Part shown: positions 1 to 64,000 of the stretch, piece after piece
Position numbering within the stretch: position 1 is the first letter of the stretch
Layout of the letters: each line of letters starts with the position of its first letter
Source: Candidatus Bathyarchaeota archaeon
Lineage (GTDB): Archaea > Thermoproteota > Bathyarchaeia > Bathyarchaeales > Bathycorpusculaceae
Length of the DNA stretch: 64,000 nt
Direction: 5' to 3'
Assembly (NCBI GenBank): GCA_963827165.1
Contig: CAWGZR010000003.1
Location: 1 to 64,000, forward strand
The notes under the pieces: model-generated
The model's database searches: none
Told to the model about the DNA's origin: nothing
What the model saw: the letters and a program-made list of their open reading frames with translations, nothing else
Made by a program: the position numbers and the translations under genes

Positions 1-555
1 GCGGGACAATACTACTTGGGAACATTCCTCGAAATCAACAACATCGAGGCAAATCAAGTAACTATTGTCAACATTGCTCAATCCCAACAACCAACCGCCC
101 TTGCAAATGGCACCGTAGATGCAGTAATAACTTTCCAGCCATTTATCAGCCAAATCAAAACTTAACAAATAAAATTGTAATGTGGCCAGCACAATCCAAT
201 CAACTTCTTTATCTAGACGCAATTTGCACAACCACATGGTCAACTGCACATCCAGACCTAATTGTGCGGTTCTTGAAAGCTATGGTTCAAGCTCAAAATT
301 TCAAATAACCAGAAAAATGCGATGACTATAGTCGCAAACAAACTAAACTACACAAGTTCATAATGGCAACAGTGTGGCCTGATTTCCAGTTTACTATCAC
401 TTGACCAGTCACAAATTGTAGCAATGCAAAATGAAGCACAATGGACAATAAGCAACAACCTTACCAGCGCAACCCAAGTTCCCAACTTCATTGAGTACGT
501 GTACACTAACGGTCTAAAAACGGTAGACCCTAGCCACTTAAACGTCATCGGATGA
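1..555 (+). pseudogene. ABC transporter substrate-binding protein (NMT1/SsuA-like), 5'-partial, frameshifted
   Basis: Manual translation across frames: ...ALANGTVDAVITFQPF / AHPDLIVRFLKAMVQAQ / SLDQSQIVAMQNEAQW...PNFIEYVYTNGLKTVDP...NVIG*. Confidence 0.6.
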
Positions 556-566
556 GGCACACAAAA

Positions 567-2010
567 ATGCGAATACGAAGTCAATATATCCTCAGCATTG
601 TTGTTTTCGGCATCATCTTGGCAATTATTTCGGTCTCAGTAGTAATCACAAATCAACAAGTAACACAAATTAATAATCAGGCGAAACCGCAGGGAATATT
701 CAGACTGGCGCTAGCATCCTTGCCTACATTTCAAATGACTATTTCCTCAACAAGCAAAATACTCAGGTGGCACTTTGGCAAACCCAGTTTTCAACTATTT
801 CGAATGAAATTTCTCAACTGAACTCTAACAATCCGGAACAAGAAACACAAATAAAAATTGTTAACAATGATTTGCAGAATTTGGGTTCAATATTTAATTA
901 TTCAGTGGCGTATGTGGAGAACATTCCGTCGAATCAGAGTGGTGTGGTTCATCCGATCTTAAAGCTGGATACTAATAATTTGGATGTGCAAAATCAGGCG
1001 CTTGCTTTCGACGCTTCCGTTTTATCAGCTTCGTTCAATAGTCAAGCTAACCAAGTTAAGCAAACAAATACTCTTCTTATTTTTGGTCTGTTAGGTGCAT
1101 TTGCCGCTTATTTCATAGCAGTTTATTTCATTTTTTATAGACAAACCTTCAGGTCAATAGCAAAACTTCAGGACGGAACAAGAATTGTTGGTTCAGGTAA
1201 TCTGGATTACTCCGTTATCCCAGAGAGCAATGATGAAATTGGGGAATTATCCAAAGCTTTCAACCAAATGACCTCTAACCTAAAGACTGCTAACAAACAG
1301 TTGAAAGATCTGAAAGGCTGCTTATTGGTGCTACTGCAGGCATGGTTGGACATGATATTCGCAATCCGTTGCAAGCTATAACGGGCGATTTGTATTTAGT
1401 GAAGACGGAGTTGGCAGAGCTTCCGATCACGAGAAAAAGCGAAATGCGATAGAAAGTTTGGATGAAATTCAAAGCAATATTGATTACATAAACAAGATAG
1501 TGGCGGATCTGCAGGACTATGCTAGACCGCTTAATCCACGTGCCCAAGAAACCAACATAAAATCAGTATTCAATGAAATATTAGTAAAGAACGGGATTCC
1601 CAAAAACATTAAAGTAACGGTTGAAGTAGAGGATAAAGCAGAAAGAATAATGGCTGACCCAGATTATCTCAAGCGAATTGTCTCCAACTTAACTTTAAAT
1701 GCAGTCCAGGCAATGCCTAACGGAGGCAAACTAACTATTCGTGCATTTGCTGATAAGCAGACTAATGATGTTTTAATAACTGTAAAAGACACGGGAGTTG
1801 GTATCCCCGAGGACGTCAAGCCTAAGCTGTTTACGCCTATGATGACGACTAAATCTAAAGGTCAAGGTTTCGGTTTAGCAGTGGTTAAACGCATGACTGA
1901 AGGTTTAGGCGGAACAGTAACCTTTGAAAGCCAGAAGGAAAGGGCACAACTTTCATAGTGCGTTGCCCCCCCCCCAAGAGCTAAACGGTAAATGGACCTA
2001 CAAGCAAATA
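567..2010 (+). pseudogene. Membrane sensor histidine kinase (TM-HAMP-HisKA-HATPase), split by several frameshifts
   Basis: HAMP (GNLDYSV..SNDEIGELSKAFNQM), H-box GHDIRNPLQAI in a shifted frame at about 1345-1380, N/G1/F/G2 boxes (NAVQAM, DTGVGI, GQGFGLAVV) in ORF 1458-1958. Confidence 0.8.
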
Positions 2011-2353
2011 AATGATATTTAAAAATTGTTTGTTACGGCTTTGAAATTATACAATAGCCTTTTTCTTTGTTCTCTTCTATCGATAGTTTTCTTTCCGCAA
2101 TAAATCGCCTTAATGCTTGAATATCACAATCTCCCTTTTAGGATGAGATCAAATTTTCCATGCTTATTTGGCTTAAGGTCAACCAAAGAAGGTAGGGCTA
2201 AATTAAAAACTATCAATTCCTTTAATAATGCTACCGCTTCCGACCTTTCCAAGCGTACGTCCCCTTAAACACCTTAGCGGCTGTTAGGCATATATGGTTT
2301 GCGAAAGACTCTTAACAATATTAGTTATCTACCCAAGAAGGACCAAAACCTAA

Positions 2354-2477
2354 AATCGGTAATCTTTTAAGTAAGATGCTATATCTTCTGCGCTGAAATT
2401 TGGCGGGGGAGCACTTGCTCGAGGCTATTCTGAGTTCGACCCCTTCATCCAAAAGGTGTGGTGCGGGGCTTAGCATG
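2354..2477 (+). repeat. ~125-bp dispersed repeat, copy 1 (promoter plus structured leader-like)
   Basis: Aligns to 21222-21346 (shared AGATGCTATATCTTCTGCGCT, GCGGGGGAGC, CTGAGTTCG, TTCATCCAAAAG, TTAGCATG). Confidence 0.85.
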
Positions 2478-2699
2478 ACGCATAAACGAGGAAACAGACG
2501 TTCGTCTAAATCCTATGAGCTTAGAGAACAATTGCACAATGCACATAGGTTTGTTACCGGTGAAGCTTTTCGTGATAAACTAATCAGTGAAACGGTTTGT
2601 TTGACCCAACCATAAATGATGAGGTTGTTCAGCATTTGGCAGCAACATTCAAGCAAACCGCTCCCGAAGCAGTGCCTGAAGGCACCCTAAGAAAACTTC

Positions 2700-3085
2700 C
2701 GAAACTACGGAAAACGCATCTTCTCAAAAACAAACATGGAGATTGATACTTTCAGAGACAACTACGCGGAACAAAGAGACCGCACAGCAGAAAAAATCCA
2801 AAACCCCCGCCTAAGCAAAATAATGTTCAAGACAATGCGAACTTGGAAAGCAACCATGGAGTACCACCGGACAAAAGACGTCCTTTACGTTAAGCAGCTC
2901 TTAGGCCACAAAAGAATTAAAAATACATTGATTTACATACAGCTCAAGAAGCCCTATTCGCCGACCAAACAGACTTTGTTTCAAAGGTAGCTAAAACGGG
3001 GAAAGAAGCCTGCGAACTAATCGAGGCAGGATTCAAATTTGTCTGCGACTTTGAAGGACATAAACTATTCAGGAAGAGAAAATAA
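2700..3085 (+). pseudogene. Tyrosine recombinase/integrase C-terminal remnant
   Basis: NPRLSKIMFKTMRTWKATMEYHRTKDVLYVKQLLGHKRIKNTLIY; frameshifted tail KVAKTGKEACELIEAGFKFVCDFEGHKLFRKRK*. Confidence 0.8.
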
Positions 3086-3152
3086 ATGAAAAAACAACTG
3101 AAACAGGCCTTCAACATCGCCAGCACAAACCCCCAGTGCTTTTACTTATATA

Positions 3153-3176
3153 TGGTGCCGGGGGTGGGACTTGAAC
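3153..3176 (-). other. tRNA 3'-end fragment (att-like site)
   Basis: Reverse complement GTTCAAGTCCCACCCCCGGCACCA = T-loop, 3' T-stem, acceptor strand and CCA; no 5' half; about 70 bp downstream of the integrase remnant. Confidence 0.8.
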
Positions 3177-3600
3177 TTTAAGTTCAGTTCTCCACCGCTT
3201 TTGATTTGACATGAGGTCTTTGTTGGCATATTTGACTCGCTCGTTATTTGTTTAGGCTCCAGTTGAGCAACGTTGCTTATAAAACATCGCTCGATTATGA
3301 GATTTCTGCCGATTAATGAAAAGAGGTCGAGGTGGGTTAGCTCTCGCCATCTTGGACACGTCACCCGTAATTTTTACCTTTTTTTCAAATCTATAATTGT
3401 TCCTGCAAAGTTTCCAACAGTTCAACCGCATCTTAGTTGTACTTTCTGCAATGGAAAACAAGCAACAAAAGCTGTTTGAAAGCCTAAGAAAGAATGAAGT
3501 TATGAGATTATTCGAGCAGTCATTAAAATATCAAGTTTTCAAATAAAGAAACAAAGCAATATTCTTAAGTGTAATCTTGAGAAACGCTTATCGATGTTAA

Positions 3601-4176
3601 ATGGCAATTTCTAATGAATGGTGTGTAGCCGTTTTCAAATGCAGCCCTGACTCGGTGAAAAAGGTTCTTGTTGAAGTCTACAGGTTTGCTGATGACTTAA
3701 AAGGTGTGCGAAGTCTGCATTTCTTAGTCAGAGATAGAGTTGAAGATGAGGTTGTTTTCAGTTTCAGAGTAATGGTTGAACCAAAATTCAAAGAAATGGT
3801 CAAAACTAAATTAGCCTACAAACTGGGGACATTACTATCCAAAGATAAGTATGTCATTGACCCAGCTGCAGGAAACGGTCTTGAGCAGTATGTTGCTTGG
3901 TTGCCTGAAAAGAAAATTGCGGATTTTGGACAAAGCAAGTTTAACCAGTTCATTGATCTTCTCAAAAACATGAGCGCAATTGTCGTTCAAATGATTGAGA
4001 ATGACTATTTTGCTTCTAATGAAAGAGTTGAACTAGCACACTTCATGTCTTGGATGCTTGGCTGCACAGAGTATGGACTGCTTAGTACCTCTGGAATGGA
4101 AATTGGGTACTATGACCGCTTAGACGACAAGTATTGTTCATATTTGAGACAGGACTTCCCAAAACCAAGTGTATAG
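3601..4176 (+). CDS. Hypothetical protein
   Basis: 191-aa ORF with TATA-like upstream sequence; its 5' end is duplicated at 55572-55642. Confidence 0.7.
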   Translation: MAISNEWCVAVFKCSPDSVKKVLVEVYRFADDLKGVRSLHFLVRDRVEDEVVFSFRVMVEPKFKEMVKTKLAYKLGTLLSKDKYVIDPAAGNGLEQYVAWLPEKKIADFGQSKFNQFIDLLKNMSAIVVQMIENDYFASNERVELAHFMSWMLGCTEYGLLSTSGMEIGYYDRLDDKYCSYLRQDFPKPSV

Positions 4177-4354
4177 TTCCGTGAATCCACGAACGATATT
4201 CTGGTTTGTTGAGCGATTGCTGACACGAAACCGCAACTTTATTCAAATACTATTGTAAAATATTTACTTAAAAGTAGGCGCGTCCAGAGAGATGAATCCA
4301 CCCGTGGAAACAACATAGTCAGTCATACGCATCTTTTTTGGAGTAGTTGAAGTC

Positions 4355-4621
4355 TCAAGTCTCTGATCGGGAGTGTTCATCTTGCGGTTTCTGTGCTGCG
4401 CGTTCTGGAAGTTGCGAGTAGTTGCCATCAGCGGTTCTGTAAGCAGCCAACCTTCCAACTGTCTCCCAAACGTCTCCGTTGAGACGACGTATCTGCACGG
4501 TGATTACCTCCGCGTTTGGATCAGATTTTCCTGCCCAGACAGTTAAGCTCAAGAAGTCCCCGTTATCCAGTCGGTTTCTAAAGCTAACTTTAGGATGCGA
4601 AGGAACAGACATAGAACTCAC
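4355..4621 (-). CDS. Small hypothetical protein (beta-rich)
   Basis: 88-aa ORF, 2 bp from upstream 4624-4860. Confidence 0.6.
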   Translation of the reverse strand: MSSMSVPSHPKVSFRNRLDNGDFLSLTVWAGKSDPNAEVITVQIRRLNGDVWETVGRLAAYRTADGNYSQLPERAAQKPQDEHSRSET

Positions 4622-4623
4622 AC

Positions 4624-4860
4624 TTACCTCTTCTTCTTTCCTTTACCAACGGTTTTAGCCACGTCTTCCATAACGCCTTCATTCACTGCCATGGTAAACA
4701 CGTTATTCATGAAGGGAAATATGAAAGAACAAAGCCGCTGACGCTCCTCTGCGGATAACGTTGGGAACTGGCGCTCCACTTCAACCCACACCGCCCTGTA
4801 CATACCAACTATTTCTCTAGCCATCGTGTTCCACTCTTCCAAACCTTCATCATCACCCAT
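4624..4860 (-). CDS. Small hypothetical protein
   Basis: 78-aa ORF with RBS-like GGATGATG; operon-like with 4355-4621. Confidence 0.55.
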   Translation of the reverse strand: MGDDEGLEEWNTMAREIVGMYRAVWVEVERQFPTLSAEERQRLCSFIFPFMNNVFTMAVNEGVMEDVAKTVGKGKKKR

Positions 4861-5050
4861 ACTGCATCATCCTAACCGACGTTACAGGGTTTATGTTTTT
4901 ATTTTTTGCTATAATCTCTCAAGAACTCTGCAGAGGAAGCGTTGCAGAAATAACCTTACCCATAGTTCATATTGAGTTTATTTTTCGTTAAATGAAGCAA
5001 TTAAAACATATAATGCTCTGCCATTATTGTGATAAGTTGATGCATCACGA

Positions 5051-7414
5051 ATGGCGGCGCTAGCAGGAATTCCTGACAAAATCCTCAAGGAAACAGAGGA
5101 AACCCAAAAAATCATTAATGACATAAAGAACAGTGGCACTTACCTCATTTATTCTAACAAAAAGAGTGTTATCTCAAAAATAGAAGAGATCCAGAAAGAA
5201 ATAGAAACCTATTCTATTAGACAAGTTTTAAAAGCCGATTTTGTTAGCAAAACAAAAGATAATCTCAACGAGTGCAAAAAACTGATTTTAAGCTACAACC
5301 AAAATTTTATTCAGCAAAGAAAAAAAGACTATAGCTATCTTTGGAACAAAGGCAACATTTTGCTTGACGATGAACAAATAACAGCAATAGTTACGGATGA
5401 TAAGTATAATCTCGTAGTTGCTGCGGCAGGTTCAGGCAAGACAGAAGTGCTCATAACTAGAATCGCTTATTTGATACAGCGAAAACCCGACTTTGTTGAG
5501 CCTAATCGAATTTTGGCATTAGCGTACCAGAGAAAAGCAAGAGAACAAATCAATCAGAGATTACAGGAACGATATGGAATAGACGACGTTTGTGTTAGAA
5601 CGTTTCACAAATTAGGAAAAGATATCCTTGAAAAATCAGGGAGAAGAATAGATAGAGCAGATATCGTTGATGAGAACAAAAAATATGGATTCGTAAAAAG
5701 TTTTTTTGAAGAAAAAATGGTTACCAACCGTGAGTTCTACAGATTATTTATTCGCTATATCACAACAGTAAATGATAAGGATGACGAACCCGCCACTGCG
5801 GATAAGAATGCAGTTCTTACCCATGCTAAAGAACGGAGCTATGTTTCGATTGACGGTACTAAAGTCAACAGCAAAGCAGAAAAAGAGATTATGGATTTCC
5901 TGCTTACCCATAAAATCAACGGAGACACTATTCGCGTCAGATACGAAACTGATGTTGGCGGGTTTAAACCTGATTTCTATCTGTCACAATATGAACTTTT
6001 CATTGAGCATTGGGGAATCAACAAGGACGGCGAAGTGCCAGCATGGTTCAGCCAATCCAGTCAGGAATATAGGGATTTGATGGAGACGAAAAAGAGATGG
6101 TTTGCTGAAAACGATCAATTGCTTGTTGAAACCTTTGCGTATGAATACAATATCAACGAACCTGAAGAGTTCACCGATCAACTGAAATATCGAATCCAAA
6201 AAACTCTTGAAAACAGGTTTCCCAAAAAGAAATTTGAGTTTTCTCCCTTAACCTACGAGGAGATTTTAGACCTTGTATGGGCATCTCAGAAAACTCCCAT
6301 TGATGATATACAAAGCTTCATTACAATAGCGAAAACCTACGATTTGAATCCAGATAAAATTGCAGAAAAATTGGCTAAGGGCAAATGGAATAGTAAACAA
6401 TTAGCTTTCGGGAGACTTGCCTTGGAGGTTTTTCGTGCGTACCAATCACAGTTGGAAAAATTAGAAAAAACAGATTTTGAAGATATGATTAACGAGGCAA
6501 ATACAGCTTTAGATAATAATAAGAGTCTATACGAAAATGTTTATGACCATATTCTGGTAGATGAATATCAAGATATCAGTGCTCAAAGACTAAACCTCCT
6601 AAAGAAGCTGCTTGATAGAAACCCAAACTGCAAGCTCTTTTGTGTTGGAGACGATTGGCAAAGCATCATGAGTTTTTCAGGCTCCAACCTAAACTACTTT
6701 GTAAACTTTGACAGATACTTCCAGAATCCTGCCATTACCAAAATTTGTACTAATTACCGTAGCATCAAATCCATTGTTGATGCAGGAGCGGCTGTAATAA
6801 AGAACAATGGAAAGTCGCAAGTGCAAAAAGAAGCATCATCAAGCCGTAAGGAAACTAAGCCCATCTTTATTCTTAGTTCCCCGCACAAGACAGGCTTCGA
6901 TGAGCTCTATTATGAACAGACTGCTGGAGATTGTCTTAGACGTATAAATGAGTATTTATCGAAGGGATATGACCCCAATGAAATTCTCGTTCTTACCCGA
7001 TTTATGCGGACGAAAATTCGAGGCAGACGCAAGTTTTTTAAAATTGTTCAAACATTCTCAGAACTTGCATTAAATTGTAACGCCCGAACAGCGATTGACA
7101 ACGCTAAAGAATCGGGTGCTGTTAAGCTACTCACAGTGCATAAGTGTAAGGGGTTGGAAGCTAAGGTCGTTTTCATTTTGAACGTTGTTAAGGGAGCATT
7201 TGGCTTTCCCAGCGAAATCGAAGACCCATCAATACTTGAAGTAGCGCGGGAAGACAATGGAGTACCAGACCAAAAAGAAGAAGAAAGAAGATTGTTCTAT
7301 GTCGCTATTACGCGTGCAAAAGAGGACCTCTACATTTATACTCGACAGCAAGAAAAATCTGAGTTCTTAAACGAACTAACTGGCTACACAAATGAAATTC
7401 GACTGAACTACTGA
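5051..7414 (+). CDS. UvrD/REP-family helicase (helicase IV-like) with inserted PD-(D/E)XK-like segment
   Basis: AAAGSGKT, LVDEYQD, VGDDWQSI, TNYRS, LTVHKCKGLE, EERRLFYVAITRAK; insert SKAEKEIMDFL...KPDFYL...IEHWG. Confidence 0.9.
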   Translation: MAALAGIPDKILKETEETQKIINDIKNSGTYLIYSNKKSVISKIEEIQKEIETYSIRQVLKADFVSKTKDNLNECKKLILSYNQNFIQQRKKDYSYLWNKGNILLDDEQITAIVTDDKYNLVVAAAGSGKTEVLITRIAYLIQRKPDFVEPNRILALAYQRKAREQINQRLQERYGIDDVCVRTFHKLGKDILEKSGRRIDRADIVDENKKYGFVKSFFEEKMVTNREFYRLFIRYITTVNDKDDEPATADKNAVLTHAKERSYVSIDGTKVNSKAEKEIMDFLLTHKINGDTIRVRYETDVGGFKPDFYLSQYELFIEHWGINKDGEVPAWFSQSSQEYRDLMETKKRWFAENDQLLVETFAYEYNINEPEEFTDQLKYRIQKTLENRFPKKKFEFSPLTYEEILDLVWASQKTPIDDIQSFITIAKTYDLNPDKIAEKLAKGKWNSKQLAFGRLALEVFRAYQSQLEKLEKTDFEDMINEANTALDNNKSLYENVYDHILVDEYQDISAQRLNLLKKLLDRNPNCKLFCVGDDWQSIMSFSGSNLNYFVNFDRYFQNPAITKICTNYRSIKSIVDAGAAVIKNNGKSQVQKEASSSRKETKPIFILSSPHKTGFDELYYEQTAGDCLRRINEYLSKGYDPNEILVLTRFMRTKIRGRRKFFKIVQTFSELALNCNARTAIDNAKESGAVKLLTVHKCKGLEAKVVFILNVVKGAFGFPSEIEDPSILEVAREDNGVPDQKEEERRLFYVAITRAKEDLYIYTRQQEKSEFLNELTGYTNEIRLNY

Positions 7415-7901
7415 TATACCTTATTTGGTTTCGGCCGAAATCACGGAAAAGCGTGGAAAAGTGGCCGAGGTGAGGTAGCTCACTACGAAAGGGAGCTCCC
7501 GACAAGCGGACCCTCTTTTTTTATCCATTAGTCTACGATTCAGGCATTCATTTCTTTTTAGTTTTTCTTACCAAACAGCTAGGAAAGTTCACGCCATGGC
7601 AAAGTTAGGTAAGATAGTGAACAAGCTTTGGCATTTTCGATTGATTGATTTTGACAAACAGAAGAGAGAAGTTGAAAACAAGATTGATATCGCGTGATTG
7701 TGACGGATGCGACCGGCAGCAGTCCTGCATTAAACGCTACCGCAGAGTAGGCCAAGGGTGTGCTTGGGAAACTTCAATCTAAAAACAAAGCCAACGCTTT
7801 ACCTTTTTGCCATTTGCATCTTTGAAAAAAACCTCTTCCTTCAAGAACAAAGGATTATAGATTTGGTGATAAACTGAAAAAAGTACATATTCGCTCGGAG
7901 G

Positions 7902-7928
7902 TGGCGGGCCCGCTGGGTCCCGAACCCA
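7902..7928 (-). other. Decayed tRNA 3'-end fragment (att-like), Arg/Lys-type acceptor
   Basis: Reverse complement TGGGTTCGGGACCCAGCGGGCCCGCCA; related copy at 25095-25120. Confidence 0.65.
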
Positions 7929-8123
7929 AAGTCTGGTGGGGCCTTTTCAATCCTCTTAGTTTAGTCTTCCCTTCATTGTTTCCCCCGTGTTCAAAGCCCA
8001 CTCTCCGCACTTTGCTTCGGTGTTCCACTGCTCCCCTACTTGAAACATACTGATACGAAATTAAGTTAAAGTTTACGCCCCAAACAGAACTGGTCAACAC
8101 TCTGATATTTCTCTCTTTTCTGA

Positions 8124-8642
8124 TCATCTCCGCGCGCTCTTAATGAAGAAAATAACTCGGCTCGCAACTGAAGCTGAAGCAGATATCACTATGCCGACGG
8201 TTACTATGTCATAAAATAGCTGCCCTGAAATTATAAACCTCAGACCTGCAGCCCCGTATAGAAGGCTTCCGAAATATTTTCCTACTGGGTCGTAGATTTC
8301 TTCTGCGTAGAAACTAGTTACGATAAACTGACCAAAAATCACCGCTAATACGATTAAGACCCAGATGGGACAAAAACCCTTCAGCATCCAAGCGACAAAC
8401 AGACTGAACACAAAAACGAAATCAGTTGTCACATCAAAGTAAGTTCCTATCTTAGAAGAAACGCCCCATTTTCTAGCCAAAAAACCATCTGCAAAATCTG
8501 TTCCAAGAAGAACAAGGAACAGGCAAGCACCAAAAAACAACGAGCCACTGCTGACTAAAAGAAAAAGAAGCGGAACGCAAGAGAGCCGAAAAGCCGTGAT
8601 CGCAGAAGGAATCTGGCTTTTCGTATTCTTTGGCATTATCAT
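8124..8642 (-). CDS. CDP-alcohol phosphatidyltransferase family protein
   Basis: Motif DFADGFLARKWGVSSKIGTYFDVTTD. Confidence 0.9.
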   Translation of the reverse strand: MIMPKNTKSQIPSAITAFRLSCVPLLFLLVSSGSLFFGACLFLVLLGTDFADGFLARKWGVSSKIGTYFDVTTDFVFVFSLFVAWMLKGFCPIWVLIVLAVIFGQFIVTSFYAEEIYDPVGKYFGSLLYGAAGLRFIISGQLFYDIVTVGIVISASASVASRVIFFIKSARR

Positions 8643-8645
8643 TCA

Positions 8646-9225
8646 TTACGGGGTGATTTTGGTTCCATCGTTTCGAGCAATATCCGTCGCAGATCCGCTC
8701 CCTACGTTAGGCGCCATACTAAAAAGAGTCAAAGACTCTTCAACCGTGCCCCCAGCAGCGAGAACCTTCTGTTTTATGGTTTCCACGCTATTCCCAGGAC
8801 TACCTAAGCCGGTGGCAATTATCACGGTTTCAATTCCTTGCAGATTGCTAAGCCTGCCGACGTAGCGAACCTCAGCCGCTCCAGGACTGCCCCCGTAAAT
8901 CGGAAATCCAAGGACCAAAAGGCTGTAATTCGAGAGATGATATGGAGCCTGCGAACTAGGCAGTGGTAACCTCGACCCTCCACCCAGCTGATGCTAGACC
9001 GTTCGCGAAAGCGTACGAGATATCATGAGGAAAACCTGAAAGACCAGGTTGATATACAACAAGTGCAGTCTTGCTGCCCCCCGCATTGATTACTTCAATC
9101 CCGCTGATCACATCCCTGTTTAACATAACACCGACGTAGGCTAGCGACGCCGCACCTACTACAACTATCGCAAGAAAGACCGATAACACGATCTTCTTCC
9201 ATTTTTTCTGAGGCCAAAGTCTCAA
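8646..9225 (-). pseudogene. Membrane-anchored flavodoxin-like protein, frameshift near 8958
   Basis: N-terminal TM helix, ALVVYQPGLSGF, then LVLGFPIYGGSP in the next frame. Confidence 0.6.
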
Positions 9226-9537
9226 ACTAACACGCCGTCACCAAGTTACAAATCATCTGTTTATAATCCTAACGGCTGCATCACGAAGACCTAATGCAAA
9301 TATTCACTGACTATATTAGGAAACGTGGTTCTCGCAAATATAACAGCGACTCTGGCAGAAAGCAAACTTCAAATTACATAACATATAGGCTGAGCTGATC
9401 CCAGAAAGTGGTTGTAGTGGTTGTCTGATTGTAAAAAGAGTCTCAGCGTGCGTCACCAATTTTAACAGGTTTGGTTTTTAATTAATTTGCTTGCAATGGC
9501 TTAAGAAACACGTGGCTGTAAAAAAGAAAAGAAGGGG

Positions 9538-9896
9538 TTAGAATGGTTTGAATAAACCTACAAACACTAACCAAACCAGAAACGTTTTAGCGACGAAGCT
9601 AAGGATGATGTATTCTCTTTCACCGAACAAGTAGTCTTTCCATTTTCCGACGCCTTTGTACTGCAGAACCTGGTTTACCGCGAAACTCATGAACAGTATC
9701 AGGTAAATTATGAATATTACGTAGACAAAATTTGGTACGCTGTTATCACTGGCTATTATGTCTCCTGTAAAGTAGGCGAAAAGAACAACCCATGGGAAAC
9801 CTCCTGAGATGCGCCTAATATAAAAGCGGACCAGTTTGTCTTCTCGGTTTTCTGGTTTATGAGTTCCATGAGGTAGCCGAACATTATCATCATCGC
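9538..9896 (-). pseudogene. Heliorhodopsin, C-terminal half only, with a frameshift near 9812
   Basis: AMMIMFGYLME...WSAFILG/ISGGFPW...VPNFVY...SFAVNQVLQYKGVGKWKDYLFGEREYIILSFVAKTFLVW (retinal Lys in SxVAK). Confidence 0.85.
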
Positions 9897-10035
9897 GCGC
9901 GAGCGCTAGGCGCAGCTGTTGGCTTTGTATGCCTGTCGCGCGCTGTTGCATTTAAGTGAAAACTAAAATACCATTAGTATATCCAGCAAAAAGTGTAAAG
10001 AAATAAAAGAACATTTAAGGATAAACCTTAACGGT

Positions 10036-10224
10036 TTAGCATTGATTGTGACCGCAACTGCAGCTTTGATTTGACGAGTTGCCGCCGATGTATTTTTGGG
10101 GGTTTGCTTCGAAGGATTTTTTGCATCCTGGAGCGCAGAAATAGTAGTATTTGCCTTGGTAGATTGTTTTGTACTTTGCAGTTTTTTCATCAACTTCCAT
10201 GTTGCATACCAAATCTTTAGCCAT
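10036..10224 (-). CDS. YHS/TRASH-domain metal chaperone
   Basis: KDLVCNMEVD...YQGKYYYFCAPGCKKSFEANPQKY. Confidence 0.9.
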   Translation of the reverse strand: MAKDLVCNMEVDEKTAKYKTIYQGKYYYFCAPGCKKSFEANPQKYIGGNSSNQSCSCGHNQC

Positions 10225-10263
10225 ACTTTTTCACCTCCAAAAACATTGCATGATGTCTTGTAA

Positions 10264-12677
10264 CTAGATTTTCGGTTTAAATCTCCTGAGAAGTGAAGCG
10301 TTGCTAACCACGGTTACTGCGCTGCTTGCCATGGCCGCTGCCGCGTACACTGGATTAAATAGCACATGTATAATGGGGTAAAATGTACCTGCTGCCAAAG
10401 GAATAAGGACAATATTGTAGAAAAATGCCCAGAATAGATTCTGCCGAATTTTCCTCATCGTAGCGCGGCTCAACTGAATAGAAACAACTACATCCCTCAA
10501 ATCATCCTTAATTAACACTATATCTCCCGTTTCAATAGCAACATCTGTTCCGCTGCCAACAGCAATTCCAATGTCTGCCTGCGCCAAAGCCGGAGCATCG
10601 TTTATTCCATCCCCAACCATAGCAACAACTTTGCCCTCGGATTGCAACCGCTTTATCTCAGTGCTTTTCTCACTGGGAAGAACCTCGGAGAACACGCCAT
10701 TAACACCCAATTGTTTTGCTATAGCGTTGGCTGTTCTTTGATTATCGCCGGTAATCATGATGACCTCTAAGCCCATGTGTTGAAGGGTTTTTACAGCATC
10801 AGCAGAGTATTCCTTTAAGGTGTCAGCCACAGCTATCAATCCTGCAAGCTGAGTATCAACTGCAAGGAGCATCGCGGTTTTTCCTTCTTCCTCAAGTCCC
10901 TTCATCTTAGTGTCAAACGCGCCAATGTCCAGGTTGTTTACTTCCATGAGTTTGCGGTTGCCTAGCAATATTTTAGCGCCTTTATGTTCTACTTCAACTC
11001 CATATCCTGGGAGGGCGTTGAAGACGTCAGGTTCGTCAATTTGGAGGCCTTTCTCTTTTGCCTTTTTTATTATGGCTTCTCCAAGTGGGTGTTCTGAATT
11101 TTTCTCTGCGATGCAGGCTAGCTGCAAAAGTTGGTTTTCATTGAACGTTTCTGTTGGGATGATATCTGTGACTTCAGGCTCGCCCTTGGTAAGTGTTCCA
11201 GTTTTATCAAAAACTATCGTCTGAAGCTTATAAGCCGCTTCCAGTGTTTCGCCATTTTTGATTAAAATTCCGTTTTCTGCTCCTTTCCCAACCCCAACCA
11301 TAATGGCTGTGGGGGTTGCAAGTCCAAGAGCGCAGGGACAAGCAACAATTAACACCGCGATGAAAACTGTGAGAGCAAAGATGAAGGTTGCGCCAGCTAT
11401 GAAATACCATGCTATCGCGGAGAGTGTGGCGGTTATTATGATGGTTGGAACAAAATAGCCTGACGCGATATCTGCGAGTTTTTGAATAGGTGCTTTGGAA
11501 CTTAAAGCATCTTCAACCATGTTTATGATGTGGGCAAGAACTGTGTCTTTGCCGACTTGGGTAGCTTTGAATTTTAGCATCCCCGTTTTATTCATGGTTG
11601 CGCCAACAACTTGGTCTCCGTTTTTCTTTTCAATGGGGATGCTTTCGCCGGTGATAACTTTCTCATCTACTTCTGAATATCCTTCTGTAACGATGCCGTC
11701 AACAGGAATTTTTTCTCCTGGTCTAACAACCACAATGTCTCCTACCTGGACATCTTCAATCGGTATTTCCTGTTCTAGGCCATTTCTAATTATTCTGGCA
11801 GTTTTTGCTTGCAAACCCATGATTTTTCTGATGGCTTCTGAGGTTCTGCCTTTTGCTATGGCATCTAAGAGTTTTCCCAGTAAAATGAAGCTCATGATCA
11901 TTGTAGCTGTATCAAAGAATACTCCGGCGCCTGGGAACAGACTTGGTGCAAAAGTAACTGCGGTGCTGTAGAGCCACGCTGTGGATGTTCCCATAGCAAT
12001 TAAAGTATCCATGTTGGCGGTTTTGTTTCTCAAGCCCTTGTATGCGCCAACGTAAAATGTCCATCCGACAATGAATTGCGCGGGAGTTGCCAAAATAAAC
12101 AGCAAAATGTTGTTTTGTTGCATGGGCAAAACGGGGAACAACATCAAAAGTATTATGGGGATAGTCAATGCAACGCTTGCTGCCAAAAGGATTTTTAGGC
12201 GTTGAATGTGGTGTTGGCGTTCTTTGCCTTCAGCATCCTGAACGGTTTTTTCGGGTTCGATGATTTGGTAACCGACGTCTTGTATGGTTTTTTTGATTCC
12301 AGCCAAGCTTAGTTGTTCGGGGTTATATTCAACGGTGACTTTTTCTGTAGCAAAGTTAACGGTTGCATTGTACACGCCCTCTTTGCTGTTTAATGCTTTT
12401 TCAATGCTTTGGGCGCAATTAACGCAGCTCATGCCGCCTATCTGGAGCATGATTTTCTCACGGATAACTCGGTATCCTGATTCAGCTATGGTGTTTTCTA
12501 TGGTTTTCTGGTCGACGATGTCTGGGTTGTATTCTATGATTGCTTTTTCGGCGGCGAAGTTGACGGTGGCGTGGGTTACGCCGTTTAGTTTAGAGAGCGC
12601 TTTTTCTATGGTCAGTGAGCAGTTTATGAGCTCATTCCGCCGATGTTGAGGGTGATTTTTTTGTTTTCTCGGCTCAT
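10264..12677 (-). CDS. copA: Cu(I)-translocating P1B-type ATPase; true start 12677, 1-bp deletion near 12628 in the first GMSCxxC
   Basis: Two HMA domains, [32 protein letters not shown] and MASS motifs. Confidence 0.92.
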
Positions 12678-12691
12678 TTTGTTGCTTCCGC

Positions 12692-13267
12692 TTATAGAGA
12701 ACCTTTGTAGTTACTTGTTGCTGGACAACCGACACACTTTTTGGTTTCATATCGGTTACAGGGGTCGCATTCAACATTGCACGGTGAAACCTTTTTTTCT
12801 TTATTTGCCAAGTTTTCTCTTATTTGAAGGAAAGGCGAAAAATAGGTGTCGCTTACAGGGTAAAACTCCGATCTTCGGATTCCTTTGCTGCATCTTAAGG
12901 AGCATTTCTCCATCGAGATGCTCTCTAAGGTTTCTCTCGTTTCTGCAACTGTAAGTGCCATCAGATTATAGCCGCCTATTGTTTTGAAAATCTGAACTAT
13001 TCTGGGGCATTCTTCGAAACGGTCAAGGACGTTTTGCATCGCTTCAGCACTCTCCATTTCCAGCATCACGATGGCCAGGTGCAGCCCCAGCGCGCTTGGG
13101 TTGATCAGAGCAGATATTTTAATTGTGCCGTTTTCGATGAGTTTGTCCAACCTCTTCTTTGTTCCCATGCTTGTAAAACCTGTTAGTTTGGATAAATCTT
13201 CAAGAGATGTCCTACCATCCGCTTGGAGTTGAGCTATTATTTTCTTGTCAACCTTATCCATGAGCAT
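12692..13267 (-). CDS. Lrp/AsnC-family regulator with Cys-rich C-terminal domain
   Basis: [22 protein letters not shown]; C-terminus [10 protein letters not shown]...CVGCP. Confidence 0.85.
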
Positions 13268-13348
13268 ACCCGTTTACTTTCTAAACATAACCTATTAATA
13301 TTGTTTATCTATTAAACTATACTATAATCAAAACAAAAGGTTATCAAA

Positions 13349-13738
13349 ATGACAAAAAGAATAATGATGCCAGTTGAAGACGAAACAGGATTAGAAGCTC
13401 AAGTAGCACATCACTTCGGAAGAGCACCCTACTTCGCCGTAGTAGAACTTGACGAGAACCAGAAAGCCCCAAAAGTCAAAACTGAACCAAATAGAAGCGA
13501 ACACATGGGAGGCGCCCCAGGGCACTCACATGAAAGCTTCCTAGCACTAAAACCAGACGTTGTAGTAGCTTATTCAATGGGATTAGGAGCGCTGAACACC
13601 TTCCAAGACGCTGGCATAACAGTTCTGGAAGCAACTGCAAACACAGTAAAAGGCAACATTGAATCCTTCAAAGAAGGCAAACTCAAAGAACTTGCAGGTG
13701 GATGCGAACACGCCCATCACCACGAACACGAACATTAA
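13349..13738 (+). CDS. NifB/NifX-family (dinitrogenase FeMo-cofactor biosynthesis-like) protein, His-rich tail
   Basis: HFGRAPYF motif; tail CEHAHHHEHEH. Confidence 0.85.
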   Translation: MTKRIMMPVEDETGLEAQVAHHFGRAPYFAVVELDENQKAPKVKTEPNRSEHMGGAPGHSHESFLALKPDVVVAYSMGLGALNTFQDAGITVLEATANTVKGNIESFKEGKLKELAGGCEHAHHHEHEH

Positions 13739-13778
13739 ATCAAAACTAAAGCAACGAAGATTTAAGCGCGCTAGATAA

Positions 13779-13849
13779 GAAGTCGAGAGATTAGTTAGCG
13801 CTTACCCAAAGCGCACATCGAAGCAATGATCAAACGGTATCTGGCATAG
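13779..13849 (+). pseudogene. Thioredoxin-like C-terminal fragment
   Basis: EVERLVSAYPK/HIEAMIKRYLA* resembles a Trx C-terminus; begins just after GCGCGC at 13766. Confidence 0.45.
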
Positions 13850-14002
13850 CAGTCACAGAGGATAGCACATGACGAGCGTCAAAGAAAAAATAGCGGCAGT
13901 AAAATCACGGTTTGCTGGCGGAAATCTCCTGACTATCCGCTGGAACAGCTTATTGCACGCGCCCGAATTTGTTATGCTGAAAAAACCTTATATGCCAATC
14001 GC

Positions 14003-14497
14003 TTGGAAGAGGCTGTCATGACAGAACCAAAAAAAGGGCGCCCAATTTTCTTCCCAGAAAACCTGGTTCTCTTTGGTAACCTAGCGCTTTTCCTATGGAT
14101 TGTTCTTGATTCAGTGGCTTTTCTGCTATATGATTTCATAACCGGTATTATGTTTTTTATCCTAACCCTTATCTTGATTTATGGCGTACTTCACATTCTG
14201 GGTTGCCTACGTCCATGTTACAATTGCATAAAATGCACTCATGGCATGGGGCGCTTGGCAGCTTTGTACTTTGGCAGACGCATCTTTAAAGATTACAAAT
14301 ACAACTACAAACTGCCCACAGCAATATTTTTCTCACTATACATCGGAGGATTCCCTGCAGCATTCGCACTCTACTCAGCCATCGTAGATTTCACGGCTAT
14401 CAAAGCAGCATTGTTTGTGGTTCTCTTAGTGTTTACGATCTATAGTGCCTTAACTTGGCGACCAAGAAAACCAAAAAACCCAAAAGAGGCAGTATAG
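14003..14497 (+). CDS. Hypothetical 4-TM membrane protein with Cys cluster (start probably ATG 14018)
   Basis: Hydrophobic helices; CLRPCYNCIKC. Confidence 0.7.
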   Translation: MEEAVMTEPKKGRPIFFPENLVLFGNLALFLWIVLDSVAFLLYDFITGIMFFILTLILIYGVLHILGCLRPCYNCIKCTHGMGRLAALYFGRRIFKDYKYNYKLPTAIFFSLYIGGFPAAFALYSAIVDFTAIKAALFVVLLVFTIYSALTWRPRKPKNPKEAV

Positions 14498-14637
14498 CCT
14501 CGGCGGAGTTTAATGTGATTAATCTTTTGTTGCTTGTTAGCTTAATGGGATGATTTTTCGCTTTTTACGCGCGCGAAGCTGTTTAATCTTTATAATGACA
14601 AACTATTAAAACAACGTTCGAATATTATAATTCTCTA

Positions 14638-14985
14638 ATGAAGCAAACTGAAAAACCGAAAATCGATATGACGATATACAACATGCAGGCAACGATATCA
14701 AAAACGCTTGCAAACCCAATCAGATTAGCAATCTTACACGTACTAAAAGACGGAGAGAAAAACGTAAACGACCTCACCGACACCATAGGCATAAGCCAAT
14801 CAAACCTTTCCCAGCACTTAGCACTCATGCGACAGATAGGCATTGTTAACACAAGAAAGCAAGGAACAAGCGTCTTCTACAGTGTTACCAATCCCAAGAT
14901 TAACGAAGCATGCGACACAGTTCGAGAAATTCTTGTCGAACAACTCAAAAAAAATCAAGGCATTGCAAAGAAAATTACTGAATGA
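14638..14985 (+). CDS. ArsR/SmtB-family regulator
   Basis: KTLANPIRLAIL...SQSNLSQHLALMR..GIV..RKQG..VFY. Confidence 0.92.
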   Translation: MKQTEKPKIDMTIYNMQATISKTLANPIRLAILHVLKDGEKNVNDLTDTIGISQSNLSQHLALMRQIGIVNTRKQGTSVFYSVTNPKINEACDTVREILVEQLKKNQGIAKKITE

Positions 14986-15465
14986 TTGTTTGCTTCAGAA
15001 AAGGAGAGAAAAACCATGTCTGAAGAAAAAATGATCCCTCAAAGACCTGTCTTAGAAATTCTATGTTCAATTCAAGGAGCCTTAGGAGAAGATAATCAGA
15101 AAGTGTTTGCAAAGCCAAGCATGGCGCAAGGAAGAGCTTGGGCTAAAACCATTCCACCAGTGCAAACGCCAGAAGATCTTATGGCAAAAACCGCCAAATA
15201 TTTCCAAGATGACCTAAAACTTGCCAAAGCTGTTAGCTTTGAGAAACAGGGCCAAGAATACATTTTGAAGTTTAGAGGTTGCTACATTTGTCACGGCAAA
15301 CTCGTAAAAGAACGACATGGAATCACGCCTGCCTGCGCAGTGTCGATGTTTCCTGTTGGTGCAGTCAACGAAAACCTAAAGGTTCGAAATGTCCGATTGA
15401 AGGAAATTCGAAAGCCAGGTCCAACAGGCGATTGTGACATGGTATATGAGATAAAAGCGCAATAG
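14986..15465 (+). CDS. Hypothetical protein, V4R-like Cys pattern
   Basis: GCYIC...PAC...GDC spacing; operonic with ArsR. Confidence 0.6.
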   Translation: MFASEKERKTMSEEKMIPQRPVLEILCSIQGALGEDNQKVFAKPSMAQGRAWAKTIPPVQTPEDLMAKTAKYFQDDLKLAKAVSFEKQGQEYILKFRGCYICHGKLVKERHGITPACAVSMFPVGAVNENLKVRNVRLKEIRKPGPTGDCDMVYEIKAQ

Positions 15466-15487
15466 GAGACAAAAGGAAAAATTAAAG

Positions 15488-15934
15488 GTGAATTGTATGC
15501 CAGAAATGAATTTTGAAGGAACTGCAAGTTGGAGAGGCGGAACTGAATGCACTCTCTCAATTAAGGGCAAAGAACTCGTTACCGTTAGCCCGCCACCGAT
15601 GTTTGGCGGAAAAGAAGGATACTGCGTACCTGAAGACATTTTTGCCGCTGCGTTAGCTTCATGTATTAACACGCTGTTTCTTTTAATTGCCAAAAACAGT
15701 CAGCTAGAACTCAAATCCCTTGAAACAAAAGCAATTGTCAAAATGAACATCGAAGGCATGGAGAAACTAATTTTCACAGACGTACATTTCAACATGAACG
15801 TTGGCCTGCAAAACGATAACGAACGAGAACGCAAAAAAGCTAACACCGTGTACGCAATGGCACAGAAGATCTGTCCGATCCGTCAATCTTGGGGCGAAGC
15901 TGTTCCAATAAGCTTTGAGTTAAACTTTAAGTAA
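15488..15934 (+). CDS. OsmC/Ohr-family protein
   Basis: PPMFGG...PEDIFAAALASC...AQKICPI. Confidence 0.9.
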   Translation: MNCMPEMNFEGTASWRGGTECTLSIKGKELVTVSPPPMFGGKEGYCVPEDIFAAALASCINTLFLLIAKNSQLELKSLETKAIVKMNIEGMEKLIFTDVHFNMNVGLQNDNERERKKANTVYAMAQKICPIRQSWGEAVPISFELNFK

Positions 15935-15938
15935 GAAA

Positions 15939-16271
15939 TTGGGATGTAGGAGAATTTTTCCTATGCTTTTTTTGCAGATTTCTAAACATACTTCTGAAAG
16001 CTGTCCAATGCATAATCAGAATGCAGCTAAATCAGAAAAGAACTTCAACGCAAAAATCGGAGAGCTCCTTAAAAAATACCAGATAAAGATTGTAGGAAGC
16101 TGGGTTTCAATTCCTGAACATCTCAAAGTTACAGTATACGATGCAGCAAACATGGAAGCCTTGACAAAGCTCTCGATGGAACCTGAAGTCATGGATTGGC
16201 TAGGATACCAAACCACCGAAATCAAACCAGTGATAACAATTGAAGAATCCATTAAGTTGGTTCTGAAATAA
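15939..16271 (+). CDS. GYD/DUF3303-like small protein (start probably 15963)
   Basis: HTSESCP...KIVGSW..PEH...TEIKPV. Confidence 0.6.
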   Translation: MGCRRIFPMLFLQISKHTSESCPMHNQNAAKSEKNFNAKIGELLKKYQIKIVGSWVSIPEHLKVTVYDAANMEALTKLSMEPEVMDWLGYQTTEIKPVITIEESIKLVLK

Positions 16272-16512
16272 GCGAAGCCTCTTTTTCTATTTTCCGGTAA
16301 ATATCTATTTCTAAAACTGTGACCATTCTCTAAATCCATTGGCGCGCGCTCATGTGTTATTCCTCAGTTTTCGCGCACCGTCAAAGTGTCGATCTACATT
16401 TTTAATCGAATATCAATATATTCCAAGGGCGTTTCAGATCAAAGTAGCTACTATCCACTAATAACTTCTGCAAAAAGAGTTCCGTCAACGAATTAGTTAC
16501 AACTATGCGCGT

Positions 16513-17652
16513 TCATGTTGTTTCAGTGGAGGCTTCTACTATTTTCTTGATCTCTGCGTTCAAAGTGTCTGGTAGGCCAAGTATGCCCACATCCATGAAA
16601 CCGCGTATGATCAGCGAAACAGCTTGGTCACGCGACAGTTTTCGTGTCATGAGATAGGTAATTTCTTTTTCCGAGATTTTTCCCACTGCTGCCTCATGAG
16701 TTATCTCTACGCCCTTCTTTTTTGCGATTAGTTCAGGTATGGATTCCATGAACGATTCGTTGTCCATAAGCAATCCGCGGCACTCTAGATGACCTTTGCA
16801 GTCTGTACTGTCGCCTTCTATCAAGCCTCTGATTGTCATTTTTGAGCCCTCACGTGAGATGGCGCGGCTAATCATCTCTGCTTTGCTTCCTTTTCCAGTC
16901 AGAACGGCTTTTGATCCAATATCCAGCTGCGAATTTTTGTGACCGTATAAGATGCTGTTGAAGCTTACCCGTGAGTCGTCGCCTTTGCAGTACGCTGCAG
17001 GATACATTTGAATGTCCCTGACCGGACGCATGCACACGTAGTTCGATACGAATGTGGCTTTTTCAGCTATTTCGGCGACGCTTCTCGGTCGCACCAGTGT
17101 GTTCTCGCTCCATTGGTGAATCATCGTAAAGTTAAGCATAGCACCTTTTTTGACATAAATTTCGGATATGCCCAGATGCGACGCGTTTGCAACCGTTGAG
17201 TGCTGAATGCAACTGGTGATTATGTGTGCATTTGAACCTTCCTCAGCGATTATGATGTTGTGTACTCTTTGTTCAAGATTCTTCTGCGTTATCATGAGGC
17301 ATGATTGAAGAGGGAACTCCACTTCAGCGCCTGGAAGAACCCGCATGAAGTAGCCACCGCTGTAATCTTCAGCCACTCTTTTGGTGTACTCGTCCTTGTT
17401 CTTGTCAACGATTTTCCACATATAATCGTTGAGCCAGGAATACTTTTTCAGAGCTGCTTTAATATCTATAAGCTCAATTTTTCCTTCAAAAAGCTGGTTG
17501 ACTGTTGCCTGAACTGTCGTCTGGTCCAAGTGGAAAAAGGAGCCGGATCGGTTCTTGTCGTTTGATTCAATGCCAGCTTTCTGTGCTTCTTCAAGAATTT
17601 TATGCGGTAGTTTTGTCAATTCACTCTCTTTTGTCATTTTTCCAGCCCCCAA
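16513..17652 (-). CDS. sufB: SufB/D-like Fe-S scaffold (minimal SUF/SMS system)
   Basis: Q.VHNIIIAEEGS, KGHLECRGL, THEAAVGKI, IIRGF. Confidence 0.9.
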   Translation of the reverse strand: MGAGKMTKESELTKLPHKILEEAQKAGIESNDKNRSGSFFHLDQTTVQATVNQLFEGKIELIDIKAALKKYSWLNDYMWKIVDKNKDEYTKRVAEDYSGGYFMRVLPGAEVEFPLQSCLMITQKNLEQRVHNIIIAEEGSNAHIITSCIQHSTVANASHLGISEIYVKKGAMLNFTMIHQWSENTLVRPRSVAEIAEKATFVSNYVCMRPVRDIQMYPAAYCKGDDSRVSFNSILYGHKNSQLDIGSKAVLTGKGSKAEMISRAISREGSKMTIRGLIEGDSTDCKGHLECRGLLMDNESFMESIPELIAKKKGVEITHEAAVGKISEKEITYLMTRKLSRDQAVSLIIRGFMDVGILGLPDTLNAEIKKIVEASTETT

Positions 17653-18415
17653 CTACTCTTCGTCTACATGCTACGCATTCTTCGTAACCCACCTTCTTAA
17701 TATCTTCATAAATGCTCATTGGATGGGTGAAACAGTGAAACTGGCCATCTAGAAGAATGCATCCGTACTTCGCTTTGACATATTCCAGTATGTCGCCCTT
17801 GTGAGTTATCACTAAAGCTGAGCTCCCGCTACTTTCTACGTAGCGCTGAATTTCAGTGGCAATCAGCTTCAGGCTTTCTACGTCTACGCCCGAGTCAGGC
17901 TCGTCTAGAAGGAGAAGCTTGGGTTTAAGGAAAATCAACTGAAGAATTTCGGAGCGTTTTCTTTCGCCGCCGGAGAAGCCAACGTTTAGGTCTCTGTTCA
18001 AGAAGTCGGTTAATCTAAATGCTTCAATAAGTCGCTGTTCTTCTGTGCTGAATGCATCCTCAGTAGTCTTGCCAAGGCACAGCTTCAATAAGTCTGCGAG
18101 CTTCACGCCGGTGATTTCAGGAGGATTTTGGAAGCTGACCGCCATACCAAATTTCGCCCTTTCCTCCACGGTCTTTGTGGTAATATCTGTTCCATTGAAC
18201 AAAATTGTTCCTTGAGTTACTTCGTAGGTGGGAAGTCCCATAAGTGCACTTATGAGCGTGGTTTTTCCAGAACCATTAGGTCCGAAAAGAATGTGACTCT
18301 CACCGCTCTTAAGGCTAAAAGTCACGCCCTTGAGAATAGGCTTTCCCTCAACTTTCACAGTCAAATCTTTGACTTCAAGAATATCCATGACAATCATAGA
18401 GCATAGCTTAACCAT
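17621..18415 (-). CDS. sufC: SufC-like ABC ATPase with C-terminal CxxC
   Basis: GPNGSGKT, NVGFSGGERKRSE, LDEPDSGVD, EECVAC; overlaps sufB. Confidence 0.9.
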   Translation of the reverse strand: MVKLCSMIVMDILEVKDLTVKVEGKPILKGVTFSLKSGESHILFGPNGSGKTTLISALMGLPTYEVTQGTILFNGTDITTKTVEERAKFGMAVSFQNPPEITGVKLADLLKLCLGKTTEDAFSTEEQRLIEAFRLTDFLNRDLNVGFSGGERKRSEILQLIFLKPKLLLLDEPDSGVDVESLKLIATEIQRYVESSGSSALVITHKGDILEYVKAKYGCILLDGQFHCFTHPMSIYEDIKKVGYEECVACRRRVVGGWKNDKRE

Positions 18416-18858
18416 AGAAAATAAACTTTTTGAGTGAACGCAACCTCATCTTATTGAAAGAACTGAGACAAATATCCTAAATTTGCACTTTGCACTGTAC
18501 ATGATGGAGGTAGTCTTAGCAATAGCTTCAGCGCGCCGCTGTCCCGATAATGCCTAACGCGCAAAAAAGTTGCAACTGCTTTTTAAGTTTGAATTTATAA
18601 AATGCAAAAGTCGCATTTTGGCGCTCGCGCTGGCTTTTTCAGGCAAAGGGTTTATCGTTAATTCTAACAGACCTGCAAAAAGAACAGAAGCAGTAGATCT
18701 TCTAAAAGAATCTTGTTGCCGCCTATTTCATTTACGTGCGCTTTGGAGTTGTATGAGAGGCTGATGGAAATTGAGTAACATATACCTCTTCGAATATGTA
18801 GATTTATTACATAACAAACGCATATAGCTAACTAAAAGCAACCCGCAGGATAATTCCA

Positions 18859-19773
18859 ATGATTGACACAGCAAATCTCACAAAAAAATTTGGAGACCTA
18901 ACCGCCGTCGACAATCTCACTTTGCACGTCGACGAAGGCGAGGTTTTCGGTTTCCTTGGACCAAACGGCGCAGGAAAAACAACAACTGTCAGAATGCTTT
19001 GCTGTCTAATATCAAAGACCAGCGGAACTGCAAAGATAGGAAATTACGACGTCGGAAACAGCGCTGATCAACAAAAGATAAGACGAATGATCGGGCTGCT
19101 GACTGAAAATGTCGGGCTCTACGAGGAACTGAGCGCCTATGACAATCTGGATTTTTATGGTCGATTCTACAGACTTGACGTGCAGAAAAGGAAAGAGCAA
19201 ATACAGTATCTTCTCAAGATGTTGGGGCTGTGGGAAAGAAGAAACGAAGCAGCGGGAACCTTTTCCAAGGGGATGAAGCAAAAACTCGCCATAGCTCGCG
19301 CCCTCATCCATGACCCACAAGTCCTATTCTTGGATGAGCCAACTGCAAGCCTTGATCCGGAAGCTTCTAAGATAGTTCGAGACTTTATCCTCGAATTGAA
19401 AAAGGAGAAAAGAACAATCTTCCTTAACACGCATTTGCTGGATGAGGCCGAAAAGATCTGTGACCGGGTTGCGATACTAAACACTCGACTAATCGCAATA
19501 GGCACCCCGCAAGAGCTAAGACGTCAGCTATCTGGAAGAAAGATAAAGGTTCAGCTTCAGCGGGTTGATAATGTAATCGTGGAAGCGGTCAAGAAAATCG
19601 GCTTTCAAGTTTCAGAGATAACTGATAAAAGCATAGTCATTGATGTCAGCGACCCTGAGAAAGAGAATCCAGCAATTTTGAAGGTGATCGAAGTTGCTGG
19701 CGGACCCGTGCAATTCGTAACAGAGATAGGCTCATCTCTAGAAGATGTGTATCTCAAGCTCGTGAGGGGATGA
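18859..19773 (+). CDS. ABC-2 exporter ATP-binding protein
   Basis: GPNGAGKTT, FSKGMKQK, LDEPT. Confidence 0.92.
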   Translation: MIDTANLTKKFGDLTAVDNLTLHVDEGEVFGFLGPNGAGKTTTVRMLCCLISKTSGTAKIGNYDVGNSADQQKIRRMIGLLTENVGLYEELSAYDNLDFYGRFYRLDVQKRKEQIQYLLKMLGLWERRNEAAGTFSKGMKQKLAIARALIHDPQVLFLDEPTASLDPEASKIVRDFILELKKEKRTIFLNTHLLDEAEKICDRVAILNTRLIAIGTPQELRRQLSGRKIKVQLQRVDNVIVEAVKKIGFQVSEITDKSIVIDVSDPEKENPAILKVIEVAGGPVQFVTEIGSSLEDVYLKLVRG

Positions 19774-20519
19774 AAAAAATGGATTTGCAAAGTGCTTGGG
19801 CAGTTGCCGCAAAAGACTTCAAGATCTTCAAACGGAAGAGTCAGGTTATCTATATCACCGTTGTTTTCCCTCTTGTTGTCGGAATTGCGTTCCCATTGAT
19901 TGTGCAATATGCACTGCACATTGGCAGTGGCCACGGAATAACCGCCTTAACTCTTCCCAGGTACATGGACGCTTTCTCGGTATGGTTTCTCATAGGATCA
20001 GCCATAATTCCCACCACTATAGCCTCCTACAGTTTAGTGGGCGAGAAGCTCCAGAAGAGCTTGGAACCGCTTCTGGCAACGCCAATGACCGACGGCGAAA
20101 TCTTGTTGGGCAAAACTATTTCAGGGCTCGTCGTACCTTTGGCGGCGATCTATGCTGGTTCAGTGATATACATGTCGCTCATGGATTTGGTAACGCATGG
20201 CACGCTGGGTTATCTTTATTATCCTAACTGGCATATGGGGGCGATTTTGCTTGTGGCGCCATTGATATGTCTTCTAAGCGTTGAACTAAATATAATTATC
20301 TCATCCAGAGTAAACGATGTGCGAACAGCACAACAAATGGGAATGCTGTCAGCACTGCCCTTCTTTGGACTATACATAACGTCTGAAGTTGGATTCTTTG
20401 CATTCAATAACACAAATCTGCTGATTTTGGCAGGCGTTATCTTAGTAATAGCTGTTATTGTCTTCTTTGTCAGCAGGATTACATTCCAGAGAGAGGAAAT
20501 ACTAACAAAGTGGAAGTAG
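19770..20519 (+). CDS. ABC-2 exporter permease
   Basis: Six TM helices, GEK..KSLEPLLATP..EILLGK; 4-bp overlap with the ATPase. Confidence 0.88.
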   Translation: MKKMDLQSAWAVAAKDFKIFKRKSQVIYITVVFPLVVGIAFPLIVQYALHIGSGHGITALTLPRYMDAFSVWFLIGSAIIPTTIASYSLVGEKLQKSLEPLLATPMTDGEILLGKTISGLVVPLAAIYAGSVIYMSLMDLVTHGTLGYLYYPNWHMGAILLVAPLICLLSVELNIIISSRVNDVRTAQQMGMLSALPFFGLYITSEVGFFAFNNTNLLILAGVILVIAVIVFFVSRITFQREEILTKWK

Positions 20520-20549
20520 CAAAGTTAGAAGAGGGAGGTTCAAAAAAAA

Positions 20550-20801
20550 ATGACAAAAGCCAAGTTTGAAATAGGAGAGACTGAAAAACATACCATTATT
20601 GTTAATGCGAGCGCGCTTCTAAAATACATCAAGATAGAAGTGGATGGCGAAAAAGTCGTTAATGAAGCAAACTTTCAGCCATTGCCAAAGAAGTTCCAGT
20701 TGAACGTGGGAAATTCCGAAAAGCATCATTTGGAAATCAGCGCTGGACCATTCTCGCCTATCAAACTATTCGTGGACGGAAAAGAAGCTCAAAAAACCTG
20801 A
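20550..20801 (+). CDS. Small hypothetical protein with an internally duplicated beta motif
   Basis: RBS GGAGG; (I/V)GxxEKH...VDG unit occurs twice. Confidence 0.65.
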   Translation: MTKAKFEIGETEKHTIIVNASALLKYIKIEVDGEKVVNEANFQPLPKKFQLNVGNSEKHHLEISAGPFSPIKLFVDGKEAQKT

Positions 20802-20941
20802 AAGTTCGTCGCTATCCCAAAAGGTTGAAATTTAGCCAAACTAACCGGTAATCTTTTCCGGTGTGGTAAATATCTGAACAAGACAACACGCGCTAAAGTG
20901 GAAGCAACTAAGATGGAAGAGATGAGGGAGGAGGTGGATTA

Positions 20942-21151
20942 GTGGACTGGAATAGCGCCCGCGCAAAGCTCATCGTAGCGGGACCCATATTGATCGTTTT
21001 GGGTCTTGTCCTGTATGTTGTTCGAGGCGACACAGCGGTGCTTGTCTTTCCCGTCATAGGAATAATGTTGCTCATTGCCGGAGTTATCTGGGAGTTATCT
21101 ATAAGCCGCAAACAGAAGAAACCAGCGAACTTAACTAGCGGCAAACCCTAA
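20942..21151 (+). CDS. Small 2-TM membrane protein
   Basis: GGAGGTGG RBS before GTG; two hydrophobic helices. Confidence 0.55.
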   Translation: MDWNSARAKLIVAGPILIVLGLVLYVVRGDTAVLVFPVIGIMLLIAGVIWELSISRKQKKPANLTSGKP

Positions 21152-21221
21152 GCACGACCTCAACCGCTGCGTGTCAACTCCCCATTGGTCTATTTTTTCT
21201 TATTTTTAATTCTATTAGCAG

Positions 21222-21346
21222 AATCGGTAGTTTTTTGAGTTAGATGCTATATCTTCTGCGCTAAATTTTGCGGGGGAGCGAATGCTCCAAGCGATCCTGA
21301 GTTCGCCCCTTTCATCCAAAAGTCGGGAGTGTGGGTTGTTAGCATG
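21222..21346 (+). repeat. ~125-bp dispersed repeat, copy 2
   Basis: Aligns to 2354-2477; the following reading frame MAIKRKPPN* ends at the TAGCGCGC site. Confidence 0.85.
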
Positions 21347-21439
21347 GCAATTAAAAGAAAACCACCAAACTAGCGCGCCTATGTGAAGTCTCCTAATTAG
21401 TCTTTCCTTTCTTCTTCATGCTGTCAAATTCCTCTTAGT

Positions 21440-21568
21440 TAATTCCTCGTCGAAGTGAAGGGCACGCGCCTATTCGCCCACATTTGGGGCACTATGGCTC
21501 CGCATCCAGACCCTCCTCAATCGCGCTAACGTCCACACCAAGGAGACAGCGCTACAACGAGGAAAAGT
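21440..21568 (-). ncRNA. Putative bridge/seek RNA of the IS1111-type element
   Basis: Two stem-internal loop-stem units whose loops match the target (TTAGCGCG, TAGCGC) and donor (ATAGGCGCG, CCAT) junction sequences. Confidence 0.75.
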
Positions 21569-22558
21569 TCAGGCCTGATCATAATACGGCTTCTTATTCT
21601 TCAACACCGAATAACTGCACATAAGAAGCCTCCTTGCAGCCGCAACGGTCGCGATCTTTTTGCCCCTCTTCTCCGCAACCCGATTATACGCTCGGGTTAT
21701 GGAAGTATCATACTTGTGAACGTGTGTTTGAGCAGTCTCAACCATAACCCAACGAAGCCACCTGCTTCCTTCCTTAGTGATGTCTCCATGCCTAACAGTG
21801 CGGCCAGAAGCATGCGTAGAAGGCACCAACCCCGCGTAACTGCAAAGTCGCTCACCAAACGGAAAACGATCAATGCTGCCAATTTCACTCTTCATGAGAA
21901 CAGCCGAGTAATAGCCGATTCCAGGAATAGTCATCAACAACTTCACCTCTTCATCGCCCTCAGCTATTCCTACAAGCTCCTTAGAAAGCAGCTTAATCTC
22001 CTCATCCAACGGCTTCAAAACCCGCAGATAGCACTCAACCGAATCAAGATTTAGACCATGAAGCCACTCCACGCCATTCTTCGTGAAAAGTCCATGGTCA
22101 ACTGGCCACTTCAACCCTTCATACGTTAAGACGCTTTTGACCTTCACCCTGAGCTTGACGCGTTCTCTAACCAAGAAAGCCCTACGCCTAACCTTCTCTC
22201 TGAGGTTAGCGATTTTTCCTTCTGGAAAGTAAGCCAGCGGCAAAGCATCCAACCTGACCAATTCAGCTATAATCTTAGAGTCCACCCGGTCGCATTTAAT
22301 TTTAGCTTCTGCGATGTAACGGGTCTTTTTCGGATGGGAAACCACAACATTGTATCCTTTGGCGGTCAACTGCCTGAACAGTGGTGCAATCTGGTTTGAA
22401 GATTCCATGCCAACCTTGCCTACTTCAAAATGCGAGAGATAGGGAAGCACTTTTTCATTGCACATTTTTGTTTGATTGATTATTTTTCCTTCAGAGTTCA
22501 AAATAGTCGCATAAGTGCTATCCTTATGCACGTCCAAACCGCAAACGAAGGCGCTCAT
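21569..22558 (-). CDS. IS110 recombinase/transposase (DEDD plus Tnp20 domains)
   Basis: GLDVHK, MES, KCDRVDS, TIPGIG, YAGLVPSTHASG (catalytic Ser), KEGSRWLR. Confidence 0.95.
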   Translation of the reverse strand: MSAFVCGLDVHKDSTYATILNSEGKIINQTKMCNEKVLPYLSHFEVGKVGMESSNQIAPLFRQLTAKGYNVVVSHPKKTRYIAEAKIKCDRVDSKIIAELVRLDALPLAYFPEGKIANLREKVRRRAFLVRERVKLRVKVKSVLTYEGLKWPVDHGLFTKNGVEWLHGLNLDSVECYLRVLKPLDEEIKLLSKELVGIAEGDEEVKLLMTIPGIGYYSAVLMKSEIGSIDRFPFGERLCSYAGLVPSTHASGRTVRHGDITKEGSRWLRWVMVETAQTHVHKYDTSITRAYNRVAEKRGKKIATVAAARRLLMCSYSVLKNKKPYYDQA

Positions 22559-22725
22559 AGAATGGCATGAGCGCCCACGGCGTTTAACACTTCCCATACC
22601 ATCGCGCTAAACGCAATAAAAGGGGACCAATATGCAAGAAATTTCTGTTTGGATTCAAATCAGAAGCGGTTTGGGTCTCTATGGATTTGAACCCAAAAAC
22701 AATTGAGACCAATCCATACCCTGAG

Positions 22726-24371
22726 CAGACTGTGTCGAAACTCAGAACTAAACTTCAAGAGCCCCTGTAATCTAAGCCATTGCCCGGTATCTTCCTCTGC
22801 GTCTTCCCCGTTTTTTTACGCCTTAATCAAACTCATCAACGTTCCGACCCCGAGAATGTTGATAGCCCTTCTGATGTTGTAAGCCATCATGGTAAATCCA
22901 ACCTCTCCTTTTACCTTCCTAATGCCCTTCAAGAGTAGATAGCCTTGGTTGAAAGCTCTCTTCATTGTTCCAAAAGGATGCTCAACTATCTCACGCCTCA
23001 AACTCAGCTTCTCCACACCCTCAGAACTGCCCACCCTTGCTCTCAACCTGTCCACAGTGTCCTGATACTCAGGCCTAAATATACGCCTCCCACGCCTGTT
23101 CCTAGTGCACCTACCTCTGAAAGCACAAGACATACAGAGTTTCGTCCCGTAGAGACCACCCCAACACTGCTCTTTTCCCCGATAACTACGCCTCAAAAGC
23201 TCCAGCTCAGCTCCGCCAGGACAAACATAAACCTCTCGTCTAGCATCGTAAACAAACTTGTCCGAGCAAAACTCAGGCTCAGGCACGCCAATACTCTTTG
23301 TCGGGTTAAACGATGGTATGGGCATGAAAACTGTAATTCCATGGTTCTCGCAGTCTTTCACGTCATTTGCAACATAGAATCCCTTGTCGGTTATAACCTC
23401 CAACTTGTCAACGCCAAGAGTCTTCTTCGCCATCTCAGCATCATTAAAAAGTTGATGATGATCAGTTGAATTGTTAATGACATCATAATCGACGATAAGA
23501 TGCTGCTTGGCATCAACTGACGTTTGAATATTGTAGCTGACTTCGAGCCGTTGACTATCCACTCTCATCAAACGGCTATCTGGATCCACAAGCGAAACCT
23601 CACTTTGACCCGTAGCCTTCATTTGGTCCTGAACTTGCTCGTATCGTTGCTTTTCCTCTTCAAGTTTGCATATTTTCTCCTTGAGCTCATCGACATTAAC
23701 GCTTTCATCTTCAGATGAATCAGCTGAATCGTTCCTGTCCATTTCTTTGAGATACTCCGCTATCTTTTCTTCTGTTTGCTTGAGTCTTAGAGCGACTGTT
23801 TTCTTATTGAGATTATTGCTCCTAGAATTTACAGCCTTGAACTTGGTTCCATCAATAGCTACCAGTTGAGCACCGTAAAGATCTAGGCTTCTGCAGAGGT
23901 AAACAAATTCTTTGAACACTCCTTTGATGCAATCGACGTTGTCTTTTCTGAAGTCAGCGATTGTTTTGAAGTCAGGAGCTAACTTTTTCATGAGCCACAT
24001 GACCTCAACGTTTCGGTGGCACTCTTTCTCGAGTTTTCTGCTGGATCTCACCTGGTTTAGGTAGCCGTAAACGTATAGTTTGAGAAGGTCTGAAGGATTA
24101 TACGATGGTCTACCTGTATCTGCGAGTACTGAATGCTTGAATCCGAGCTTCTCTAAGTTGAGGCTATCGATAAAAGCATCAATGAACCGAACTGGGTTTT
24201 CCTTGTCGACGTAATCGTCGAGCATGCTTGGGAAGAGAACTGATTGCTTTCTGTAATGGCCTGTTACGTGTTCGCTCATGGCTTTTCAGCTCTTTCTGTT
24301 GCTCTAAAGCCAGTCTAGATTTAAGGTTAACGGTAAATAGCCGCAAAGAAAGAGACTTTTCACACACTCTC
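22726..24371 (-). mobile_element. IS1182-family element, copy 1
   Basis: Imperfect 18-bp TIRs CAGACTGTGTCGAAACTC / GACTTTTCACACACTCTC; no TSD visible. Confidence 0.88.
22816..24279 (-). CDS. IS1182-family DDE transposase
   Basis: GRPSYNP..LLKLYVYGYLN..SSR.LE, PDFKTIADFRK, IDGTK, DKGF, VEHPFGTMK. Confidence 0.93.
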   Translation of the reverse strand: MSEHVTGHYRKQSVLFPSMLDDYVDKENPVRFIDAFIDSLNLEKLGFKHSVLADTGRPSYNPSDLLKLYVYGYLNQVRSSRKLEKECHRNVEVMWLMKKLAPDFKTIADFRKDNVDCIKGVFKEFVYLCRSLDLYGAQLVAIDGTKFKAVNSRSNNLNKKTVALRLKQTEEKIAEYLKEMDRNDSADSSEDESVNVDELKEKICKLEEEKQRYEQVQDQMKATGQSEVSLVDPDSRLMRVDSQRLEVSYNIQTSVDAKQHLIVDYDVINNSTDHHQLFNDAEMAKKTLGVDKLEVITDKGFYVANDVKDCENHGITVFMPIPSFNPTKSIGVPEPEFCSDKFVYDARREVYVCPGGAELELLRRSYRGKEQCWGGLYGTKLCMSCAFRGRCTRNRRGRRIFRPEYQDTVDRLRARVGSSEGVEKLSLRREIVEHPFGTMKRAFNQGYLLLKGIRKVKGEVGFTMMAYNIRRAINILGVGTLMSLIKA

Positions 24372-24397
24372 ACCGTCAGGTGGAGATGTCACCTGCT

Positions 24398-25054
24398 CTA
24401 AACCTTTTGGAACGTCAGTTCTCTTCCTTTTCTTTCAGCAATTTGAAGCATGTCACTTTTTCTTAAACAGTAAGTTATTTGGCGTGCGGTTCTTATCGAA
24501 ACTTTTGCCAAATCGGCTAATTCTCTATTGGTAAAGACGCTGTTTAGACCATTCGGCAGTACTTTTAGGAAATCAGCCTTTTTTTCGAAGAGAATTCTGT
24601 CATTAACGGCTATTAGCTTCCTGTCTTTGATGCTAACGCCTCTTCTTCTCCAGCTTCCTTTTCCATCTTCACATCTTACCTCTTCTTCATCAATAAATAG
24701 AACTTCCAAAGAAAAGTTATCTTCTCCAATCGTCTGTGGAATCATGACTAGTTCACGAAATAGGTCAGCAAGTCTTCCTTTTCTTGGAGATTTTCGCTTG
24801 CTATTAACTGTGTTGTCTTTGCTGATATGCGTTATCCGTTTTTGTTCTGGAAGAGGATAAACCAATCTCACCTTGTAGTTTTTAATCAGGGTTTCGAGCT
24901 TTCCTCGGATGGCTGAGAAATTCTTGGTCTGAACTTCAATGATTAAATCTCCTCGAAGTATGTCTACAATGTAGTTGCCTAATCTGACCTCGAACTGATC
25001 TCCTGGAAATGAGTACCATTTCTTAATTTCTGAATGAAGAGAGAACTCGTTCAT
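24398..25054 (-). CDS. Hypothetical protein, putative PD-(D/E)XK nuclease fold with C-terminal HTH
   Basis: E.SLH...EV...YIVDI...IIEVQT; C-terminus FTNRELADLAKVS...QITYCLRK. Confidence 0.6.
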   Translation of the reverse strand: MNEFSLHSEIKKWYSFPGDQFEVRLGNYIVDILRGDLIIEVQTKNFSAIRGKLETLIKNYKVRLVYPLPEQKRITHISKDNTVNSKRKSPRKGRLADLFRELVMIPQTIGEDNFSLEVLFIDEEEVRCEDGKGSWRRRGVSIKDRKLIAVNDRILFEKKADFLKVLPNGLNSVFTNRELADLAKVSIRTARQITYCLRKSDMLQIAERKGRELTFQKV

Positions 25055-25094
25055 TAGGCTTCAAAAGTAAAATTGGCAACTAATAAGGGTAGGG

Positions 25095-25120
25095 TGGCGG
25101 CCCGCTGGGACTAGACCCCA
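25095..25120 (-). other. Decayed tRNA 3'-end fragment, related to 7902-7928
   Basis: TGGCGG-CCCGCTGGGA..GACCCCA versus TGGCGGGCCCGCTGGGT..GAACCCA. Confidence 0.55.
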
Positions 25121-25123
25121 AAA

Positions 25124-26768
25124 CAGACTGTGTCAAAACTCAGCGCTAAAACCTAAGAGTATCTGGCACCAAATCTATTGCTTTCGATTATCTGCACTTA
25201 TTTTCTTTTTCTTACGCCTTAATCAAATTTATTAGCGTTCCAACTCCAAGTATGTTGATAGCCCTTCGCATGTTGTAAGCCAGCATAGTAAATCCAACTT
25301 CTCCCCTAACCTTCCTCAAGCCTTTTAGGAGCACATAGCCTTGATTGAAAGCTCGCTTCATAGTCCCAAAGGGATGCTCAGCCAAAGTCCTCCGCAGTCG
25401 ACACTTCACTTTACCTTCAGAAGTCTCCAATCTAGCCCTGAGACGATCAACCGAGCCGTCATATTCGCCTCTGAACATGTACCTTCCACGCTTATTTCTA
25501 GTACACTTTCCCCTAACTAAACAAGAATCGCATAGTCTTGATCTATACAACCTACCGTCAAAACCCTTCCCTCGATTACTCCTCTTCCAAAAAGGCATCT
25601 CATTTCCAGCAGGACAGACATACACATCCTTAGCTGCATCATAAACAAATCGATCGCTGTAGAACTCTGGTTCAGGAACCCCAACACTCTTGTACGGATT
25701 AAAAGCATCGGGAATAGGCATGAAAACCCTAATCCCACTATTCTCACAATCAAAGACATCTTGCTCAACATAGAACCCCTTGTCACTCAAAACATCAAGC
25801 GCCTCAACACCCAAGATCTGCTTTGCGGCTAACGCGTCCTTAGTGAGTTGGTGATGATCTGTCGAGTTATTTATCACATCATAATCAACAATAAGGTGTT
25901 GTTTCGCGTCAACTGATGTTTGAATGTTGTAGCCAACTTCAAGCCGTTGACTATCAACCCTCATCAAACGGCCTATCTGGATCCACCAGAGAAACCTCTC
26001 TTTGGCCTGTAGCTTTCATATGGTTCTGGATATGCTCGTATTGTTGTTTCTTCTCTTCTAGCTGACTTATTTTTGCCTTGAGCTCATCGGTTTTGGCTGT
26101 TTCATCTTCATTTGAATCATCTGCATCATTGCGGTCCAGTTCACTAAGGTATTGCGCGATCTTTTCCTCTGTTTGCTTGAGCCTCAATGCAACTGTTTTC
26201 TCATTGAGGTTGTTGCTCTTGGAATTGACAGCCTTGAATTTGGTTCCATCAATCGCTACCAGCTGGGCTCCGTAAAGATCCAGGCTCCTGCAGAGGTAAA
26301 CAAACTCTTTGAAAACGCCTTTGATGCAATCGACGTTGTCTCTGCGGAAGTCAGCGATGGTTTTGAAGTCCGGAGCCAGCTTCTTCATCAGCCACATGGC
26401 CTCAACGTTGCGGTGGCACTCTTTCTCGAGTTTTCGGCTTGATCTCACCTGGTTGAGGTATCCGTAGACGTAGAGCTTGAGAAGATCTGAGGGATCATAA
26501 GATGGTCTGCCTGTGTCTGCGAGTACTGAGTGCTTGAATCCGAGCTTCTCTAAGTTGAGGCTATCGATAAAAGCGTCAATGAACCGTACTGGGTTCTCTT
26601 TGTCGACGTAATCGTCGAGTATGTTTGGGAAGAGAACTGATTGCTTTCTGTAATGGCCTGTTACGTGTTCGCTCATGGCTTTTCAGCTCTTTCTGTTGCT
26701 CTAAAGCCAGTCTAGATTTAAGGTTAACGGTAAATAGCCGCAAAGAAAGAGACTTTTCACACACTCTC
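25124..26768 (-). mobile_element. IS1182-family element, copy 2, with 4-bp TSD AAAA
   Basis: Same TIRs; AAAA at 25120-25123 and 26769-26772; the empty site CCCC-AAAA-GGGG is a hairpin. Confidence 0.9.
25212..26676 (-). pseudogene. IS1182 transposase with +1 frameshift near 25972
   Basis: CGGCCTATC versus CGGCTATC in copy 1; the two ORFs join into a full transposase. Confidence 0.85.
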
Positions 26769-26809
26769 AAAAGGGGGCGGAACCAATAGCGGATTCTGCC
26801 TATTTTTTA

Positions 26810-27962
26810 TTAAAAGCAGCAAATATCTTCTAAGTAAAATAGTCCATTTTCTCTGTAAAGATTGCAAATTTGATTTGCTGTATTTCTCTCGCCCCTTTCA
26901 TACAAATCTTTCACAAGGCGAGTGACTACATCATTCCTGTAAGAGACGAACAATCCGGAACTAGTCAATTCTAGAAATATGTTTCCAACTAATTTAGGAT
27001 CACTATTAACGAATTTAACCAAACCATCAAACAAGAAATTTGCTTGATAATCAAACTTGATGAATTTGACTATTTTGCTTAATATTTCAGCAGCCTGCTC
27101 ACTCATTTTATCCAGCAAGTTAATCCAATTAATCAGCGAAACCAAAACTTCTTGAAAATCAGAAACATCGTCCTTCTTAAGAATGGCATCAACCAGTTCC
27201 TTCCAAAGCGGAATTATTTTGGTTCTCTGTGATTCAGGCAACTGGGAACCAGCGGGAGAAAAAAATCTTGCGATAGCCAAAAACTGTATAGCGTCACACT
27301 TTTCAATCATCATGAGAATCAAGCTGTTTTTTTCTTCCAGTTTTTCAAAGTCATTCAGATAGCTAACTATAATGTGACCAGTTAGCATTTCATTTGCATG
27401 CTTGTCCTCGAAATTACACTTAATTGCTTCTTGATAGATTTCATTTAATTTCATTAGTTGATAGATTTCCTGATAAACTGCTGAGCTTCCGGCAAGGTAT
27501 CCGATCATGGCTCCTTTGAATAGATCTGTGTTTTTTCTTACGAAGATACGATTAATATTTTGAGTAACCCAGTCCTTGTCTATAAAATAAATAACGGTCA
27601 GATGGTATCCTAAAGCCACAAAAAATGCCATATCTTGCGGCATGCTAATGAATGGTTCTATTGCTTTCTTGATGTTTTCACTAAGGTTTGTCTGTTTGTT
27701 AAGACGCCGGATTTTCAGAGAGTAGTTTAGGATTGCGGAAATGATGGCTTCTTTTGGCGAATTCACGACTTCAATTATCAGATTATTTGAAGTGCCCAGT
27801 TGTGACCTGTCCTTTTCGAGAAATTCCAATAATATTTTTTCGCAGACAGGCAGAAGTGACGCCGCAAGCGTATGCTTCTCATCCTTACAGCCACTATCTA
27901 TCAGTTCTGCTGCACTTCTAATCAACCAATCTCTTGAACTTGTTTTTGGATCTTCCCAGAAA
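26810..27962 (-). pseudogene. C-terminal fragment of a large helical-repeat protein (possibly a defence NTPase)
   Basis: Frame is open upstream (RFWEDPKTSSRDWLIRSAA) to the CGCGCGCGC run; no convincing start; low GC. Confidence 0.5.
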
Positions 27963-27992
27963 CGCGCGCGCTGCTCTTACGGACTGAATTCT

Positions 27993-28415
27993 ATGGTAGA
28001 AATACTGAGCGTTACACTAATCGACTTGGAAACTCGAAAAGAAACGGTTTTGACTCGGAAGAAAAATTGGAAAGGAACAGACAGTAGATGCTTCTTTAAT
28101 GAGTGGATTGAGCACAAGAATTACAGGATTCAATTGAGATTGGATACTAACGATAACCCAAGCGTTGACCCAGTTTTAGATGCAGACATAATAGAACTAG
28201 CAACTGGTAAGAAAATCAAAAATGGCACGTGGCATCACACCCAAAAGGAGTACAACTCTCAAACAAATAGTTATATTTACACTTTCAAGTTTGAAGAGCT
28301 TCAACTACTCCTAAACTTTGCAATAGCATACCACCAAAAACTCTCTGAAAAAATTGGTTTTGTTGACAGTTTGACAGTGAAGCTAGTCAAGGGTAGACCC
28401 GAAGAGAAAAAATAG
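27993..28415 (+). CDS. Hypothetical protein
   Basis: ATG at 27993 within ORF 27741-28415; the upstream part overlaps the opposite-strand gene. Confidence 0.55.
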   Translation: MVEILSVTLIDLETRKETVLTRKKNWKGTDSRCFFNEWIEHKNYRIQLRLDTNDNPSVDPVLDADIIELATGKKIKNGTWHHTQKEYNSQTNSYIYTFKFEELQLLLNFAIAYHQKLSEKIGFVDSLTVKLVKGRPEEKK

Positions 28416-28990
28416 TTAATTCGGGTCAAACTCCTTCGTTCCTTAAGATTGTCAACGAACGGTGACTAAAGTCTCGAACGAAGGCTAACTCTGCAAGATA
28501 GAAATCGAAAGTCATTTATTCTTATGGACCAGAAGAGAAAGTGGTGAACGATGTGAAGTACAAAAAAGAAAGAAAAAGTTTGTTGATATTTCCCGACTTA
28601 ATAGTCGAGGTACTTCATTATTTCTAATGTTCTTTCTTTTCGGATAAAAATAGCTGATAAGCAGAATCTTTTTGCATTTTCAATTAACTGAAGTGCAAGG
28701 TTTATTCTATTCCGCGTTTTTTCTTTACGAAGTTTACGAAATCTGGAGCATAATTCTTGTCCAGCATTAAGTGAGTCGTATCAGGAACGTTCCACTCGTC
28801 AACAGACTTTTCATCAGCGTATCCAATGTCAATGTGCACTCGTCCACCAACGTTTTGTTTCCAAGTATCGTGCAATCTGAGAAAGTAGTAGTCTCCGCCG
28901 TTAGATTTGGAGTAAGTTACTTAGCTTACCATAGATTACAAATAGAGTTTACCATAAAAAAAATACATTTTTTCTTTTAGGTGAACAGGC

Positions 28991-29776
28991 ATGGTTCAGC
29001 AGGGTCAAGCGACAACTATTTACATTGCAAAAGACGAGTACAAACGATATCAGACCATTGTGAAGGAAAAACTTGGCAAGAAGGCTGGGCCGAGAATAGT
29101 GGAGCTGATTCGGCAAGACGTGGCCAACTTGGAAGGCAAACCGGTGATAGACAACAATGAAGACATTAATGAACTTCAGACACGGCTTAAATCGCTCATT
29201 AAGGAAGAGGACGATGCCAAGAGAATCCTTGAGCAACATGAGGTTTTAGATCACTTAGTTCACCTCTCACAACACAGCCCTTATAATATTAGCTTTAAAC
29301 GCCATCCCGATAAAGCAAAGAAAGCAATTGCTATGATGGTTACTGATTTTAACGCGGGAAAGATCCGGGCGGACCTTGGAGACTTTCAGCTATTCATAGG
29401 CTATGCTGAATTGCACATTGAATACTGTAAAGTTCTAAGTAGATTAGCAGAATTGAGGGCACAGAAATATACTGCTGATCCAACACAAACGCCTGAGACA
29501 GAAGCACCACAGACAGAAGCGCAGCCTACGGAGTCTGCAGAGATTAACCAAGTAGCTGAAGAGGCAGAAGGCCAGGAGCCAGAAGTAAAGGCCAACAACA
29601 AACAAAGCATATTGGAAGAGCCTGAATCTGAAGAAGAGGAAGAAGGCGCTGGTGAGGAAAAAGAAGATGAGGCTGAAGAACCTGAAGAACCCGAAGCAGG
29701 TGAGGATGAGCCCAATGACGATTATGTTTTGGAGTCAGCTGAAGAGAAAGAGGAAGAGGAGCCCTGGCTGGACTAG
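28991..29776 (+). CDS. Plasmid/virus-like protein: RHH-like N-terminus, coiled coil, very acidic tail
   Basis: RBS AGGTGA; TTIYIAKDEY...IVELIR; E-rich C-terminus. Confidence 0.65.
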   Translation: MVQQGQATTIYIAKDEYKRYQTIVKEKLGKKAGPRIVELIRQDVANLEGKPVIDNNEDINELQTRLKSLIKEEDDAKRILEQHEVLDHLVHLSQHSPYNISFKRHPDKAKKAIAMMVTDFNAGKIRADLGDFQLFIGYAELHIEYCKVLSRLAELRAQKYTADPTQTPETEAPQTEAQPTESAEINQVAEEAEGQEPEVKANNKQSILEEPESEEEEEGAGEEKEDEAEEPEEPEAGEDEPNDDYVLESAEEKEEEEPWLD

Positions 29777-30414
29777 TTAAGTTGGAACTTGGGCGAAAAA
29801 GTAGAAATATATTTCTATAGCAGCATAGTGGAGTATCAAATCATAATTCTACTATACTAGTGCGGTTAAAGGGCAATTTTTCTCGCGTGCAAAAATATAT
29901 TTTGCTCCCCTTCCCCTTTTATTCATGGTAAAACGGTTCGGTTAGTTGATAGCTAAACGAACCTCTTGAAACTCGTATATTTATCCAAGTTTTTAAAAAA
30001 AGCTTAAAAATTCCTTAATAGAACGTGCTGACCAGCCGTTTTAGAGAAAACTTTGGTAGTTCTTGAAGGTCAAGGCGTACTCGTACTCGTATTGGCTGTC
30101 CAGCTTTCGTCTCTTGTTGATGCAGATCTGCAGTTAAATTGTGCCCCATGAAGTACTCAATGATTTCCGTTTTAGCTTTCGCCGTACCCTGGAAGAAACC
30201 GTCTGAGAGGAAAGCACGAAAGCCAGTTAGAGAGAAGTTGTCTTCGATTTAGCGTTGAAGATCTCCTACCTTGGCGATTCTTCAAACCTCGGCAGGCCAT
30301 GCCAGTACGTCGCTGCAGCAGCTGGGTCTCTTGCAAGCTCGTTTAGAAACTTGTTCTGCTATGCTGTGCTTAGTAAAGTGTTACATTTCACGTTTGAACA
30401 AGCCGTTCTTAACC

Positions 30415-30876
30415 TCAGAATTCAGAATCAGTTTTCTTAGCCTCAGAATTCTTAGCGGGCGAAAATTTGTAGATAGTTGAGACGGCTGCCTCCGATCTTT
30501 CAGCTATCGCGACTCGGCTAAAGCCTTGTTTCATTAAGAAAGCTACTGTGCTCTCTATTTCCGAAAACGGAGTTTTCACTCCTTTAAAGTAGTTTCTGAG
30601 CTTCAGAAAAGCCTCTTCCACTAAGTTTTTTTCTACCGCTACCGGGGTAGGTGTCTCTGTTTTTTTTGCTTCCTCAATTTTCGGCAGCAAAAACGTGTTG
30701 GTCGACGGCGAGTAGGTGGCACCAAGCTTCTCCAGCTTCTTAAGCATCGCCACGAGACGCCCAGGCGCCAAACTGCCTTTCGGTTTTATGAATAGGCCCG
30801 CAGCGTTTTTGCTTATGGTTTCACAGTTAGGCTTCAGCTGCTCAATCAACTCTTCTTCAGAGATTAGGTGTTCCAT
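30415..30876 (-). CDS. Hypothetical protein with C-terminal HTH-like motif
   Basis: RBS AGGGG; GFSRVAIAERSEAAVSTIY. Confidence 0.55.
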   Translation of the reverse strand: MEHLISEEELIEQLKPNCETISKNAAGLFIKPKGSLAPGRLVAMLKKLEKLGATYSPSTNTFLLPKIEEAKKTETPTPVAVEKNLVEEAFLKLRNYFKGVKTPFSEIESTVAFLMKQGFSRVAIAERSEAAVSTIYKFSPAKNSEAKKTDSEF

Positions 30877-31016
30877 GTTTTCCCCTAATAGAAAAAATCT
30901 TAAACAAGAACCTCTGACTGCAGATCGACTAGCGGTTATCGTCTTCTTCCTGAAGACTGATCAGACGATCGGGGCAACCAATAAGCAAAGAAGCGGAAGG
31001 TCTGTTGAGAAACAGT

Positions 31017-31625
31017 CTAGCCTGTGTTTTCTTTCTTTATCTTTTCAAATAGCTCTACAAAAGTCTGTTCGGGCTGCGCACCTACAATTGTGTATTTATC
31101 ATTTATAATGAACGTGGGAACACCTGTAACATTGTGTTTTCTGGCTTCAAGACAGTTATTTGCATATATCTTTTGGAGCAGAGGGTCTTTCAATGCACTT
31201 TCAACGTCGTGTTTTGTCAAACCAATTCTCTTTGCTATTTCGATAATAACCTCTTCTTTTCCGATGTCAAGGCAGTCTTCAAAATACGCTTTGAATACTG
31301 AATCAGTCAATTTCTCATTTTTGCCAAGCTTTCTGGAATATTCACCGACTATCAGAGCTTTTCTTGAATTTGGCAGTGTCCTAACATCACAAAAGTCCAG
31401 ACCATATTCTTTGCCTCTACTTCTCAAATGCTGGTACATTTCATTTGTCTCAGAAATGTATTTCCTTAAGTCGACTCCGCAGATGGGTGTTTCTGGGTGA
31501 ATTTCAATTCCAACATGTTCCAGTTCAATATCAAATCGACTCTTAAATCCATCAATAATAGCTTTGCCAAGATAACAAAAGGGGCAAATATAATCTGAAA
31601 ACATCTTAATTCTTATTTTCATCAA
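31017..31625 (-). CDS. DsbA/FrnE-family oxidoreductase
   Basis: SDYICPFCY, EIHPE, VTGVPTFII, GAQP. Confidence 0.92.
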   Translation of the reverse strand: MMKIRIKMFSDYICPFCYLGKAIIDGFKSRFDIELEHVGIEIHPETPICGVDLRKYISETNEMYQHLRSRGKEYGLDFCDVRTLPNSRKALIVGEYSRKLGKNEKLTDSVFKAYFEDCLDIGKEEVIIEIAKRIGLTKHDVESALKDPLLQKIYANNCLEARKHNVTGVPTFIINDKYTIVGAQPEQTFVELFEKIKKENTG

Positions 31626-31699
31626 ATCACCCTATCTTACAGTTTTCTAAACGTATATTAGGAAATTAATGTTACCCATTTCCGTTAGAGGAATTAAAA

Positions 31700-32101
31700 A
31701 TGGTTAACATACCCAAAGAAGTTTTAGACGTTATTTCAGCAGCAGATTCAGCAAAGATGCTGGCAACGGTCGATGCAGAAGGTGCCCCCAATGTTGTCCC
31801 AGTGTGGAGCATAGTTGCCGTTGATTCAGAAACAATTGCTTTTGCAGAGCTATTCATTAAGAAGACAAAAGAAAATCTGGAAAAGAACAAAAAGGTTGCA
31901 ATTGCCATTTTCAAAGGACCAAGGGTTGGATATCAATTGAAAGGGAACTTTTCAGGGTTCCAAACGTCAGGACCTATCTTCGAAAACTTTTCAAAGAAAA
32001 TCATGGATAGCATGAAGATGCAGATTAAGAGCGTTGGCATCATTAAAGTCAATGCGGTTTTCTCAGCATCTCCAGGACAAAACAGCATGAAACTAGCTTA
32101 G
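31700..32101 (+). CDS. Pyridoxamine 5'-phosphate oxidase-like FMN-binding protein
   Basis: LATVDAEGAPNVVP, KTKENLEKNKKV, GYQLKG. Confidence 0.88.
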   Translation: MVNIPKEVLDVISAADSAKMLATVDAEGAPNVVPVWSIVAVDSETIAFAELFIKKTKENLEKNKKVAIAIFKGPRVGYQLKGNFSGFQTSGPIFENFSKKIMDSMKMQIKSVGIIKVNAVFSASPGQNSMKLA

Positions 32102-32176
32102 ATGGGCATTATTGGAAACGTGCCATCAACCTTTTTCTTTTTTGACATTTTAAATAGAAAAAGATAGAAAAAGTGA

Positions 32177-32300
32177 GTTCAAATCCCCTCAGGCCCGTTA
32201 TCGGTTTCCGCCCCTGTTTGGGGTTGGGCTTCGTTCCGCCATCTTTTGGTGTGGAACCCATAGAGACCCAAACTGCTTCAAGCTCGAATCCGATTAATTT
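32177..32300 (+). repeat. tRNA-3'-like fragment followed by a repeat shared (inverted) with 22640-22700 and 25115/26769-26792
   Basis: GTTCAAATCCCCTCAGGCCCG; CCATAGAGACCCAAAC.GCTTC matches the reverse complement of about 22665-22686; TTCCGCCCC..TTTGGGG matches the empty IS1182 site. Confidence 0.6.
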
Positions 32301-32425
32301 CGTTGAGGTCCTTCTTTCTTTTGCAGTCAGTCTTTATGTTTGCCAAGACAGATTGATTAAGGGCTTTGAAGAATTAGAAAAACAAGCTTTAAACAAAAGT
32401 TGTACCAAAAGGGTAGGCGAGTGTT

Positions 32426-33973
32426 TTGGTTCCCAGCATAGAGCTCATTGTGGCAGCGTTCCTGCTTATAGCTTTCTTAGCCGCGGTCCTATCCACAAGG
32501 CTCAAGATACCGTACACTCTTGTTTTGGTCTTAACAGGAGTTATAATCACCGTGGTCGCGTCCACGTTTACTATGCAGGGAGGTTCTTTCGAGACCCTGA
32601 TTTCTCAATTGAGATCACTCTGCGCTCAACTTCTCCAAGGTGGCGGAGGTGGCCTTTTCGTGGGCGTAGTTGTTCCCCCATTGATATTCGAAGCCATGAT
32701 TCACCTTCGCGCCAGTGATCTGCGGGCGGTAATCAAGCCTTCGTTAGCCTTAGCAACCGTTGGGGTCTTGATAGCGACTGGTGTCGGTGGGCTCATCTTG
32801 TGGAAGATCGTTGGTCTTTCACCGTATGTTTCTTTTCTTTTCGCCGCGTTGATTGCGCCAACGGATACGGTTACGGTTTTGGAGGTTTTTCGACGGGTCA
32901 AGGTTCCTTCCAAACTATCTACGCTGCTTGACACCGAAGCGGCCTTCAACGACGCCACCGGCATTGTTCTTTTCACAATAATCCTTTCAACTGTCGGGCT
33001 TCATGAGATCTCGGTAACGCAAACAGTGCTCAATTTCGGATTTACTCTTGGGGCAGGCGTCTTAATCGGGCTGGTAATCGCGTTTCTAGGCGAAGTACTT
33101 TCAAGCTTGATAGAAGATAGAGTGGCCGAAACCATCTTGGCGGTTGCAGTGGTGTACGGGTCGTACGCTTTGGCAACAGGAATAGGCGCCTCAGGGCTAA
33201 TAGCAGTCGCCGTGGCAGGGTTATACTTTGGCAACTTCACGATGCGATCAGCCATGGAACCAGCGTCAAAAGAAACTGTAACGACATTTTGGCAGATAGC
33301 AGCCTTCCTAGGCAACTCAATAGCGTTTCTAATTATTGGTTTCGAGACAAACATTATCACTCTTTCGCAATCAGTTCTACTTATTGCAGTCGCTTACGCC
33401 GCCGTAACCGTAGCTAGAGCGGCTACAGTGTACCCGATACTCGCCGTGTTCAACAAGTTCGGAGACAAAATATCCGCGGTTTGGCGCAACGTTGCCATGC
33501 TTGGAGGAGTCCGAGGCGCTTTGTCCATAGCGTTAGTAGCTACGATAACAACTTCCGCAGTAATTTCTAAAGGAGATATCAACACAATAGATACAATGGT
33601 GCTGGGAGTAGCCTTCATTTCAATCGTGTTTCAAGTGCCTTTGCTGTTTCGCTATGTAAGGAAAAAAATACCGCAAACCGAAGCCGTGGCAGAAACAGAA
33701 ATTGACGAACAATTCGAGTTAATAGCCTCACACATGGAAGAAGTAAGAAAACTAAAATCAGAAGGCAAAATATCCAATGCAGAATTCACAAAAAGAATTG
33801 AAGAAAACAAAAAGAAACTAGACCAGCTAATCGCAACCTCGCCCGTTACAATTGAAACAAGAAAAATTATACGCGCAAGAGCCTCCGCGTTATACAATTC
33901 TTTTCCAAAAATGCCCAAACACAAAATAAAAGACAAAAACAACGAACCAAAAAACAAAACCGAAAAAGAATAG
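32426..33973 (+). CDS. CPA1 (NhaP-type) Na+/H+ antiporter
   Basis: PPLIFEA, APTD, TEAAFNDATG, GGVRGALS. Confidence 0.92.
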   Translation: MVPSIELIVAAFLLIAFLAAVLSTRLKIPYTLVLVLTGVIITVVASTFTMQGGSFETLISQLRSLCAQLLQGGGGGLFVGVVVPPLIFEAMIHLRASDLRAVIKPSLALATVGVLIATGVGGLILWKIVGLSPYVSFLFAALIAPTDTVTVLEVFRRVKVPSKLSTLLDTEAAFNDATGIVLFTIILSTVGLHEISVTQTVLNFGFTLGAGVLIGLVIAFLGEVLSSLIEDRVAETILAVAVVYGSYALATGIGASGLIAVAVAGLYFGNFTMRSAMEPASKETVTTFWQIAAFLGNSIAFLIIGFETNIITLSQSVLLIAVAYAAVTVARAATVYPILAVFNKFGDKISAVWRNVAMLGGVRGALSIALVATITTSAVISKGDINTIDTMVLGVAFISIVFQVPLLFRYVRKKIPQTEAVAETEIDEQFELIASHMEEVRKLKSEGKISNAEFTKRIEENKKKLDQLIATSPVTIETRKIIRARASALYNSFPKMPKHKIKDKNNEPKNKTEKE

Positions 33974-34201
33974 TCGCACTATCCTTTTCAGCACAACAGA
34001 AGGTCTAATCAAAAAATCGAGCGCAATTTCAATACGAAAAAATCAATTATTCTCTTAGCTAATCAATACCTGAAACAATGTCTATAAATTTCTCTTCCCT
34101 CTCAAATAATTCGTTCGCTCTTGTCGACTGAGAACCGAGTCTACGCTCATCAAAGATAACCGATCGCTCCATTTATTATTTTTATTTACATATTTCCGTG
34201 C

Positions 34202-36067
34202 GTGCCGTTTATATCCGACTTCAATGTGCAAGGAATATTCGAGAAGGAAAAAAACGTGAAGTCACCCGGTGCTTCTCGCGAGTTTGGTTATCTTAGGAAA
34301 TGGGTTCCGATCGCTATTTTGATAGGGGTAGTCAGCGGGGTAGGCAGCATTGTTTTCTATGAAGCAATCAGACTTGCAAGCGCGGTCCTACTCGGGGGAG
34401 TAACTGGTTTTTTTGCACCTTCGCCACTCGGAGAAGGCGGAAGCTTAGGAGTAGTCGCTTCTCGTCTTTACTTGATTCCGTTGGTTACTGCTGTTGGAGG
34501 ACTTTGTTGTGGCATACTCGTCTATGGTTTGGCACCGGAAGCCGAGGGTCATGGAACTGACGCGGCAATAGATGCTTTTCACAATAAAAAGGGTGAAATT
34601 CGATCCAGAATACCTCTGGTTAAGGTTGTGGCCTCAGCAATAACGATTGGCTCTGGAGGAAGTGCAGGCAGGGAAGGTCCGACAGCGCAGATGGGGGCAG
34701 GCTTCGGCTCTTTCCTGGGCAGAAGATTTAATTTCAGTTTACATGACAGAAGAATTGCGGTTGCAGTTGGTATAGGTGCAGGAATTGGCTCCATTTTTAA
34801 GGCGCCGTTTGGAGGAGCCATAATGAGCGCTGAGATTCTTTACATGCAAGATTTTGAGGTGGAGACGTTGCTGCCCGCTTTCATAGCTTCGACCGTGGGC
34901 TACAGTATATTCGCGTCATATGCCGGATGGACGCCAATATTTGGCTACTTGAATCTAGGGGCTTTCAACAACCCAGTTGTTCTGCCTTTTTACGCTGTCT
35001 TGGGCATAATCTGCGGGTTAGTCGGCATTGTGTACGTCAAAGGGTTCTACGGCACGCGGGCTCTTTTTCAGCGTCTAAGAATACCGCGTTTCTTGAAGCC
35101 AGCTTTAGGCGGATTACTAGTGGGTATCATCGGAATGTTTCTCCCGCAAGTGCTCGGCATGGGCTATGGTTGGCTTCAGATATTGATGAGCGGCAACTTT
35201 CTCTTACTTCCTATAATTTTGATCCCAATAATCATCGTAGCCAAAATAGTTGCTACATCTCTTACGGTAGGTTCAGGAGGAAGCGGCGGAGTCTTCGCGC
35301 CAGCCTTGGTAATAGGCGGCTTTCTAGGTGCAGCACTCTGGATATTTCTAAACGGGCTTTTCCCGAATTCCGGGCTTGTCATCGCCGCATTTGTTATAGT
35401 GGGGATGATGGCGTTTTTTGGAGGCGTAGGCAAGGTTCCTGTTGCAGTCATAATCATGGTTAGCGAAATGACTGGAGGATTAACTCTGCTGGTTCCCTCA
35501 ATGATAGCAACTGCTATTGCCTATATAATCACCGGAAAGAATACTATCTATAGAAGCCAGGTTGAATCACGATCTGATTCTCCAGCCCACAGAAGTGAAT
35601 ACTCTACTCCTCTGCTGCAAAAGCTCTTTGTCAAAGACGCAATGACCAAAAAGGTCATCACAACTACCCTCAACTCACCGCTCTCAAAGGTCGCAGAGGT
35701 AATGGCAAAGAACACAATAAAAGGTAATCCAGTCTTGGATGATAATGGCAGGCTGGTAGGTATGGTCACACTTACGGATGTTCTAAAGATTAATCCAGAC
35801 CAGAGAGCTACTACAAAGGTAAGCTCCGTAATGACAAAAGAGTTGGTTACAACGATTCCCGATGAGAGTCTTTATGCTGCTTTTGGAAAGATGACAAGTA
35901 ACCAGATTGGACGCCTGCCCGTTGTTGAGCCAGGGGACAGCACAAAGCTGATAGGCATAATAACGCGAGAAGACGTCTGGCGAGTCTACAACATAGAGAT
36001 TATGTCAGAACTGGAAGAGACTAAACTTTCAGGAAGCGTCAAAGAGAATAGCGAAACAAAGTCTTGA
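34202..36067 (+). CDS. ClC chloride/H+ transporter with CBS pair
   Basis: GHGTD, GSAGREGP (gating Glu), FKAPFGG, SAE, GGVFAP, two CBS domains. Confidence 0.93.
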   Translation: MPFISDFNVQGIFEKEKNVKSPGASREFGYLRKWVPIAILIGVVSGVGSIVFYEAIRLASAVLLGGVTGFFAPSPLGEGGSLGVVASRLYLIPLVTAVGGLCCGILVYGLAPEAEGHGTDAAIDAFHNKKGEIRSRIPLVKVVASAITIGSGGSAGREGPTAQMGAGFGSFLGRRFNFSLHDRRIAVAVGIGAGIGSIFKAPFGGAIMSAEILYMQDFEVETLLPAFIASTVGYSIFASYAGWTPIFGYLNLGAFNNPVVLPFYAVLGIICGLVGIVYVKGFYGTRALFQRLRIPRFLKPALGGLLVGIIGMFLPQVLGMGYGWLQILMSGNFLLLPIILIPIIIVAKIVATSLTVGSGGSGGVFAPALVIGGFLGAALWIFLNGLFPNSGLVIAAFVIVGMMAFFGGVGKVPVAVIIMVSEMTGGLTLLVPSMIATAIAYIITGKNTIYRSQVESRSDSPAHRSEYSTPLLQKLFVKDAMTKKVITTTLNSPLSKVAEVMAKNTIKGNPVLDDNGRLVGMVTLTDVLKINPDQRATTKVSSVMTKELVTTIPDESLYAAFGKMTSNQIGRLPVVEPGDSTKLIGIITREDVWRVYNIEIMSELEETKLSGSVKENSETKS

Positions 36068-36129
36068 ACAGAAAAATGCACGATGTTATTGCCCAAAAAT
36101 TAGCAGCTGCTAGAAATGGTGTTAAACTC

Positions 36130-38694
36130 TTATTTTGCTCTTTCCATAGATGATAGGCGTTTAGCTCTCGTAATTTTTAGAGCTGGAAGATTTTTTGAAT
36201 TTTTGAAAAAGAATTGCTTAATAAGAGAAAATGCAGACGAATCAACATGAGGTTTTTGTCTGTTAGATAAGACTTCTTCGTGCCCCATTAATCTGAAGAA
36301 GTGAATCTTCAACTGATCCGTTATCAGGAAACTAAGCAATGCATAACTCCAGACGAAAGCGGCGAATCCCCACCCAATCGGATTCATAAACACACCGAAG
36401 ACAGCAAACAACGTACCAACAACTTGAGTTCCCTCTGTGGCTACAAAAAGAATACTAGCTGGAAGGGGACGTTTCCAGAAGTGGCGCACTCCAGTTCGCG
36501 CCAAATAAATAGTCAGGTGCCCAGCAACAGCCATTTTAAGAAAAATCAGCGTCTGCAACGTACCAACACTCAAGTGGAATACGTATAAGCCAATTATTAA
36601 GAGCCCAAAGCTTGAAACGACACCTGTTGTGCCAAGCAGAGAAGCAACTATCAGCACGCCACGCATGTTCCAGCGAACAGGTTTCTCTTGCACTCTCACA
36701 TTATCGTATGCAATGGTCATGATAGGTATGTCGTTGAGCAATGCCAAAATGACTATCATAACTGCCGTCACCGGATAGAAGTTAAAGAAAAGAATTGCAA
36801 GACTAATGAAAATCAGTACTCGAGAAGTCTCGGCGATGCGATAGACGGCGTAATTGGTCATGCGTTCAAAAATCTTACGGCTCTCTTTAATCGCGTCAAT
36901 GATAACCGAAAGCCCCGGCTTCGTTAGAACCACATCAGCTGCGGATTTAGCCGCGTCAGTTGCTCCATCAACTGCAACCCCCGCATCCGCTTTCTTTAAT
37001 GCTGGAGCATCGTTAACTCCGTCGCCTGTCATGCCGACAATATGCCCTTTTCCCTGAAGTAACTCAACTATGCGATATTTGTGCTCAGGAAAAACTTGGG
37101 CAAAACCATCCGCATTCTCAATAATGTCTTTTGCTTCGCTGTCTGGTTTGTCTATGAAATCGGAAGCGGGTATTATATTTGTGCCCAGATTAACTTCTTG
37201 AGCAATCTGCTTAGCTATTGCAATGTGGTCGCCAGTGACCATCTTGACGTTTATGCCCATCTGTTGGGCTGTTTTTATTGTCTGAGCAGAGTCTTCGCGG
37301 GGTGGGTCGTAAATTGCAAGCAGACCAACAAATTGCCAATTGCCTTTTTCGTCTCCCTTAATTACGCCTAGCGCTCGATGACCCTTGATTGCGAAAGTGT
37401 TTACAATTTCGTTAACTCTATCTTCGATTTCTGTCTTGTTGGAAACAAGAGACAAAACAATTTGCGGAGCACCCTTGGCCACTTTGAAGTGCCCGCCATC
37501 ACTGCTCTCTACAGTAGCTTCAGTTCTCTTCAAAATAGGGTCAAAGGGCTTAAAATCAACCACGCTGTATCGGCCAAGAACGTCAGCAACCGCTTTTATC
37601 GACTTGGCTTTGGTGATGACTGAATCGTCAATGGGATCACGGTTTTCTTCTCTAGAAGCTAAGGTTCCATACAGGAGGGCGTCGTTGATTTCGAATTTGC
37701 CTAAGGGTTGCGTTTCTGCAATGGTAAGTTCATTCTTCGTTATGGTGCCGGTTTTGTCTGAGCATAACACGTCAACTCCAGCCATTTCTTCAATTGAAAC
37801 CAGTTTGCTAACGATGGCTTCTTTTTTGGCGAGGACAATTGCTCCAACTGCCATGGTGACTGTCAAAACGGCAGGCAACGCTACAGGTATTGAAGCTACA
37901 ACCAAAACCAGTGCAAACTGCGTGATAACTAATGGGTTGACATGTCGAAAGAGCGATGCGATGACAACTGCGGAAACCATTATTGCCGCGAGGATGATCA
38001 GGTAGTTTCCTATTTTTATGACTGCTTTTTGGAAGTGGCTTGCGGTTCTGGCTTCTGACACGAGTTTGGCGGTTTTGCCAAAGAAGCTGCTTGTTCCTGT
38101 TGCTACGACGTAAGCGTCCATTTCGCCTTGTCTAATGATGGCTCCTGCGTATGCTACGTCAGATACATGTTTTTCTACCGGCAGGGATTCTCCAGTTAAT
38201 GCGGATTCGTCCGCGAGCAAGTAGTCGCCTTTTATAAGTTTAACGTCGGCAGGGACAATGTCACCTAAGCGGACACGTACGATGTCACCTGGGACAAGTT
38301 CCTTTGAGGGTATTTCATGCCATGTTCCGTCTCTTAGCACTCGGGCTTTTGGGGCAAGTCGCTTTTTCAATAATTCTATGGCGTTGTCGGCTTTCCGTTC
38401 TTGCCAAAATCCCACCACGGCGTTCACGATTAGTAACGTGAAAATTATTGCAAAATCGTCATAGTGCTGAATGATTATAGATAGTACTGAGGCAATTTCT
38501 ATCATCCAAGGAATGGGTCCCCAGAAATAGCCCAAAAACTTGCGAAAAGGATTAACTTTCTTTTCAGAAATTTCGTTAGGACCATTCTGTTGAAGCTTTT
38601 TCGCTGCCTCTTCTGAAGATAGCCCAGTCTTGGCGTATTCTGAAAATGGCTTCTCTACACCAGACTTCGTTGATGGCTGCTCAGATTCCACCAA
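36130..38694 (-). CDS. P-type (IIIA) plasma-membrane H+-ATPase, copy 1
   Basis: WGPIPWMIE, IPVALPAV, CSDKTGT, KGAPQ, TGDGVND, LLNDIP. Confidence 0.93.
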   Translation of the reverse strand: MVESEQPSTKSGVEKPFSEYAKTGLSSEEAAKKLQQNGPNEISEKKVNPFRKFLGYFWGPIPWMIEIASVLSIIIQHYDDFAIIFTLLIVNAVVGFWQERKADNAIELLKKRLAPKARVLRDGTWHEIPSKELVPGDIVRVRLGDIVPADVKLIKGDYLLADESALTGESLPVEKHVSDVAYAGAIIRQGEMDAYVVATGTSSFFGKTAKLVSEARTASHFQKAVIKIGNYLIILAAIMVSAVVIASLFRHVNPLVITQFALVLVVASIPVALPAVLTVTMAVGAIVLAKKEAIVSKLVSIEEMAGVDVLCSDKTGTITKNELTIAETQPLGKFEINDALLYGTLASREENRDPIDDSVITKAKSIKAVADVLGRYSVVDFKPFDPILKRTEATVESSDGGHFKVAKGAPQIVLSLVSNKTEIEDRVNEIVNTFAIKGHRALGVIKGDEKGNWQFVGLLAIYDPPREDSAQTIKTAQQMGINVKMVTGDHIAIAKQIAQEVNLGTNIIPASDFIDKPDSEAKDIIENADGFAQVFPEHKYRIVELLQGKGHIVGMTGDGVNDAPALKKADAGVAVDGATDAAKSAADVVLTKPGLSVIIDAIKESRKIFERMTNYAVYRIAETSRVLIFISLAILFFNFYPVTAVMIVILALLNDIPIMTIAYDNVRVQEKPVRWNMRGVLIVASLLGTTGVVSSFGLLIIGLYVFHLSVGTLQTLIFLKMAVAGHLTIYLARTGVRHFWKRPLPASILFVATEGTQVVGTLFAVFGVFMNPIGWGFAAFVWSYALLSFLITDQLKIHFFRLMGHEEVLSNRQKPHVDSSAFSLIKQFFFKNSKNLPALKITRAKRLSSMERAK

Positions 38695-38704
38695 TAAAAA
38701 ACCT

Positions 38705-40000
38705 CTATTTTTTAGACCTGTATCTCAAAAGAGCAGCAAAGCCTCCCAAAGCTACAAGTTTTGCTTTTTCTTCTGACTCTGTAGATATGACTTCAACCCT
38801 TGCGTCTGTCTGTGAAGCCAAATCCTCTAAGACATCAACTATGTCCTTCTCCTCCACCTCGTATTCTGCCGAGTTGCACTTCGCGCATGGGCTCGATATC
38901 ATTTCTTGCAAAGCTTGACTCTTATTGTTCTTATTTACTATGTTCGCTTTTGATAGTTCGCATTTTTTGCACATTACAATAATTTCAATCATATCAGTGC
39001 TATCCGTCACCAATACAACATCAACTTCGCCATTCTTTAGTGCATTCAACACTGGATCTAATCCGTAAATAGCCAAGTCATCTTGTTTGCCAATGGCTGC
39101 TAGAAGACGCTGCACGATCATCTTTTCATCTGGAGCACACATATTCTTCAGTGTCTCAGCTGACTTGTCAAGCACCTCTCTTACCGCTTCTTTGCCGGCG
39201 GATTGAGTATCCACAGTGCCCAGAATCGAATTCTTTAGTTCATAATTGAGGTAATCACCCTTCAAGAAATCCTCTTTAGTTTGTCCTGGACCTCCAACTA
39301 TCAGCGCCGTAACTTTGTGGTTCTCGAGAAATGCCTTTGCTGCATGTTCAGCGATCCTGTGGAAAAAGTAGTTAACATCCATGTCGCGTTCTCTTTCGTA
39401 TCTTCTCTGACTTGATCCACCCTTTCCAGATTTTCCTGGAACCCCAGAAGTGATATTTTCAAGTAATTCAAAACGTTCACCATTTAGTAGCCCAAAACTT
39501 GCCTCCTTAGAATCAACGGCCATTAGCCCAACAACATGTTGGTTTCTCAGCATATCCCTTAGAGGATCTAAATGGAAATGGTTGTCAACCTCGTAGAGAT
39601 AAGCAGTAATCGGCTCTGGTGGAATAATCTCTTCAACGTTCACACCTTCCCTTTCAAGATTGTTCGCAACAAAAGTTCCAGCAAATAATGCAAGCCCATT
39701 CTCGGGAATTTCCTTCTCCAACTTTATTCGCTGGATTACGTTTTTGAGGGCGTCTTGAAGGCGATCCCTGACGTCTCTTCCGCTCTCTGATTTTGTACCT
39801 TCTGAATCAGATTCACACTTGAGGTTTGCGACTATCTCATCTATTGATTTCACCTTCGGTATGTACAGCGAGATGAACTCCCTTCCCTTCCCCTCTTTGT
39901 CTGATAGGTACGCTATGAGTTTCCTTAGTTTGTGCTGTTTCACAGAGTTGGTTGTTGCTATCTGGCATCCATGAAAATGTGTAACTTTTTCAGAAACCAA
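38705..40000 (-). CDS. aeRF1 (peptide chain release factor 1) paralog with degenerate motifs
   Basis: EFISLYIP, GLALFAG, VPGKSGKGGSSQRRYER, GGPG, IYG, zinc ribbon, LGGFAALLRY. Confidence 0.88.
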   Translation of the reverse strand: MVSEKVTHFHGCQIATTNSVKQHKLRKLIAYLSDKEGKGREFISLYIPKVKSIDEIVANLKCESDSEGTKSESGRDVRDRLQDALKNVIQRIKLEKEIPENGLALFAGTFVANNLEREGVNVEEIIPPEPITAYLYEVDNHFHLDPLRDMLRNQHVVGLMAVDSKEASFGLLNGERFELLENITSGVPGKSGKGGSSQRRYERERDMDVNYFFHRIAEHAAKAFLENHKVTALIVGGPGQTKEDFLKGDYLNYELKNSILGTVDTQSAGKEAVREVLDKSAETLKNMCAPDEKMIVQRLLAAIGKQDDLAIYGLDPVLNALKNGEVDVVLVTDSTDMIEIIVMCKKCELSKANIVNKNNKSQALQEMISSPCAKCNSAEYEVEEKDIVDVLEDLASQTDARVEVISTESEEKAKLVALGGFAALLRYRSKK

Positions 40001-40395
40001 ATTTGAGACACCTTAAACATTCAGTTACAGTTGAGCCTAATTTATCAGTTTTCCAAAATTACAGCAAATCGACTCCTTTCTCAAAGTTATTTTTGCATTA
40101 CCTTATTTCAAAACGCAAGAGTGCGGACGCAAACGAAGAGTCTAAACCCTTACTTTTTGTGGGAATGACTATTTTCTTCGATAGTTGGTGTGCTCTTGAT
40201 TTTTGAAGATTGCTTTCAATAGCGAATAACTCAAACTTTTTTAATATCAGAATGACTTTCCCTTACAGAGGGAGCGCTTTTGCTTTTTGGACACAAGAAT
40301 AAACCCAAAATGGAACTCAAAGTAGATTTAAACGATTTGCAAAGCGAAAAAGGTCTTGGTTAAGTCCACTGCATTTTTAAGAGAAAAAAACGGTA

Positions 40396-40800
40396 TTGTT
40401 ATGCATGCAGACAGGCTATATTTTTCTTTGTGATAATGCTTCGATTACCAAGTGTATTAGCAACAAAAGTTTTAGTTGCGCAGGTAAACCAGTTAAAGTG
40501 CCCCAAGAATTAGAATTAAACACAGTTATTTTCTTGCTCAATCATGAAACAAAAACTCTTCTAGGTCCATTCACCGATGTTCAAGGCCCTGAAGATTTGG
40601 AGAAGGGAACCTGGTATAGTAGCGTGGATGAGCATAGTTTTTCCGAAAACATTAATGTCGAGTGGGAAAGACTACATGAACTTAAAAACGCAACCGACAA
40701 AGTACCATTCTTGAAAGAGATAAAAGAATGTGCCCTATCCGATCTACAAACTCAGGAGCTACTCTCAACATTGAAGAACGCTCCTTTATACGTTGAATAG
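40396..40800 (+). CDS. Hypothetical protein, DCD-domain-like
   Basis: GYIFLC...C...F...FLLN.ETKTLLGPF. Confidence 0.5.
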   Translation: MLCMQTGYIFLCDNASITKCISNKSFSCAGKPVKVPQELELNTVIFLLNHETKTLLGPFTDVQGPEDLEKGTWYSSVDEHSFSENINVEWERLHELKNATDKVPFLKEIKECALSDLQTQELLSTLKNAPLYVE

Positions 40801-41067
40801 ACATTCGAGTAAGAAAAAACAATCTCAACAATCACAAAAAGTATACTTCACTCTGTGAAAGACGAATACCAAGAGCACTAGTTTGAAACGAAAATCTTCT
40901 GCTGAAGCTAACAGTTTTTGAAGATACGAATTTGGAGAACTAAGCCAAGCAGCAACACTTTCGAGTAATTGAAAACTTTTTCAAGATTGAGCAGTAAGTT
41001 AAAATCAGCGATTGATTCATAATACTTGTTAGTGTGTTTTGATTAATGTTTTTGGGTTGGTGTTTGT

Positions 41068-41568
41068 ATGTCGTCAGAATTGAAGGTTATGTTGAGTAAG
41101 GTAGCTGTAGAAGATAACGTGCGCAAAGAATTAGAGTTTGAGGAAGGGATAAATCGTTACAAATCTCTTCTGCTCAGGGTAGCAAAAGTTCAGCCATTTG
41201 ACGTACTGGTTTCGTCTGAAGGAACTGAACAGGGCAAGTTACACCAAAATGTGGTAGATTTGAACGTGCTTGAAAGAGCCCACTTAGTGAAAGGACATAC
41301 AAAAGAGACGGATCATAACGTGTACCGTGAATACGAGCTTACTACGGAAGGAGCTGAATTAGTGGAAAAGCTCTCAAAAGAAGCCATGAGCGGCAAAGAT
41401 CTTCATCAGCCCCACACGTTGGGCGCGCCGTCATCTCAAGAGATACCAGCAGGAGGGGTAGAACCAAACCAGATTCCTTGTCCAGAATGCGGAAAAACCT
41501 TCAAGACCAACTCAGAGATGGAGAGACACAGAGATACAACACATCACGAAACAAAAGGGCACGAGTAA
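41068..41568 (+). CDS. wHTH-like protein with C-terminal C2H2 zinc finger
   Basis: LERAHLV...YELTTEG; CPECGKTFKTNSEMERHRDTTH. Confidence 0.7.
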   Translation: MSSELKVMLSKVAVEDNVRKELEFEEGINRYKSLLLRVAKVQPFDVLVSSEGTEQGKLHQNVVDLNVLERAHLVKGHTKETDHNVYREYELTTEGAELVEKLSKEAMSGKDLHQPHTLGAPSSQEIPAGGVEPNQIPCPECGKTFKTNSEMERHRDTTHHETKGHE

Positions 41569-41571
41569 GAA

Positions 41572-41901
41572 ATGAGCAGATTGACGATATCTATTCCTGC
41601 TAAGCGGGAACAATACCTAAAACAGTTAGCTAACGATCACCAAGTTGACCTGAATAGCGTTTTCAGTGAATTGTGTGATTGGGCTTTTTCTAATCCTGAA
41701 GGCAAAAAACAGTTTAAACTCTGGTTAGATGATGCTTTTCCTCCAAAAGGCGAAGCTGAAGACAAAGCACGGGATGCAGGCGCCAGAGAAAGAGCCCGTG
41801 AAGAAGATGCAGAAGATAAGTCTGAAGAAGAAGCTCATGAAGACGAAAACTACAACGAGGACATCGCCGGAGAGGACGTCAACGGGAAATTTAATCCCTA
41901 A
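41572..41901 (+). CDS. Hypothetical RHH-like protein with acidic tail
   Basis: MSRLTISIP...LKQLA...LNSVFSEL. Confidence 0.55.
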   Translation: MSRLTISIPAKREQYLKQLANDHQVDLNSVFSELCDWAFSNPEGKKQFKLWLDDAFPPKGEAEDKARDAGARERAREEDAEDKSEEEAHEDENYNEDIAGEDVNGKFNP

Positions 41902-42026
41902 ATTGGGCGATCAAAGTTTTCTAACCACCTGAGTCTTGTAGCAACGGTGACTCTGCTGTTGTCCGGCTACAGCCACAAATGTTTAAGAAAGCTGGAACTC
42001 TCTTTTAGAGTAGAGACTTCAAATAA

Positions 42027-42758
42027 GTGGGCATCATGTTACACAAAATCAAAACACTAAAAGGCTACAGATTGGACAGCCTTGATGGGGAAATAGGCAG
42101 AGTCAAGGAATTCTATTTCGATGACACGTACTGGACAATTCGCTATTTGGTTGCCGACTCAGGAAATTGGCTTTCGGACAGGCTGGTGCTGATTTCCCCG
42201 CATGCGTTGCTTGCAGTGAATAAAGAAGAGCAAAACATCGCCATTAATTTAACGAAAAAACAAATCGAGGACAGTCCACCATTGAAAAGCGACAAGCCCG
42301 TCTCCCAACAATACGAGAACGCATACTATATTTATTATGGCTGGCCGACGTATTGGATGGGACCATACCCGTGGGGACCTTATCCCTACATCGTGCATAA
42401 TCGCGGTGTCTTTTCTCGGGAGGATGCTGAGAAAAAAAAGTGGGATCCCCATTTGCGCAGCACTAACGTTGTGAGTGGTTATCATATCCAAGCCTCCAAC
42501 GGCGAGATTGGTAACGTTGAAGATTTTATTGTTGAGGACGAGACGTGGGCGATTCGTTATCTTATCATCAATACACGGAACTGGTGGCCGGGAAAAGAGG
42601 TACTGGTTTCGCCGAAATTGATCGAGCAAGTTAGTTGGGATGAGCCGAAGGTCTTTGTTAATCTTACCCGCGAGGCCATCATGCAGTCACCCGAATACAC
42701 TGAGTCTCTGCTAGTAGAGGTAAAATCTGATATTCCTGTACTACACTCTGGACTATGA
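42027..42758 (+). CDS. Tandem PRC-barrel domain protein
   Basis: DGEIGRVKEFYFDD..WTIRYLV..GNW unit repeated; DPHLRS. Confidence 0.9.
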   Translation: MGIMLHKIKTLKGYRLDSLDGEIGRVKEFYFDDTYWTIRYLVADSGNWLSDRLVLISPHALLAVNKEEQNIAINLTKKQIEDSPPLKSDKPVSQQYENAYYIYYGWPTYWMGPYPWGPYPYIVHNRGVFSREDAEKKKWDPHLRSTNVVSGYHIQASNGEIGNVEDFIVEDETWAIRYLIINTRNWWPGKEVLVSPKLIEQVSWDEPKVFVNLTREAIMQSPEYTESLLVEVKSDIPVLHSGL

Positions 42759-42933
42759 GCTGCGATTACCTCAACATTACAATCATCACTATGATACAGG
42801 TGCTATAAACTTGTGTAAGTTAGTTTCATAGTATAATCTATTGGCGTGAGTGCCCTTGGGTGGAATCGTCTTTGAGAGGCACCTAAAAGTTGTTGCCTCA
42901 AACGGAGACGAGGAAATGAAATGCCCATTCAGC

Positions 42934-45747
42934 TCAAGACTTGGCCTGCCTTGCAGGGGGCGCTTGCGCCTCTTTTTCCTTTGAACTGGCGATCTTGTGC
43001 AACTGCTCGACGCGCTTATTGATCATCGAGCTCACTTTATTCCTTAGTTTATCGGGAGAGATGTTCTTGTCGCGCAATGCGGTGACCTGACTTGCCAGCG
43101 ATTTGTCTCCCAGCATCGTGAACCAGTTTTCAAAGTCTCCCTCTTCAACGTGAAACTTGACTGAAGATGGCTCGATAGTCTTCACGCTGGCGGCAAGTTC
43201 ATCCAAGCTTTTTGAGGTGACACCGAGAGGTTGCCCGTAATCCCTGTAGAAAGTGAAGGCATCGTCGGGCGTTACCGTTCTGAGCACGTTGGTTGCCTCG
43301 TTTCTTCCAATTTTCCTGCCCTCGCGATTCAGAACTTTGTATAGGCGCACTTTTGCCAAATCAGTCATAAAGAAAAATGCAAACGCGTAACCCCACACAA
43401 AAGCGGCCAGTCCCCAACCCAGCGCAGGAAGCAAAATCCCGTACACCGTAAGTATTATAGCGGTAACTTGAACAGCTATGCATGCAATAAGAAGCTGCTT
43501 AGCAGGCTTCACAGACCAAAAATGACCCTTAGTCCTCGCGACAAACACAGTCATATTTCCCGCCACTGCAAGCTTCAAGTATATGAAAGATTGAAGCACC
43601 AGTAGGTTTAGCTTCAGCACATCTAATCCGATGTAGAGAATTCCGAAAGTTGAGAATACCCCGATTACTCCAAGAAACGTCGCTACACTTAACAGATTTC
43701 GCATATCCCATTTCTCAGGTTTATCCGAGTACTTCACGTTATCATAAGCTATAGTCATAATCGGCAGGTCGTTTAGAAGAGCCAACAAAACAAGCATCAG
43801 AGCAGTGATTGGGAAAAACTTGAAAACCAGGATAGAAGCAGTCATGAAAAGCAGAATTCGTATCGTTTCAGCGATGCGGTACGTGCAATAATTCGTCATA
43901 CGCTGGAAAATCTTGCGACTCTCCTTAATCGCATCAATAATAACTGAAAGACCAGGTTTAGTCAGAACTATTGCTGCTGCCGATTTTGCAGCGTCGGTGG
44001 CGCCTTCAACAGCAATGCCGGCGTTAGCTTTCTTCAAAGCAGGCGCATCATTAACCCCATCGCCTGTCATTCCCACTATGTGTCCTTTTTCTTGAAGAAG
44101 CTCCACAATTTTGTACTTATGTTCAGGGAAGACTTCTGCAAAACCTTCCGCCGCTTCAACCACGCCTTGAGCTTCACTGTCAGACTTATCCAAAAAAGCG
44201 GCTGGCAACACAATATTGTTACCAAGGTTTACTTGACTCGAAATTTCTTTGGCAATAGCAATGTGGTCCCCAGTGACCATTTTCACGTTAACGCCCATCG
44301 ATTGAGCCGTCTTTATTGTCTGAGCAGAATCTTCCCGTGGCGGATCAAATAAACCAATTAAACCCGCAAATTGCCACTTATTCTCCTTATCAGTTCGAGC
44401 AACAGCCAACGCGCGATACCCTTTCTTAGCGAATTCATTAACATCCTCGGTCAATTTGTCGTTAATTGATTTCTTGTCCTCTATCAATGCCAGAATCGCT
44501 TGAGGCGCCCCTTTGGTAACTTTAAATTGGCTTCCATCCTCTCCTTGCACGGTTGCCTCTGTTCTCTTTATGACAGGATCAAAGGGCTTAAAACCAGTCA
44601 CTTTAATGTGCTCAATTTTAACAGCAATATCGGGTGTACTCTTGGTTTTAGTTAAAATTGCAAGGTCAATTGGATCTTTATCTTCTTCTCTTGAAGCGAG
44701 CGCACTGAAAAGTAGTACGTCGTTTTCTGTGAATTTGGCATAAGGTTTGGTTCCACCCATAGTGAGCGCGTTTTTAGTGATAGTACCTGTTTTGTCTGAG
44801 CACAGCACATCCATGCTTGCCATTTCCTCAATCGCAACCAACTTGCTCACTATCGCTTCCTTCTTAGCGAGAGCTATTGCGCCTACGGCCATCGTAACTG
44901 AGAGAACCGCGGGAAGTGCCGCAGGTATCCCCGCAACAACTAAGATCAATGCAAACTGAATGATGCCTAAGATGTTTTGACCTCGAAAAATCGAGACTAC
45001 AACGATTATTGCTACTAGTCCTATCGCTAGGAAAATCAGGTAATCGCCTATTCTGCTAATGGCTTTTTGGAAGTGGCTTGGAGTTTTGGCTATTTCTACG
45101 AGTTTGGCGGTTTTACCGAAAAAAGTTTTGGCGGCGGTGTTAACAACGAGCGCGTTCATTTCGCCCTGTTTTACAATGGAGCTTGCGTATCCAATGTCAG
45201 AGAGATGTTTCTCTACAGGAAGAGATTCGCCAGTTAATGCAGATTCATCAGTTAAAAGGTAGTCTCCCTCAATTAGTTTCACGTCGGCGGGAATGATGTC
45301 TCCTAAACGCACTCGAACAACATCGCCTGGCACCAGTTTTTCCGCCGGTGTTTCCTGCCATTTTCCGTCTCGCAGAACTCGTGCTTTTAGGGCTAGTCTT
45401 TTCTTTAGCTGTTCTATGGCGTCTCCTGCTTTGCGTTCCTGCAAGGATCCGACTGTGGCGTTTACCAGTAATAGAGCTAAAATTATTGCAAAATCAGCCC
45501 AGCTGTGGATGACTGCAGACATTACTACTGCTGCTTCTATCATCCATGGAATTGGACCCCAAAAATAGCGAAGAAACTTTAGAAGCGGGTTAACTTTTTT
45601 CTCCTGAATCTCATTAGGACCATATTGCACAAGTCGTTTTTCAGCTTCTGAGGAAGAAAGACCCCCCTTGCCCGCCGAAAGCTTACTTAATAGTTCATCA
45701 ACATTGGCTTTCTTTGCCTCTTCTGTAGTTAAGGAGTCTTGACTCAT
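42934..45747 (-). CDS. P-type (IIIA) H+-ATPase, copy 2, with C-terminal DUF5752-like domain
   Basis: Same core motifs as copy 1; extra tail AFTFY...SLDEL...I...SVKFH...GDFENW. Confidence 0.92.
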   Translation of the reverse strand: MSQDSLTTEEAKKANVDELLSKLSAGKGGLSSSEAEKRLVQYGPNEIQEKKVNPLLKFLRYFWGPIPWMIEAAVVMSAVIHSWADFAIILALLLVNATVGSLQERKAGDAIEQLKKRLALKARVLRDGKWQETPAEKLVPGDVVRVRLGDIIPADVKLIEGDYLLTDESALTGESLPVEKHLSDIGYASSIVKQGEMNALVVNTAAKTFFGKTAKLVEIAKTPSHFQKAISRIGDYLIFLAIGLVAIIVVVSIFRGQNILGIIQFALILVVAGIPAALPAVLSVTMAVGAIALAKKEAIVSKLVAIEEMASMDVLCSDKTGTITKNALTMGGTKPYAKFTENDVLLFSALASREEDKDPIDLAILTKTKSTPDIAVKIEHIKVTGFKPFDPVIKRTEATVQGEDGSQFKVTKGAPQAILALIEDKKSINDKLTEDVNEFAKKGYRALAVARTDKENKWQFAGLIGLFDPPREDSAQTIKTAQSMGVNVKMVTGDHIAIAKEISSQVNLGNNIVLPAAFLDKSDSEAQGVVEAAEGFAEVFPEHKYKIVELLQEKGHIVGMTGDGVNDAPALKKANAGIAVEGATDAAKSAAAIVLTKPGLSVIIDAIKESRKIFQRMTNYCTYRIAETIRILLFMTASILVFKFFPITALMLVLLALLNDLPIMTIAYDNVKYSDKPEKWDMRNLLSVATFLGVIGVFSTFGILYIGLDVLKLNLLVLQSFIYLKLAVAGNMTVFVARTKGHFWSVKPAKQLLIACIAVQVTAIILTVYGILLPALGWGLAAFVWGYAFAFFFMTDLAKVRLYKVLNREGRKIGRNEATNVLRTVTPDDAFTFYRDYGQPLGVTSKSLDELAASVKTIEPSSVKFHVEEGDFENWFTMLGDKSLASQVTALRDKNISPDKLRNKVSSMINKRVEQLHKIASSKEKEAQAPPARQAKS

Positions 45748-47066
45748 TCATTGACGCTCTTTATCAGTTTTGTCATTTCCTTCTTGAGCTCGTCAAGTCT
45801 TTTTTGGTCTCGTGCCTCTATCGATAAGCGGAGTATTGGTGATGTATTTGATGCTCTGATCAGAGCCCACGAATCTGGAAAAACAATTTTGACGCCGTCG
45901 ATGGTGTCTGTGTTTTTATATGTTTTCAATGCCTTTTCTTTTATCTTATTGATGACTTGAAACTTCGTTTCGTCAGAGCACTTTATTTCGATTCTTTCGA
46001 AAAGTCTTGAGGGCAGCTCTTTCACGGCTTCTGACAGCTTCTGCCCCATCTTAGAGACTATTTCTGCCATGTACATACTATTTATTATTGCATCGTCGAA
46101 CCAGAAGAACTTTGGAACACATATGTGCCCAGATTCTTCAACACCAATAACCGCGTTATGTTTCTTGGTTTCCTGCACCAAAAACGTGTGCCCAACTGGT
46201 ACTCGAAACACTTTTTCCCCATATTTCTTAACCTCGTCCTCTATAATGTCTGAGCATTCTATGTTGGCGACGACAGGGCCTCTCTGAGTTTTCATTATGT
46301 CCCTGATGAAGAGGATTGCACTTTGCTCGGTCGCGATGACTTTGCCTGTGTCATCAACGAAAATGGCTCTGTCGCCATCGCCATCAAACGCTATTCCAAG
46401 ATCTGCCTTCTCGGTCACAACCTTCTTGCAGAGAGCGGTCAAGGCTTCAGGTTTCGGTTCGGGGTCTCTGTTCGAGAACTTCGGGTCGGGCCAATCAAAA
46501 AGGAAAGTGGCTTTGACACCGATTTTCTTGAGTATCTTCGGTACCAGTAAGCATGCGGCTCCGTTTCCGAAGTCAGCGACCACGCCTATTTTCTCTGGTT
46601 TTATTTTTTCAGCCACGAAATTAGCGTATGCTGCGTCCATCCCCTCGAGCGGTTTTGCTGTTCCTGTGCCTGTTTTGAATTTTTCTGAGGCGCTTATTTC
46701 TCCCAGTTTTTTGTTTTCGTCTTCGAAGAAGCCGACTCCGTCTTGATGGAAGAATTTGACGCCGTTCCACTCCGCCGGGAGATGGGAAGCGGTTATGTAG
46801 GCGGTTGCGTTGTTTTTCATTTTCCAGTTTGCAAAGACGCAGAGACTCGCAGGGCAGGTTCCGATCAGATTTGCGTTTGACCCGGTTTTTTTTAATCCTG
46901 TAACGAACGCTTCTTCAAGTTGGGCTCCGTGTTCTCTGAAGTCTCTTCCAATGGTGAAGGTGCCGGGGCACAAAGTTCCGGCTGCCTGACCTATTCGGGT
47001 CATAATCTCTTCCGTCAAGTCTTTACCGTAAATTCCTCGTATGTCGTAAGCTCTAAAAATACTCAT
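45744..47066 (-). CDS. Phosphoglucomutase/phosphomannomutase
   Basis: IFRAYDIRG, ITASH, DGDGDR, EESGH, RASNT. Confidence 0.93.
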   Translation of the reverse strand: MSIFRAYDIRGIYGKDLTEEIMTRIGQAAGTLCPGTFTIGRDFREHGAQLEEAFVTGLKKTGSNANLIGTCPASLCVFANWKMKNNATAYITASHLPAEWNGVKFFHQDGVGFFEDENKKLGEISASEKFKTGTGTAKPLEGMDAAYANFVAEKIKPEKIGVVADFGNGAACLLVPKILKKIGVKATFLFDWPDPKFSNRDPEPKPEALTALCKKVVTEKADLGIAFDGDGDRAIFVDDTGKVIATEQSAILFIRDIMKTQRGPVVANIECSDIIEDEVKKYGEKVFRVPVGHTFLVQETKKHNAVIGVEESGHICVPKFFWFDDAIINSMYMAEIVSKMGQKLSEAVKELPSRLFERIEIKCSDETKFQVINKIKEKALKTYKNTDTIDGVKIVFPDSWALIRASNTSPILRLSIEARDQKRLDELKKEMTKLIKSVNE

Positions 47067-47545
47067 TTTCTGTCACACCCTTTTCTTTGGTTCAAATTGC
47101 TGAAGCCGCTTTTCGGGTTCTGAAAAAGTGAGACTAAGCGGATTCGCGCGCGCTATTCCATAAACAGGATCCTTAACAGACATAAAAACAAAAGCCTCGC
47201 TGTGATAAAGTGCCACCTTCACCAATAATTAGCTTTCGTTCAGACAAAAAACGCCTTTTAAAACGATTTATTGTTTGAGTTCAGCTGAGAACACCGTGTG
47301 AAACAAGTCTTCTGCGCGCGCGGCCATGCTTACAACTTCCGAGCCACTCTACATAGAGGATAGTTAAACTCTGCTTATAAAATAATTCATAGTACTAAAA
47401 AATAAAAATGACCTCTTCGGCCTAATCAAAAACAGACGGAAAAAGAGATTGTGATTCAATCTTGATGACGCAAGCGGTATGTTAAAAAATTGGCGCACCC
47501 TTAAGTGTAATTCAGAGATGAACTTTTGGAGAATGGTGAGTTTAA

Positions 47546-48565
<1,020 letters not shown>

Positions 48566-49129
48566 TCGAGCACCGCTTAGCACCGCTTAAACTTTAAAAA
48601 CCCTCAAATTTTTCTTTTGCCAGAAACTTGAAAGTCTTGAACAGATTGAAGAGCATTGGCGAGCAGGTAAGCATCCGCGGGAAATGGCTGAGAAATAAGC
48701 TAAGTTTCCTTGCTATCATACAGTGTTCCAGATTTTCATCCATGAATGTTTCGTCAATTCAATCGCGATACATTCACACCAAAGGACCATTTGCTGAGGA
48801 GAGTCTGGATGCTGAGACATAGTGCCCTTTTTTTGGCAGACTAAAAGGTACGTGCCTTTACAGATTAAGCTTGGCGCGCGCCGCGCTTTATCTTCTCATT
48901 TCACTTATTACAGACTTCTTGTTTCCAGAGGCTAAAGTTAGCTCTTCCATTCCAAAGTGTAATCTGCTAGCTGTATTATTTGAAACGGTTAGGCTTGCAG
49001 TAATCACGGAATTATCTGAACTGCTTTCTTGTTGTTTTTTAGGAATTTTATTGGGCAGTACGCGTAAAGTTTGCAAAAGAATATATTAACTGCTTTCAAG
49101 CTTCTGGAAAAATCTGGAGATAATAGAAA

Positions 49130-49312
49130 GTGGTTAAAATAATTGTCAACAACGATACTTGTACCGGATGCGAAAACTGCGTAAACACTTGCCCTGTAAG
49201 CGTCTACGAAATGAAGAACGGCAAATCGGTCCCAGTCAAAATAGATGATTGCTTAGTCTGCAGAGCATGCGAAGCCCAATGCCCAACTGGTTCAATTCAA
49301 GTAATTGAATAG
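49130..49312 (+). CDS. 2x[4Fe-4S] ferredoxin
   Basis: CTGCENCVNTCP and CLVCRACEAQCP. Confidence 0.92.
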   Translation: MVKIIVNNDTCTGCENCVNTCPVSVYEMKNGKSVPVKIDDCLVCRACEAQCPTGSIQVIE

Positions 49313-49600
49313 TGCCAACACGCCTCCTTTCTTCAGTACACGCATCGAACATTTCTCGTTTATCAGTACATCAAATAGTTATATCTCGAATTTCAAAGGT
49401 TAAGCTGATAGTCAAAGCAAATCCTAAGCAATCCACAATCTTCTAATAACTTGTTTCCTCTTTCTCCGTCCAAGGTTTATCAATTTGGACATCAGGCTTC
49501 ATGTTTTTAACAAAACCTGTTTAGCAGATATTGAGAATGTTGGCAAGGGCTTAACTAAATAATAGGTAAGTAATAGCTATTGTTGGAGTAGGAGAATGTA

Positions 49601-52060
49601 ATGGAAAAGAAGTATAGATACATACGGTTCTTCAAGGAAATCGGGGTTGATGACGTAGCTCTAGTAGGAGGCAAAACATCTTCCCTGGGTGAACTGTATC
49701 GCAAGCTAACTCCGCAGGGAGTAAAAGTACCTAATGGCTTTGCCATAACTGCGCAGGCCTATCGTTACATTCTTGATAAGGCCAATGCCTGGGATGCCCT
49801 CCACAAAACAATGGAAGGTATTAATCCGGCTAATATGACAGACCTGTCAAACCGTGGAAAAGAAGCACGGGCGATTATCTATGGGGCTCCCTTCCCCGAC
49901 GACTTGAGGCAAGAGATACTCCAGGCCTACCACACTCTTCAGGACGAGTATGGGCATGACCTGAGCGTAGCAGTGCGCAGCTCTGCCACCGCAGAGGACT
50001 TGCCCAACGTCAGCTTTGCTGGTCAGCATGAGAGCTACCTAAACATATACGGTGATGAGTTGCTCATAGATTCCTGCAAACGTTGCTTTGCCAGCCTTTT
50101 TACCGACCGCGCCATTCATTACCGAATTGACCAAGGCTTCGATCACTTCAAGGTATACCTCTCCATTGCAGTCATGAAGATGGTTCGTTCGGATTTGGCC
50201 GCAAGCGGCGTCATATTCTCATTAGACACGGAGTCAGGCTTCCGAGACGTGGTATTCATAACCGGCGCCTATGGACTCGGCGAGAATATGGTTCAGGGCG
50301 CGGTGGATCCGGACGAGTTCTATGTCTTCAAACCAACTCTGGAGCAAGGTTACCGAAAGATCCTGCGGCGCGTACTCGGAAACAAAGAAATCAAGATGGT
50401 TTACCGCGAAGGAGGGACCCGTGAAGCCACCCACAACATTCCTACACCCCAAGCTGACCGCGAGCATTTCTGCATCTCCGACGAAGAGGCACTCATCTTG
50501 GCGGACTACGCGGTAAAAGTAGAAAAGCACTACACGCTGAAAGCGGGACATCCTTTGCCCATGGATATGGAATGGGCAAAAGATGGCAAAGATGGACAGC
50601 TTTACATGGTCCAAGCACGACCCGAAACTGTTATCTCGCAAAGGCAAGTAAGCATGCTTGAAGAGTATGTGCTTCAGGGCACTGGAAAGGTTTTGGCGAC
50701 GGGCCGCTCCGTTGGCGAAAAAATTGCCAGCGGTACAGCTCACAAAATTTTAGACACAGTTCACCTTTCTGAATTTAAGCCCGGGGAAGTCTTGGTGGCC
50801 GATACCACATCTCCTGACTGGGAACCCATAATGAAAACAGCGGCAGCCATTGTCACTAACCGGGGCGGACGCACATGCCATGCGGCAATAGTTAGCCGTG
50901 AGCTGGGCATACCCGCGGTAGTTGGAGCTGAAAACGCTACAACAAATATCCCGAGCGGGGAAAAAGTTACTGTCTCTTGTGCTGAGGGAGATGTTGGCAA
51001 GGTGTACCAAGGCGAGATTCCCTTTGTGGTGAACAAAACAGACCTCAGCTCTCTGAAACAGCCCAACACCGAGATAATGATTAACCTGGGTAATCCAGAA
51101 CTGGCCTTCAAAACAAGCTTTATCCCTAATGATGGGATAGGCTTGGCCCGCATGGAGTTTATTATCAGTGAATACATCAAAATCCACCCTATGGCTCTTG
51201 TACATCCCGAACGTGTAACCGATACCAAGGAACGTTCAGCCATCGATCGTATCACCCAAGGTTATAGCCAGCCCGCTGCATTCTTTATCGAACGCCTTTC
51301 AGAGGGTGTAGGCACTATTGCCGCGGCTTTTTACCCGAAACCAGTAGTAGTGCGTATGTCTGACTTTAAGAGCAATGAGTACGCGAGTCTTTTGGGCGGG
51401 AAATTCTTTGAGCCTGCTGAGAACAATCCGATGCTGGGTTTTCGTGGGGCATCGCGCTATGCTCACCCCGATTATGTTGAGGGCTTCGCGCTTGAATGTG
51501 CGGCTATGAAACGGGTTCGAGACGAGATGGGGCTTACCAATGTTAAGCTCATGATTCCCTTCTGTCGGCGAGTTGAGGAAGCCGCTAAGGTAATTGGGAA
51601 AATGGCGGAATTTGGTTTGGAGCGTGGCAAAAATGGCCTCGAAATCTATGTTATGTGTGAAATCCCAAATAATGTCATTCAGATCGATGCCTTTGCCAAG
51701 CATTTCGACGGTTTCTCAATTGGTTCCAATGATCTTGCCCAGCTTGTGCTGGGGGTGGATCGCGACTCCGCAATCGTGGCTTTTGACTATGACGAGCGTG
51801 ACGTCGGAGTAAAAGAAATGATCCGGCTCTCAGTCGAAGGTTGTAAGCGTAACAAGCGGCACTCGGGGCTCTGTGGCCAGGCCCCCTCGGACTATCCGGA
51901 GATGGCCGAGTACCTAGTTGAGCTCGGCATAGACTCCATAAGTCTCAATCCTGATGCTGTGCTTAAAACCATCTTACATGTGCTGGAAATCGAAAAAAGA
52001 CTTGGCCGCAAACAACGAGATGAGAAACAGGCAAAAATCTCAACCGAGAAAGCGACTTGA
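49601..52060 (+). CDS. ppsA: Phosphoenolpyruvate synthase
   Basis: VGGK, AVRSSATAED, QARPET, GGRTCHAAI, GLARMEF, MCEIP, SIGSNDL, CGQAPSD. Confidence 0.96.
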   Translation: MEKKYRYIRFFKEIGVDDVALVGGKTSSLGELYRKLTPQGVKVPNGFAITAQAYRYILDKANAWDALHKTMEGINPANMTDLSNRGKEARAIIYGAPFPDDLRQEILQAYHTLQDEYGHDLSVAVRSSATAEDLPNVSFAGQHESYLNIYGDELLIDSCKRCFASLFTDRAIHYRIDQGFDHFKVYLSIAVMKMVRSDLAASGVIFSLDTESGFRDVVFITGAYGLGENMVQGAVDPDEFYVFKPTLEQGYRKILRRVLGNKEIKMVYREGGTREATHNIPTPQADREHFCISDEEALILADYAVKVEKHYTLKAGHPLPMDMEWAKDGKDGQLYMVQARPETVISQRQVSMLEEYVLQGTGKVLATGRSVGEKIASGTAHKILDTVHLSEFKPGEVLVADTTSPDWEPIMKTAAAIVTNRGGRTCHAAIVSRELGIPAVVGAENATTNIPSGEKVTVSCAEGDVGKVYQGEIPFVVNKTDLSSLKQPNTEIMINLGNPELAFKTSFIPNDGIGLARMEFIISEYIKIHPMALVHPERVTDTKERSAIDRITQGYSQPAAFFIERLSEGVGTIAAAFYPKPVVVRMSDFKSNEYASLLGGKFFEPAENNPMLGFRGASRYAHPDYVEGFALECAAMKRVRDEMGLTNVKLMIPFCRRVEEAAKVIGKMAEFGLERGKNGLEIYVMCEIPNNVIQIDAFAKHFDGFSIGSNDLAQLVLGVDRDSAIVAFDYDERDVGVKEMIRLSVEGCKRNKRHSGLCGQAPSDYPEMAEYLVELGIDSISLNPDAVLKTILHVLEIEKRLGRKQRDEKQAKISTEKAT

Positions 52061-52090
52061 GGCATAACAGGATAGGGACTGGGGGAGAAT

Positions 52091-52126
52091 ATGAAAAGAA
52101 TAGCAATTAACGGACTGGGGCGTATA
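52091..52126 (+). pseudogene. GAPDH 5' remnant
   Basis: RBS GGAG then MKRIAINGLGRI, after which similarity stops. Confidence 0.7.
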
Positions 52127-52205
52127 GCTCATGGATACCTTTCGGCTTGTTGCTTTGTTGACGAAAATGAAAATATTTTAAGACCTGAGAATGGGCTAAG
52201 AGCCT

Positions 52206-54758
52206 GTGGTAGGGATAAATAGCGAGGAGACTATCATGACTGTACCCAGCAATTATCTGTTACCTACCTTGCCGAAAGGACTCGAAGGACTCGTTGAGTT
52301 AGCCCTCGATCTTCGTTGGTCATGGAATCACGCCGCTGATAAGCTATGGCAATATGTTGATCCAGAGTTATGGAGTATGACCTCTAACCCGTGGCTCATG
52401 CTTCAAACAGTTAAAACGGATCGCCTTAAAGCGCTGTCGACCGATTCCACTTTCCGGGGACTGATGGATAAACTTGTGGAAGAACATCGCGAGGCGATAG
52501 GAGAGAAGGCTTGGTTTCAACAGACCCATTCTCAATCGACACTAAAAGTAGCCTATTTCAGCATGGAGTATGGACTTGGTGAAGCTCTGCCGATTTACTC
52601 GGGCGGTCTCGGGATTCTAGCTGGCGATTATCTTAAGACTGCCAGTGATCTGGGCGTTCCAGTAATTGGAGTTGGTCTTCTCTATCAGCAGGGCTATTTC
52701 CGTCAAGCAGTAGATGCCCATGGTGACCAGACCGAGTTTTACCCCTACAACGACCCCGGCCAGCTTCCAGTCATGCCAGTACGCGACCAGAATGGACAGT
52801 GGCTCCGGATAAAGATAGATTTTCCCGGTGGCGCCTTATGGTTGCGTGCCTGGGAAGCCATAGTGGGACGGGTGAAGCTTTACCTCCTGGACAGTAATGA
52901 TCCTATCAACAGTCCTACTGACCGTGGGATTACCAGCGAACTCTACGGGGGAGGACCAGAACTGCGCCTGCAACAAGAGATTGTGCTGGGAATCGGAGGC
53001 TGGCGACTGCTCAATGCAGTTGGTATTCAACCTGAAGTATGTCACCTCAATGAGGGACATGCGGCATTAGCTGTGGTCGAGCGGGCACGCAGCTTTATGT
53101 TGAGTGAACATCAGCCTTTCAAGGTGGCTTTGGCCGCAACTCGTGCGGGCAACATCTTTACCACGCATACACCTGTTGAGGCGGGTTTCGATCGATTCGC
53201 ACCAGAACTAGTTAGCCGTTATCTGGCAGATTATGCGGATCAACTGGGTATTGGATTGGGCGGTCTTCTAGCTTTAGGCCGCCAGGATCCTGCGAACTCA
53301 CAGGAACCACTCAACATGGCCTTTCTGGCCATGCGGGGTTCAGGAGTGGTCAACGGTGTCAGTCGTCTTCATGGAGAGGTAAGCCGACAAATTTTCCAAC
53401 CATTATTCCCTCGCTGGTCCAAGGGCGAGGTACCAATCACCCACGTTACCAACGGTGTTCACATGCCGTCATGGGACTCTGCACCGGCTGATACGACTTG
53501 GACTAATGCCTGCGGGAAAGAGCGTTGGCTAAATACCATGGATACGATTAAAGACGATTTGAAGAAGATAACCGATGAGTCGTTGTGGCAACTACGTAGG
53601 GAAGAAGCAGAGCAACTGATCCATTACGTGCGTGCACGTCTTGGTCGTCAGCTAGCGAGAGCAGGTGCCTCGGTGCAACTCATAAAGCAGTCCAACCAAA
53701 TACTGGACCCTGACGTTCTCACAATGGGTTTTGCCCGGCGTTTCACTGCATACAAAAGGCCAAATCTTTTGCTCCATGATCCCGATCGGCTAAGCAAGAT
53801 ACTGAACCACCCTCATCGGACTGTTCAACTCGTTATTGCCGGTAAAGCCCATCCTCACGATGAAGAAGGCAAAGCCCTGGTGCGCGCTTGGTGGGAGTAT
53901 TCGCTTCGTTCCGATGTGCAAAACAAGGTAGTCTTCCTCTCTGACTACGATATGGCTCTGGCTGAGCAGTTGGTACAAGGCGTGGACCTTTGGATAAACA
54001 CACCCCGCCGCCCCTGGGAGGCTTGCGGTACCAGCGGGATGAAGGTTTTGGTAAACGGTGGCTTGAACTTATCGGAGCTGGATGGGTGGTGGGCAGAAGC
54101 TTACCGGACCGAGGTTGGCTGGTCCATAGGCGATGGGCAGGAGCATGGTGATGACCCTAACTGGGATGCACAAGAGGCGGCTGATACTTACCGTCTCCTC
54201 GAGGAGGAGATTATTCCGTGTTTCTATGAACGTGATGGCCGAGGCATCCCTACCGCCTGGATAGCACGTATACGAACGAGTATGGCTGAGCTCACCCCGC
54301 AATTCAGTTCGAACCGAATGCTGCGAGAGTATGTTGATAGATTATACCTCGAGGCTGCCCAGAGTTATCATAAACGCTCTGCCGACGGAGCAAATGAGTC
54401 AGTGCGATTATGCAACTGGCGAGAGTTACTGGAGACATATTGGCAGAAATTATACTTCGGAAGGCTGGATGTGCACAAGGAAGGTGACAAATATATTATG
54501 ACGTTAAAAGTGTATCTTGATAAGCTTGATCCGAAGGCAGTGCAGGTTCAGCTATTCGCTGAGCCTCAGGGTAATGGACAATCCGAAATTCATGTCATGG
54601 AGGTAGCTGAGGCTGCTGGAACAGAGAATGGCATTCTCTATCGTGCCAGTATCCCAGCCCTTCGGCCAGCAGAACACTATACGCCACGCATCATTCCTTA
54701 TTTTGATGGGGCTGCGGTGCCTCTGGAAGCCAGACAAATATTATGGTATGAATCATAG
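52206..54758 (+). CDS. glgP: Alpha-glucan (glycogen) phosphorylase
   Basis: YFSMEYG, SGGLGILAGD, HLNEGH, FARRFTAYKR, EACGTSGMK. Confidence 0.95.
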   Translation: MVGINSEETIMTVPSNYLLPTLPKGLEGLVELALDLRWSWNHAADKLWQYVDPELWSMTSNPWLMLQTVKTDRLKALSTDSTFRGLMDKLVEEHREAIGEKAWFQQTHSQSTLKVAYFSMEYGLGEALPIYSGGLGILAGDYLKTASDLGVPVIGVGLLYQQGYFRQAVDAHGDQTEFYPYNDPGQLPVMPVRDQNGQWLRIKIDFPGGALWLRAWEAIVGRVKLYLLDSNDPINSPTDRGITSELYGGGPELRLQQEIVLGIGGWRLLNAVGIQPEVCHLNEGHAALAVVERARSFMLSEHQPFKVALAATRAGNIFTTHTPVEAGFDRFAPELVSRYLADYADQLGIGLGGLLALGRQDPANSQEPLNMAFLAMRGSGVVNGVSRLHGEVSRQIFQPLFPRWSKGEVPITHVTNGVHMPSWDSAPADTTWTNACGKERWLNTMDTIKDDLKKITDESLWQLRREEAEQLIHYVRARLGRQLARAGASVQLIKQSNQILDPDVLTMGFARRFTAYKRPNLLLHDPDRLSKILNHPHRTVQLVIAGKAHPHDEEGKALVRAWWEYSLRSDVQNKVVFLSDYDMALAEQLVQGVDLWINTPRRPWEACGTSGMKVLVNGGLNLSELDGWWAEAYRTEVGWSIGDGQEHGDDPNWDAQEAADTYRLLEEEIIPCFYERDGRGIPTAWIARIRTSMAELTPQFSSNRMLREYVDRLYLEAAQSYHKRSADGANESVRLCNWRELLETYWQKLYFGRLDVHKEGDKYIMTLKVYLDKLDPKAVQVQLFAEPQGNGQSEIHVMEVAEAAGTENGILYRASIPALRPAEHYTPRIIPYFDGAAVPLEARQILWYES

Positions 54759-54890
54759 TTGGCCACACTTCGACAACAGTATCTGGAAGATAATAGGACT
54801 CACCTGTTAAGCTTGGACGTTACACAAAATACGAGACTTCGCTTCTTAAAATAAACTTTTCAATTTCGGGACAAACTAGCGCGCTTAATC

Positions 54891-55493
54891 TTAGCTTGGA
54901 ATTTTAGTTATAACGCCAATGGGCATCACGGTTTTGTTATAGACTTCGTTTAGCACTTCAGCAATGCCTAGATAGATTGCGCTTGATCCGCAGATTATGC
55001 CTTCGTAGCCAGCGAGTTCATCTATCTTAAAATTTCCAAGTAATGCTGTGTTTCCCGTCAGGTCTCTTGCCGCGAGGAGGAAGAACAGCACGGTCACGCT
55101 TATGAAGACGAATTGCAGTGCTCGGTTGGCTTTGAGTGTCCCAAAGAACATTGCAAAACTGAAGATGCCCCACATAATGAAGTACGCTCCTATGGCGGTT
55201 CCCGTGGGGGTTTTGATTCCTGTGAAGACTGCTGTATTGGGTAGCACAATGAGTATCACGAGGGACAGCCAGAAGAGCCCATAAGAGGTGAACGTTGTAG
55301 TTCCGAAGGTGTTGCCGCGTCTGTACTCCATTATGCCTACTATTACTTGGGCGATTCCGCCATAGACTAAGCCCATGGCAAGAATCATGGAGTCCAGGGG
55401 GAAAAGGCCAATGTTAACTAGATTCAACAAAACCGTAGTAAGTCCGAACCCCAACAATCCAAGTGGCGCTGCATTAGCTAATTTCTCTGACAT
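54891..55493 (-). CDS. satP: GPR1/FUN34/YaaH acetate uptake transporter
   Basis: ANAAPLGLLGFGLTT, YGGIAQ, GNTFG, SYGLFW. Confidence 0.92.
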   Translation of the reverse strand: MSEKLANAAPLGLLGFGLTTVLLNLVNIGLFPLDSMILAMGLVYGGIAQVIVGIMEYRRGNTFGTTTFTSYGLFWLSLVILIVLPNTAVFTGIKTPTGTAIGAYFIMWGIFSFAMFFGTLKANRALQFVFISVTVLFFLLAARDLTGNTALLGNFKIDELAGYEGIICGSSAIYLGIAEVLNEVYNKTVMPIGVITKIPS

Positions 55494-55571
55494 GTCTTAT
55501 GTCCTCTTTCTTTGTCGCTAAATTCTTATGATAAGAAAAACAGATTGCTATTGTTTTCATGATTCTTGCAG

Positions 55572-55642
55572 ACACCATTCATTCGAAATTGCCATTTAAC
55601 ATCGATAAGCGTTTCTCAAGTTTGCGCTTAAAAATATTGCTT
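55572..55642 (-). repeat. 71-bp inverted copy of the promoter and first 8 codons of gene 3601-4176
   Basis: 66/71 identical to 3554-3624 by manual alignment. Confidence 0.9.
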
Positions 55643-55690
55643 CAATAGTTAAAGTCACAACCTACAACCTTAACATAATGGCTAAACTAA

Positions 55691-56970
55691 CTGAGTGTTT
55701 GCGTTTTATCGTTGTTTCGTGTCCAAAGCTTATCTTTCCATTGAAAGATACATGACTGCATGTTCGGATTCATAGCGGGTATACCGCGCAGATTGAAGCA
55801 TCTTTTTTCAAAGTTTAAACCATTCTTCACCAAACCTCAATACGAGAACTTCTGCAGAACAGAGCTGGGCCTCATGGTCGCCGGCAAAAGTGAGCATGAC
55901 GTCAAAAGCATAAACGAGTTGTTCATCGACAGAAAAGATCAGAGTAGCCTAAACCGCTTTGTCACTGAATCAAAATGGGACGTCCAAGCGGTAGTCAAGG
56001 AAGGAAGAGACCTGCTTTTGAATGAAGCAGAGCTAAACTCAGCCCTCGAGTACAAAGTGATTGATGATTCGGTCTGCAGAAAGTACAGCATACACACCGA
56101 GATGGCATGCTACAACCATTCCTCAACGATGGGAACGGTGCTAAGCCATGACTATGTGACCTCGCTTTACGTTAACAATGAAGTCGCCCTCTCTGACGGC
56201 CTCAAACTCTATGGAAACGAGAGAAAATGCGAAGAGAAAAACGTTGAGTTCAAGACCAAAGTCCAGCTTGCATGCGAACTAATCCGAGACCATGTTTCCA
56301 GAGCTAAACAGACCATTTGCATGTGGGATTCCTGGTTTATGTGCCAAGACACCGTTGCTCAATGTCGGGCTCAGGGGTACAACTGGATAGGCGAGATCAA
56401 AAGCAACAGAATCGTGTTCTATTTGGGAAAGCGTTCCGTCTAGACGAGCTCTTTGATGGGTTATGCTGTGAGGGAGCTTTCTTTGACGTTGTTGTGAACG
56501 GTGAGGTCTATGCGGCGTCAAGAGCTGAAGTGTTCATGCCTAAGGTAGGCAAGGTGTCAATAGTGATGAATGCGAAGGCAGGCACTAAGGATGTTCATTT
56601 TCTCTGCGCTGACTTGACTGATTTTAGCCTATACGAGATAGTTGCGCATGCGTTGGAGAGGCATAGGATAGAAGATTTCTATAAGGAGGCTAAGGCTTTA
56701 GGTTTGGGTGAGTACAGGTTCAGGGAGAGCGAAGCGGCGCTTATACACGCGCACCTAGTCTCTCTGGCTTGTACTCTCCTTGACGTTTTGAGGCGTAGAC
56801 TCGTGAGGTATTCTATCATGAGGCGCCTGCTCTCCTTTGAGGCTACTGTTGAATGGCTACGCAGAAAAGCCATGCACTTTTTCATGCACAAACTGCGAAA
56901 CACAAACCTATCAACTAGAAGCCTACTAAAGCTCATAGACACAAGGTAACATGAAAACGCAAACAATCAG
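55691..56970 (+). mobile_element. IS701-family element, TSD CTAA
   Basis: TIRs CTGAGTGTTTGCGTTTT / AAAACGCAAACAATCAG; CTAA at 55687-55690 and 56971-56974. Confidence 0.88.
55760..56949 (+). pseudogene. IS701-family transposase, frameshift near 56435
   Basis: QSSLNRFV, IDDS, FKTK, WDSW, R..IEDFYKEAK.LGL. Confidence 0.85.
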
Positions 56971-57216
56971 CTAAATTAGAGACAGAGCCATTTAAAAAGA
57001 AAAAACAAATAAAGAACTTCAAAGGCGAATATGCGCTAGTTTTTCCTTCGATTCTGAAACTTTTTCAATATTCTCTTTTTAGGAAGCTTCGGTCTTTCCA
57101 CACGTTCCTCATCAGTAGTTTCCAAAAATAACTCACCGACCTAACAGTGCAGTATGTTCTTTTTATGCATTACTACCAGTGATACACGTATTCTCAAATA
57201 AGCGAGTTATGGTGAG

Positions 57217-57264
57217 ATGAGGATAAGAGTGACGGTAAATGGATTTGACAGATTTAGGCGCCTC
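57217..57264 (+). pseudogene. Decayed GAPDH 5' remnant upstream of pgk
   Basis: GGTGA then MRIRVTVNGFDRFRRL versus [16 protein letters not shown]. Confidence 0.55.
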
Positions 57265-57355
57265 TCGTGCCGAGTAACTACAAAAAGAAAAGCCTGGTTT
57301 CTGAGCATGACCCAAAACGCTTAAGACTCAATTTTCCTTTAATTACCATGAAGAT

Positions 57356-58591
57356 GTGAGAATGGCGAAGTTTCTAACTTTAGACGATGTGGAAGTTAAG
57401 AACAAAGTAGTACTTGTTAGAGTTGACTTCAACTCGCCCATAGACCCCGAAACCAAGAAAATTCTAGACGACTCGAGAATTCGAGCGCATGGAGAATCAA
57501 CAATAAAAGAGCTATCTGAAAAAGGGGCAAAAGTTGTTATTTTGGCGCATCAAGGACGCAAGGGTGATTCAGATTTTATACCCTTAAAACAACACGCTGA
57601 AATCCTTGCTAAGGTTCTGGGCAAACCAGTCAAATACATAGATGACCTTTACGGAGAAAAAGCAAAAGCGGCCATCAAAGAATTGAAGAGCGGAGAAGTC
57701 CTCGTTTTAGAAAATGTTAGAATGTTCGATGCGGAAACTGAAGAAGGAACGCCTGAAGAACAAGCAAAAAAACCCCTGGTTGTTAATCTTGCCCCGCTAG
57801 CCGACTTGTTTGTAAACGACGCCTTTTCGGCAGCCCACAGAGCACACGTATCAATCATAGGCTTCACAGCCGTGTTACCAAGTGTTGCAGGGCGCGTAAT
57901 GGAAAGAGAGCTTAAGTCCTTGAGAAAGATTTTGGAAAAACCAGAGAAGCCATGCTTATTTATTTTGGGCGGAGCAAAAGCAGATGACTCCCTTGAAATT
58001 TCAAGCTACGTATTAAACAACACAATAGCAGATTTTGTACTCACAGGCGGAGTTGTTGGCCACGTTTTCCTAGTGGCGATGGGCTTTGACCTGGGCAAAC
58101 AGAACATGTCTTTCTTAGAGAACAAAAATTTCACGGACATAGTATCAGGCATAAAAGAACTTATGCACAAGTATCCAGATAAAATCAAAACCCCAAAAGA
58201 TTTGGCCGTAGAAGTCAATGGAAAAAGAAAAGAGATTTCTGTTCATGAACTCCCAACAGATTTTCCAATATTTGATATTGGAAAAGAAACGGTTGAGGAT
58301 TATGCCAAGATAATTAGGGTTGCGAAGTCAATTGTGGTCAGTGGACCAATGGGCGTTTTTGAAAATAGCGAATTTATCTTCGGAACGAAAAGAATTTTTG
58401 AAGAAATCGCGAATTCGAAAGCCTTCTCCATTGCAGGTGGTGGCCACACAACTGCAGCATTACATGAGCTCAAGATAGCAGACAAGATTTCCTATGTTAG
58501 CACTGCTGGCGGCGCGTTAACAGAGTTTCTGATGGGCAAACAGTTGCCAGGTGTTACAGCACTAGAGAAGGCAGCTGCCAGAGAAACTTAG
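57356..58591 (+). CDS. pgk: Phosphoglycerate kinase
   Basis: RVDFNSP, AHQGR, LENVR, NDAFSAAHRAH, GGAK, STAGGA. Confidence 0.96.
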   Translation: MRMAKFLTLDDVEVKNKVVLVRVDFNSPIDPETKKILDDSRIRAHGESTIKELSEKGAKVVILAHQGRKGDSDFIPLKQHAEILAKVLGKPVKYIDDLYGEKAKAAIKELKSGEVLVLENVRMFDAETEEGTPEEQAKKPLVVNLAPLADLFVNDAFSAAHRAHVSIIGFTAVLPSVAGRVMERELKSLRKILEKPEKPCLFILGGAKADDSLEISSYVLNNTIADFVLTGGVVGHVFLVAMGFDLGKQNMSFLENKNFTDIVSGIKELMHKYPDKIKTPKDLAVEVNGKRKEISVHELPTDFPIFDIGKETVEDYAKIIRVAKSIVVSGPMGVFENSEFIFGTKRIFEEIANSKAFSIAGGGHTTAALHELKIADKISYVSTAGGALTEFLMGKQLPGVTALEKAAARET

Positions 58592-58621
58592 CAAACAATT
58601 TTCCTTTTCTTTTCTGATTAC

Positions 58622-59557
58622 TCAATTGGCATTATTTTTCAAAAGTTTCTCTTTATCTGCGAACTCTGCCATTAAGATCTTGATTCGTTCGGTTATTTCT
58701 AAAGCATTTTTGAAGGGTCGCTGCCAAAGGTTTCTTCCAAATACTAATCCAGTTGCTCCTGCACCTAAAGAGATTCTGACCTTTTCTAAGAGTTCATCAT
58801 CTCCCATTTCTTCTCCCCCAGATATTAGCGCCATCGTTTTTCCTGCTGACCCAATTACTTTTTCAAGGGCTTCTTTTGTGTTAAGCTGGAGCGCGTCATA
58901 CGGTTTAGGATACAGTCGACTTCGCTCTTTATCATATTTGGGAACGTTCATTTTAACCATATCAGCGCCCAGTTCGTTGGCTACTCGTGCAGCATAGTCA
59001 ACAGCGTAAAGGCTATCCCTACCGCCCTTAGCTTCAATCGCCTCACCCCTTGGATAAGCCCAAACAATAAGAGGCATACCAAACCTTTGGCTATCCTCCC
59101 TAATTTTGGCGAATTGAATGAAATCCTTATCTTGGGCAGGCGAGCCCACAAACAAGGTATATCCAACAGCGTCAGCGCCAAGACGAACTGCATCCTCTAC
59201 GGAAGCGGTTTGAGGTGAAAAGGCACAAGTATCTGGAGGGATCGATGTTTTTCCATTCAGTTTAAGAATCAAGGGAATTTCACCAGTGAACTCCTTCATG
59301 TATTTTTCAGCCAGGCCAATGTGAAGGACTATGGCTGAAAAACCGCCCTCTTTTGCCAATTTCAACTGGTAGGCAGGATCAACGCTTTCTGGATTTGCAA
59401 AGAAATCTCTCGGGCCATGCTCCAATCCATGATCAATTGGAAGAATAAGCGCCATTCCGTTACCCACTCCATGCTCATACAAGATTCGATGAAGCCTAGT
59501 CCTCTTACCGAGATTAAGGTTCAAATCTTTAAGCAAAGGTCTCTTAACTTGAATCAT
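58622..59557 (-). CDS. fbaB: Class I fructose-bisphosphate aldolase (DhnA type)
   Basis: PIDHGLEHGP, AVRLGADAVG, WAYPRG, ELGADMVK, SGG, GRN. Confidence 0.9.
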   Translation of the reverse strand: MIQVKRPLLKDLNLNLGKRTRLHRILYEHGVGNGMALILPIDHGLEHGPRDFFANPESVDPAYQLKLAKEGGFSAIVLHIGLAEKYMKEFTGEIPLILKLNGKTSIPPDTCAFSPQTASVEDAVRLGADAVGYTLFVGSPAQDKDFIQFAKIREDSQRFGMPLIVWAYPRGEAIEAKGGRDSLYAVDYAARVANELGADMVKMNVPKYDKERSRLYPKPYDALQLNTKEALEKVIGSAGKTMALISGGEEMGDDELLEKVRISLGAGATGLVFGRNLWQRPFKNALEITERIKILMAEFADKEKLLKNNAN

Positions 59558-59774
59558 TGTCCAAAACCAGCTATACTGAATAGGTCTTTACGTTATAAGT
59601 TTAACCTGCTAGCCTCATAAATCGAACTGGTACGAGAACATGCTCTAAATAAACCTTAATATCAAAATCGAATTTTAAATTCCAGACCGAAGAGATACTC
59701 TCAGATCCGCTAGCATAAGCGAGGTGTCAAAGGATAAAAGTGGCAAAATCACATTATCTTGATGAAGCGAGATC

Positions 59775-61040
59775 ATGTCCAGGATAAATAAGATCAGGGC
59801 AAGGGAAATCCTTGATTCGAGAGGCAACCCAACCGTTGAAGCTGACGTATTCACAAAAGGAGGGCTGTCAAGGGCTTCTGTTCCTTCTGGTGCAAGCACA
59901 GGCAAGCACGAGGCTTTGGAACTCAGAGACGGCGGAAGGCGTTACTTGGGACAGGGAGTTCTGAAAGCTGTTAGCAATGTAAACAATATCATAGCAGAGA
60001 AGCTTGTAGGACAGGATTGTACTAAACAGAAAGAGGTCGACGAGTTGATGATAGATTTGGATGGAACGCCTAACAAGTCCAACTTGGGGGCCAATGCTAT
60101 TCTCGCGGTCAGCATGGCAGTATGCAAAGCGGGAGCATTGGAGTCAAACTTGCCGCTTTATGAATATGTCGCTGAGCTTGTTGATTCAAGAGGTGTGACT
60201 TTACCCATCCCACAGATGAACGTGATCAACGGTGGAGTGCACGCTGGTATAGCCAATGATTTTCAAGAGCACATGATAATCCCTTTTGGAGCTAAAACTT
60301 ACTCTGACGCGCTAAGAATGTGCTCGGAAACTTACCATACTTTAAAGAAAAACCTGAAAGAAAAATTTGGCAGCTCCGCGATACTGGTCGGGGATGAAGG
60401 CGGCTTTGTTCCTCCCTTGAAAAGCGTTGATGAAAGGCTCAAATTCATATCAGAAGCGATAGAAGAACTTGGCTACACAAAAGAGTTCGGTCTAGCGATA
60501 GATGCTGCATCATCTGAATTCTATAGTAAGGGGCGTTATAGCATCATGGAGAAAGATTACTCTTCTGCTGAATTAACGGATTTCTACTCGGACCTGTGTG
60601 AAAAATTCAGGATAATTTCAATCGAAGATGGCTTGAGTGAAGATGATTGGGATGGCTGGATTAAGTTGAAATCTGAGTTGAGGGAAAAAATTCAGATTGT
60701 TGGAGACGATCTTCTGGTTACGAATGTCGAGAGAATTAAGAAAGCAATCAAATTAGATGCTTGCAACGCTTTGCTGCTGAAACTTAATCAGATCGGGACC
60801 GTTACCGAAGCCTTAGCTGCTTTTAGGTCAGCCAGAGACGCTGGGTGGAACGTTATCGTTTCTCACAGATCAGGAAGTACGGAAGAAACTTTCTTTGCGG
60901 ATTTGGTTGTTGGCTTAGATGCGGGGCAATTCAAGTATGGCGCTCCCGCAAGAAGCGAGAGAACTTGTAACTATAATCAACTGCTCAGGATTGAAGAAGA
61001 ATTAGGCGGAAAGGCGAAGTACTCAAAGATTTTTGGGTAA
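59775..61040 (+). CDS. eno: Enolase
   Basis: DSRGNPTVE, VPSGASTG, GDEGG, VGDDL, LLKLNQIG, SHRSG. Confidence 0.96.
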   Translation: MSRINKIRAREILDSRGNPTVEADVFTKGGLSRASVPSGASTGKHEALELRDGGRRYLGQGVLKAVSNVNNIIAEKLVGQDCTKQKEVDELMIDLDGTPNKSNLGANAILAVSMAVCKAGALESNLPLYEYVAELVDSRGVTLPIPQMNVINGGVHAGIANDFQEHMIIPFGAKTYSDALRMCSETYHTLKKNLKEKFGSSAILVGDEGGFVPPLKSVDERLKFISEAIEELGYTKEFGLAIDAASSEFYSKGRYSIMEKDYSSAELTDFYSDLCEKFRIISIEDGLSEDDWDGWIKLKSELREKIQIVGDDLLVTNVERIKKAIKLDACNALLLKLNQIGTVTEALAAFRSARDAGWNVIVSHRSGSTEETFFADLVVGLDAGQFKYGAPARSERTCNYNQLLRIEEELGGKAKYSKIFG

Positions 61041-62430
61041 ACAAGGTTTTGGAGATGACTTCTGGGTGAAGGATATAGAATTTTCTTTTGAAGATGCAAT
61101 TGTCCCTCAACATGTGATTAGCGAAACAGCAGAACGATTGAGACCTGAGATTAAAAATATGGCAACTGCTATTTCTGAAGGTTACGAAAGTGATCTGGCT
61201 TCGCTATTCCTGCCTGATGACAGACTCATATTGGGCAAAGTTAGACAAGTTATAGGCGAGAATCTGCAACTGAAGCCGGTTTACCTCATTGTCATTGGTA
61301 TTGGCGGCAGCAATCTAGGAACGATAGGTGTTCAGGAAGCTGTTCTTGGAAAGATGTACAATCAATTGACGGCGGCTCCAAAGGTGTTATATGCCGACAC
61401 AGTTGACTCGGACAACATTGACAACATAATCACTCTTGTCAAGCCTGTTTTAGAAAGAGGAGACAACATCGTACTGAATGTGATAAGTAAGTCTGGAGCT
61501 ACTACGGAAACGATAGCTAACGCTGAGGTGCTTATAGATTTATTAAGAAGGCACAAGAAAGATTACAAAAATTGCATTACTGTTACTTCAGATAAAGACT
61601 CAGAACTATGGAACATTGCAGTCAAAGAAGGAATCAAGGTTTTAGAAATACCAAAGAAAGTTGGTGGAAGGTACTCTGTTTTTTCGCCTGTAGGTCTGTT
61701 TCCTCTTGGATTGTTGGGAATAGATATCGAGCGGTTATTGGATGGAGCAAAATGCATGAAAGCCGCCTGTATCGAAACAAATATTGAAAAAAACCCTGCA
61801 GCGATAAGCGCAGCTATCCAGTACTTACATTATGAGAGCGGTAAGAACATTTCTGACTTGTTTCTATTCGCGAATGACTTAGAGTCTTTGGGCAAATGGT
61901 GCAGGCAATTAATGGCTGAAAGCTTGGGCAAAGAATTCAACAGGAAGGCGGAAAAAGTGAACATAGGCATAACTCCAGACATTTCAATTGGCTCAACTGA
62001 TTTGCATTCAATGGCGCAGCTTTATCTGGGAGGGCCATATGACAAATTTACGACGTTTCTAAGCGTCGAAAATAGTAATTCCCACATAAATGTGCCAACG
62101 CTAAAAGAGTACTCTAAACTTGTCGATGGAATTCAAGGTAAGAGTTTGGAAAGTATAATGAGCGCAATAATAGACGGGACAAAGGCCGCTTTCAGGAAAG
62201 GTAAACGCCCATTTGTGGAGATAAAGCTACCGTGCATATCGGAATATTCCGTAGGACAGTTTCTGCAGTTCAAGATGATAGAGACGATCTATTTGGGATA
62301 TCTGTTAGGCGTAAATCCTTTTGATCAGCCAAACGTTGAAAGCTACAAGGAGGAAACCCGAAAAATATTGCAGGAAAATGACACTAACTTTGGTAAAACA
62401 TTTCATGATTTAAGTCCTGAGAATACTTGA
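61033..62430 (+). CDS. pgi: Glucose-6-phosphate isomerase (start possibly GTG 61066)
   Basis: GIGGSNLG, ISKSG.TTET, VGGRYS, QLMAESLGK, DLHS..Q, NPFDQPNVE.YK. Confidence 0.93.
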   Translation: MGKQGFGDDFWVKDIEFSFEDAIVPQHVISETAERLRPEIKNMATAISEGYESDLASLFLPDDRLILGKVRQVIGENLQLKPVYLIVIGIGGSNLGTIGVQEAVLGKMYNQLTAAPKVLYADTVDSDNIDNIITLVKPVLERGDNIVLNVISKSGATTETIANAEVLIDLLRRHKKDYKNCITVTSDKDSELWNIAVKEGIKVLEIPKKVGGRYSVFSPVGLFPLGLLGIDIERLLDGAKCMKAACIETNIEKNPAAISAAIQYLHYESGKNISDLFLFANDLESLGKWCRQLMAESLGKEFNRKAEKVNIGITPDISIGSTDLHSMAQLYLGGPYDKFTTFLSVENSNSHINVPTLKEYSKLVDGIQGKSLESIMSAIIDGTKAAFRKGKRPFVEIKLPCISEYSVGQFLQFKMIETIYLGYLLGVNPFDQPNVESYKEETRKILQENDTNFGKTFHDLSPENT

Positions 62431-62514
62431 ATAGCATCTATCAAAACAAACGTCAAAATGAAAATTTCTGGTGTCGCATTTCCAGTTCCTTATTCTGAAA
62501 CTGCTATCACTGAT

Positions 62515-63792
62515 CTAAGCATCTATTCTGCTGGGTTTTTCTTCTAGGATATTGTGTTTCTCAAGTATTCGAAGAACCTCTGCAACACTCCATGCTTGAG
62601 AAGTGGTTCCTCCTGGCGTGTAAGGTGGATCGCCAGAAAACACTTCTGGAAGGGACTTATAGGGGCTTTCCACACGAAACCTCACAAGGGGGCCAATGTT
62701 TCGGGTAATTTCATCGCGAATGGATGTAGTGCTTTCCCCTTGATATAGGCGAACACTTGCTAGAGCATCACAATAGGGTCCAATTAGCCATGGCCAAGCA
62801 GTGCCTTGATGGTATGCCAGATCTTTTTTATTCGCAGGTAGATAGGTATCATAAATTCCTCTGTATTGGGAATCTCTGGGCGAGAGTGTGCGTAATCCTC
62901 CGGGCGTAAGCAAATCCCTTTTTGCTGATTCGACTACCCCAGTCTGACGGTTCTGGGGAAGTAGGTCTCCCCCGTGACTCACAGCGAGAACCATGTTAGG
63001 TCGAATTGCTCCTCCATGGGGGTCTCCTTCAATAACATCTAGCAAAGCATTTTCAGACCAATTCCAAAATTTGCTATTGAAAGATTTTTTAATGTCGTCA
63101 GCGAGTGAATCATAATCTTTTGCTTTAAGTAAATTCTTTTCCTGCCTTTCTAACGTTGCCAAAAATCTCATGTTATCATACCAAAGGGCATTGATTTCGA
63201 CTGCCTTACCATTTCTTGGAGTCACGATTGTTTTGCCAGTGCCCGACGGGTCGGCATCCATCCATGTTGCTTGGGGTGGACTTACAATAAGCGCGTCATT
63301 TTCATCCATCTTGATAGTTTGTTTCTTTCCAAAACGTTCATAACTTGTGCCATGCTTGTACGCATCTATTATCCTTCTTAGAACAGGTAGCATTTCTGTC
63401 ACAAAGTTACAATCGCCCGTATATTTCCAGTACGACTTCATTGCTTGGATGAACCACAGTGGAGCACCCACACTATTGTATTCAATCGTATTCTTCTTTA
63501 TCCTATTTGGGATCAAACCGTTTTTCTCATATGTAGCAAAATCTCTTACAACTTGTTTCGCTTCATCAAATCTTTTAGTGACGAGAAGAATCCCCGTAAA
63601 TGAAATGAAAGTGTCTCTTCCCCATTCTTCAAGAAACCAGTCCCTGTTAGCCGCCCATATTTGTACGTCTCCACCTACATGTTTAACGAAAGAATCCGCA
63701 GCGTGCATAAAAGTTTCAAGAACGGGATATTTCTCCCAAAAAGAATCGTCATCTTCACCGTATACGAGTCTGGTGGGTTGATTTCCTACCAT
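62515..63792 (-). CDS. Amylo-alpha-1,6-glucosidase (glycogen debranching enzyme C-domain); N-terminus possibly disrupted
   Basis: WGRDTFIS, TWMDA, TPRNGKAVEINALW, IRPN, GLRTLSP, YHQGTAWPWL, QAWSVAE. Confidence 0.9.
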   Translation of the reverse strand: MVGNQPTRLVYGEDDDSFWEKYPVLETFMHAADSFVKHVGGDVQIWAANRDWFLEEWGRDTFISFTGILLVTKRFDEAKQVVRDFATYEKNGLIPNRIKKNTIEYNSVGAPLWFIQAMKSYWKYTGDCNFVTEMLPVLRRIIDAYKHGTSYERFGKKQTIKMDENDALIVSPPQATWMDADPSGTGKTIVTPRNGKAVEINALWYDNMRFLATLERQEKNLLKAKDYDSLADDIKKSFNSKFWNWSENALLDVIEGDPHGGAIRPNMVLAVSHGGDLLPQNRQTGVVESAKRDLLTPGGLRTLSPRDSQYRGIYDTYLPANKKDLAYHQGTAWPWLIGPYCDALASVRLYQGESTTSIRDEITRNIGPLVRFRVESPYKSLPEVFSGDPPYTPGGTTSQAWSVAEVLRILEKHNILEEKPSRIDA

Positions 63793-64000
63793 GGAAAAAC
63801 CTCTTTTTCTCGGATAATTTTAGTCGAATGGCCTAAAACGCTTTATGTCGCCAATACTCTTGCAAGGTTTAGTAGGCTCAAATCAATTGGTTTCTCTGTC
63901 TTGCATGATTCCTCAAGCTCCATGCTCGTTATTTTGCCATTTTGCAACACAACCGCCCTGCTTTTTTGTCGTTCAGATATTAGTTCAACCGCTTTGTCCG

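Follow-up and report, generated by a model that had tools for sequence, protein, structure and literature searches.

Alternating (CG)n tracts at rearrangement joints in a Bathyarchaeia genome and their possible origin as insertion sequence footprints

Gene content of the window and abundance of (CG)n tracts

The window, the whole 64,000-nucleotide stretch of Candidatus Bathyarchaeota DNA analyzed here, has a GC content of 43.4% and carries operon-sized gene modules, gene remnants and an IS110-family element, among which lie runs of alternating C and G (Table 1). Eighteen of these runs are at least 6 nt long and seven are at least 8 nt long; the latter are the tracts named (CG)4, (GC)4, (CG)4.5 and (GC)4.5 in Table 1, at exactly the coordinates given in the preliminary description of this DNA. 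One of the shorter copies that it listed, at 20889, is only a 5-nt CGCGC.

Table 1. Genes, modules and alternating C/G tracts of the window. A slash within a sequence marks the break.
Feature	Position	Strand	Basis or remark
CGCGCGC	8131-8137		3' end of CDP-alcohol phosphatidyltransferase ORF (8124-8642, minus)
Heliorhodopsin remnant	9538-9899	-	C-terminal half only, internal frame change; Pfam PF18761 positions 142-241 of 242
(CG)4	9894-9901		Heliorhodopsin breakpoint; window ...CATCAT/CGCGCGCGAG
35-nt GC-rich spacer between two tracts	9902-9936		Without homologue in C5 or congeners
CGCGCGC	9937-9943		Left edge of YHS-copA-Lrp-NifX module
YHS-copA-Lrp-NifX module	9944-13765	-	Pfam and homology comparison
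copA P-type ATPase	10264-12777
Lrp/AsnC regulator	12692-13267
NifX-like	13349-13738	+
GCGCGC	13766-13771		Clean 6-nt insertion in native ...TTAA/TAGGTGAAAAG...
Thioredoxin C-terminal tail, 50-aa ORF, 164-aa membrane protein	13777-14551	+
(CG)4	14568-14575		Upstream of ArsR operon; C5 homology decays at tract
ArsR regulator, 159-aa ORF, OsmC, DUF3303 protein	14576-16341	+	Pfam
(GC)4	16342-16349		Joint, DUF3303 gene / sufBC module
sufBC module: sufB/D (16513-17652), sufC (17621-18415)	16350-18530	-	Pfam
GCGCGC	18531-18536		Upstream of sufC
IS110-family element	21374-22603	-	Pfam; left end begins GCGCGCC
Dsr1 (defence-associated sirtuin) C-terminal fragment	26810-27975	-	PADLOC PDLC04166 positions 849-1221 of 1227, E = 7e-88
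(CG)4.5	27963-27971		Dsr1 truncation point
(CG)4.5, filler	47145-47153		Deletion joint, PGM upstream region / first 10 codons of YHS gene
160-nt block: YHS gene start and its upstream region	47155-47315	-	Between two tracts
(GC)4.5	47314-47322		Upstream of accessory GAPDH gene; G012/G014 homology ends there
(GC)4	48874-48881		Downstream of GAPDH, in 340-nt stretch without homologues
GCGCGC after CAAACTA	54879-54884		13 nt identical to IS110 left flank

The excess of (CG)n tracts in the window is confirmed as real and is not a product of chance. CGCGCGCG and GCGCGCGC each occur five times, where 0.38 and 0.49 copies are expected, and none of 100 dinucleotide-preserving shuffles reaches five for either; for GCGCGC the count is 22, compared with an expectation of 9.3 and a highest value of 18 among the shuffles. 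The expectation for the 8-nt runs is thus around 0.4-0.5 per pattern. The control repeats (TA)4, (CA)4, (GA)4 and GGCCGGCC were each found zero times in the window.

Across the 3.13-Mb genome there are 34 distinct tracts of at least 8 nt, a total obtained by merging two lists by hand, with seven inside the window, 11 within 9.3-34.5 kb of contig C10, and the remaining 16 spread over about 3.0 Mb (about 0.34 per 64 kb). The C10 cluster, the largest in the genome, lies in DNA that is mostly 55-66% GC and is probably compositional. The comparison of island with core suggested in the preliminary description gives a tract density in the window approximately 20 times that found elsewhere in the low-GC genome; for GCGCGC, the 22 copies in the window compare with 19 in the rest of contig C3 (65-281 kb) among the matches listed.

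Homology breakpoints at the tracts

Comparison of the window with paralogous regions on contigs C5 and C6 of the same genome, and with congeneric Bathyarchaeia, places the tracts at homology breakpoints or no more than about 10 nt away from them, with synteny breaks at 9894, 9937, 13766, 14568, 16342, 47145 and 47314. These alignments support at nucleotide resolution the earlier proposal that the tracts are recombination joints which bracket modules and cut genes. Four genes are cut at tracts, namely those for heliorhodopsin, thioredoxin (of which the tail remains), the YHS protein (at its start) and Dsr1; all had been noted as truncated, the last as a 'helical-repeat gene' that we now recognize as the C-terminal third of Dsr1. 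At the 13 tract sites compared, the hexamer alone is conserved and the flanks are arbitrary.

Homology to heliorhodopsin ends at 9896/9897 against all six congeners compared; these read ...CATCAT(N)GC(G/A)T(T/A)... at the same site, with only xGCG common to the window, and G008 carries ACGCGT at the break. A search of the whole genome recovered heliorhodopsin profile positions 128-241 only, at this locus alone, and no DNA homologues of 8000-9500, the stretch that includes the 8131 tract, were found among the relatives. The adjoining copA module has a paralogue at C5:580719-584532 (87% identity), in which homology begins at the 9937 tract, where C5 reads GCGTGC. The hexamer at 13766 is absent from C5 and G023, and the joint of a 2.4-kb deletion lies 5-11 nt to the right of this tract, at an AAG microhomology. 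The block 13777-14551 is 88-93% identical to C5:577505-578271, G023, G012 and G010; it is collinear with C5 and G023, so that 13958, previously listed as a site of gene truncation, is not a breakpoint.

In peat metagenome run X4 another sequence lies upstream of the ArsR module, and GCGCGCCGCGCG ends there at the same 9-nt distance. Parts of the ArsR-OsmC module match G020:C2 and G020:C83 at 92-94%, in scattered and permuted positions. At the 16342 joint G020:C83 is identical to the window through ...ATCCATTGG and divergent beyond, and its DUF3303 gene and ABC exporter have no sufBC module between them. Independent data support this junction, as a 439-nt peat-metagenome contig of run X6 spans 16063-16501 and bridges the joint. 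The tract at 18531 is not an exact joint, because the homology to G019 ends 66 nt before it.

The reading frame of Dsr1 is open through its tract as far as 27975, and no DNA homologues at this tract were found in the 40 congeners searched. In G012 and G014 the YHS gene is uninterrupted, with a tract on neither side of the 47145 joint. The C6 paralogue, 93-96% identical, shares this joint but with an 11-nt tract, and has a degenerate GGTGCGCTG at the position of the 47314 tract. Five congeners together contain the 160-nt YHS block at seven places, as a discrete unit that begins at query position 2156-2158; the DNA following GAPDH in G012 and G014 is found on contig C9 in this genome. The tracts at 13766 and 47145 are extra sequence without a counterpart in unrearranged relatives. 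A breakpoint at a tract is also seen in another species: G020:C2 reads CGCGCGCGC where the window has the native sequence.

Taken together, these data support the (CG)n tracts of the window as marks of real rearrangement joints. A very unlikely alternative is that the tracts have no connection with rearrangement and reflect chance or composition, regulatory intergenic palindromes, or assembly or library chimeras. The C10 cluster in GC-rich DNA is consistent with this, as are the GCGCGC hexamers that fall within intact genes, one of which, at 20611, is kept in G020. For the window tracts this explanation is contradicted by their local GC content of only 40-46%, the shuffled counts, the cut genes, and the presence of joints in a diverged paralogue, another species and an independent metagenome contig.

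Tracts are lacking at certain breakpoints, among them position 48570, where the C6 duplication has its right end, and 13989, where run X3 breaks; other tracts lie 5-66 nt off the break.

Recombinase candidates in the window

The preliminary description named the IS110 bridge recombinase as a possible maker of the joints. The element abuts GCGCGC, the shared CAAACTAGCGCGC at 21366 and 54872 is present as described, with a 13-nt flank recurring at 54872, and GCGCTAGTTT has three copies against 0.14 expected. It is plausible that IS110 sits in or beside a GC-tract site, because its left end starts with GCGCGCC and its flank recurs; in run X4 the element likewise begins at 21374, but with another flank. 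As the agent of the joints we reject it, and consider this role extremely unlikely: this genome contains one copy of the element, the tract flanks are arbitrary, and our search showed no enrichment of the extended palindrome TAGCGCGCTA (34 matches against 48 for a reversed control). IS110 transposases occur in 19 of 41 congeners without relation to tract counts, with G003, G019, G004, G012, G050 and G054 rich in tracts yet devoid of IS110, and G001 holding four IS110 copies and zero CGCGCGCG.

The array-like bracketing of operon-sized modules, both in the window and on G019:C16, and the modules whose order changes from one species to another, again with tracts where they are joined, would suit a dedicated site-specific recombinase that uses the short (CG)n palindrome as a crossover site for integron- or PAISt-like cassette shuffling. 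The PAISt island is reported to have an 8-bp palindromic att site and modular excision (PMC4057263), and the (CG)n palindrome would play the role of that site here. We regard such a system as improbable. The Pfam scan of 70 window ORFs revealed no integrase and no tyrosine or serine recombinase, the NCBIfam and PADLOC scans of 13 further unexplained ORFs gave no such recombinase either, and the conserved flank of an attC-like site is lacking, which also speaks against the integron-like arrangement suggested earlier. Furthermore, module boundaries vary by 10-30 nt between genomes, and the system would need sites pre-existing inside genes, where relatives have none.

An insertion sequence with GC-tipped ends

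Congeneric genomes contain an insertion sequence (IS) of about 1.12 kb with one DDE transposase (DUF772 and DDE_Tnp_1; IS5/IS1182-like), whose inverted-repeat ends open with GCGCGC (GCGCGCCAGTG...); the terminal inverted repeats are GCGCGCCAGTGCGTTGCTAA ... TTAGCAACGCACTGGCGCGC. This IS, or a stub of it, is present in 11 of the 41 genomes, ten of which are tract-rich, and 22 of the 30 genomes without it are tract-poor (Fisher test calculated by hand, around 3e-4, with a threshold for tract richness chosen after the data were seen and with related genomes that are not independent). The correlation is partly trivial, as the IS ends themselves contain tracts. Counts of the IS-end motif relative to GCGCGCGC are 25/44 in G019, 9/31 in G047, 8/31 in G042, 7/17 in G016 and 5/27 in G003. 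The eight tract-rich genomes without the IS are G002, G012, G022, G046, G050, G051, G054 and G056; G054 has 24 GCGCGCGC and no IS-end motif. Only two decayed stubs are present in this genome, of 131 nt (C6:13104-13234) and about 22 nt (C13:44333).

On G019:C16, 5.1 kb of DNA contain six tracts where 0.61 would be expected. Two of these make up the tips of a DDE IS with perfect inverted repeats, and a solo IS end adjoins another tract. At nine IS junctions the conserved end continues into 5 to at least 10 nt of alternating tract, beyond which the flanks differ, and the CGCGCGCG at G042:C165:2460 is an IS end of G042. The sequence to the right of the G019 insertion is also present in G056, starting at the same base, but with neither tract nor IS. 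The IS copies show no visible target-site duplication, and no locus was found at which one genome carries the IS and another, in the corresponding place, a bare tract; one metagenome scan for an IS-bearing allele of the 16342 joint gave two unrelated high-GC contigs only.

The genus also encodes non-homologous end joining (NHEJ), a system unusual among archaea, with Ku, LigD polymerase and ligase/phosphoesterase. Ku is present in 33 of 41 genomes, and this genome has a PolDom-Ku-ligase/PE operon, with a +1 frameshift at a C run in Ku.

With evenly balanced confidence, we favor the proposal that the tracts are excision footprints of the DDE IS, sealed by end joining and accompanied by IS-mediated deletions and module movement. 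The IS would be active in this genus by cut-and-paste, and on its departure a few self-complementary terminal G/C bases would stay on each flank; Ku, LigD polymerase and ligase/phosphoesterase would then seal the gap, to give an alternating tract of 6-11 nt, variable in length and independent of its flanks. Scars would mark truncated genes and surround operon-sized modules of different sources because a resident IS may cause adjacent deletions and move DNA caught between two copies. Insertions would be tolerated in accessory DNA, possibly with local hopping, and scars would thus concentrate in flexible islands, the window among them. The proposal draws together the tracts on breakpoints, the extra DNA at 13766 and 47145, the matching IS tips, the co-distribution of IS and tracts, and the NHEJ genes, all of which are observed; we infer the excision that leaves the tips behind and its sealing by NHEJ. 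Of the origins considered in the preliminary description, the footprint of an excised transposon comes closest to our results, in that the DDE IS termini begin with the tract, with excision itself as the inferred part. Transposases of the IS4/IS5 type, to which the congener IS is akin, cleave flush with the ends of the element; retention of terminal bases at the donor site has been established for Tc1/mariner-IS630 elements and, to our knowledge, not for the IS4/IS5-type family.

End joining could also act independently of any IS, with Ku/LigD or alternative end joining adding or reiterating self-complementary CG at broken ends, or with staggered cuts at GCGC/CGCG palindromes being filled in to make universal cohesive joints at deletions and captured foreign DNA. 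The NHEJ genes, the flank-independent added bases at deletion joints, the AAG beside 13766, the common xGCG and the G008 ACGCGT at the heliorhodopsin break, and the tract-rich genomes without the IS are all consistent with this. We consider it unlikely, as many Ku-positive genomes have only 0-2 tracts (among them G001, G008, G014, G015 and G055) and the same tract at transposon ends is left unexplained; polymerases of the LigD type are known to add one base or a few without a template, not a strictly alternating stretch of 6-11 nt.

Lastly, the tracts may have come first, as (CG)n sequences of other origin that are preferred targets of the GC-tipped IS and of IS110 and may also be fragile, Z-DNA-prone sites of repeated breakage and end joining; the IS ends would then appear GC-tipped through target duplication upon insertion. 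The position of IS110 at such a site, the breaks a few nucleotides beside a tract and not within it, and the re-use of a module boundary with a new partner and the tract kept (X4 at 14585) all point this way. We nevertheless find this order of events rather unlikely. The native 13766, 47145 and G019/G056 flank sites are tract-free, therefore tracts do arise where none existed; the explanation offers no mechanism for their first appearance, and no other dinucleotide repeats accumulate. A tract-first origin is also consistent with the extra GC units outside the IS end in G003 and G042 and with the varying length of the tract beside the invariant CAGTG end of near-identical copies (5 to at least 10 nt). 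Among the G047 copies, which are 98-100% identical, the tract ranges from 5 to 8 nt, a variation that fits a target-derived or junction-made tract equally as well as an IS-borne tip.

Alternating C/G tracts in the window and the genome

The seven alternating C/G runs of 8 nt or more that the preliminary description located in the window are all present where it placed them. Each of the two (CG)n 8-mers occurs five times in the window, compared with 0.38 and 0.49 in dinucleotide-preserving shuffles, none of which (0/100) reached five; the hexamer GCGCGC occurs 22 times against 9.3 expected. General microsatellite instability was ruled out, as other dinucleotide repeats are absent: (TA)4, (CA)4, (GA)4 and GGCCGGCC have zero occurrences in the window. 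An alignment of 13 tract sites shows conservation limited to the hexamer, with six invariant columns and unrelated flanks.

The genome assembly (G000; 3.13 Mb in 14 contigs, 94.5% completeness) holds 34 distinct tracts of 8 nt or more after two listings were merged by hand, with seven in the window, 11 in C10:9.3-34.5 kb and 16 in the remaining ~3.0 Mb. The comparison of the island with the rest of the genome proposed in the preliminary description thus gives the window about 20 times the background tract density; on its own contig, C3, the hexamer count is 22 in the window versus 19 in the other listed ~217 kb. We do not regard the cluster on contig C10 as another island of this type: its DNA is mostly 55-66% GC, and the tracts there are probably compositional. 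The first ~35 kb of C10 are 46-66% GC (mostly 55-66%), against ~40-44% elsewhere in the genome, and carry overlapping ORFs on both strands; this contig end either came from a high-GC donor as foreign DNA or is a chimera or binning error. Across the genus, counts per genome range from 0 to 24 for CGCGCGCG and from 0 to 44 for GCGCGCGC.

A Pfam scan of 70 ORFs of the window gives the picture of an accessory-type island followed by sugar-metabolism genes (see table), and on the evidence of a release-factor gene the organism belongs with Bathyarchaeia of peat and soil. No tRNA or known RNA family was found at the tract sites in the window. The aRF1/eRF1-family gene of the window is suggested to be an accessory paralogue; one related MAG has two copies of the release-factor gene, with 93% and 82% identity.

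Features of the window and of related loci (bare positions are window coordinates; C5, C6, C9, C10 and C13 are other contigs of the same genome)
Location	Feature	Details
0-31 kb	GajB-like UvrD helicase, CDP-alcohol phosphatidyltransferase, half heliorhodopsin, YHS-copA-Lrp-NifX, ArsR-OsmC-DUF3303, sufBC, ABC exporter, IS110 element, two IS1182-like copies, Dsr1 fragment	Pfam
31-47 kb	Transporters, two P-type ATPases, aRF1 paralogue	Pfam
47-64 kb	PGM, GAPDH, PEP synthase/PPDK-like, phosphorylase, PGK, aldolase, enolase, PGI, GDE	Pfam; interrupted by ISC1217-like element
2354-2455 and 21222-21322	~100-nt repeat	83-85% identical; latter copy upstream of IS110 flank
3554-3624 / 55572-55642	71-nt inverted repeat	93% complementary; arms 52 kb apart
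5051-7414 (plus strand)	UvrD-family helicase	Best PADLOC models: DRT-associated helicase (RTasHel) and GajB
26810-27975 (minus strand)	Dsr1, sirtuin-type C-terminal third	Among anti-phage defence remnants/members, as is the helicase at 5051-7414
36130-38694 and 42934-45747	P-type ATPase paralogues	DNA 70-73% identical
38705-40000 (minus strand)	aRF1/eRF1-family gene	Between the two P-type ATPase paralogues
40396-41568	DCD (development and cell death) domain protein beside C2H2 zinc-finger protein	Domains commoner in eukaryotes
43337-48570 and C6:20572-25810	5.2-kb duplicated segment	P-type ATPase 3' part, PGM, YHS stub, accessory GAPDH; 93-96% identity
55682-56979	ISC1217/DDE_5-like element	42-nt inverted repeats; transposase split into ORFs 55760-56443 and 56317-56949
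C5:279797-280833	Core GAPDH	76% identity
C6:13104-13234	Decayed 131-nt stub of GC-tipped IS	Inside other tract-rich island
C13:44333	~22-nt solo end of GC-tipped IS	
C10:349085-352296 (minus strand)	NHEJ operon: LigD-type primase-polymerase, Ku, ligase fused to 3'-phosphoesterase domain	PF21686, PF02735, PF01068 + PF04679, PF13298
L101 (stretch of G019:C16) 3401-3527; C13:3118-3243; C13:34488-34613; C5:20718-20844	~127-nt repeat copies	81-87% identical

Tracts at homology breakpoints

The preliminary description read the tracts as recombination joints that bracket modules and cut genes, and comparison with paralogues and congeners does place homology breakpoints at tracts. In a DNA search of window 8000-21500 against 40 relatives, 9938-13753 proved to be a paralogue of C5:580719-584532 (87% identical) and 13777-14544 matched C5:577505-578271, with the edges of both blocks coinciding with tracts. 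At 9937, CGCGCGC is the start of homology in the alignment. At 13766, C5 and the congener G023 read ...TTAA|TAGGTGAAAAG..., and in the window the sequence is ...TTTAA[GCGCGC]TAGATAAGAAG, after which comes the thioredoxin gene tail; the hexamer is a clean insertion, and a 2.4-kb deletion joint lies 5-11 nt beyond it at an AAG microhomology.

Other tracts lie where genes or neighbourhoods are interrupted. Heliorhodopsin continues in six of six congeners where the window changes to CGCGCGCG at 9894, the only common bases being xGCG, and its N-terminal half is found nowhere in the genome. At 16342, a contig of the congener G020 (C83) is identical as far as ...ATCCATTGG and divergent after it, without sufBC there. 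The YHS gene at 47145 is uninterrupted in the congeners G012 and G014; the window retains its first 10 codons only, joined via CGCGCGCGC to the PGM upstream region, with no tract on either parental side. Five congeners carry the 160-nt inter-tract block that follows (47155-47315), as a discrete unit, at seven places in all. The ORF at 27963 matches Dsr1 from profile position 849 to 1221 of 1227 (E = 7e-88), its last third, and the frame is open through the tract; since window 26700-30400 has no DNA homologues in 40 congeners, the evidence for this joint is the Dsr1 profile. The 340 nt around 48874 are without homologues. The coincidence is inexact: some breakpoints carry no tract, the break and the tract can be anything from a few to tens of nucleotides apart, and 13958, which the preliminary description counted among the cut genes, is not a breakpoint.

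Assembly error does not account for the tract joints. The 47145 joint recurs in the second copy of its segment on C6, which is 93-96% identical and in which the filler is 11 nt instead of the 9 nt of the window and the 47314 site is degenerate. A second contig of G020 (C2) carries a CGCGCGCGC joint of its own at a site where the window sequence is native. The 16342 joint is bridged by a contig of an independent peat metagenome run. None of the peat runs contains more than 0.26 of the sampled words, and uncovered parts of the window were not counted as evidence.

The DNA that follows the accessory GAPDH in G012 and G014 (window 48617) lies here on C9:22405-23371, with an IS1182-like copy, a TAGCGCGCTA site and a (CG)4 tract as its neighbours. 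A translocation, or else a break in the assembly, is indicated at this border of the island.

Transposable elements and recombinases as possible sources of the tracts

The genome richest in tracts, G019, has a 5.1-kb stretch with six tracts, compared with 0.61 expected, at one or two per intergenic gap. This stretch encodes a DDE transposase (DUF772 + DDE_Tnp_1), and the IS on G019:C16 has perfect inverted repeats beginning GCGCGCCAGTG, with a solo end beside another tract. An element whose terminal bases match the tract, as expected of a footprint, therefore exists. Its end, ...CACTGGCGCGC, is kept in five copies, 67-100% identical, at different loci where the sequence beyond differs at once, and at seven more junctions. 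At nine junctions the C/G alternation beyond CAGTG runs for 5 to 10 or more nt, and the tip length varies among identical copies. A (CG)4 tract in a further congener (G042:C165:2460) is likewise an IS end of that genome. In the congener G056 the right flank of the G019 insertion is common from exactly the same base, with no tract, no IS and a different left neighbour; the tract therefore came with the element at that position. The tracts of the window also behave as extra DNA that is flank-independent and length-variable, as seen in the 13766 insertion, the 47145 filler and the 13-site alignment.

Neither the G056 comparison nor a metagenome scan for the 16342 joint turned up a locus that is occupied by the IS in one allele and scarred in another; in the scan, the search for an IS-occupied allele returned two chance matches on unrelated high-GC contigs. 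No TA-type target duplication was seen. The genome of the window holds no intact copy of the GC-tipped IS, and its leftovers are a stub and a solo end (see table). The IS1182-like copies of the window (22.7-24.4 kb and 25.1-26.8 kb) and its ISC1217-like element were rejected as sources, their ends being without GC tips. Tract pairs at similar offsets on G019:C1 and G019:C35 were also set aside, as the two regions are not homologous to each other.

The element and the tracts may be co-distributed across the genus. With tract-rich genomes defined post hoc by at least five CGCGCGCG and at least eight GCGCGCGC, the IS or its stubs are found in 11 of 41 genomes, ten of them tract-rich; among the 30 IS-negative genomes, 22 are tract-poor and eight are tract-rich (G002, G012, G022, G046, G050, G051, G054 and G056). 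Fisher's test, calculated by hand, gives about 3e-4, a value to be read in light of the post hoc threshold, the relatedness of the genomes and the contribution of IS ends to the tract counts. IS-end motif counts (G019, 25; G047, 9; G042, 8; G016, 7; G003, 5; controls, 2 or fewer) rank the genomes at the top in the same order as the tracts. In G047, seven of the eight IS matches are at contig ends, which points to many unassembled copies in that genome.

The IS110 bridge recombinase of the window, which the preliminary description put forward as a possible maker of the joints, is single-copy in this genome, and its distribution in the genus is unrelated to tract counts. IS110 transposases occur in 19 of 41 genomes independently of those counts; PF01548 has no match in nine tract-rich genomes and three to four copies in the tract-free G001 and G018. 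Nor is the proposed extended palindrome TAGCGCGCTA enriched, with 34 matches at up to one mismatch versus 48 for the control, and AAACTAGCGC was rejected as an extended motif (seven genome-wide versus nine for the control, though three of the seven are in the window). The IS110 element abuts GCGCGC, its 13-nt left flank is repeated, apparently uninterrupted, at 54872, and GCGCTAGTTT occurs three times versus 0.14 expected; for these reasons it may prefer GCGCGC-type sites. It is thus like the IS110/IS1111 elements whose insertion sites are short repeated palindromes, but it is a passenger here and not the maker of the tracts.

Recombination of the integron kind was considered for the same joints. 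Integron arrays and the modular excision of PAISt at an 8-bp palindrome likewise have modules between recurring short palindromes, with content and order that vary between relatives; here, in contrast, the window ORFs scanned include no integrase, the sites have no attC-like structure or conserved flank, and the boundaries are inexact. No recombinase domain, whether of an IntI-type tyrosine recombinase or of another kind, was found by Pfam in the 70 window ORFs, and attC sites (55-140 nt imperfect palindromes with conserved core boxes) were not found at the 13 aligned sites, which share only six invariant columns.

Proposed excision footprints, end joining and island assembly

We propose that the tracts are excision footprints of the GC-tipped IS, sealed by end joining. 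This is the simplest account that fits the facts, and we consider it about equally likely to be right or wrong. A cut-and-paste IS with alternating-GC tips would have moved through the accessory DNA of the lineage, each departure leaving a short self-complementary G/C scar that end joining sealed. While resident, the IS would have caused adjacent deletions, and modules between two copies would have been carried along; in the genome of the window it would since have become extinct or persist in unassembled repeats. Our confidence goes no higher because no pair of occupied and scarred alleles was found, eight tract-rich genomes are IS-negative, tip length varies among identical copies and the model depends on cleavage inside the element ends by a transposase of this family. 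The remaining probability is shared by three readings: that the tracts were there first as targets or fragile sites, that they are end-joining filler made without the IS, or that a dedicated recombinase makes them.

The likeness to Tc1/mariner-IS630 footprints, a mechanism known from eukaryotic and IS630 work, is close in several respects. In both, a short palindromic stretch of added bases, variable in length, agrees with the terminal bases of the element; both are flank-independent, often accompanied by flanking deletions and clustered where the element was, in a host with end-joining genes. The transposase here, however, is of the DUF772 + DDE_Tnp_1 type (IS5/IS1182-like), for which footprints are not established, and no TA-type duplication accompanies it. 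Island building of the IS26 type also sets operon-sized modules of different sources side by side with truncated genes at their borders, but IS copies remain at module borders in those systems, whereas here 6-11 nt are left and the genome has no intact element.

Non-homologous end joining (NHEJ) is rare in archaea; the bacterial-type Ku/LigD pathway is known in mycobacteria and in the archaeon Methanocella, with products that are short fill-ins or single-base additions. Ku is present in 33 of the 41 genomes of the genus. The operon in the genome of the window (see table) has all the required parts and resembles the known systems in combining a LigD primase-polymerase, Ku and an ATP-ligase with a 3'-phosphoesterase; it differs in that we infer its role at these joints and in that its Ku is frameshifted. 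Relative to G003 and G019, the reading frame of this Ku gene (C10, near 350.85 kb) shifts by +1 at a C4 run, which reflects either real decay or a homopolymer error. Ku was uninformative as a predictor of tracts: seven of the eight Ku-negative genomes are tract-poor but small or incomplete, and many Ku-positive genomes are tract-poor too.

A more far-reaching reading, which we regard as unlikely, is that the tracts are working joints of archaeal DNA shuffling and not passive transposon scars. On this scheme a polymerase or recombinase would give arbitrary ends a self-complementary (CG)n tail by which any two ends could anneal and be ligated; the tail might be added by the LigD primase-polymerase or, in trans, by the transposase of the IS. 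Operon-sized modules would then be captured, deleted and permuted in flexible islands, and each joint would stay usable for further rounds of breaking and joining.

In the part of the literature covered by our search, we found no description of (CG)n joints, GC-tipped IS or IS footprints in archaea. The parts are of kinds already known, namely IS-driven island remodelling, transposon footprints and Ku/LigD end joining. What appears to be new is their combination: an archaeal IS subgroup with alternating-GC termini and footprint-like scars at module joints, in a Bathyarchaeia genus widely equipped for NHEJ. If footprints are the correct explanation, an uncultured peat archaeon carries a transposon-footprint trail of the kind normally tied to eukaryotic genomes, kept because Ku/LigD end joining is available to its lineage. 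The IS, with its alternating-GC tips, would represent a new subgroup, archaeal NHEJ would be linked to mobile-element dynamics and the building of genomic islands, and (CG)3-5 in AT-rich DNA would be a simple marker of past rearrangement and of module gain and loss in Bathyarchaeia. The joints show the cutting and reassortment of defence (Dsr1), light-sensing (heliorhodopsin), metal and redox genes in these organisms.

Further repeats were also observed. Neither the ~100-nt repeat nor the 71-nt inverted repeat of the window is a tRNA or an Rfam family. The ~127-nt repeat has many copies in several genomes of the genus, including that of the window, and may be a MITE.

What the first reader, a model, noticed from the sequence alone, without database searches (positions are those of the whole stretch)
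21374..22607. Archaeal IS1111-type element with readable bridge-RNA guides programmed for a palindromic TAGCGCGCTA target
Seen (minus strand): left junction TTTA-GCGCG-ATGG-TATGGGAAGT and right junction ACTTCACATA-G-GCGCG-CTAG. The empty target is therefore TTAGCGCGCTAG and the circle junction is CATAGGCGCGATGGTATG, with the IRs 10 nt apart (compatible with the 7+3 IS1111 layout). The non-coding end after the stop folds into two units. Unit 1: stem TTCCTCG/TGAGGAG enclosing TAGCGC (21549-21554, complementary to the right target arm), an inner hairpin, and TTAGCGCG (21522-21529, identical to the left target arm). Unit 2: CCATAGT (21491-21497, partly complementary to donor GCGATGG), hairpin GCCC/GGGC, and ATAGGCGCG (21465-21473, identical to the left donor arm). 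Established: IS110 recombinases use such bispecific RNAs. Notable here: an archaeal host, a palindromic target, right-guide-before-left-guide order, and a 5-bp identity shared by donor and target that could allow either orientation and target-target exchange.
Basis: partly seen in the sequence, partly recalled or inferred. Interest (0 to 1): 0.85.

Follow-up and report, generated by a model that had tools for sequence, protein, structure and literature searches.

The report
Archaeal IS1111-type element with bridge RNA
This is an intact insertion sequence of the IS110/IS1111 family in a Bathyarchaeia genome that carries its own two-loop guide ("bridge" or "seek") RNA; it is a well-supported but ordinary new member of a mechanism described in 2024.

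Summary
The main reading holds. It is a 1.23-kb IS1111-type element on the minus strand, with a DEDD recombinase, 10-bp subterminal inverted repeats and about 115 nt of structured RNA after the stop codon.

Among about 90 relatives from Bathyarchaeia genomes and metagenomes, the four guide segments change together with the flanks and ends. All 13 left-target-guide types fit their own left flank best. Four RNA helices show compensatory changes.

Two details need correcting:
- The shared core is most likely a 2-nt YG, as in guide classes where only TG is common to both junctions, and as shown by uninterrupted copies of a DDE IS end that one class targets. The window's donor junction is then CATAGG-CG-ATGG, with the repeats 8 nt apart. 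Its target is TAGCG-CG-CGCTA, not TAGCGCGCTA.
- The "right guide before left guide" order is the published IS1111 layout, and archaeal IS110-family elements are known.

No RNA, circle junction or empty site was seen. Verdict: new member of a known kind, of moderate-to-low interest.

The parts
22603..22609 (-). Left target half-site TAGCGCG, made of LT TAGCG plus core CG (22604..22603). It is host DNA, identical to the left target guide.
   Evidence: In 34 unique class-1 insertions, positions -7..-1 are T33 A34 G34 C34 G33 C34 G34. Position -8 is not conserved.
22599..22602 (-). ATGG, the terminal extension of the left end (right donor, RD). The element starts here.
   Evidence: Homology among copies continues from the flank motif into ATGG-TATG. 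CCAU of the right donor guide is complementary to it.
22589..22598 (-). Left subterminal inverted repeat TATGGGAAGT.
   Evidence: It matches the right repeat in 9 of 10 positions and is conserved in relatives.
22550..22575 (-). Conserved hairpin GGCGCTCAT / ATGAGCGCC that encloses the likely start codon (ATG 22558..22556).
   Evidence: Alignment. Two compensatory changes (L012, L013) were read by eye. The function was not tested.
21569..22558 (-). Recombinase gene, 329 aa counted from the conserved Met. The longest ORF starts at 22597 and gives 342 aa.
   Evidence: Pfam PF01548 at 1.5e-18 and PF02371 at 2.9e-21. Relatives align from MSAFVCGLDVHK. D9, E52, D90, D93, S251 and G252 are invariant in 8 homologs.
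21558..21564 (-). 5' arm (UUCCUCG) of the outer stem of the target-binding unit. It pairs with 21513..21519.
   Evidence: RNAalifold and pair counts. Pair 11/63 reads CG 43, AU 9, GC 4, GU 3, UG 3.
21549..21557 (-). Right target guide UUGUAGCGC. UAGCGC is complementary to GCGCTA at 21376..21371, which is the core G plus CGCTA.
   Evidence: Family level: 384 of 560 positions match, against 280.2 +/- 9.4 in shuffles.
21530..21548 (-). Inner hairpin of the target-binding unit (UGUCUC ... GUGGACG).
   Evidence: 6 pairs, 98.8% of cells paired, 3 pairs with changes on both sides.
21520..21529 (-). Left target guide UUAGCGCG (21529..21522) followed by AU (21521..21520). The AU matches the first two bases of the left end (AT) and sits in a handshake-like position.
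   Evidence: 68 of 72 loci show at least 6 of 7 identity between guide and left flank.
21513..21519 (-). 3' arm (UGAGGAG) of the outer stem of the target-binding unit.
21492..21498 (-). Right donor guide GCCAUAG. CCAU pairs with ATGG of the left end.
   Evidence: In L014 the guide UCAUC fits its own end GATGA. This is the weakest of the four guides.
21475..21491 (-). Inner hairpin of the donor-binding unit (UGCCCC ... GUGGGCG).
   Evidence: 6 pairs, 99.3% of cells paired, 4 pairs with changes on both sides.
21465..21473 (-). Left donor guide AUAGG + CG (core) + CG. The last two bases match the first two target bases.
   Evidence: Identity with the right junction: core positions 76/80 and 79/80, next two positions 78/80 and 56/80.
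21462..21464 (-). UGC, which pairs with GCG at 21501..21503. This is the short closing stem of the donor-binding unit.
   Evidence: 3 pairs, 99.0% of cells paired, 1 pair with a change on both sides.
21394..21407 (-). Purine run GGAAAGA plus A/T box TAATTA. This is a candidate archaeal BRE/TATA promoter pointing out of the right end.
   Evidence: Conserved at a fixed distance in 72 unique right ends (A 69/72 at -20, A/T 100% at -20 and -19). The function is inferred only.
21380..21389 (-). Right subterminal inverted repeat ACTTCACATA.
21376..21379 (-). GG (terminal extension of the right end) plus core CG (21377..21376).
   Evidence: Register taken from relatives.
21370..21375 (-). Right target CGCTAG (host DNA).
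   Evidence: Class-1 logo: +1 C 32/34, +2 G 29/34, +3 C 26/34, +4 T 21/34, +5 A 16/34.

Best explanation
The window holds one intact copy of an IS1111-type insertion sequence (IS110 family) on the minus strand, from 22602 to about 21376, about 1.23 kb. It belongs to a lineage that is widespread in Bathyarchaeia.

It encodes a 329-aa DEDD/Ser recombinase. Directly after the stop codon lies an RNA of about 115 nt with two stem-internal loop-hairpin units.

Unit 1 reads the target:
[quoted passage not shown] Unit 2 reads the element's own joined ends:
- GCCAUAG pairs with ATGG of the left end.
- AUAGGCG pairs with the right end plus core.

Each 3'-side guide runs on for two bases that match the other DNA partner (AU = first bases of the left end; CG = first bases of the right target). 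IS621's handshake guides do the same.

Recombination most likely exchanges strands at a 2-nt YG core. For this copy that means donor CATAGG-CG-ATGG and target TAGCG-CG-CGCTA.

Shown here: the anatomy, the guide-flank and guide-end covariation, and the RNA helix covariation. Inferred: that the RNA is made and bound, circle formation, the position of strand exchange, and a promoter at the right end.
For: - Protein family and motifs. Pfam DEDD_Tnp_IS110 and Transposase_20 both match. D9, E52, D90, D93, S251 and G252 are invariant, and the AGLVPSTHASG motif is present.
- Distribution. 55 of 401 genomes of the class have an IS110-family match at E<=1e-30. 453 relatives were confirmed among 599 metagenome stretches, and 80 were kept.
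- Left target guide against left flank. Of 72 loci, 57 match 7/7, 11 match 6/7, 3 match 5/7 and 1 matches 2/7. There are 13 guide types, and 13 of 13 fit their own flank best. Summed identity is 86 of 91, against 41.1 +/- 5.3 in shuffles (0 of 10000 reach it).
- Right target guide against right flank. In 70 unique pairs, 384 of 560 positions match, against 280.2 +/- 9.4 (0 of 10000).
- Left donor guide against right end. Core positions match in 76/80 and 79/80 loci, and the two following bases in 78/80 and 56/80.
- RNA structure. In 70 distinct sequences with 22 pairs, 97.2% of cells are paired, against 38-58% when partners are slid. 9 pairs change on both sides, and 0 of 500 shuffles reach any measure.
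- Site specificity. 34 unique class-1 insertions in unrelated flanks share TAGCGCG^CGCT.
- Core size. Class-4 copies sit in the terminal repeat of a DDE IS. All 6 uninterrupted ends in the window's genome read GAC/GAG-TGTGTG-AAAAG, whereas occupied sites read ..GAC-TG|IS|TG-TGTG-AAAAG.
- Literature. The layout agrees with published IS1111 seekRNAs (PMC11187229: abstract and sections 6, 9) and with IS621 guide and handshake logic (PMC11208160 and PMC11208158: passages).
Against: - No evidence of the RNA itself. There is no Rfam match, and folding the single sequence is not better than shuffles. No RNA run held the non-coding end. The only RNA-library contig lies inside the ORF (22149-22299) and could be DNA carry-over.
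- No circle junction was found in the loci or the own genome, in viral contigs or in 401 genomes of the class.
- No empty site was recovered for this or two related insertions.
- There is only one copy in the genome, so current activity is unproven.
- Within class 1 the distal right-guide positions do not follow the flank: 55 of 156 against 50.5 +/- 4.6, and 1901 of 10000 shuffles reach it. The window's 6-nt right match is therefore partly luck.
- The right donor guide pairs with only 4-5 bases and mismatches the core G.
- L086 has a left flank that does not fit its guide (2/7).
- Loci are related, so counts per locus overstate independence. The type-level counts are the fairer ones.
Confidence: 0.88

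Rival explanations
1. Donor and target share the 5-bp stretch GCGCG. The empty target is TTAGCGCGCTAG and the circle junction is CATAGGCGCGATGGTATG, with the repeats 10 nt apart.
For: Both junctions in the window fit this as well as they fit the 2-nt core, because of the (CG)n context. The left donor guide AUAGGCGCG is identical to 9 nt of that junction. The 10-nt palindrome TAGCGCGCTA occurs twice unoccupied in the genome, while TAGCGCGCGCTA occurs 0 times. Class-1 junctions alone cannot exclude it.
Against: In homologous elements with the same ends and the same RNA scaffold, only YG is shared between the left junction (..YG|ATGG) and the right junction (CATAGG|YG..):
- class 2: GTTG against TGTT;
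- class 3: CATG against TGCG;
- class 4: ACTG against TGTG;
- L013, L074 and L080 likewise.
A 4-5-nt overlap is impossible there. Class-4 occupied sites carry exactly one extra TG relative to the 6 uninterrupted DDE IS ends. Seven class-1 loci (L002, L073, L089, L093, L097, L110, L122) have CATAGG-CG-CT.. and lack GCGCG at the right junction. The extra two guide bases follow the target, not the donor, in other classes (78/80).
Confidence: 0.2
2. The copy in the window is an immobile relic. The family works as described, but this single copy no longer moves or makes functional RNA.
For: There is one copy in a 94.5%-complete genome. No circle junction or empty site was seen. Because the target is palindromic, the two target guides can pair with each other (the MFE pairs AGCGCU with AGCGCG), which might lower activity.
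Against: The ORF is open and the catalytic residues are kept. Both ends and all four helices are intact. The guides fit the present flanks: left guide 8 of 8, right guide 6 consecutive, left donor guide 9 of 9.
Confidence: 0.25
3. The internal copies of flank and end sequences are DNA-level protein-binding repeats or chance matches. No RNA guide is involved.
For: No RNA was observed. The single-sequence fold is unremarkable.
Against: The stretches change with the insertion site in 13 of 13 guide types. One member of each pair is identical to the DNA and the other is complementary to it, as RNA pairing with opposite strands requires. The stretches sit in internal loops of helices that keep pairing through compensatory changes. 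RNA guidance has been shown experimentally for IS1111 and IS110 members (PMC11187229, PMC11208160).
Confidence: 0.03

Closest known systems
IS1111-family elements with seekRNA (ISEc11, ISPa11, ISKpn4; Siddiquee et al. 2024, PMC11187229)
   Same: - The long non-coding region lies downstream of the gene.
- Subterminal inverted repeats carry short terminal extensions.
- The recombinase has about 330 aa and the GL-P----SG motif.
- The top-strand match lies 5' of the bottom-strand match in the RNA.
- Each sub-lineage has its own target.
   Different: - The host is an uncultivated archaeal class.
- Identity to the named members seen here is at most 36% (best plasmid hit 35.8%; IS5075 21.5%).
- The donor-binding unit and the handshake-like extensions are readable here from natural variation. 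That paper's text, as far as I read it, describes only the two target matches.
IS621 bridge RNA (Durrant et al. 2024, PMC11208160; Hiraizumi et al. 2024, PMC11208158)
   Same: - Two internal loops, one for the target and one for the donor.
- In each loop, one guide pairs with the bottom strand on the left and one with the top strand on the right.
- A 2-nt core is shared by donor and target.
- Two extra bases after the 3'-side guide match the non-cognate DNA (handshake).
   Different: - The RNA sits in the right end, not the left end.
- The guide order is mirrored relative to the gene.
- The core is YG, not CT.
- The right target guide reaches only the core G, and the right donor guide mismatches it.
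- Only the C-terminal half of the protein aligns with IS621 and ISCro4 (E about 1e-13).
[quoted passage not shown]
   Same: One sub-lineage of the present family (L088, L099, L114, L116) is programmed for, and sits in, the terminal repeat of another mobile element. For L099 and L114 that element is a DUF772/DDE IS.
   Different: The window's own copy targets a free-standing palindrome, not an IS end. The targeted element is an archaeal IS, not a Tn3-family transposon.
ISHvo10 and other haloarchaeal IS110-family elements
   Same: They are archaeal IS110-family recombinases and the best named matches in the plasmid collection (32-36% identity over 97-98% of the protein).
   Different: The identity is distant. 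Their RNAs and ends were not examined here. According to PMC11187229 section 6, ISHvo10 has long non-coding regions on both sides.

Membership tests
IS110 family (DEDD recombinase IS) | [quoted passage not shown] | tested here: met
   E = 1.5e-18 and 2.9e-21, both above the curated cut-offs.
IS110 family (DEDD recombinase IS) | Conserved D, E, D, D residues and the Ser-Gly of the C-terminal domain. | tested here: met
   D9, E52, D90, D93, S251 and G252 are invariant in 8 homologs of 56-100% identity. Their assignment to catalytic roles rests on analogy with IS621 (PMC11208158 passage) and is not aligned residue by residue.
IS1111 group | Subterminal inverted repeats of 7-17 bp. | tested here: met
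   The 10-bp repeats match in 9 of 10 positions. They lie 4 nt (left) and 2 nt (right) from the core and are conserved in relatives.
IS1111 group | The longer non-coding region lies downstream of the recombinase gene. | tested here: met
   About 44 nt lie upstream of the conserved ATG, against 191 nt from the stop codon to the end of CATAGG.
IS1111 group | GL-P----S(t)G motif and a recombinase of 330-350 aa (PMC11187229 section 6). | tested here: met
   AGLVPSTHASG is present. G243, L244, P246, S251 and G252 are invariant. The length is 329 aa from the conserved Met, which is borderline, or 342 aa from the first ATG.
IS1111 group | The recombinase is related over its full length to IS1111-type proteins. 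| tested here: inconclusive
   IS5075 aligns over residues 7-325, but at 21.5% identity and E = 8e-6. An IS1328-annotated protein aligns at 35.9%. IS621 and ISCro4 align over the C-terminal half only. No tree with reference sequences was built.
IS1111 seekRNA / bridge RNA | In the RNA, the stretch complementary to the target's top strand lies 5' of the stretch complementary to the bottom strand. | tested here: met
   The right target guide (21557..21549) precedes the left target guide (21529..21522).
IS1111 seekRNA / bridge RNA | Guide positions covary with insertion sites and element ends among homologs. | tested here: met
   (numbers in the For line). Exceptions: L086 (2/7), and the distal right-guide positions within class 1, which show no signal.
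IS1111 seekRNA / bridge RNA | Conserved secondary structure with the guides in internal loops. | tested here: met
   Four helices with compensatory changes flank the guide stretches. A fifth predicted 3-bp helix joins GCC of the right donor guide to GGY of the left donor guide and varies on one side only.
IS1111 seekRNA / bridge RNA | [quoted passage not shown] | tested here: inconclusive
   The left target guide and left donor guide include both core bases. The right target guide reaches only the core G (through the invariant C before UGUC). The right donor guide of classes 1-4 places an A opposite the core G.
IS1111 seekRNA / bridge RNA | The RNA is transcribed, bound by the recombinase and required for transposition. 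| not testable with these tools
   No RNA run held the non-coding end.
IS1111 seekRNA / bridge RNA | Circular intermediate with joined ends. | tested here: inconclusive
   No joined ends were found in the held loci and own genome, in viral contigs, in 401 genomes or in 4 laid runs. Assemblies rarely keep such molecules, so this does not speak against it.

The most novel reading that the evidence does not exclude
This is an archaeal bridge-recombinase lineage that nature has re-programmed at least a dozen times. One re-programming points it at the terminal repeat of a co-resident DDE insertion sequence. It may also carry a complete archaeal BRE/TATA-type promoter at its right end that points outward. 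That promoter would face the recombinase gene only after the ends are joined in the circle, which would be an archaeal counterpart of the split sigma-70 junction promoter of bacterial IS110 elements. Its handshake positions follow the left guides, so the first strand exchange would be on the bottom strand relative to the gene.
Probability: 0.4. Interest if true: 0.5.

Novelty: new member of a known kind. Interest (0 to 1): 0.35.

Why it matters
The mechanism is established. What this locus adds is a natural data set. It is a compact archaeal IS1111-type system (329-aa protein, RNA of about 115 nt) with 13 left-guide types. These let target guides, donor guides, core and handshake-like positions be read directly from covariation. 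The data set also includes one lineage aimed at another IS's end.

That may help people who mine bridge recombinases for genome engineering, and people who annotate mobile elements in uncultivated archaea. It does not open a new question. I found no paper holding IS110 together with Bathyarchaeota or Bathyarchaeia. However, archaeal IS110 recombinases as a group are already catalogued (bioRxiv 10.1101/2024.06.21.599552). The supplementary tables of the 2024 papers, which I could not open, may already list such elements.

Tried and rejected
**Rfam.** An E-value scan of 21000-23000 gave 5 matches, all far below their gathering scores and unrelated.

**Single-sequence fold.** It was not better than shuffles.

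**Other copies in the genome.** None by DNA. By protein there is only one distant relative, at C3:151335-152311.

**Empty site for the window's insertion.**
- The right flank was searched in 61 genomes of the genus. It turned out to hold a repeat of about 135 bp (window 21222-21358) with several copies in the genome.
- Orthologous regions in relatives lose homology before the junction.
- The left flank is unique in the genome.

**Empty sites for relatives.** The left flanks of L010 and L002 were each searched in 101 genomes of the genus. None of the hits in other genomes reached the junction.

**Is the window's target inside the neighbouring DDE IS end?** No. That IS ends at about 22717, roughly 105 bp from the junction.

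**Circle junction or tandem copies.** None in the held loci and own genome (the one regex hit, in L058, is coincidental). None in viral contigs. None in 401 genomes of the class.

**Sequencing runs.**
- No run held half of the sampled words; the best held 0.32.
- Laying 3 DNA runs and 1 RNA run gave only short contigs of relatives, and no joint across the element.
- One RNA-library contig lies inside the ORF. This says nothing about expression of the non-coding end.

**Other steps that gave nothing.**
- tRNA scan of 20000-28000: none.
- I considered a second pairing of the 5' CCUCG with CGAGGAA downstream of unit 2, as in the MFE. I did not adopt it, because class 2 has no such partner while the stem with UGAGGAG covaries.
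- No tree of recombinases was built, so the number of independent re-targeting events is not known. It is at most 13.
- Supplementary files of the papers were not opened.
Full report
**Observation.**
- The left junction is TTTAGCGCG-ATGG-TATGGGAAGT (22611..22589).
- The right junction is ACTTCACATA-GG-CGCGCTAG (21389..21369).
- The two 10-nt repeats match in 9 of 10 positions.
- After the stop codon (21571..21569) come, in order:
  - UUCCUCG;
  - UUGUAGCGC;
  - a hairpin;
  - UUAGCGCG-AU;
  - UGAGGAG;
  - GCG;
  - GCCAUAG;
  - a hairpin;
  - AUAGGCGCG;
  - UGC.

The ORF 21569..22597 has both IS110-family Pfam domains. Relatives align from the Met at 22558, which gives 329 aa. The element is single-copy in its 3.13-Mb genome. 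It matches no Rfam family. Its 202-nt end does not fold better than shuffles (z = +0.29). The window alone therefore cannot show that the guide matches are meaningful.

**Relatives.**
- A scan of species-representative genomes found 4 loci, whose record titles name Bathyarchaeota or Bathyarchaeia MAGs.
- In 401 genomes of the class, 55 have an IS110-family match at E<=1e-30.
- A metagenome scan with an 8-protein alignment confirmed 453 relatives among 599 stretches and kept the best 80, at 67-93% identity.
- I oriented every locus with at least 50% identity (98 loci) and located the ends with two degenerate patterns.
- I then aligned 84 non-coding ends.

**Guides covary with DNA.** The stretch corresponding to UUAGCGCG falls into 13 types, including TAGCGCG, GTTGTTG, CCGCATG, GAGACTG, CGGCCTG, GCGCGCG, TCTCCCG, TCACCCG, TAAAATG and GAAGTTG.
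- Of 72 loci with both guide and left flank, 57 match 7/7, 11 match 6/7, 3 match 5/7 and 1 (L086) matches 2/7.
- At type level, 13 of 13 types fit their own flank best. Summed identity is 86 of 91, against 41.1 +/- 5.3 in shuffles (0 of 10000).
- The reverse complement of the 5'-side stretch matches the right flank at 384 of 560 positions in 70 unique pairs, against 280.2 +/- 9.4 (0 of 10000).
- Within class 1, however, the distal four positions carry no signal: 55 of 156 against 50.5 +/- 4.6.
- The stretch AUAGGYG is identical to the right end plus core in 76/80 and 79/80 loci at the two variable positions.
- The fourth stretch (GCCAUAG) pairs with only 4-5 bases of the left end. It changes with the end in the L013 and L014 lineages.
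- 34 unique class-1 insertions lie in unrelated flanks and share TAGCGCG^CGCT(A). One of the 34, L003, has a false right flank.

**RNA structure.** RNAalifold on 70 distinct sequences predicts the outer stem and inner hairpin of each unit, with the guides left in internal loops. It also predicts a fifth, 3-bp helix that joins GCC of the right donor guide to GGY of the left donor guide. That helix varies on one side only and may just reflect the partial complementarity of the two donor guides. Over all 22 pairs:
- 97.2% of cells are paired, against 38-58% with slid partners.
- 9 pairs change on both sides (56 cells).
- None of 500 shuffles reaches any measure.

**Register and core.** In the window the CG repeat makes the crossover position ambiguous. 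In other classes it is not.
- With the ends held fixed (..|ATGG on the left, CATAGG|.. on the right), only YG is common to both junctions. This holds for class 2 (..GTTG against TGTT..), class 3 (..CATG against TGCG..) and class 4 (..ACTG against TGTG..). It also holds for L013, L074 and L080.
- Of the four class-4 copies, L099 and L114 have right flanks homologous to the 5' end of a DUF772/DDE IS that has several copies in the window's genome.
- All 6 uninterrupted ends of that IS read (C/G)AGA(C/G)-TGTGTG-AAAAGTCTC. In L099, the one class-4 copy with both junctions in that IS, the left junction has one TG and the right has three. That is one TG more, as a 2-nt core duplication predicts.

By homology the window's donor junction is CATAGG-CG-ATGGTATG and its target is TAGCG-CG-CGCTA. 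I put this at about 0.7.

**Handshake-like positions.** The two bases after the core in the left donor guide match the first two bases of the right target, in 78/80 and 56/80 loci. Three different letters are matched at the first of these positions. The two bases after the core in the left target guide (AU) match the first two bases of the left end (AT); both are nearly invariant. In IS621 the handshake guides likewise follow the 3'-side guide of each loop and pair with the non-cognate DNA after strand exchange (PMC11208158, passages). Seen from the RNA, the architecture is therefore the same. Seen from the gene, it is mirrored.

**Comparison with the literature.**
- PMC11187229 (abstract and sections 6, 9 and 13 read) gives the IS1111 features. 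These are a downstream non-coding region, subterminal repeats, a protein of 330-350 aa and the GL-P----S(t)G motif. The top-strand match lies 5' of the bottom-strand match, with the order reversed in IS110. It mentions the archaeal ISHvo9 and ISHvo10.
- PMC11208160 (passages) defines the four guides and the core. It reports bridge RNAs predicted in the right end of 93.0% of ISfinder IS1111 elements.
- bioRxiv 10.1101/2024.06.21.599552 (passages) counts 662 archaeal IS110 recombinases.

The host domain, the guide order and the palindromic target are thus not new in kind. No paper in the held library has IS110 together with Bathyarchaeota or Bathyarchaeia.

The nearest named proteins are as follows:
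- haloarchaeal IS110-family transposases (32-36% identity; ISHvo10 32.3%) and an IS1328-annotated protein (35.9%);
- IS5075, which aligns full-length at 21.5%;
- IS621 and ISCro4 structures, which align only over the C-terminal half.

**What remains inferred.** No RNA, circle or empty site was observed. A purine run plus an A/T box (window GGAAAGA..TAATTA, 21407..21394) is conserved at a fixed distance from the right end in 72 unique ends. From my recollection of archaeal promoters (BRE plus a TATA box about 26 nt upstream of the start), it could start transcription near the left repeat once the ends are joined. This is a hypothesis only.

**Verdict.** This is a correctly spotted, intact IS1111-type element with a readable bridge RNA. 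The comparative evidence is strong. The target and donor register is corrected. The novelty is limited to a new archaeal lineage with informative natural variation.

Noticed in passing
window 22717-24390 (minus) and 25207-26769 (minus); also G000 C9, C13 and C3:138262-149710: An IS with a DUF772 + DDE_Tnp_1_6 + DDE_Tnp_1 transposase (487 aa). The genome holds the window copy plus 7 further matches at 76-79% identity, two of which look like halves of one interrupted copy. Its terminal repeats read CAGACTGTGTGAAAAGTCTC. The flanks of several copies look like tRNA T-arm and acceptor ends (for example GGGTTCAAATCC), but ARAGORN finds no tRNA in 20000-28000.
   Followed up: partly
L088, L099, L114, L116 (metagenome loci): A sub-lineage of the IS1111-type family has guides AGAGACUG and UUUUUCACA(C). 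In L099 and L114 it sits inside the terminal repeat of the DUF772/DDE IS family. In L088 and L116 it sits in a different element with a similar end. This recalls IS4321/IS5075 in Tn21 ends.
   Followed up: partly
window 22550-22575 (minus): A conserved 9-bp hairpin, GGCGCTCAT/ATGAGCGCC, has the recombinase start codon in its 3' arm. Compensatory changes in L012 and L013 were seen by eye in the alignment. It may control translation or be a binding site.
   Followed up: partly
window 21222-21358: A repeat of about 135 bp lies directly beside the right junction. Related copies occur at C3:2354, C5:30671, C9:314479, C11:188481 and C13:19226, and in other genomes of the genus. It contains a conserved CTTTTGGATGAAGGGGGCGAAC block. 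Its nature is unknown.
   Followed up: partly
window 13765 and 54878; G000 C6:17586, C7:49559, C9:23605: A repeated motif AATTT(C/A)GGGA(C/G)AA(A/G)(C/G)(T/C)-AGCGCGCT occurs in both orientations. It looks like the end of another repeated element. It contains a near-copy of the IS1111-type target palindrome.
   Followed up: no
L086 (metagenome locus): This is the one clear exception to guide-flank matching. Its left target guide UUCACCCG faces the left flank CCAGACTG, which resembles a DDE IS end, and its right junction core reads AG. The left flank may have been replaced by a later insertion.
   Followed up: no
window 21564 and 22603 (loose ends in laid runs X1, X3): Contigs of relatives in public soil and wetland runs diverge from the window exactly at the right target guide and at the left junction. 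At least one further guide/flank class appears: its right guide reads UUUUUUAAC, and a run of T lies just upstream of the core G in the left flank.
   Followed up: no
G000 C3:151335-152311: A second, distant IS110-family remnant, seen as two tblastn pieces at 34-37% identity.
   Followed up: no
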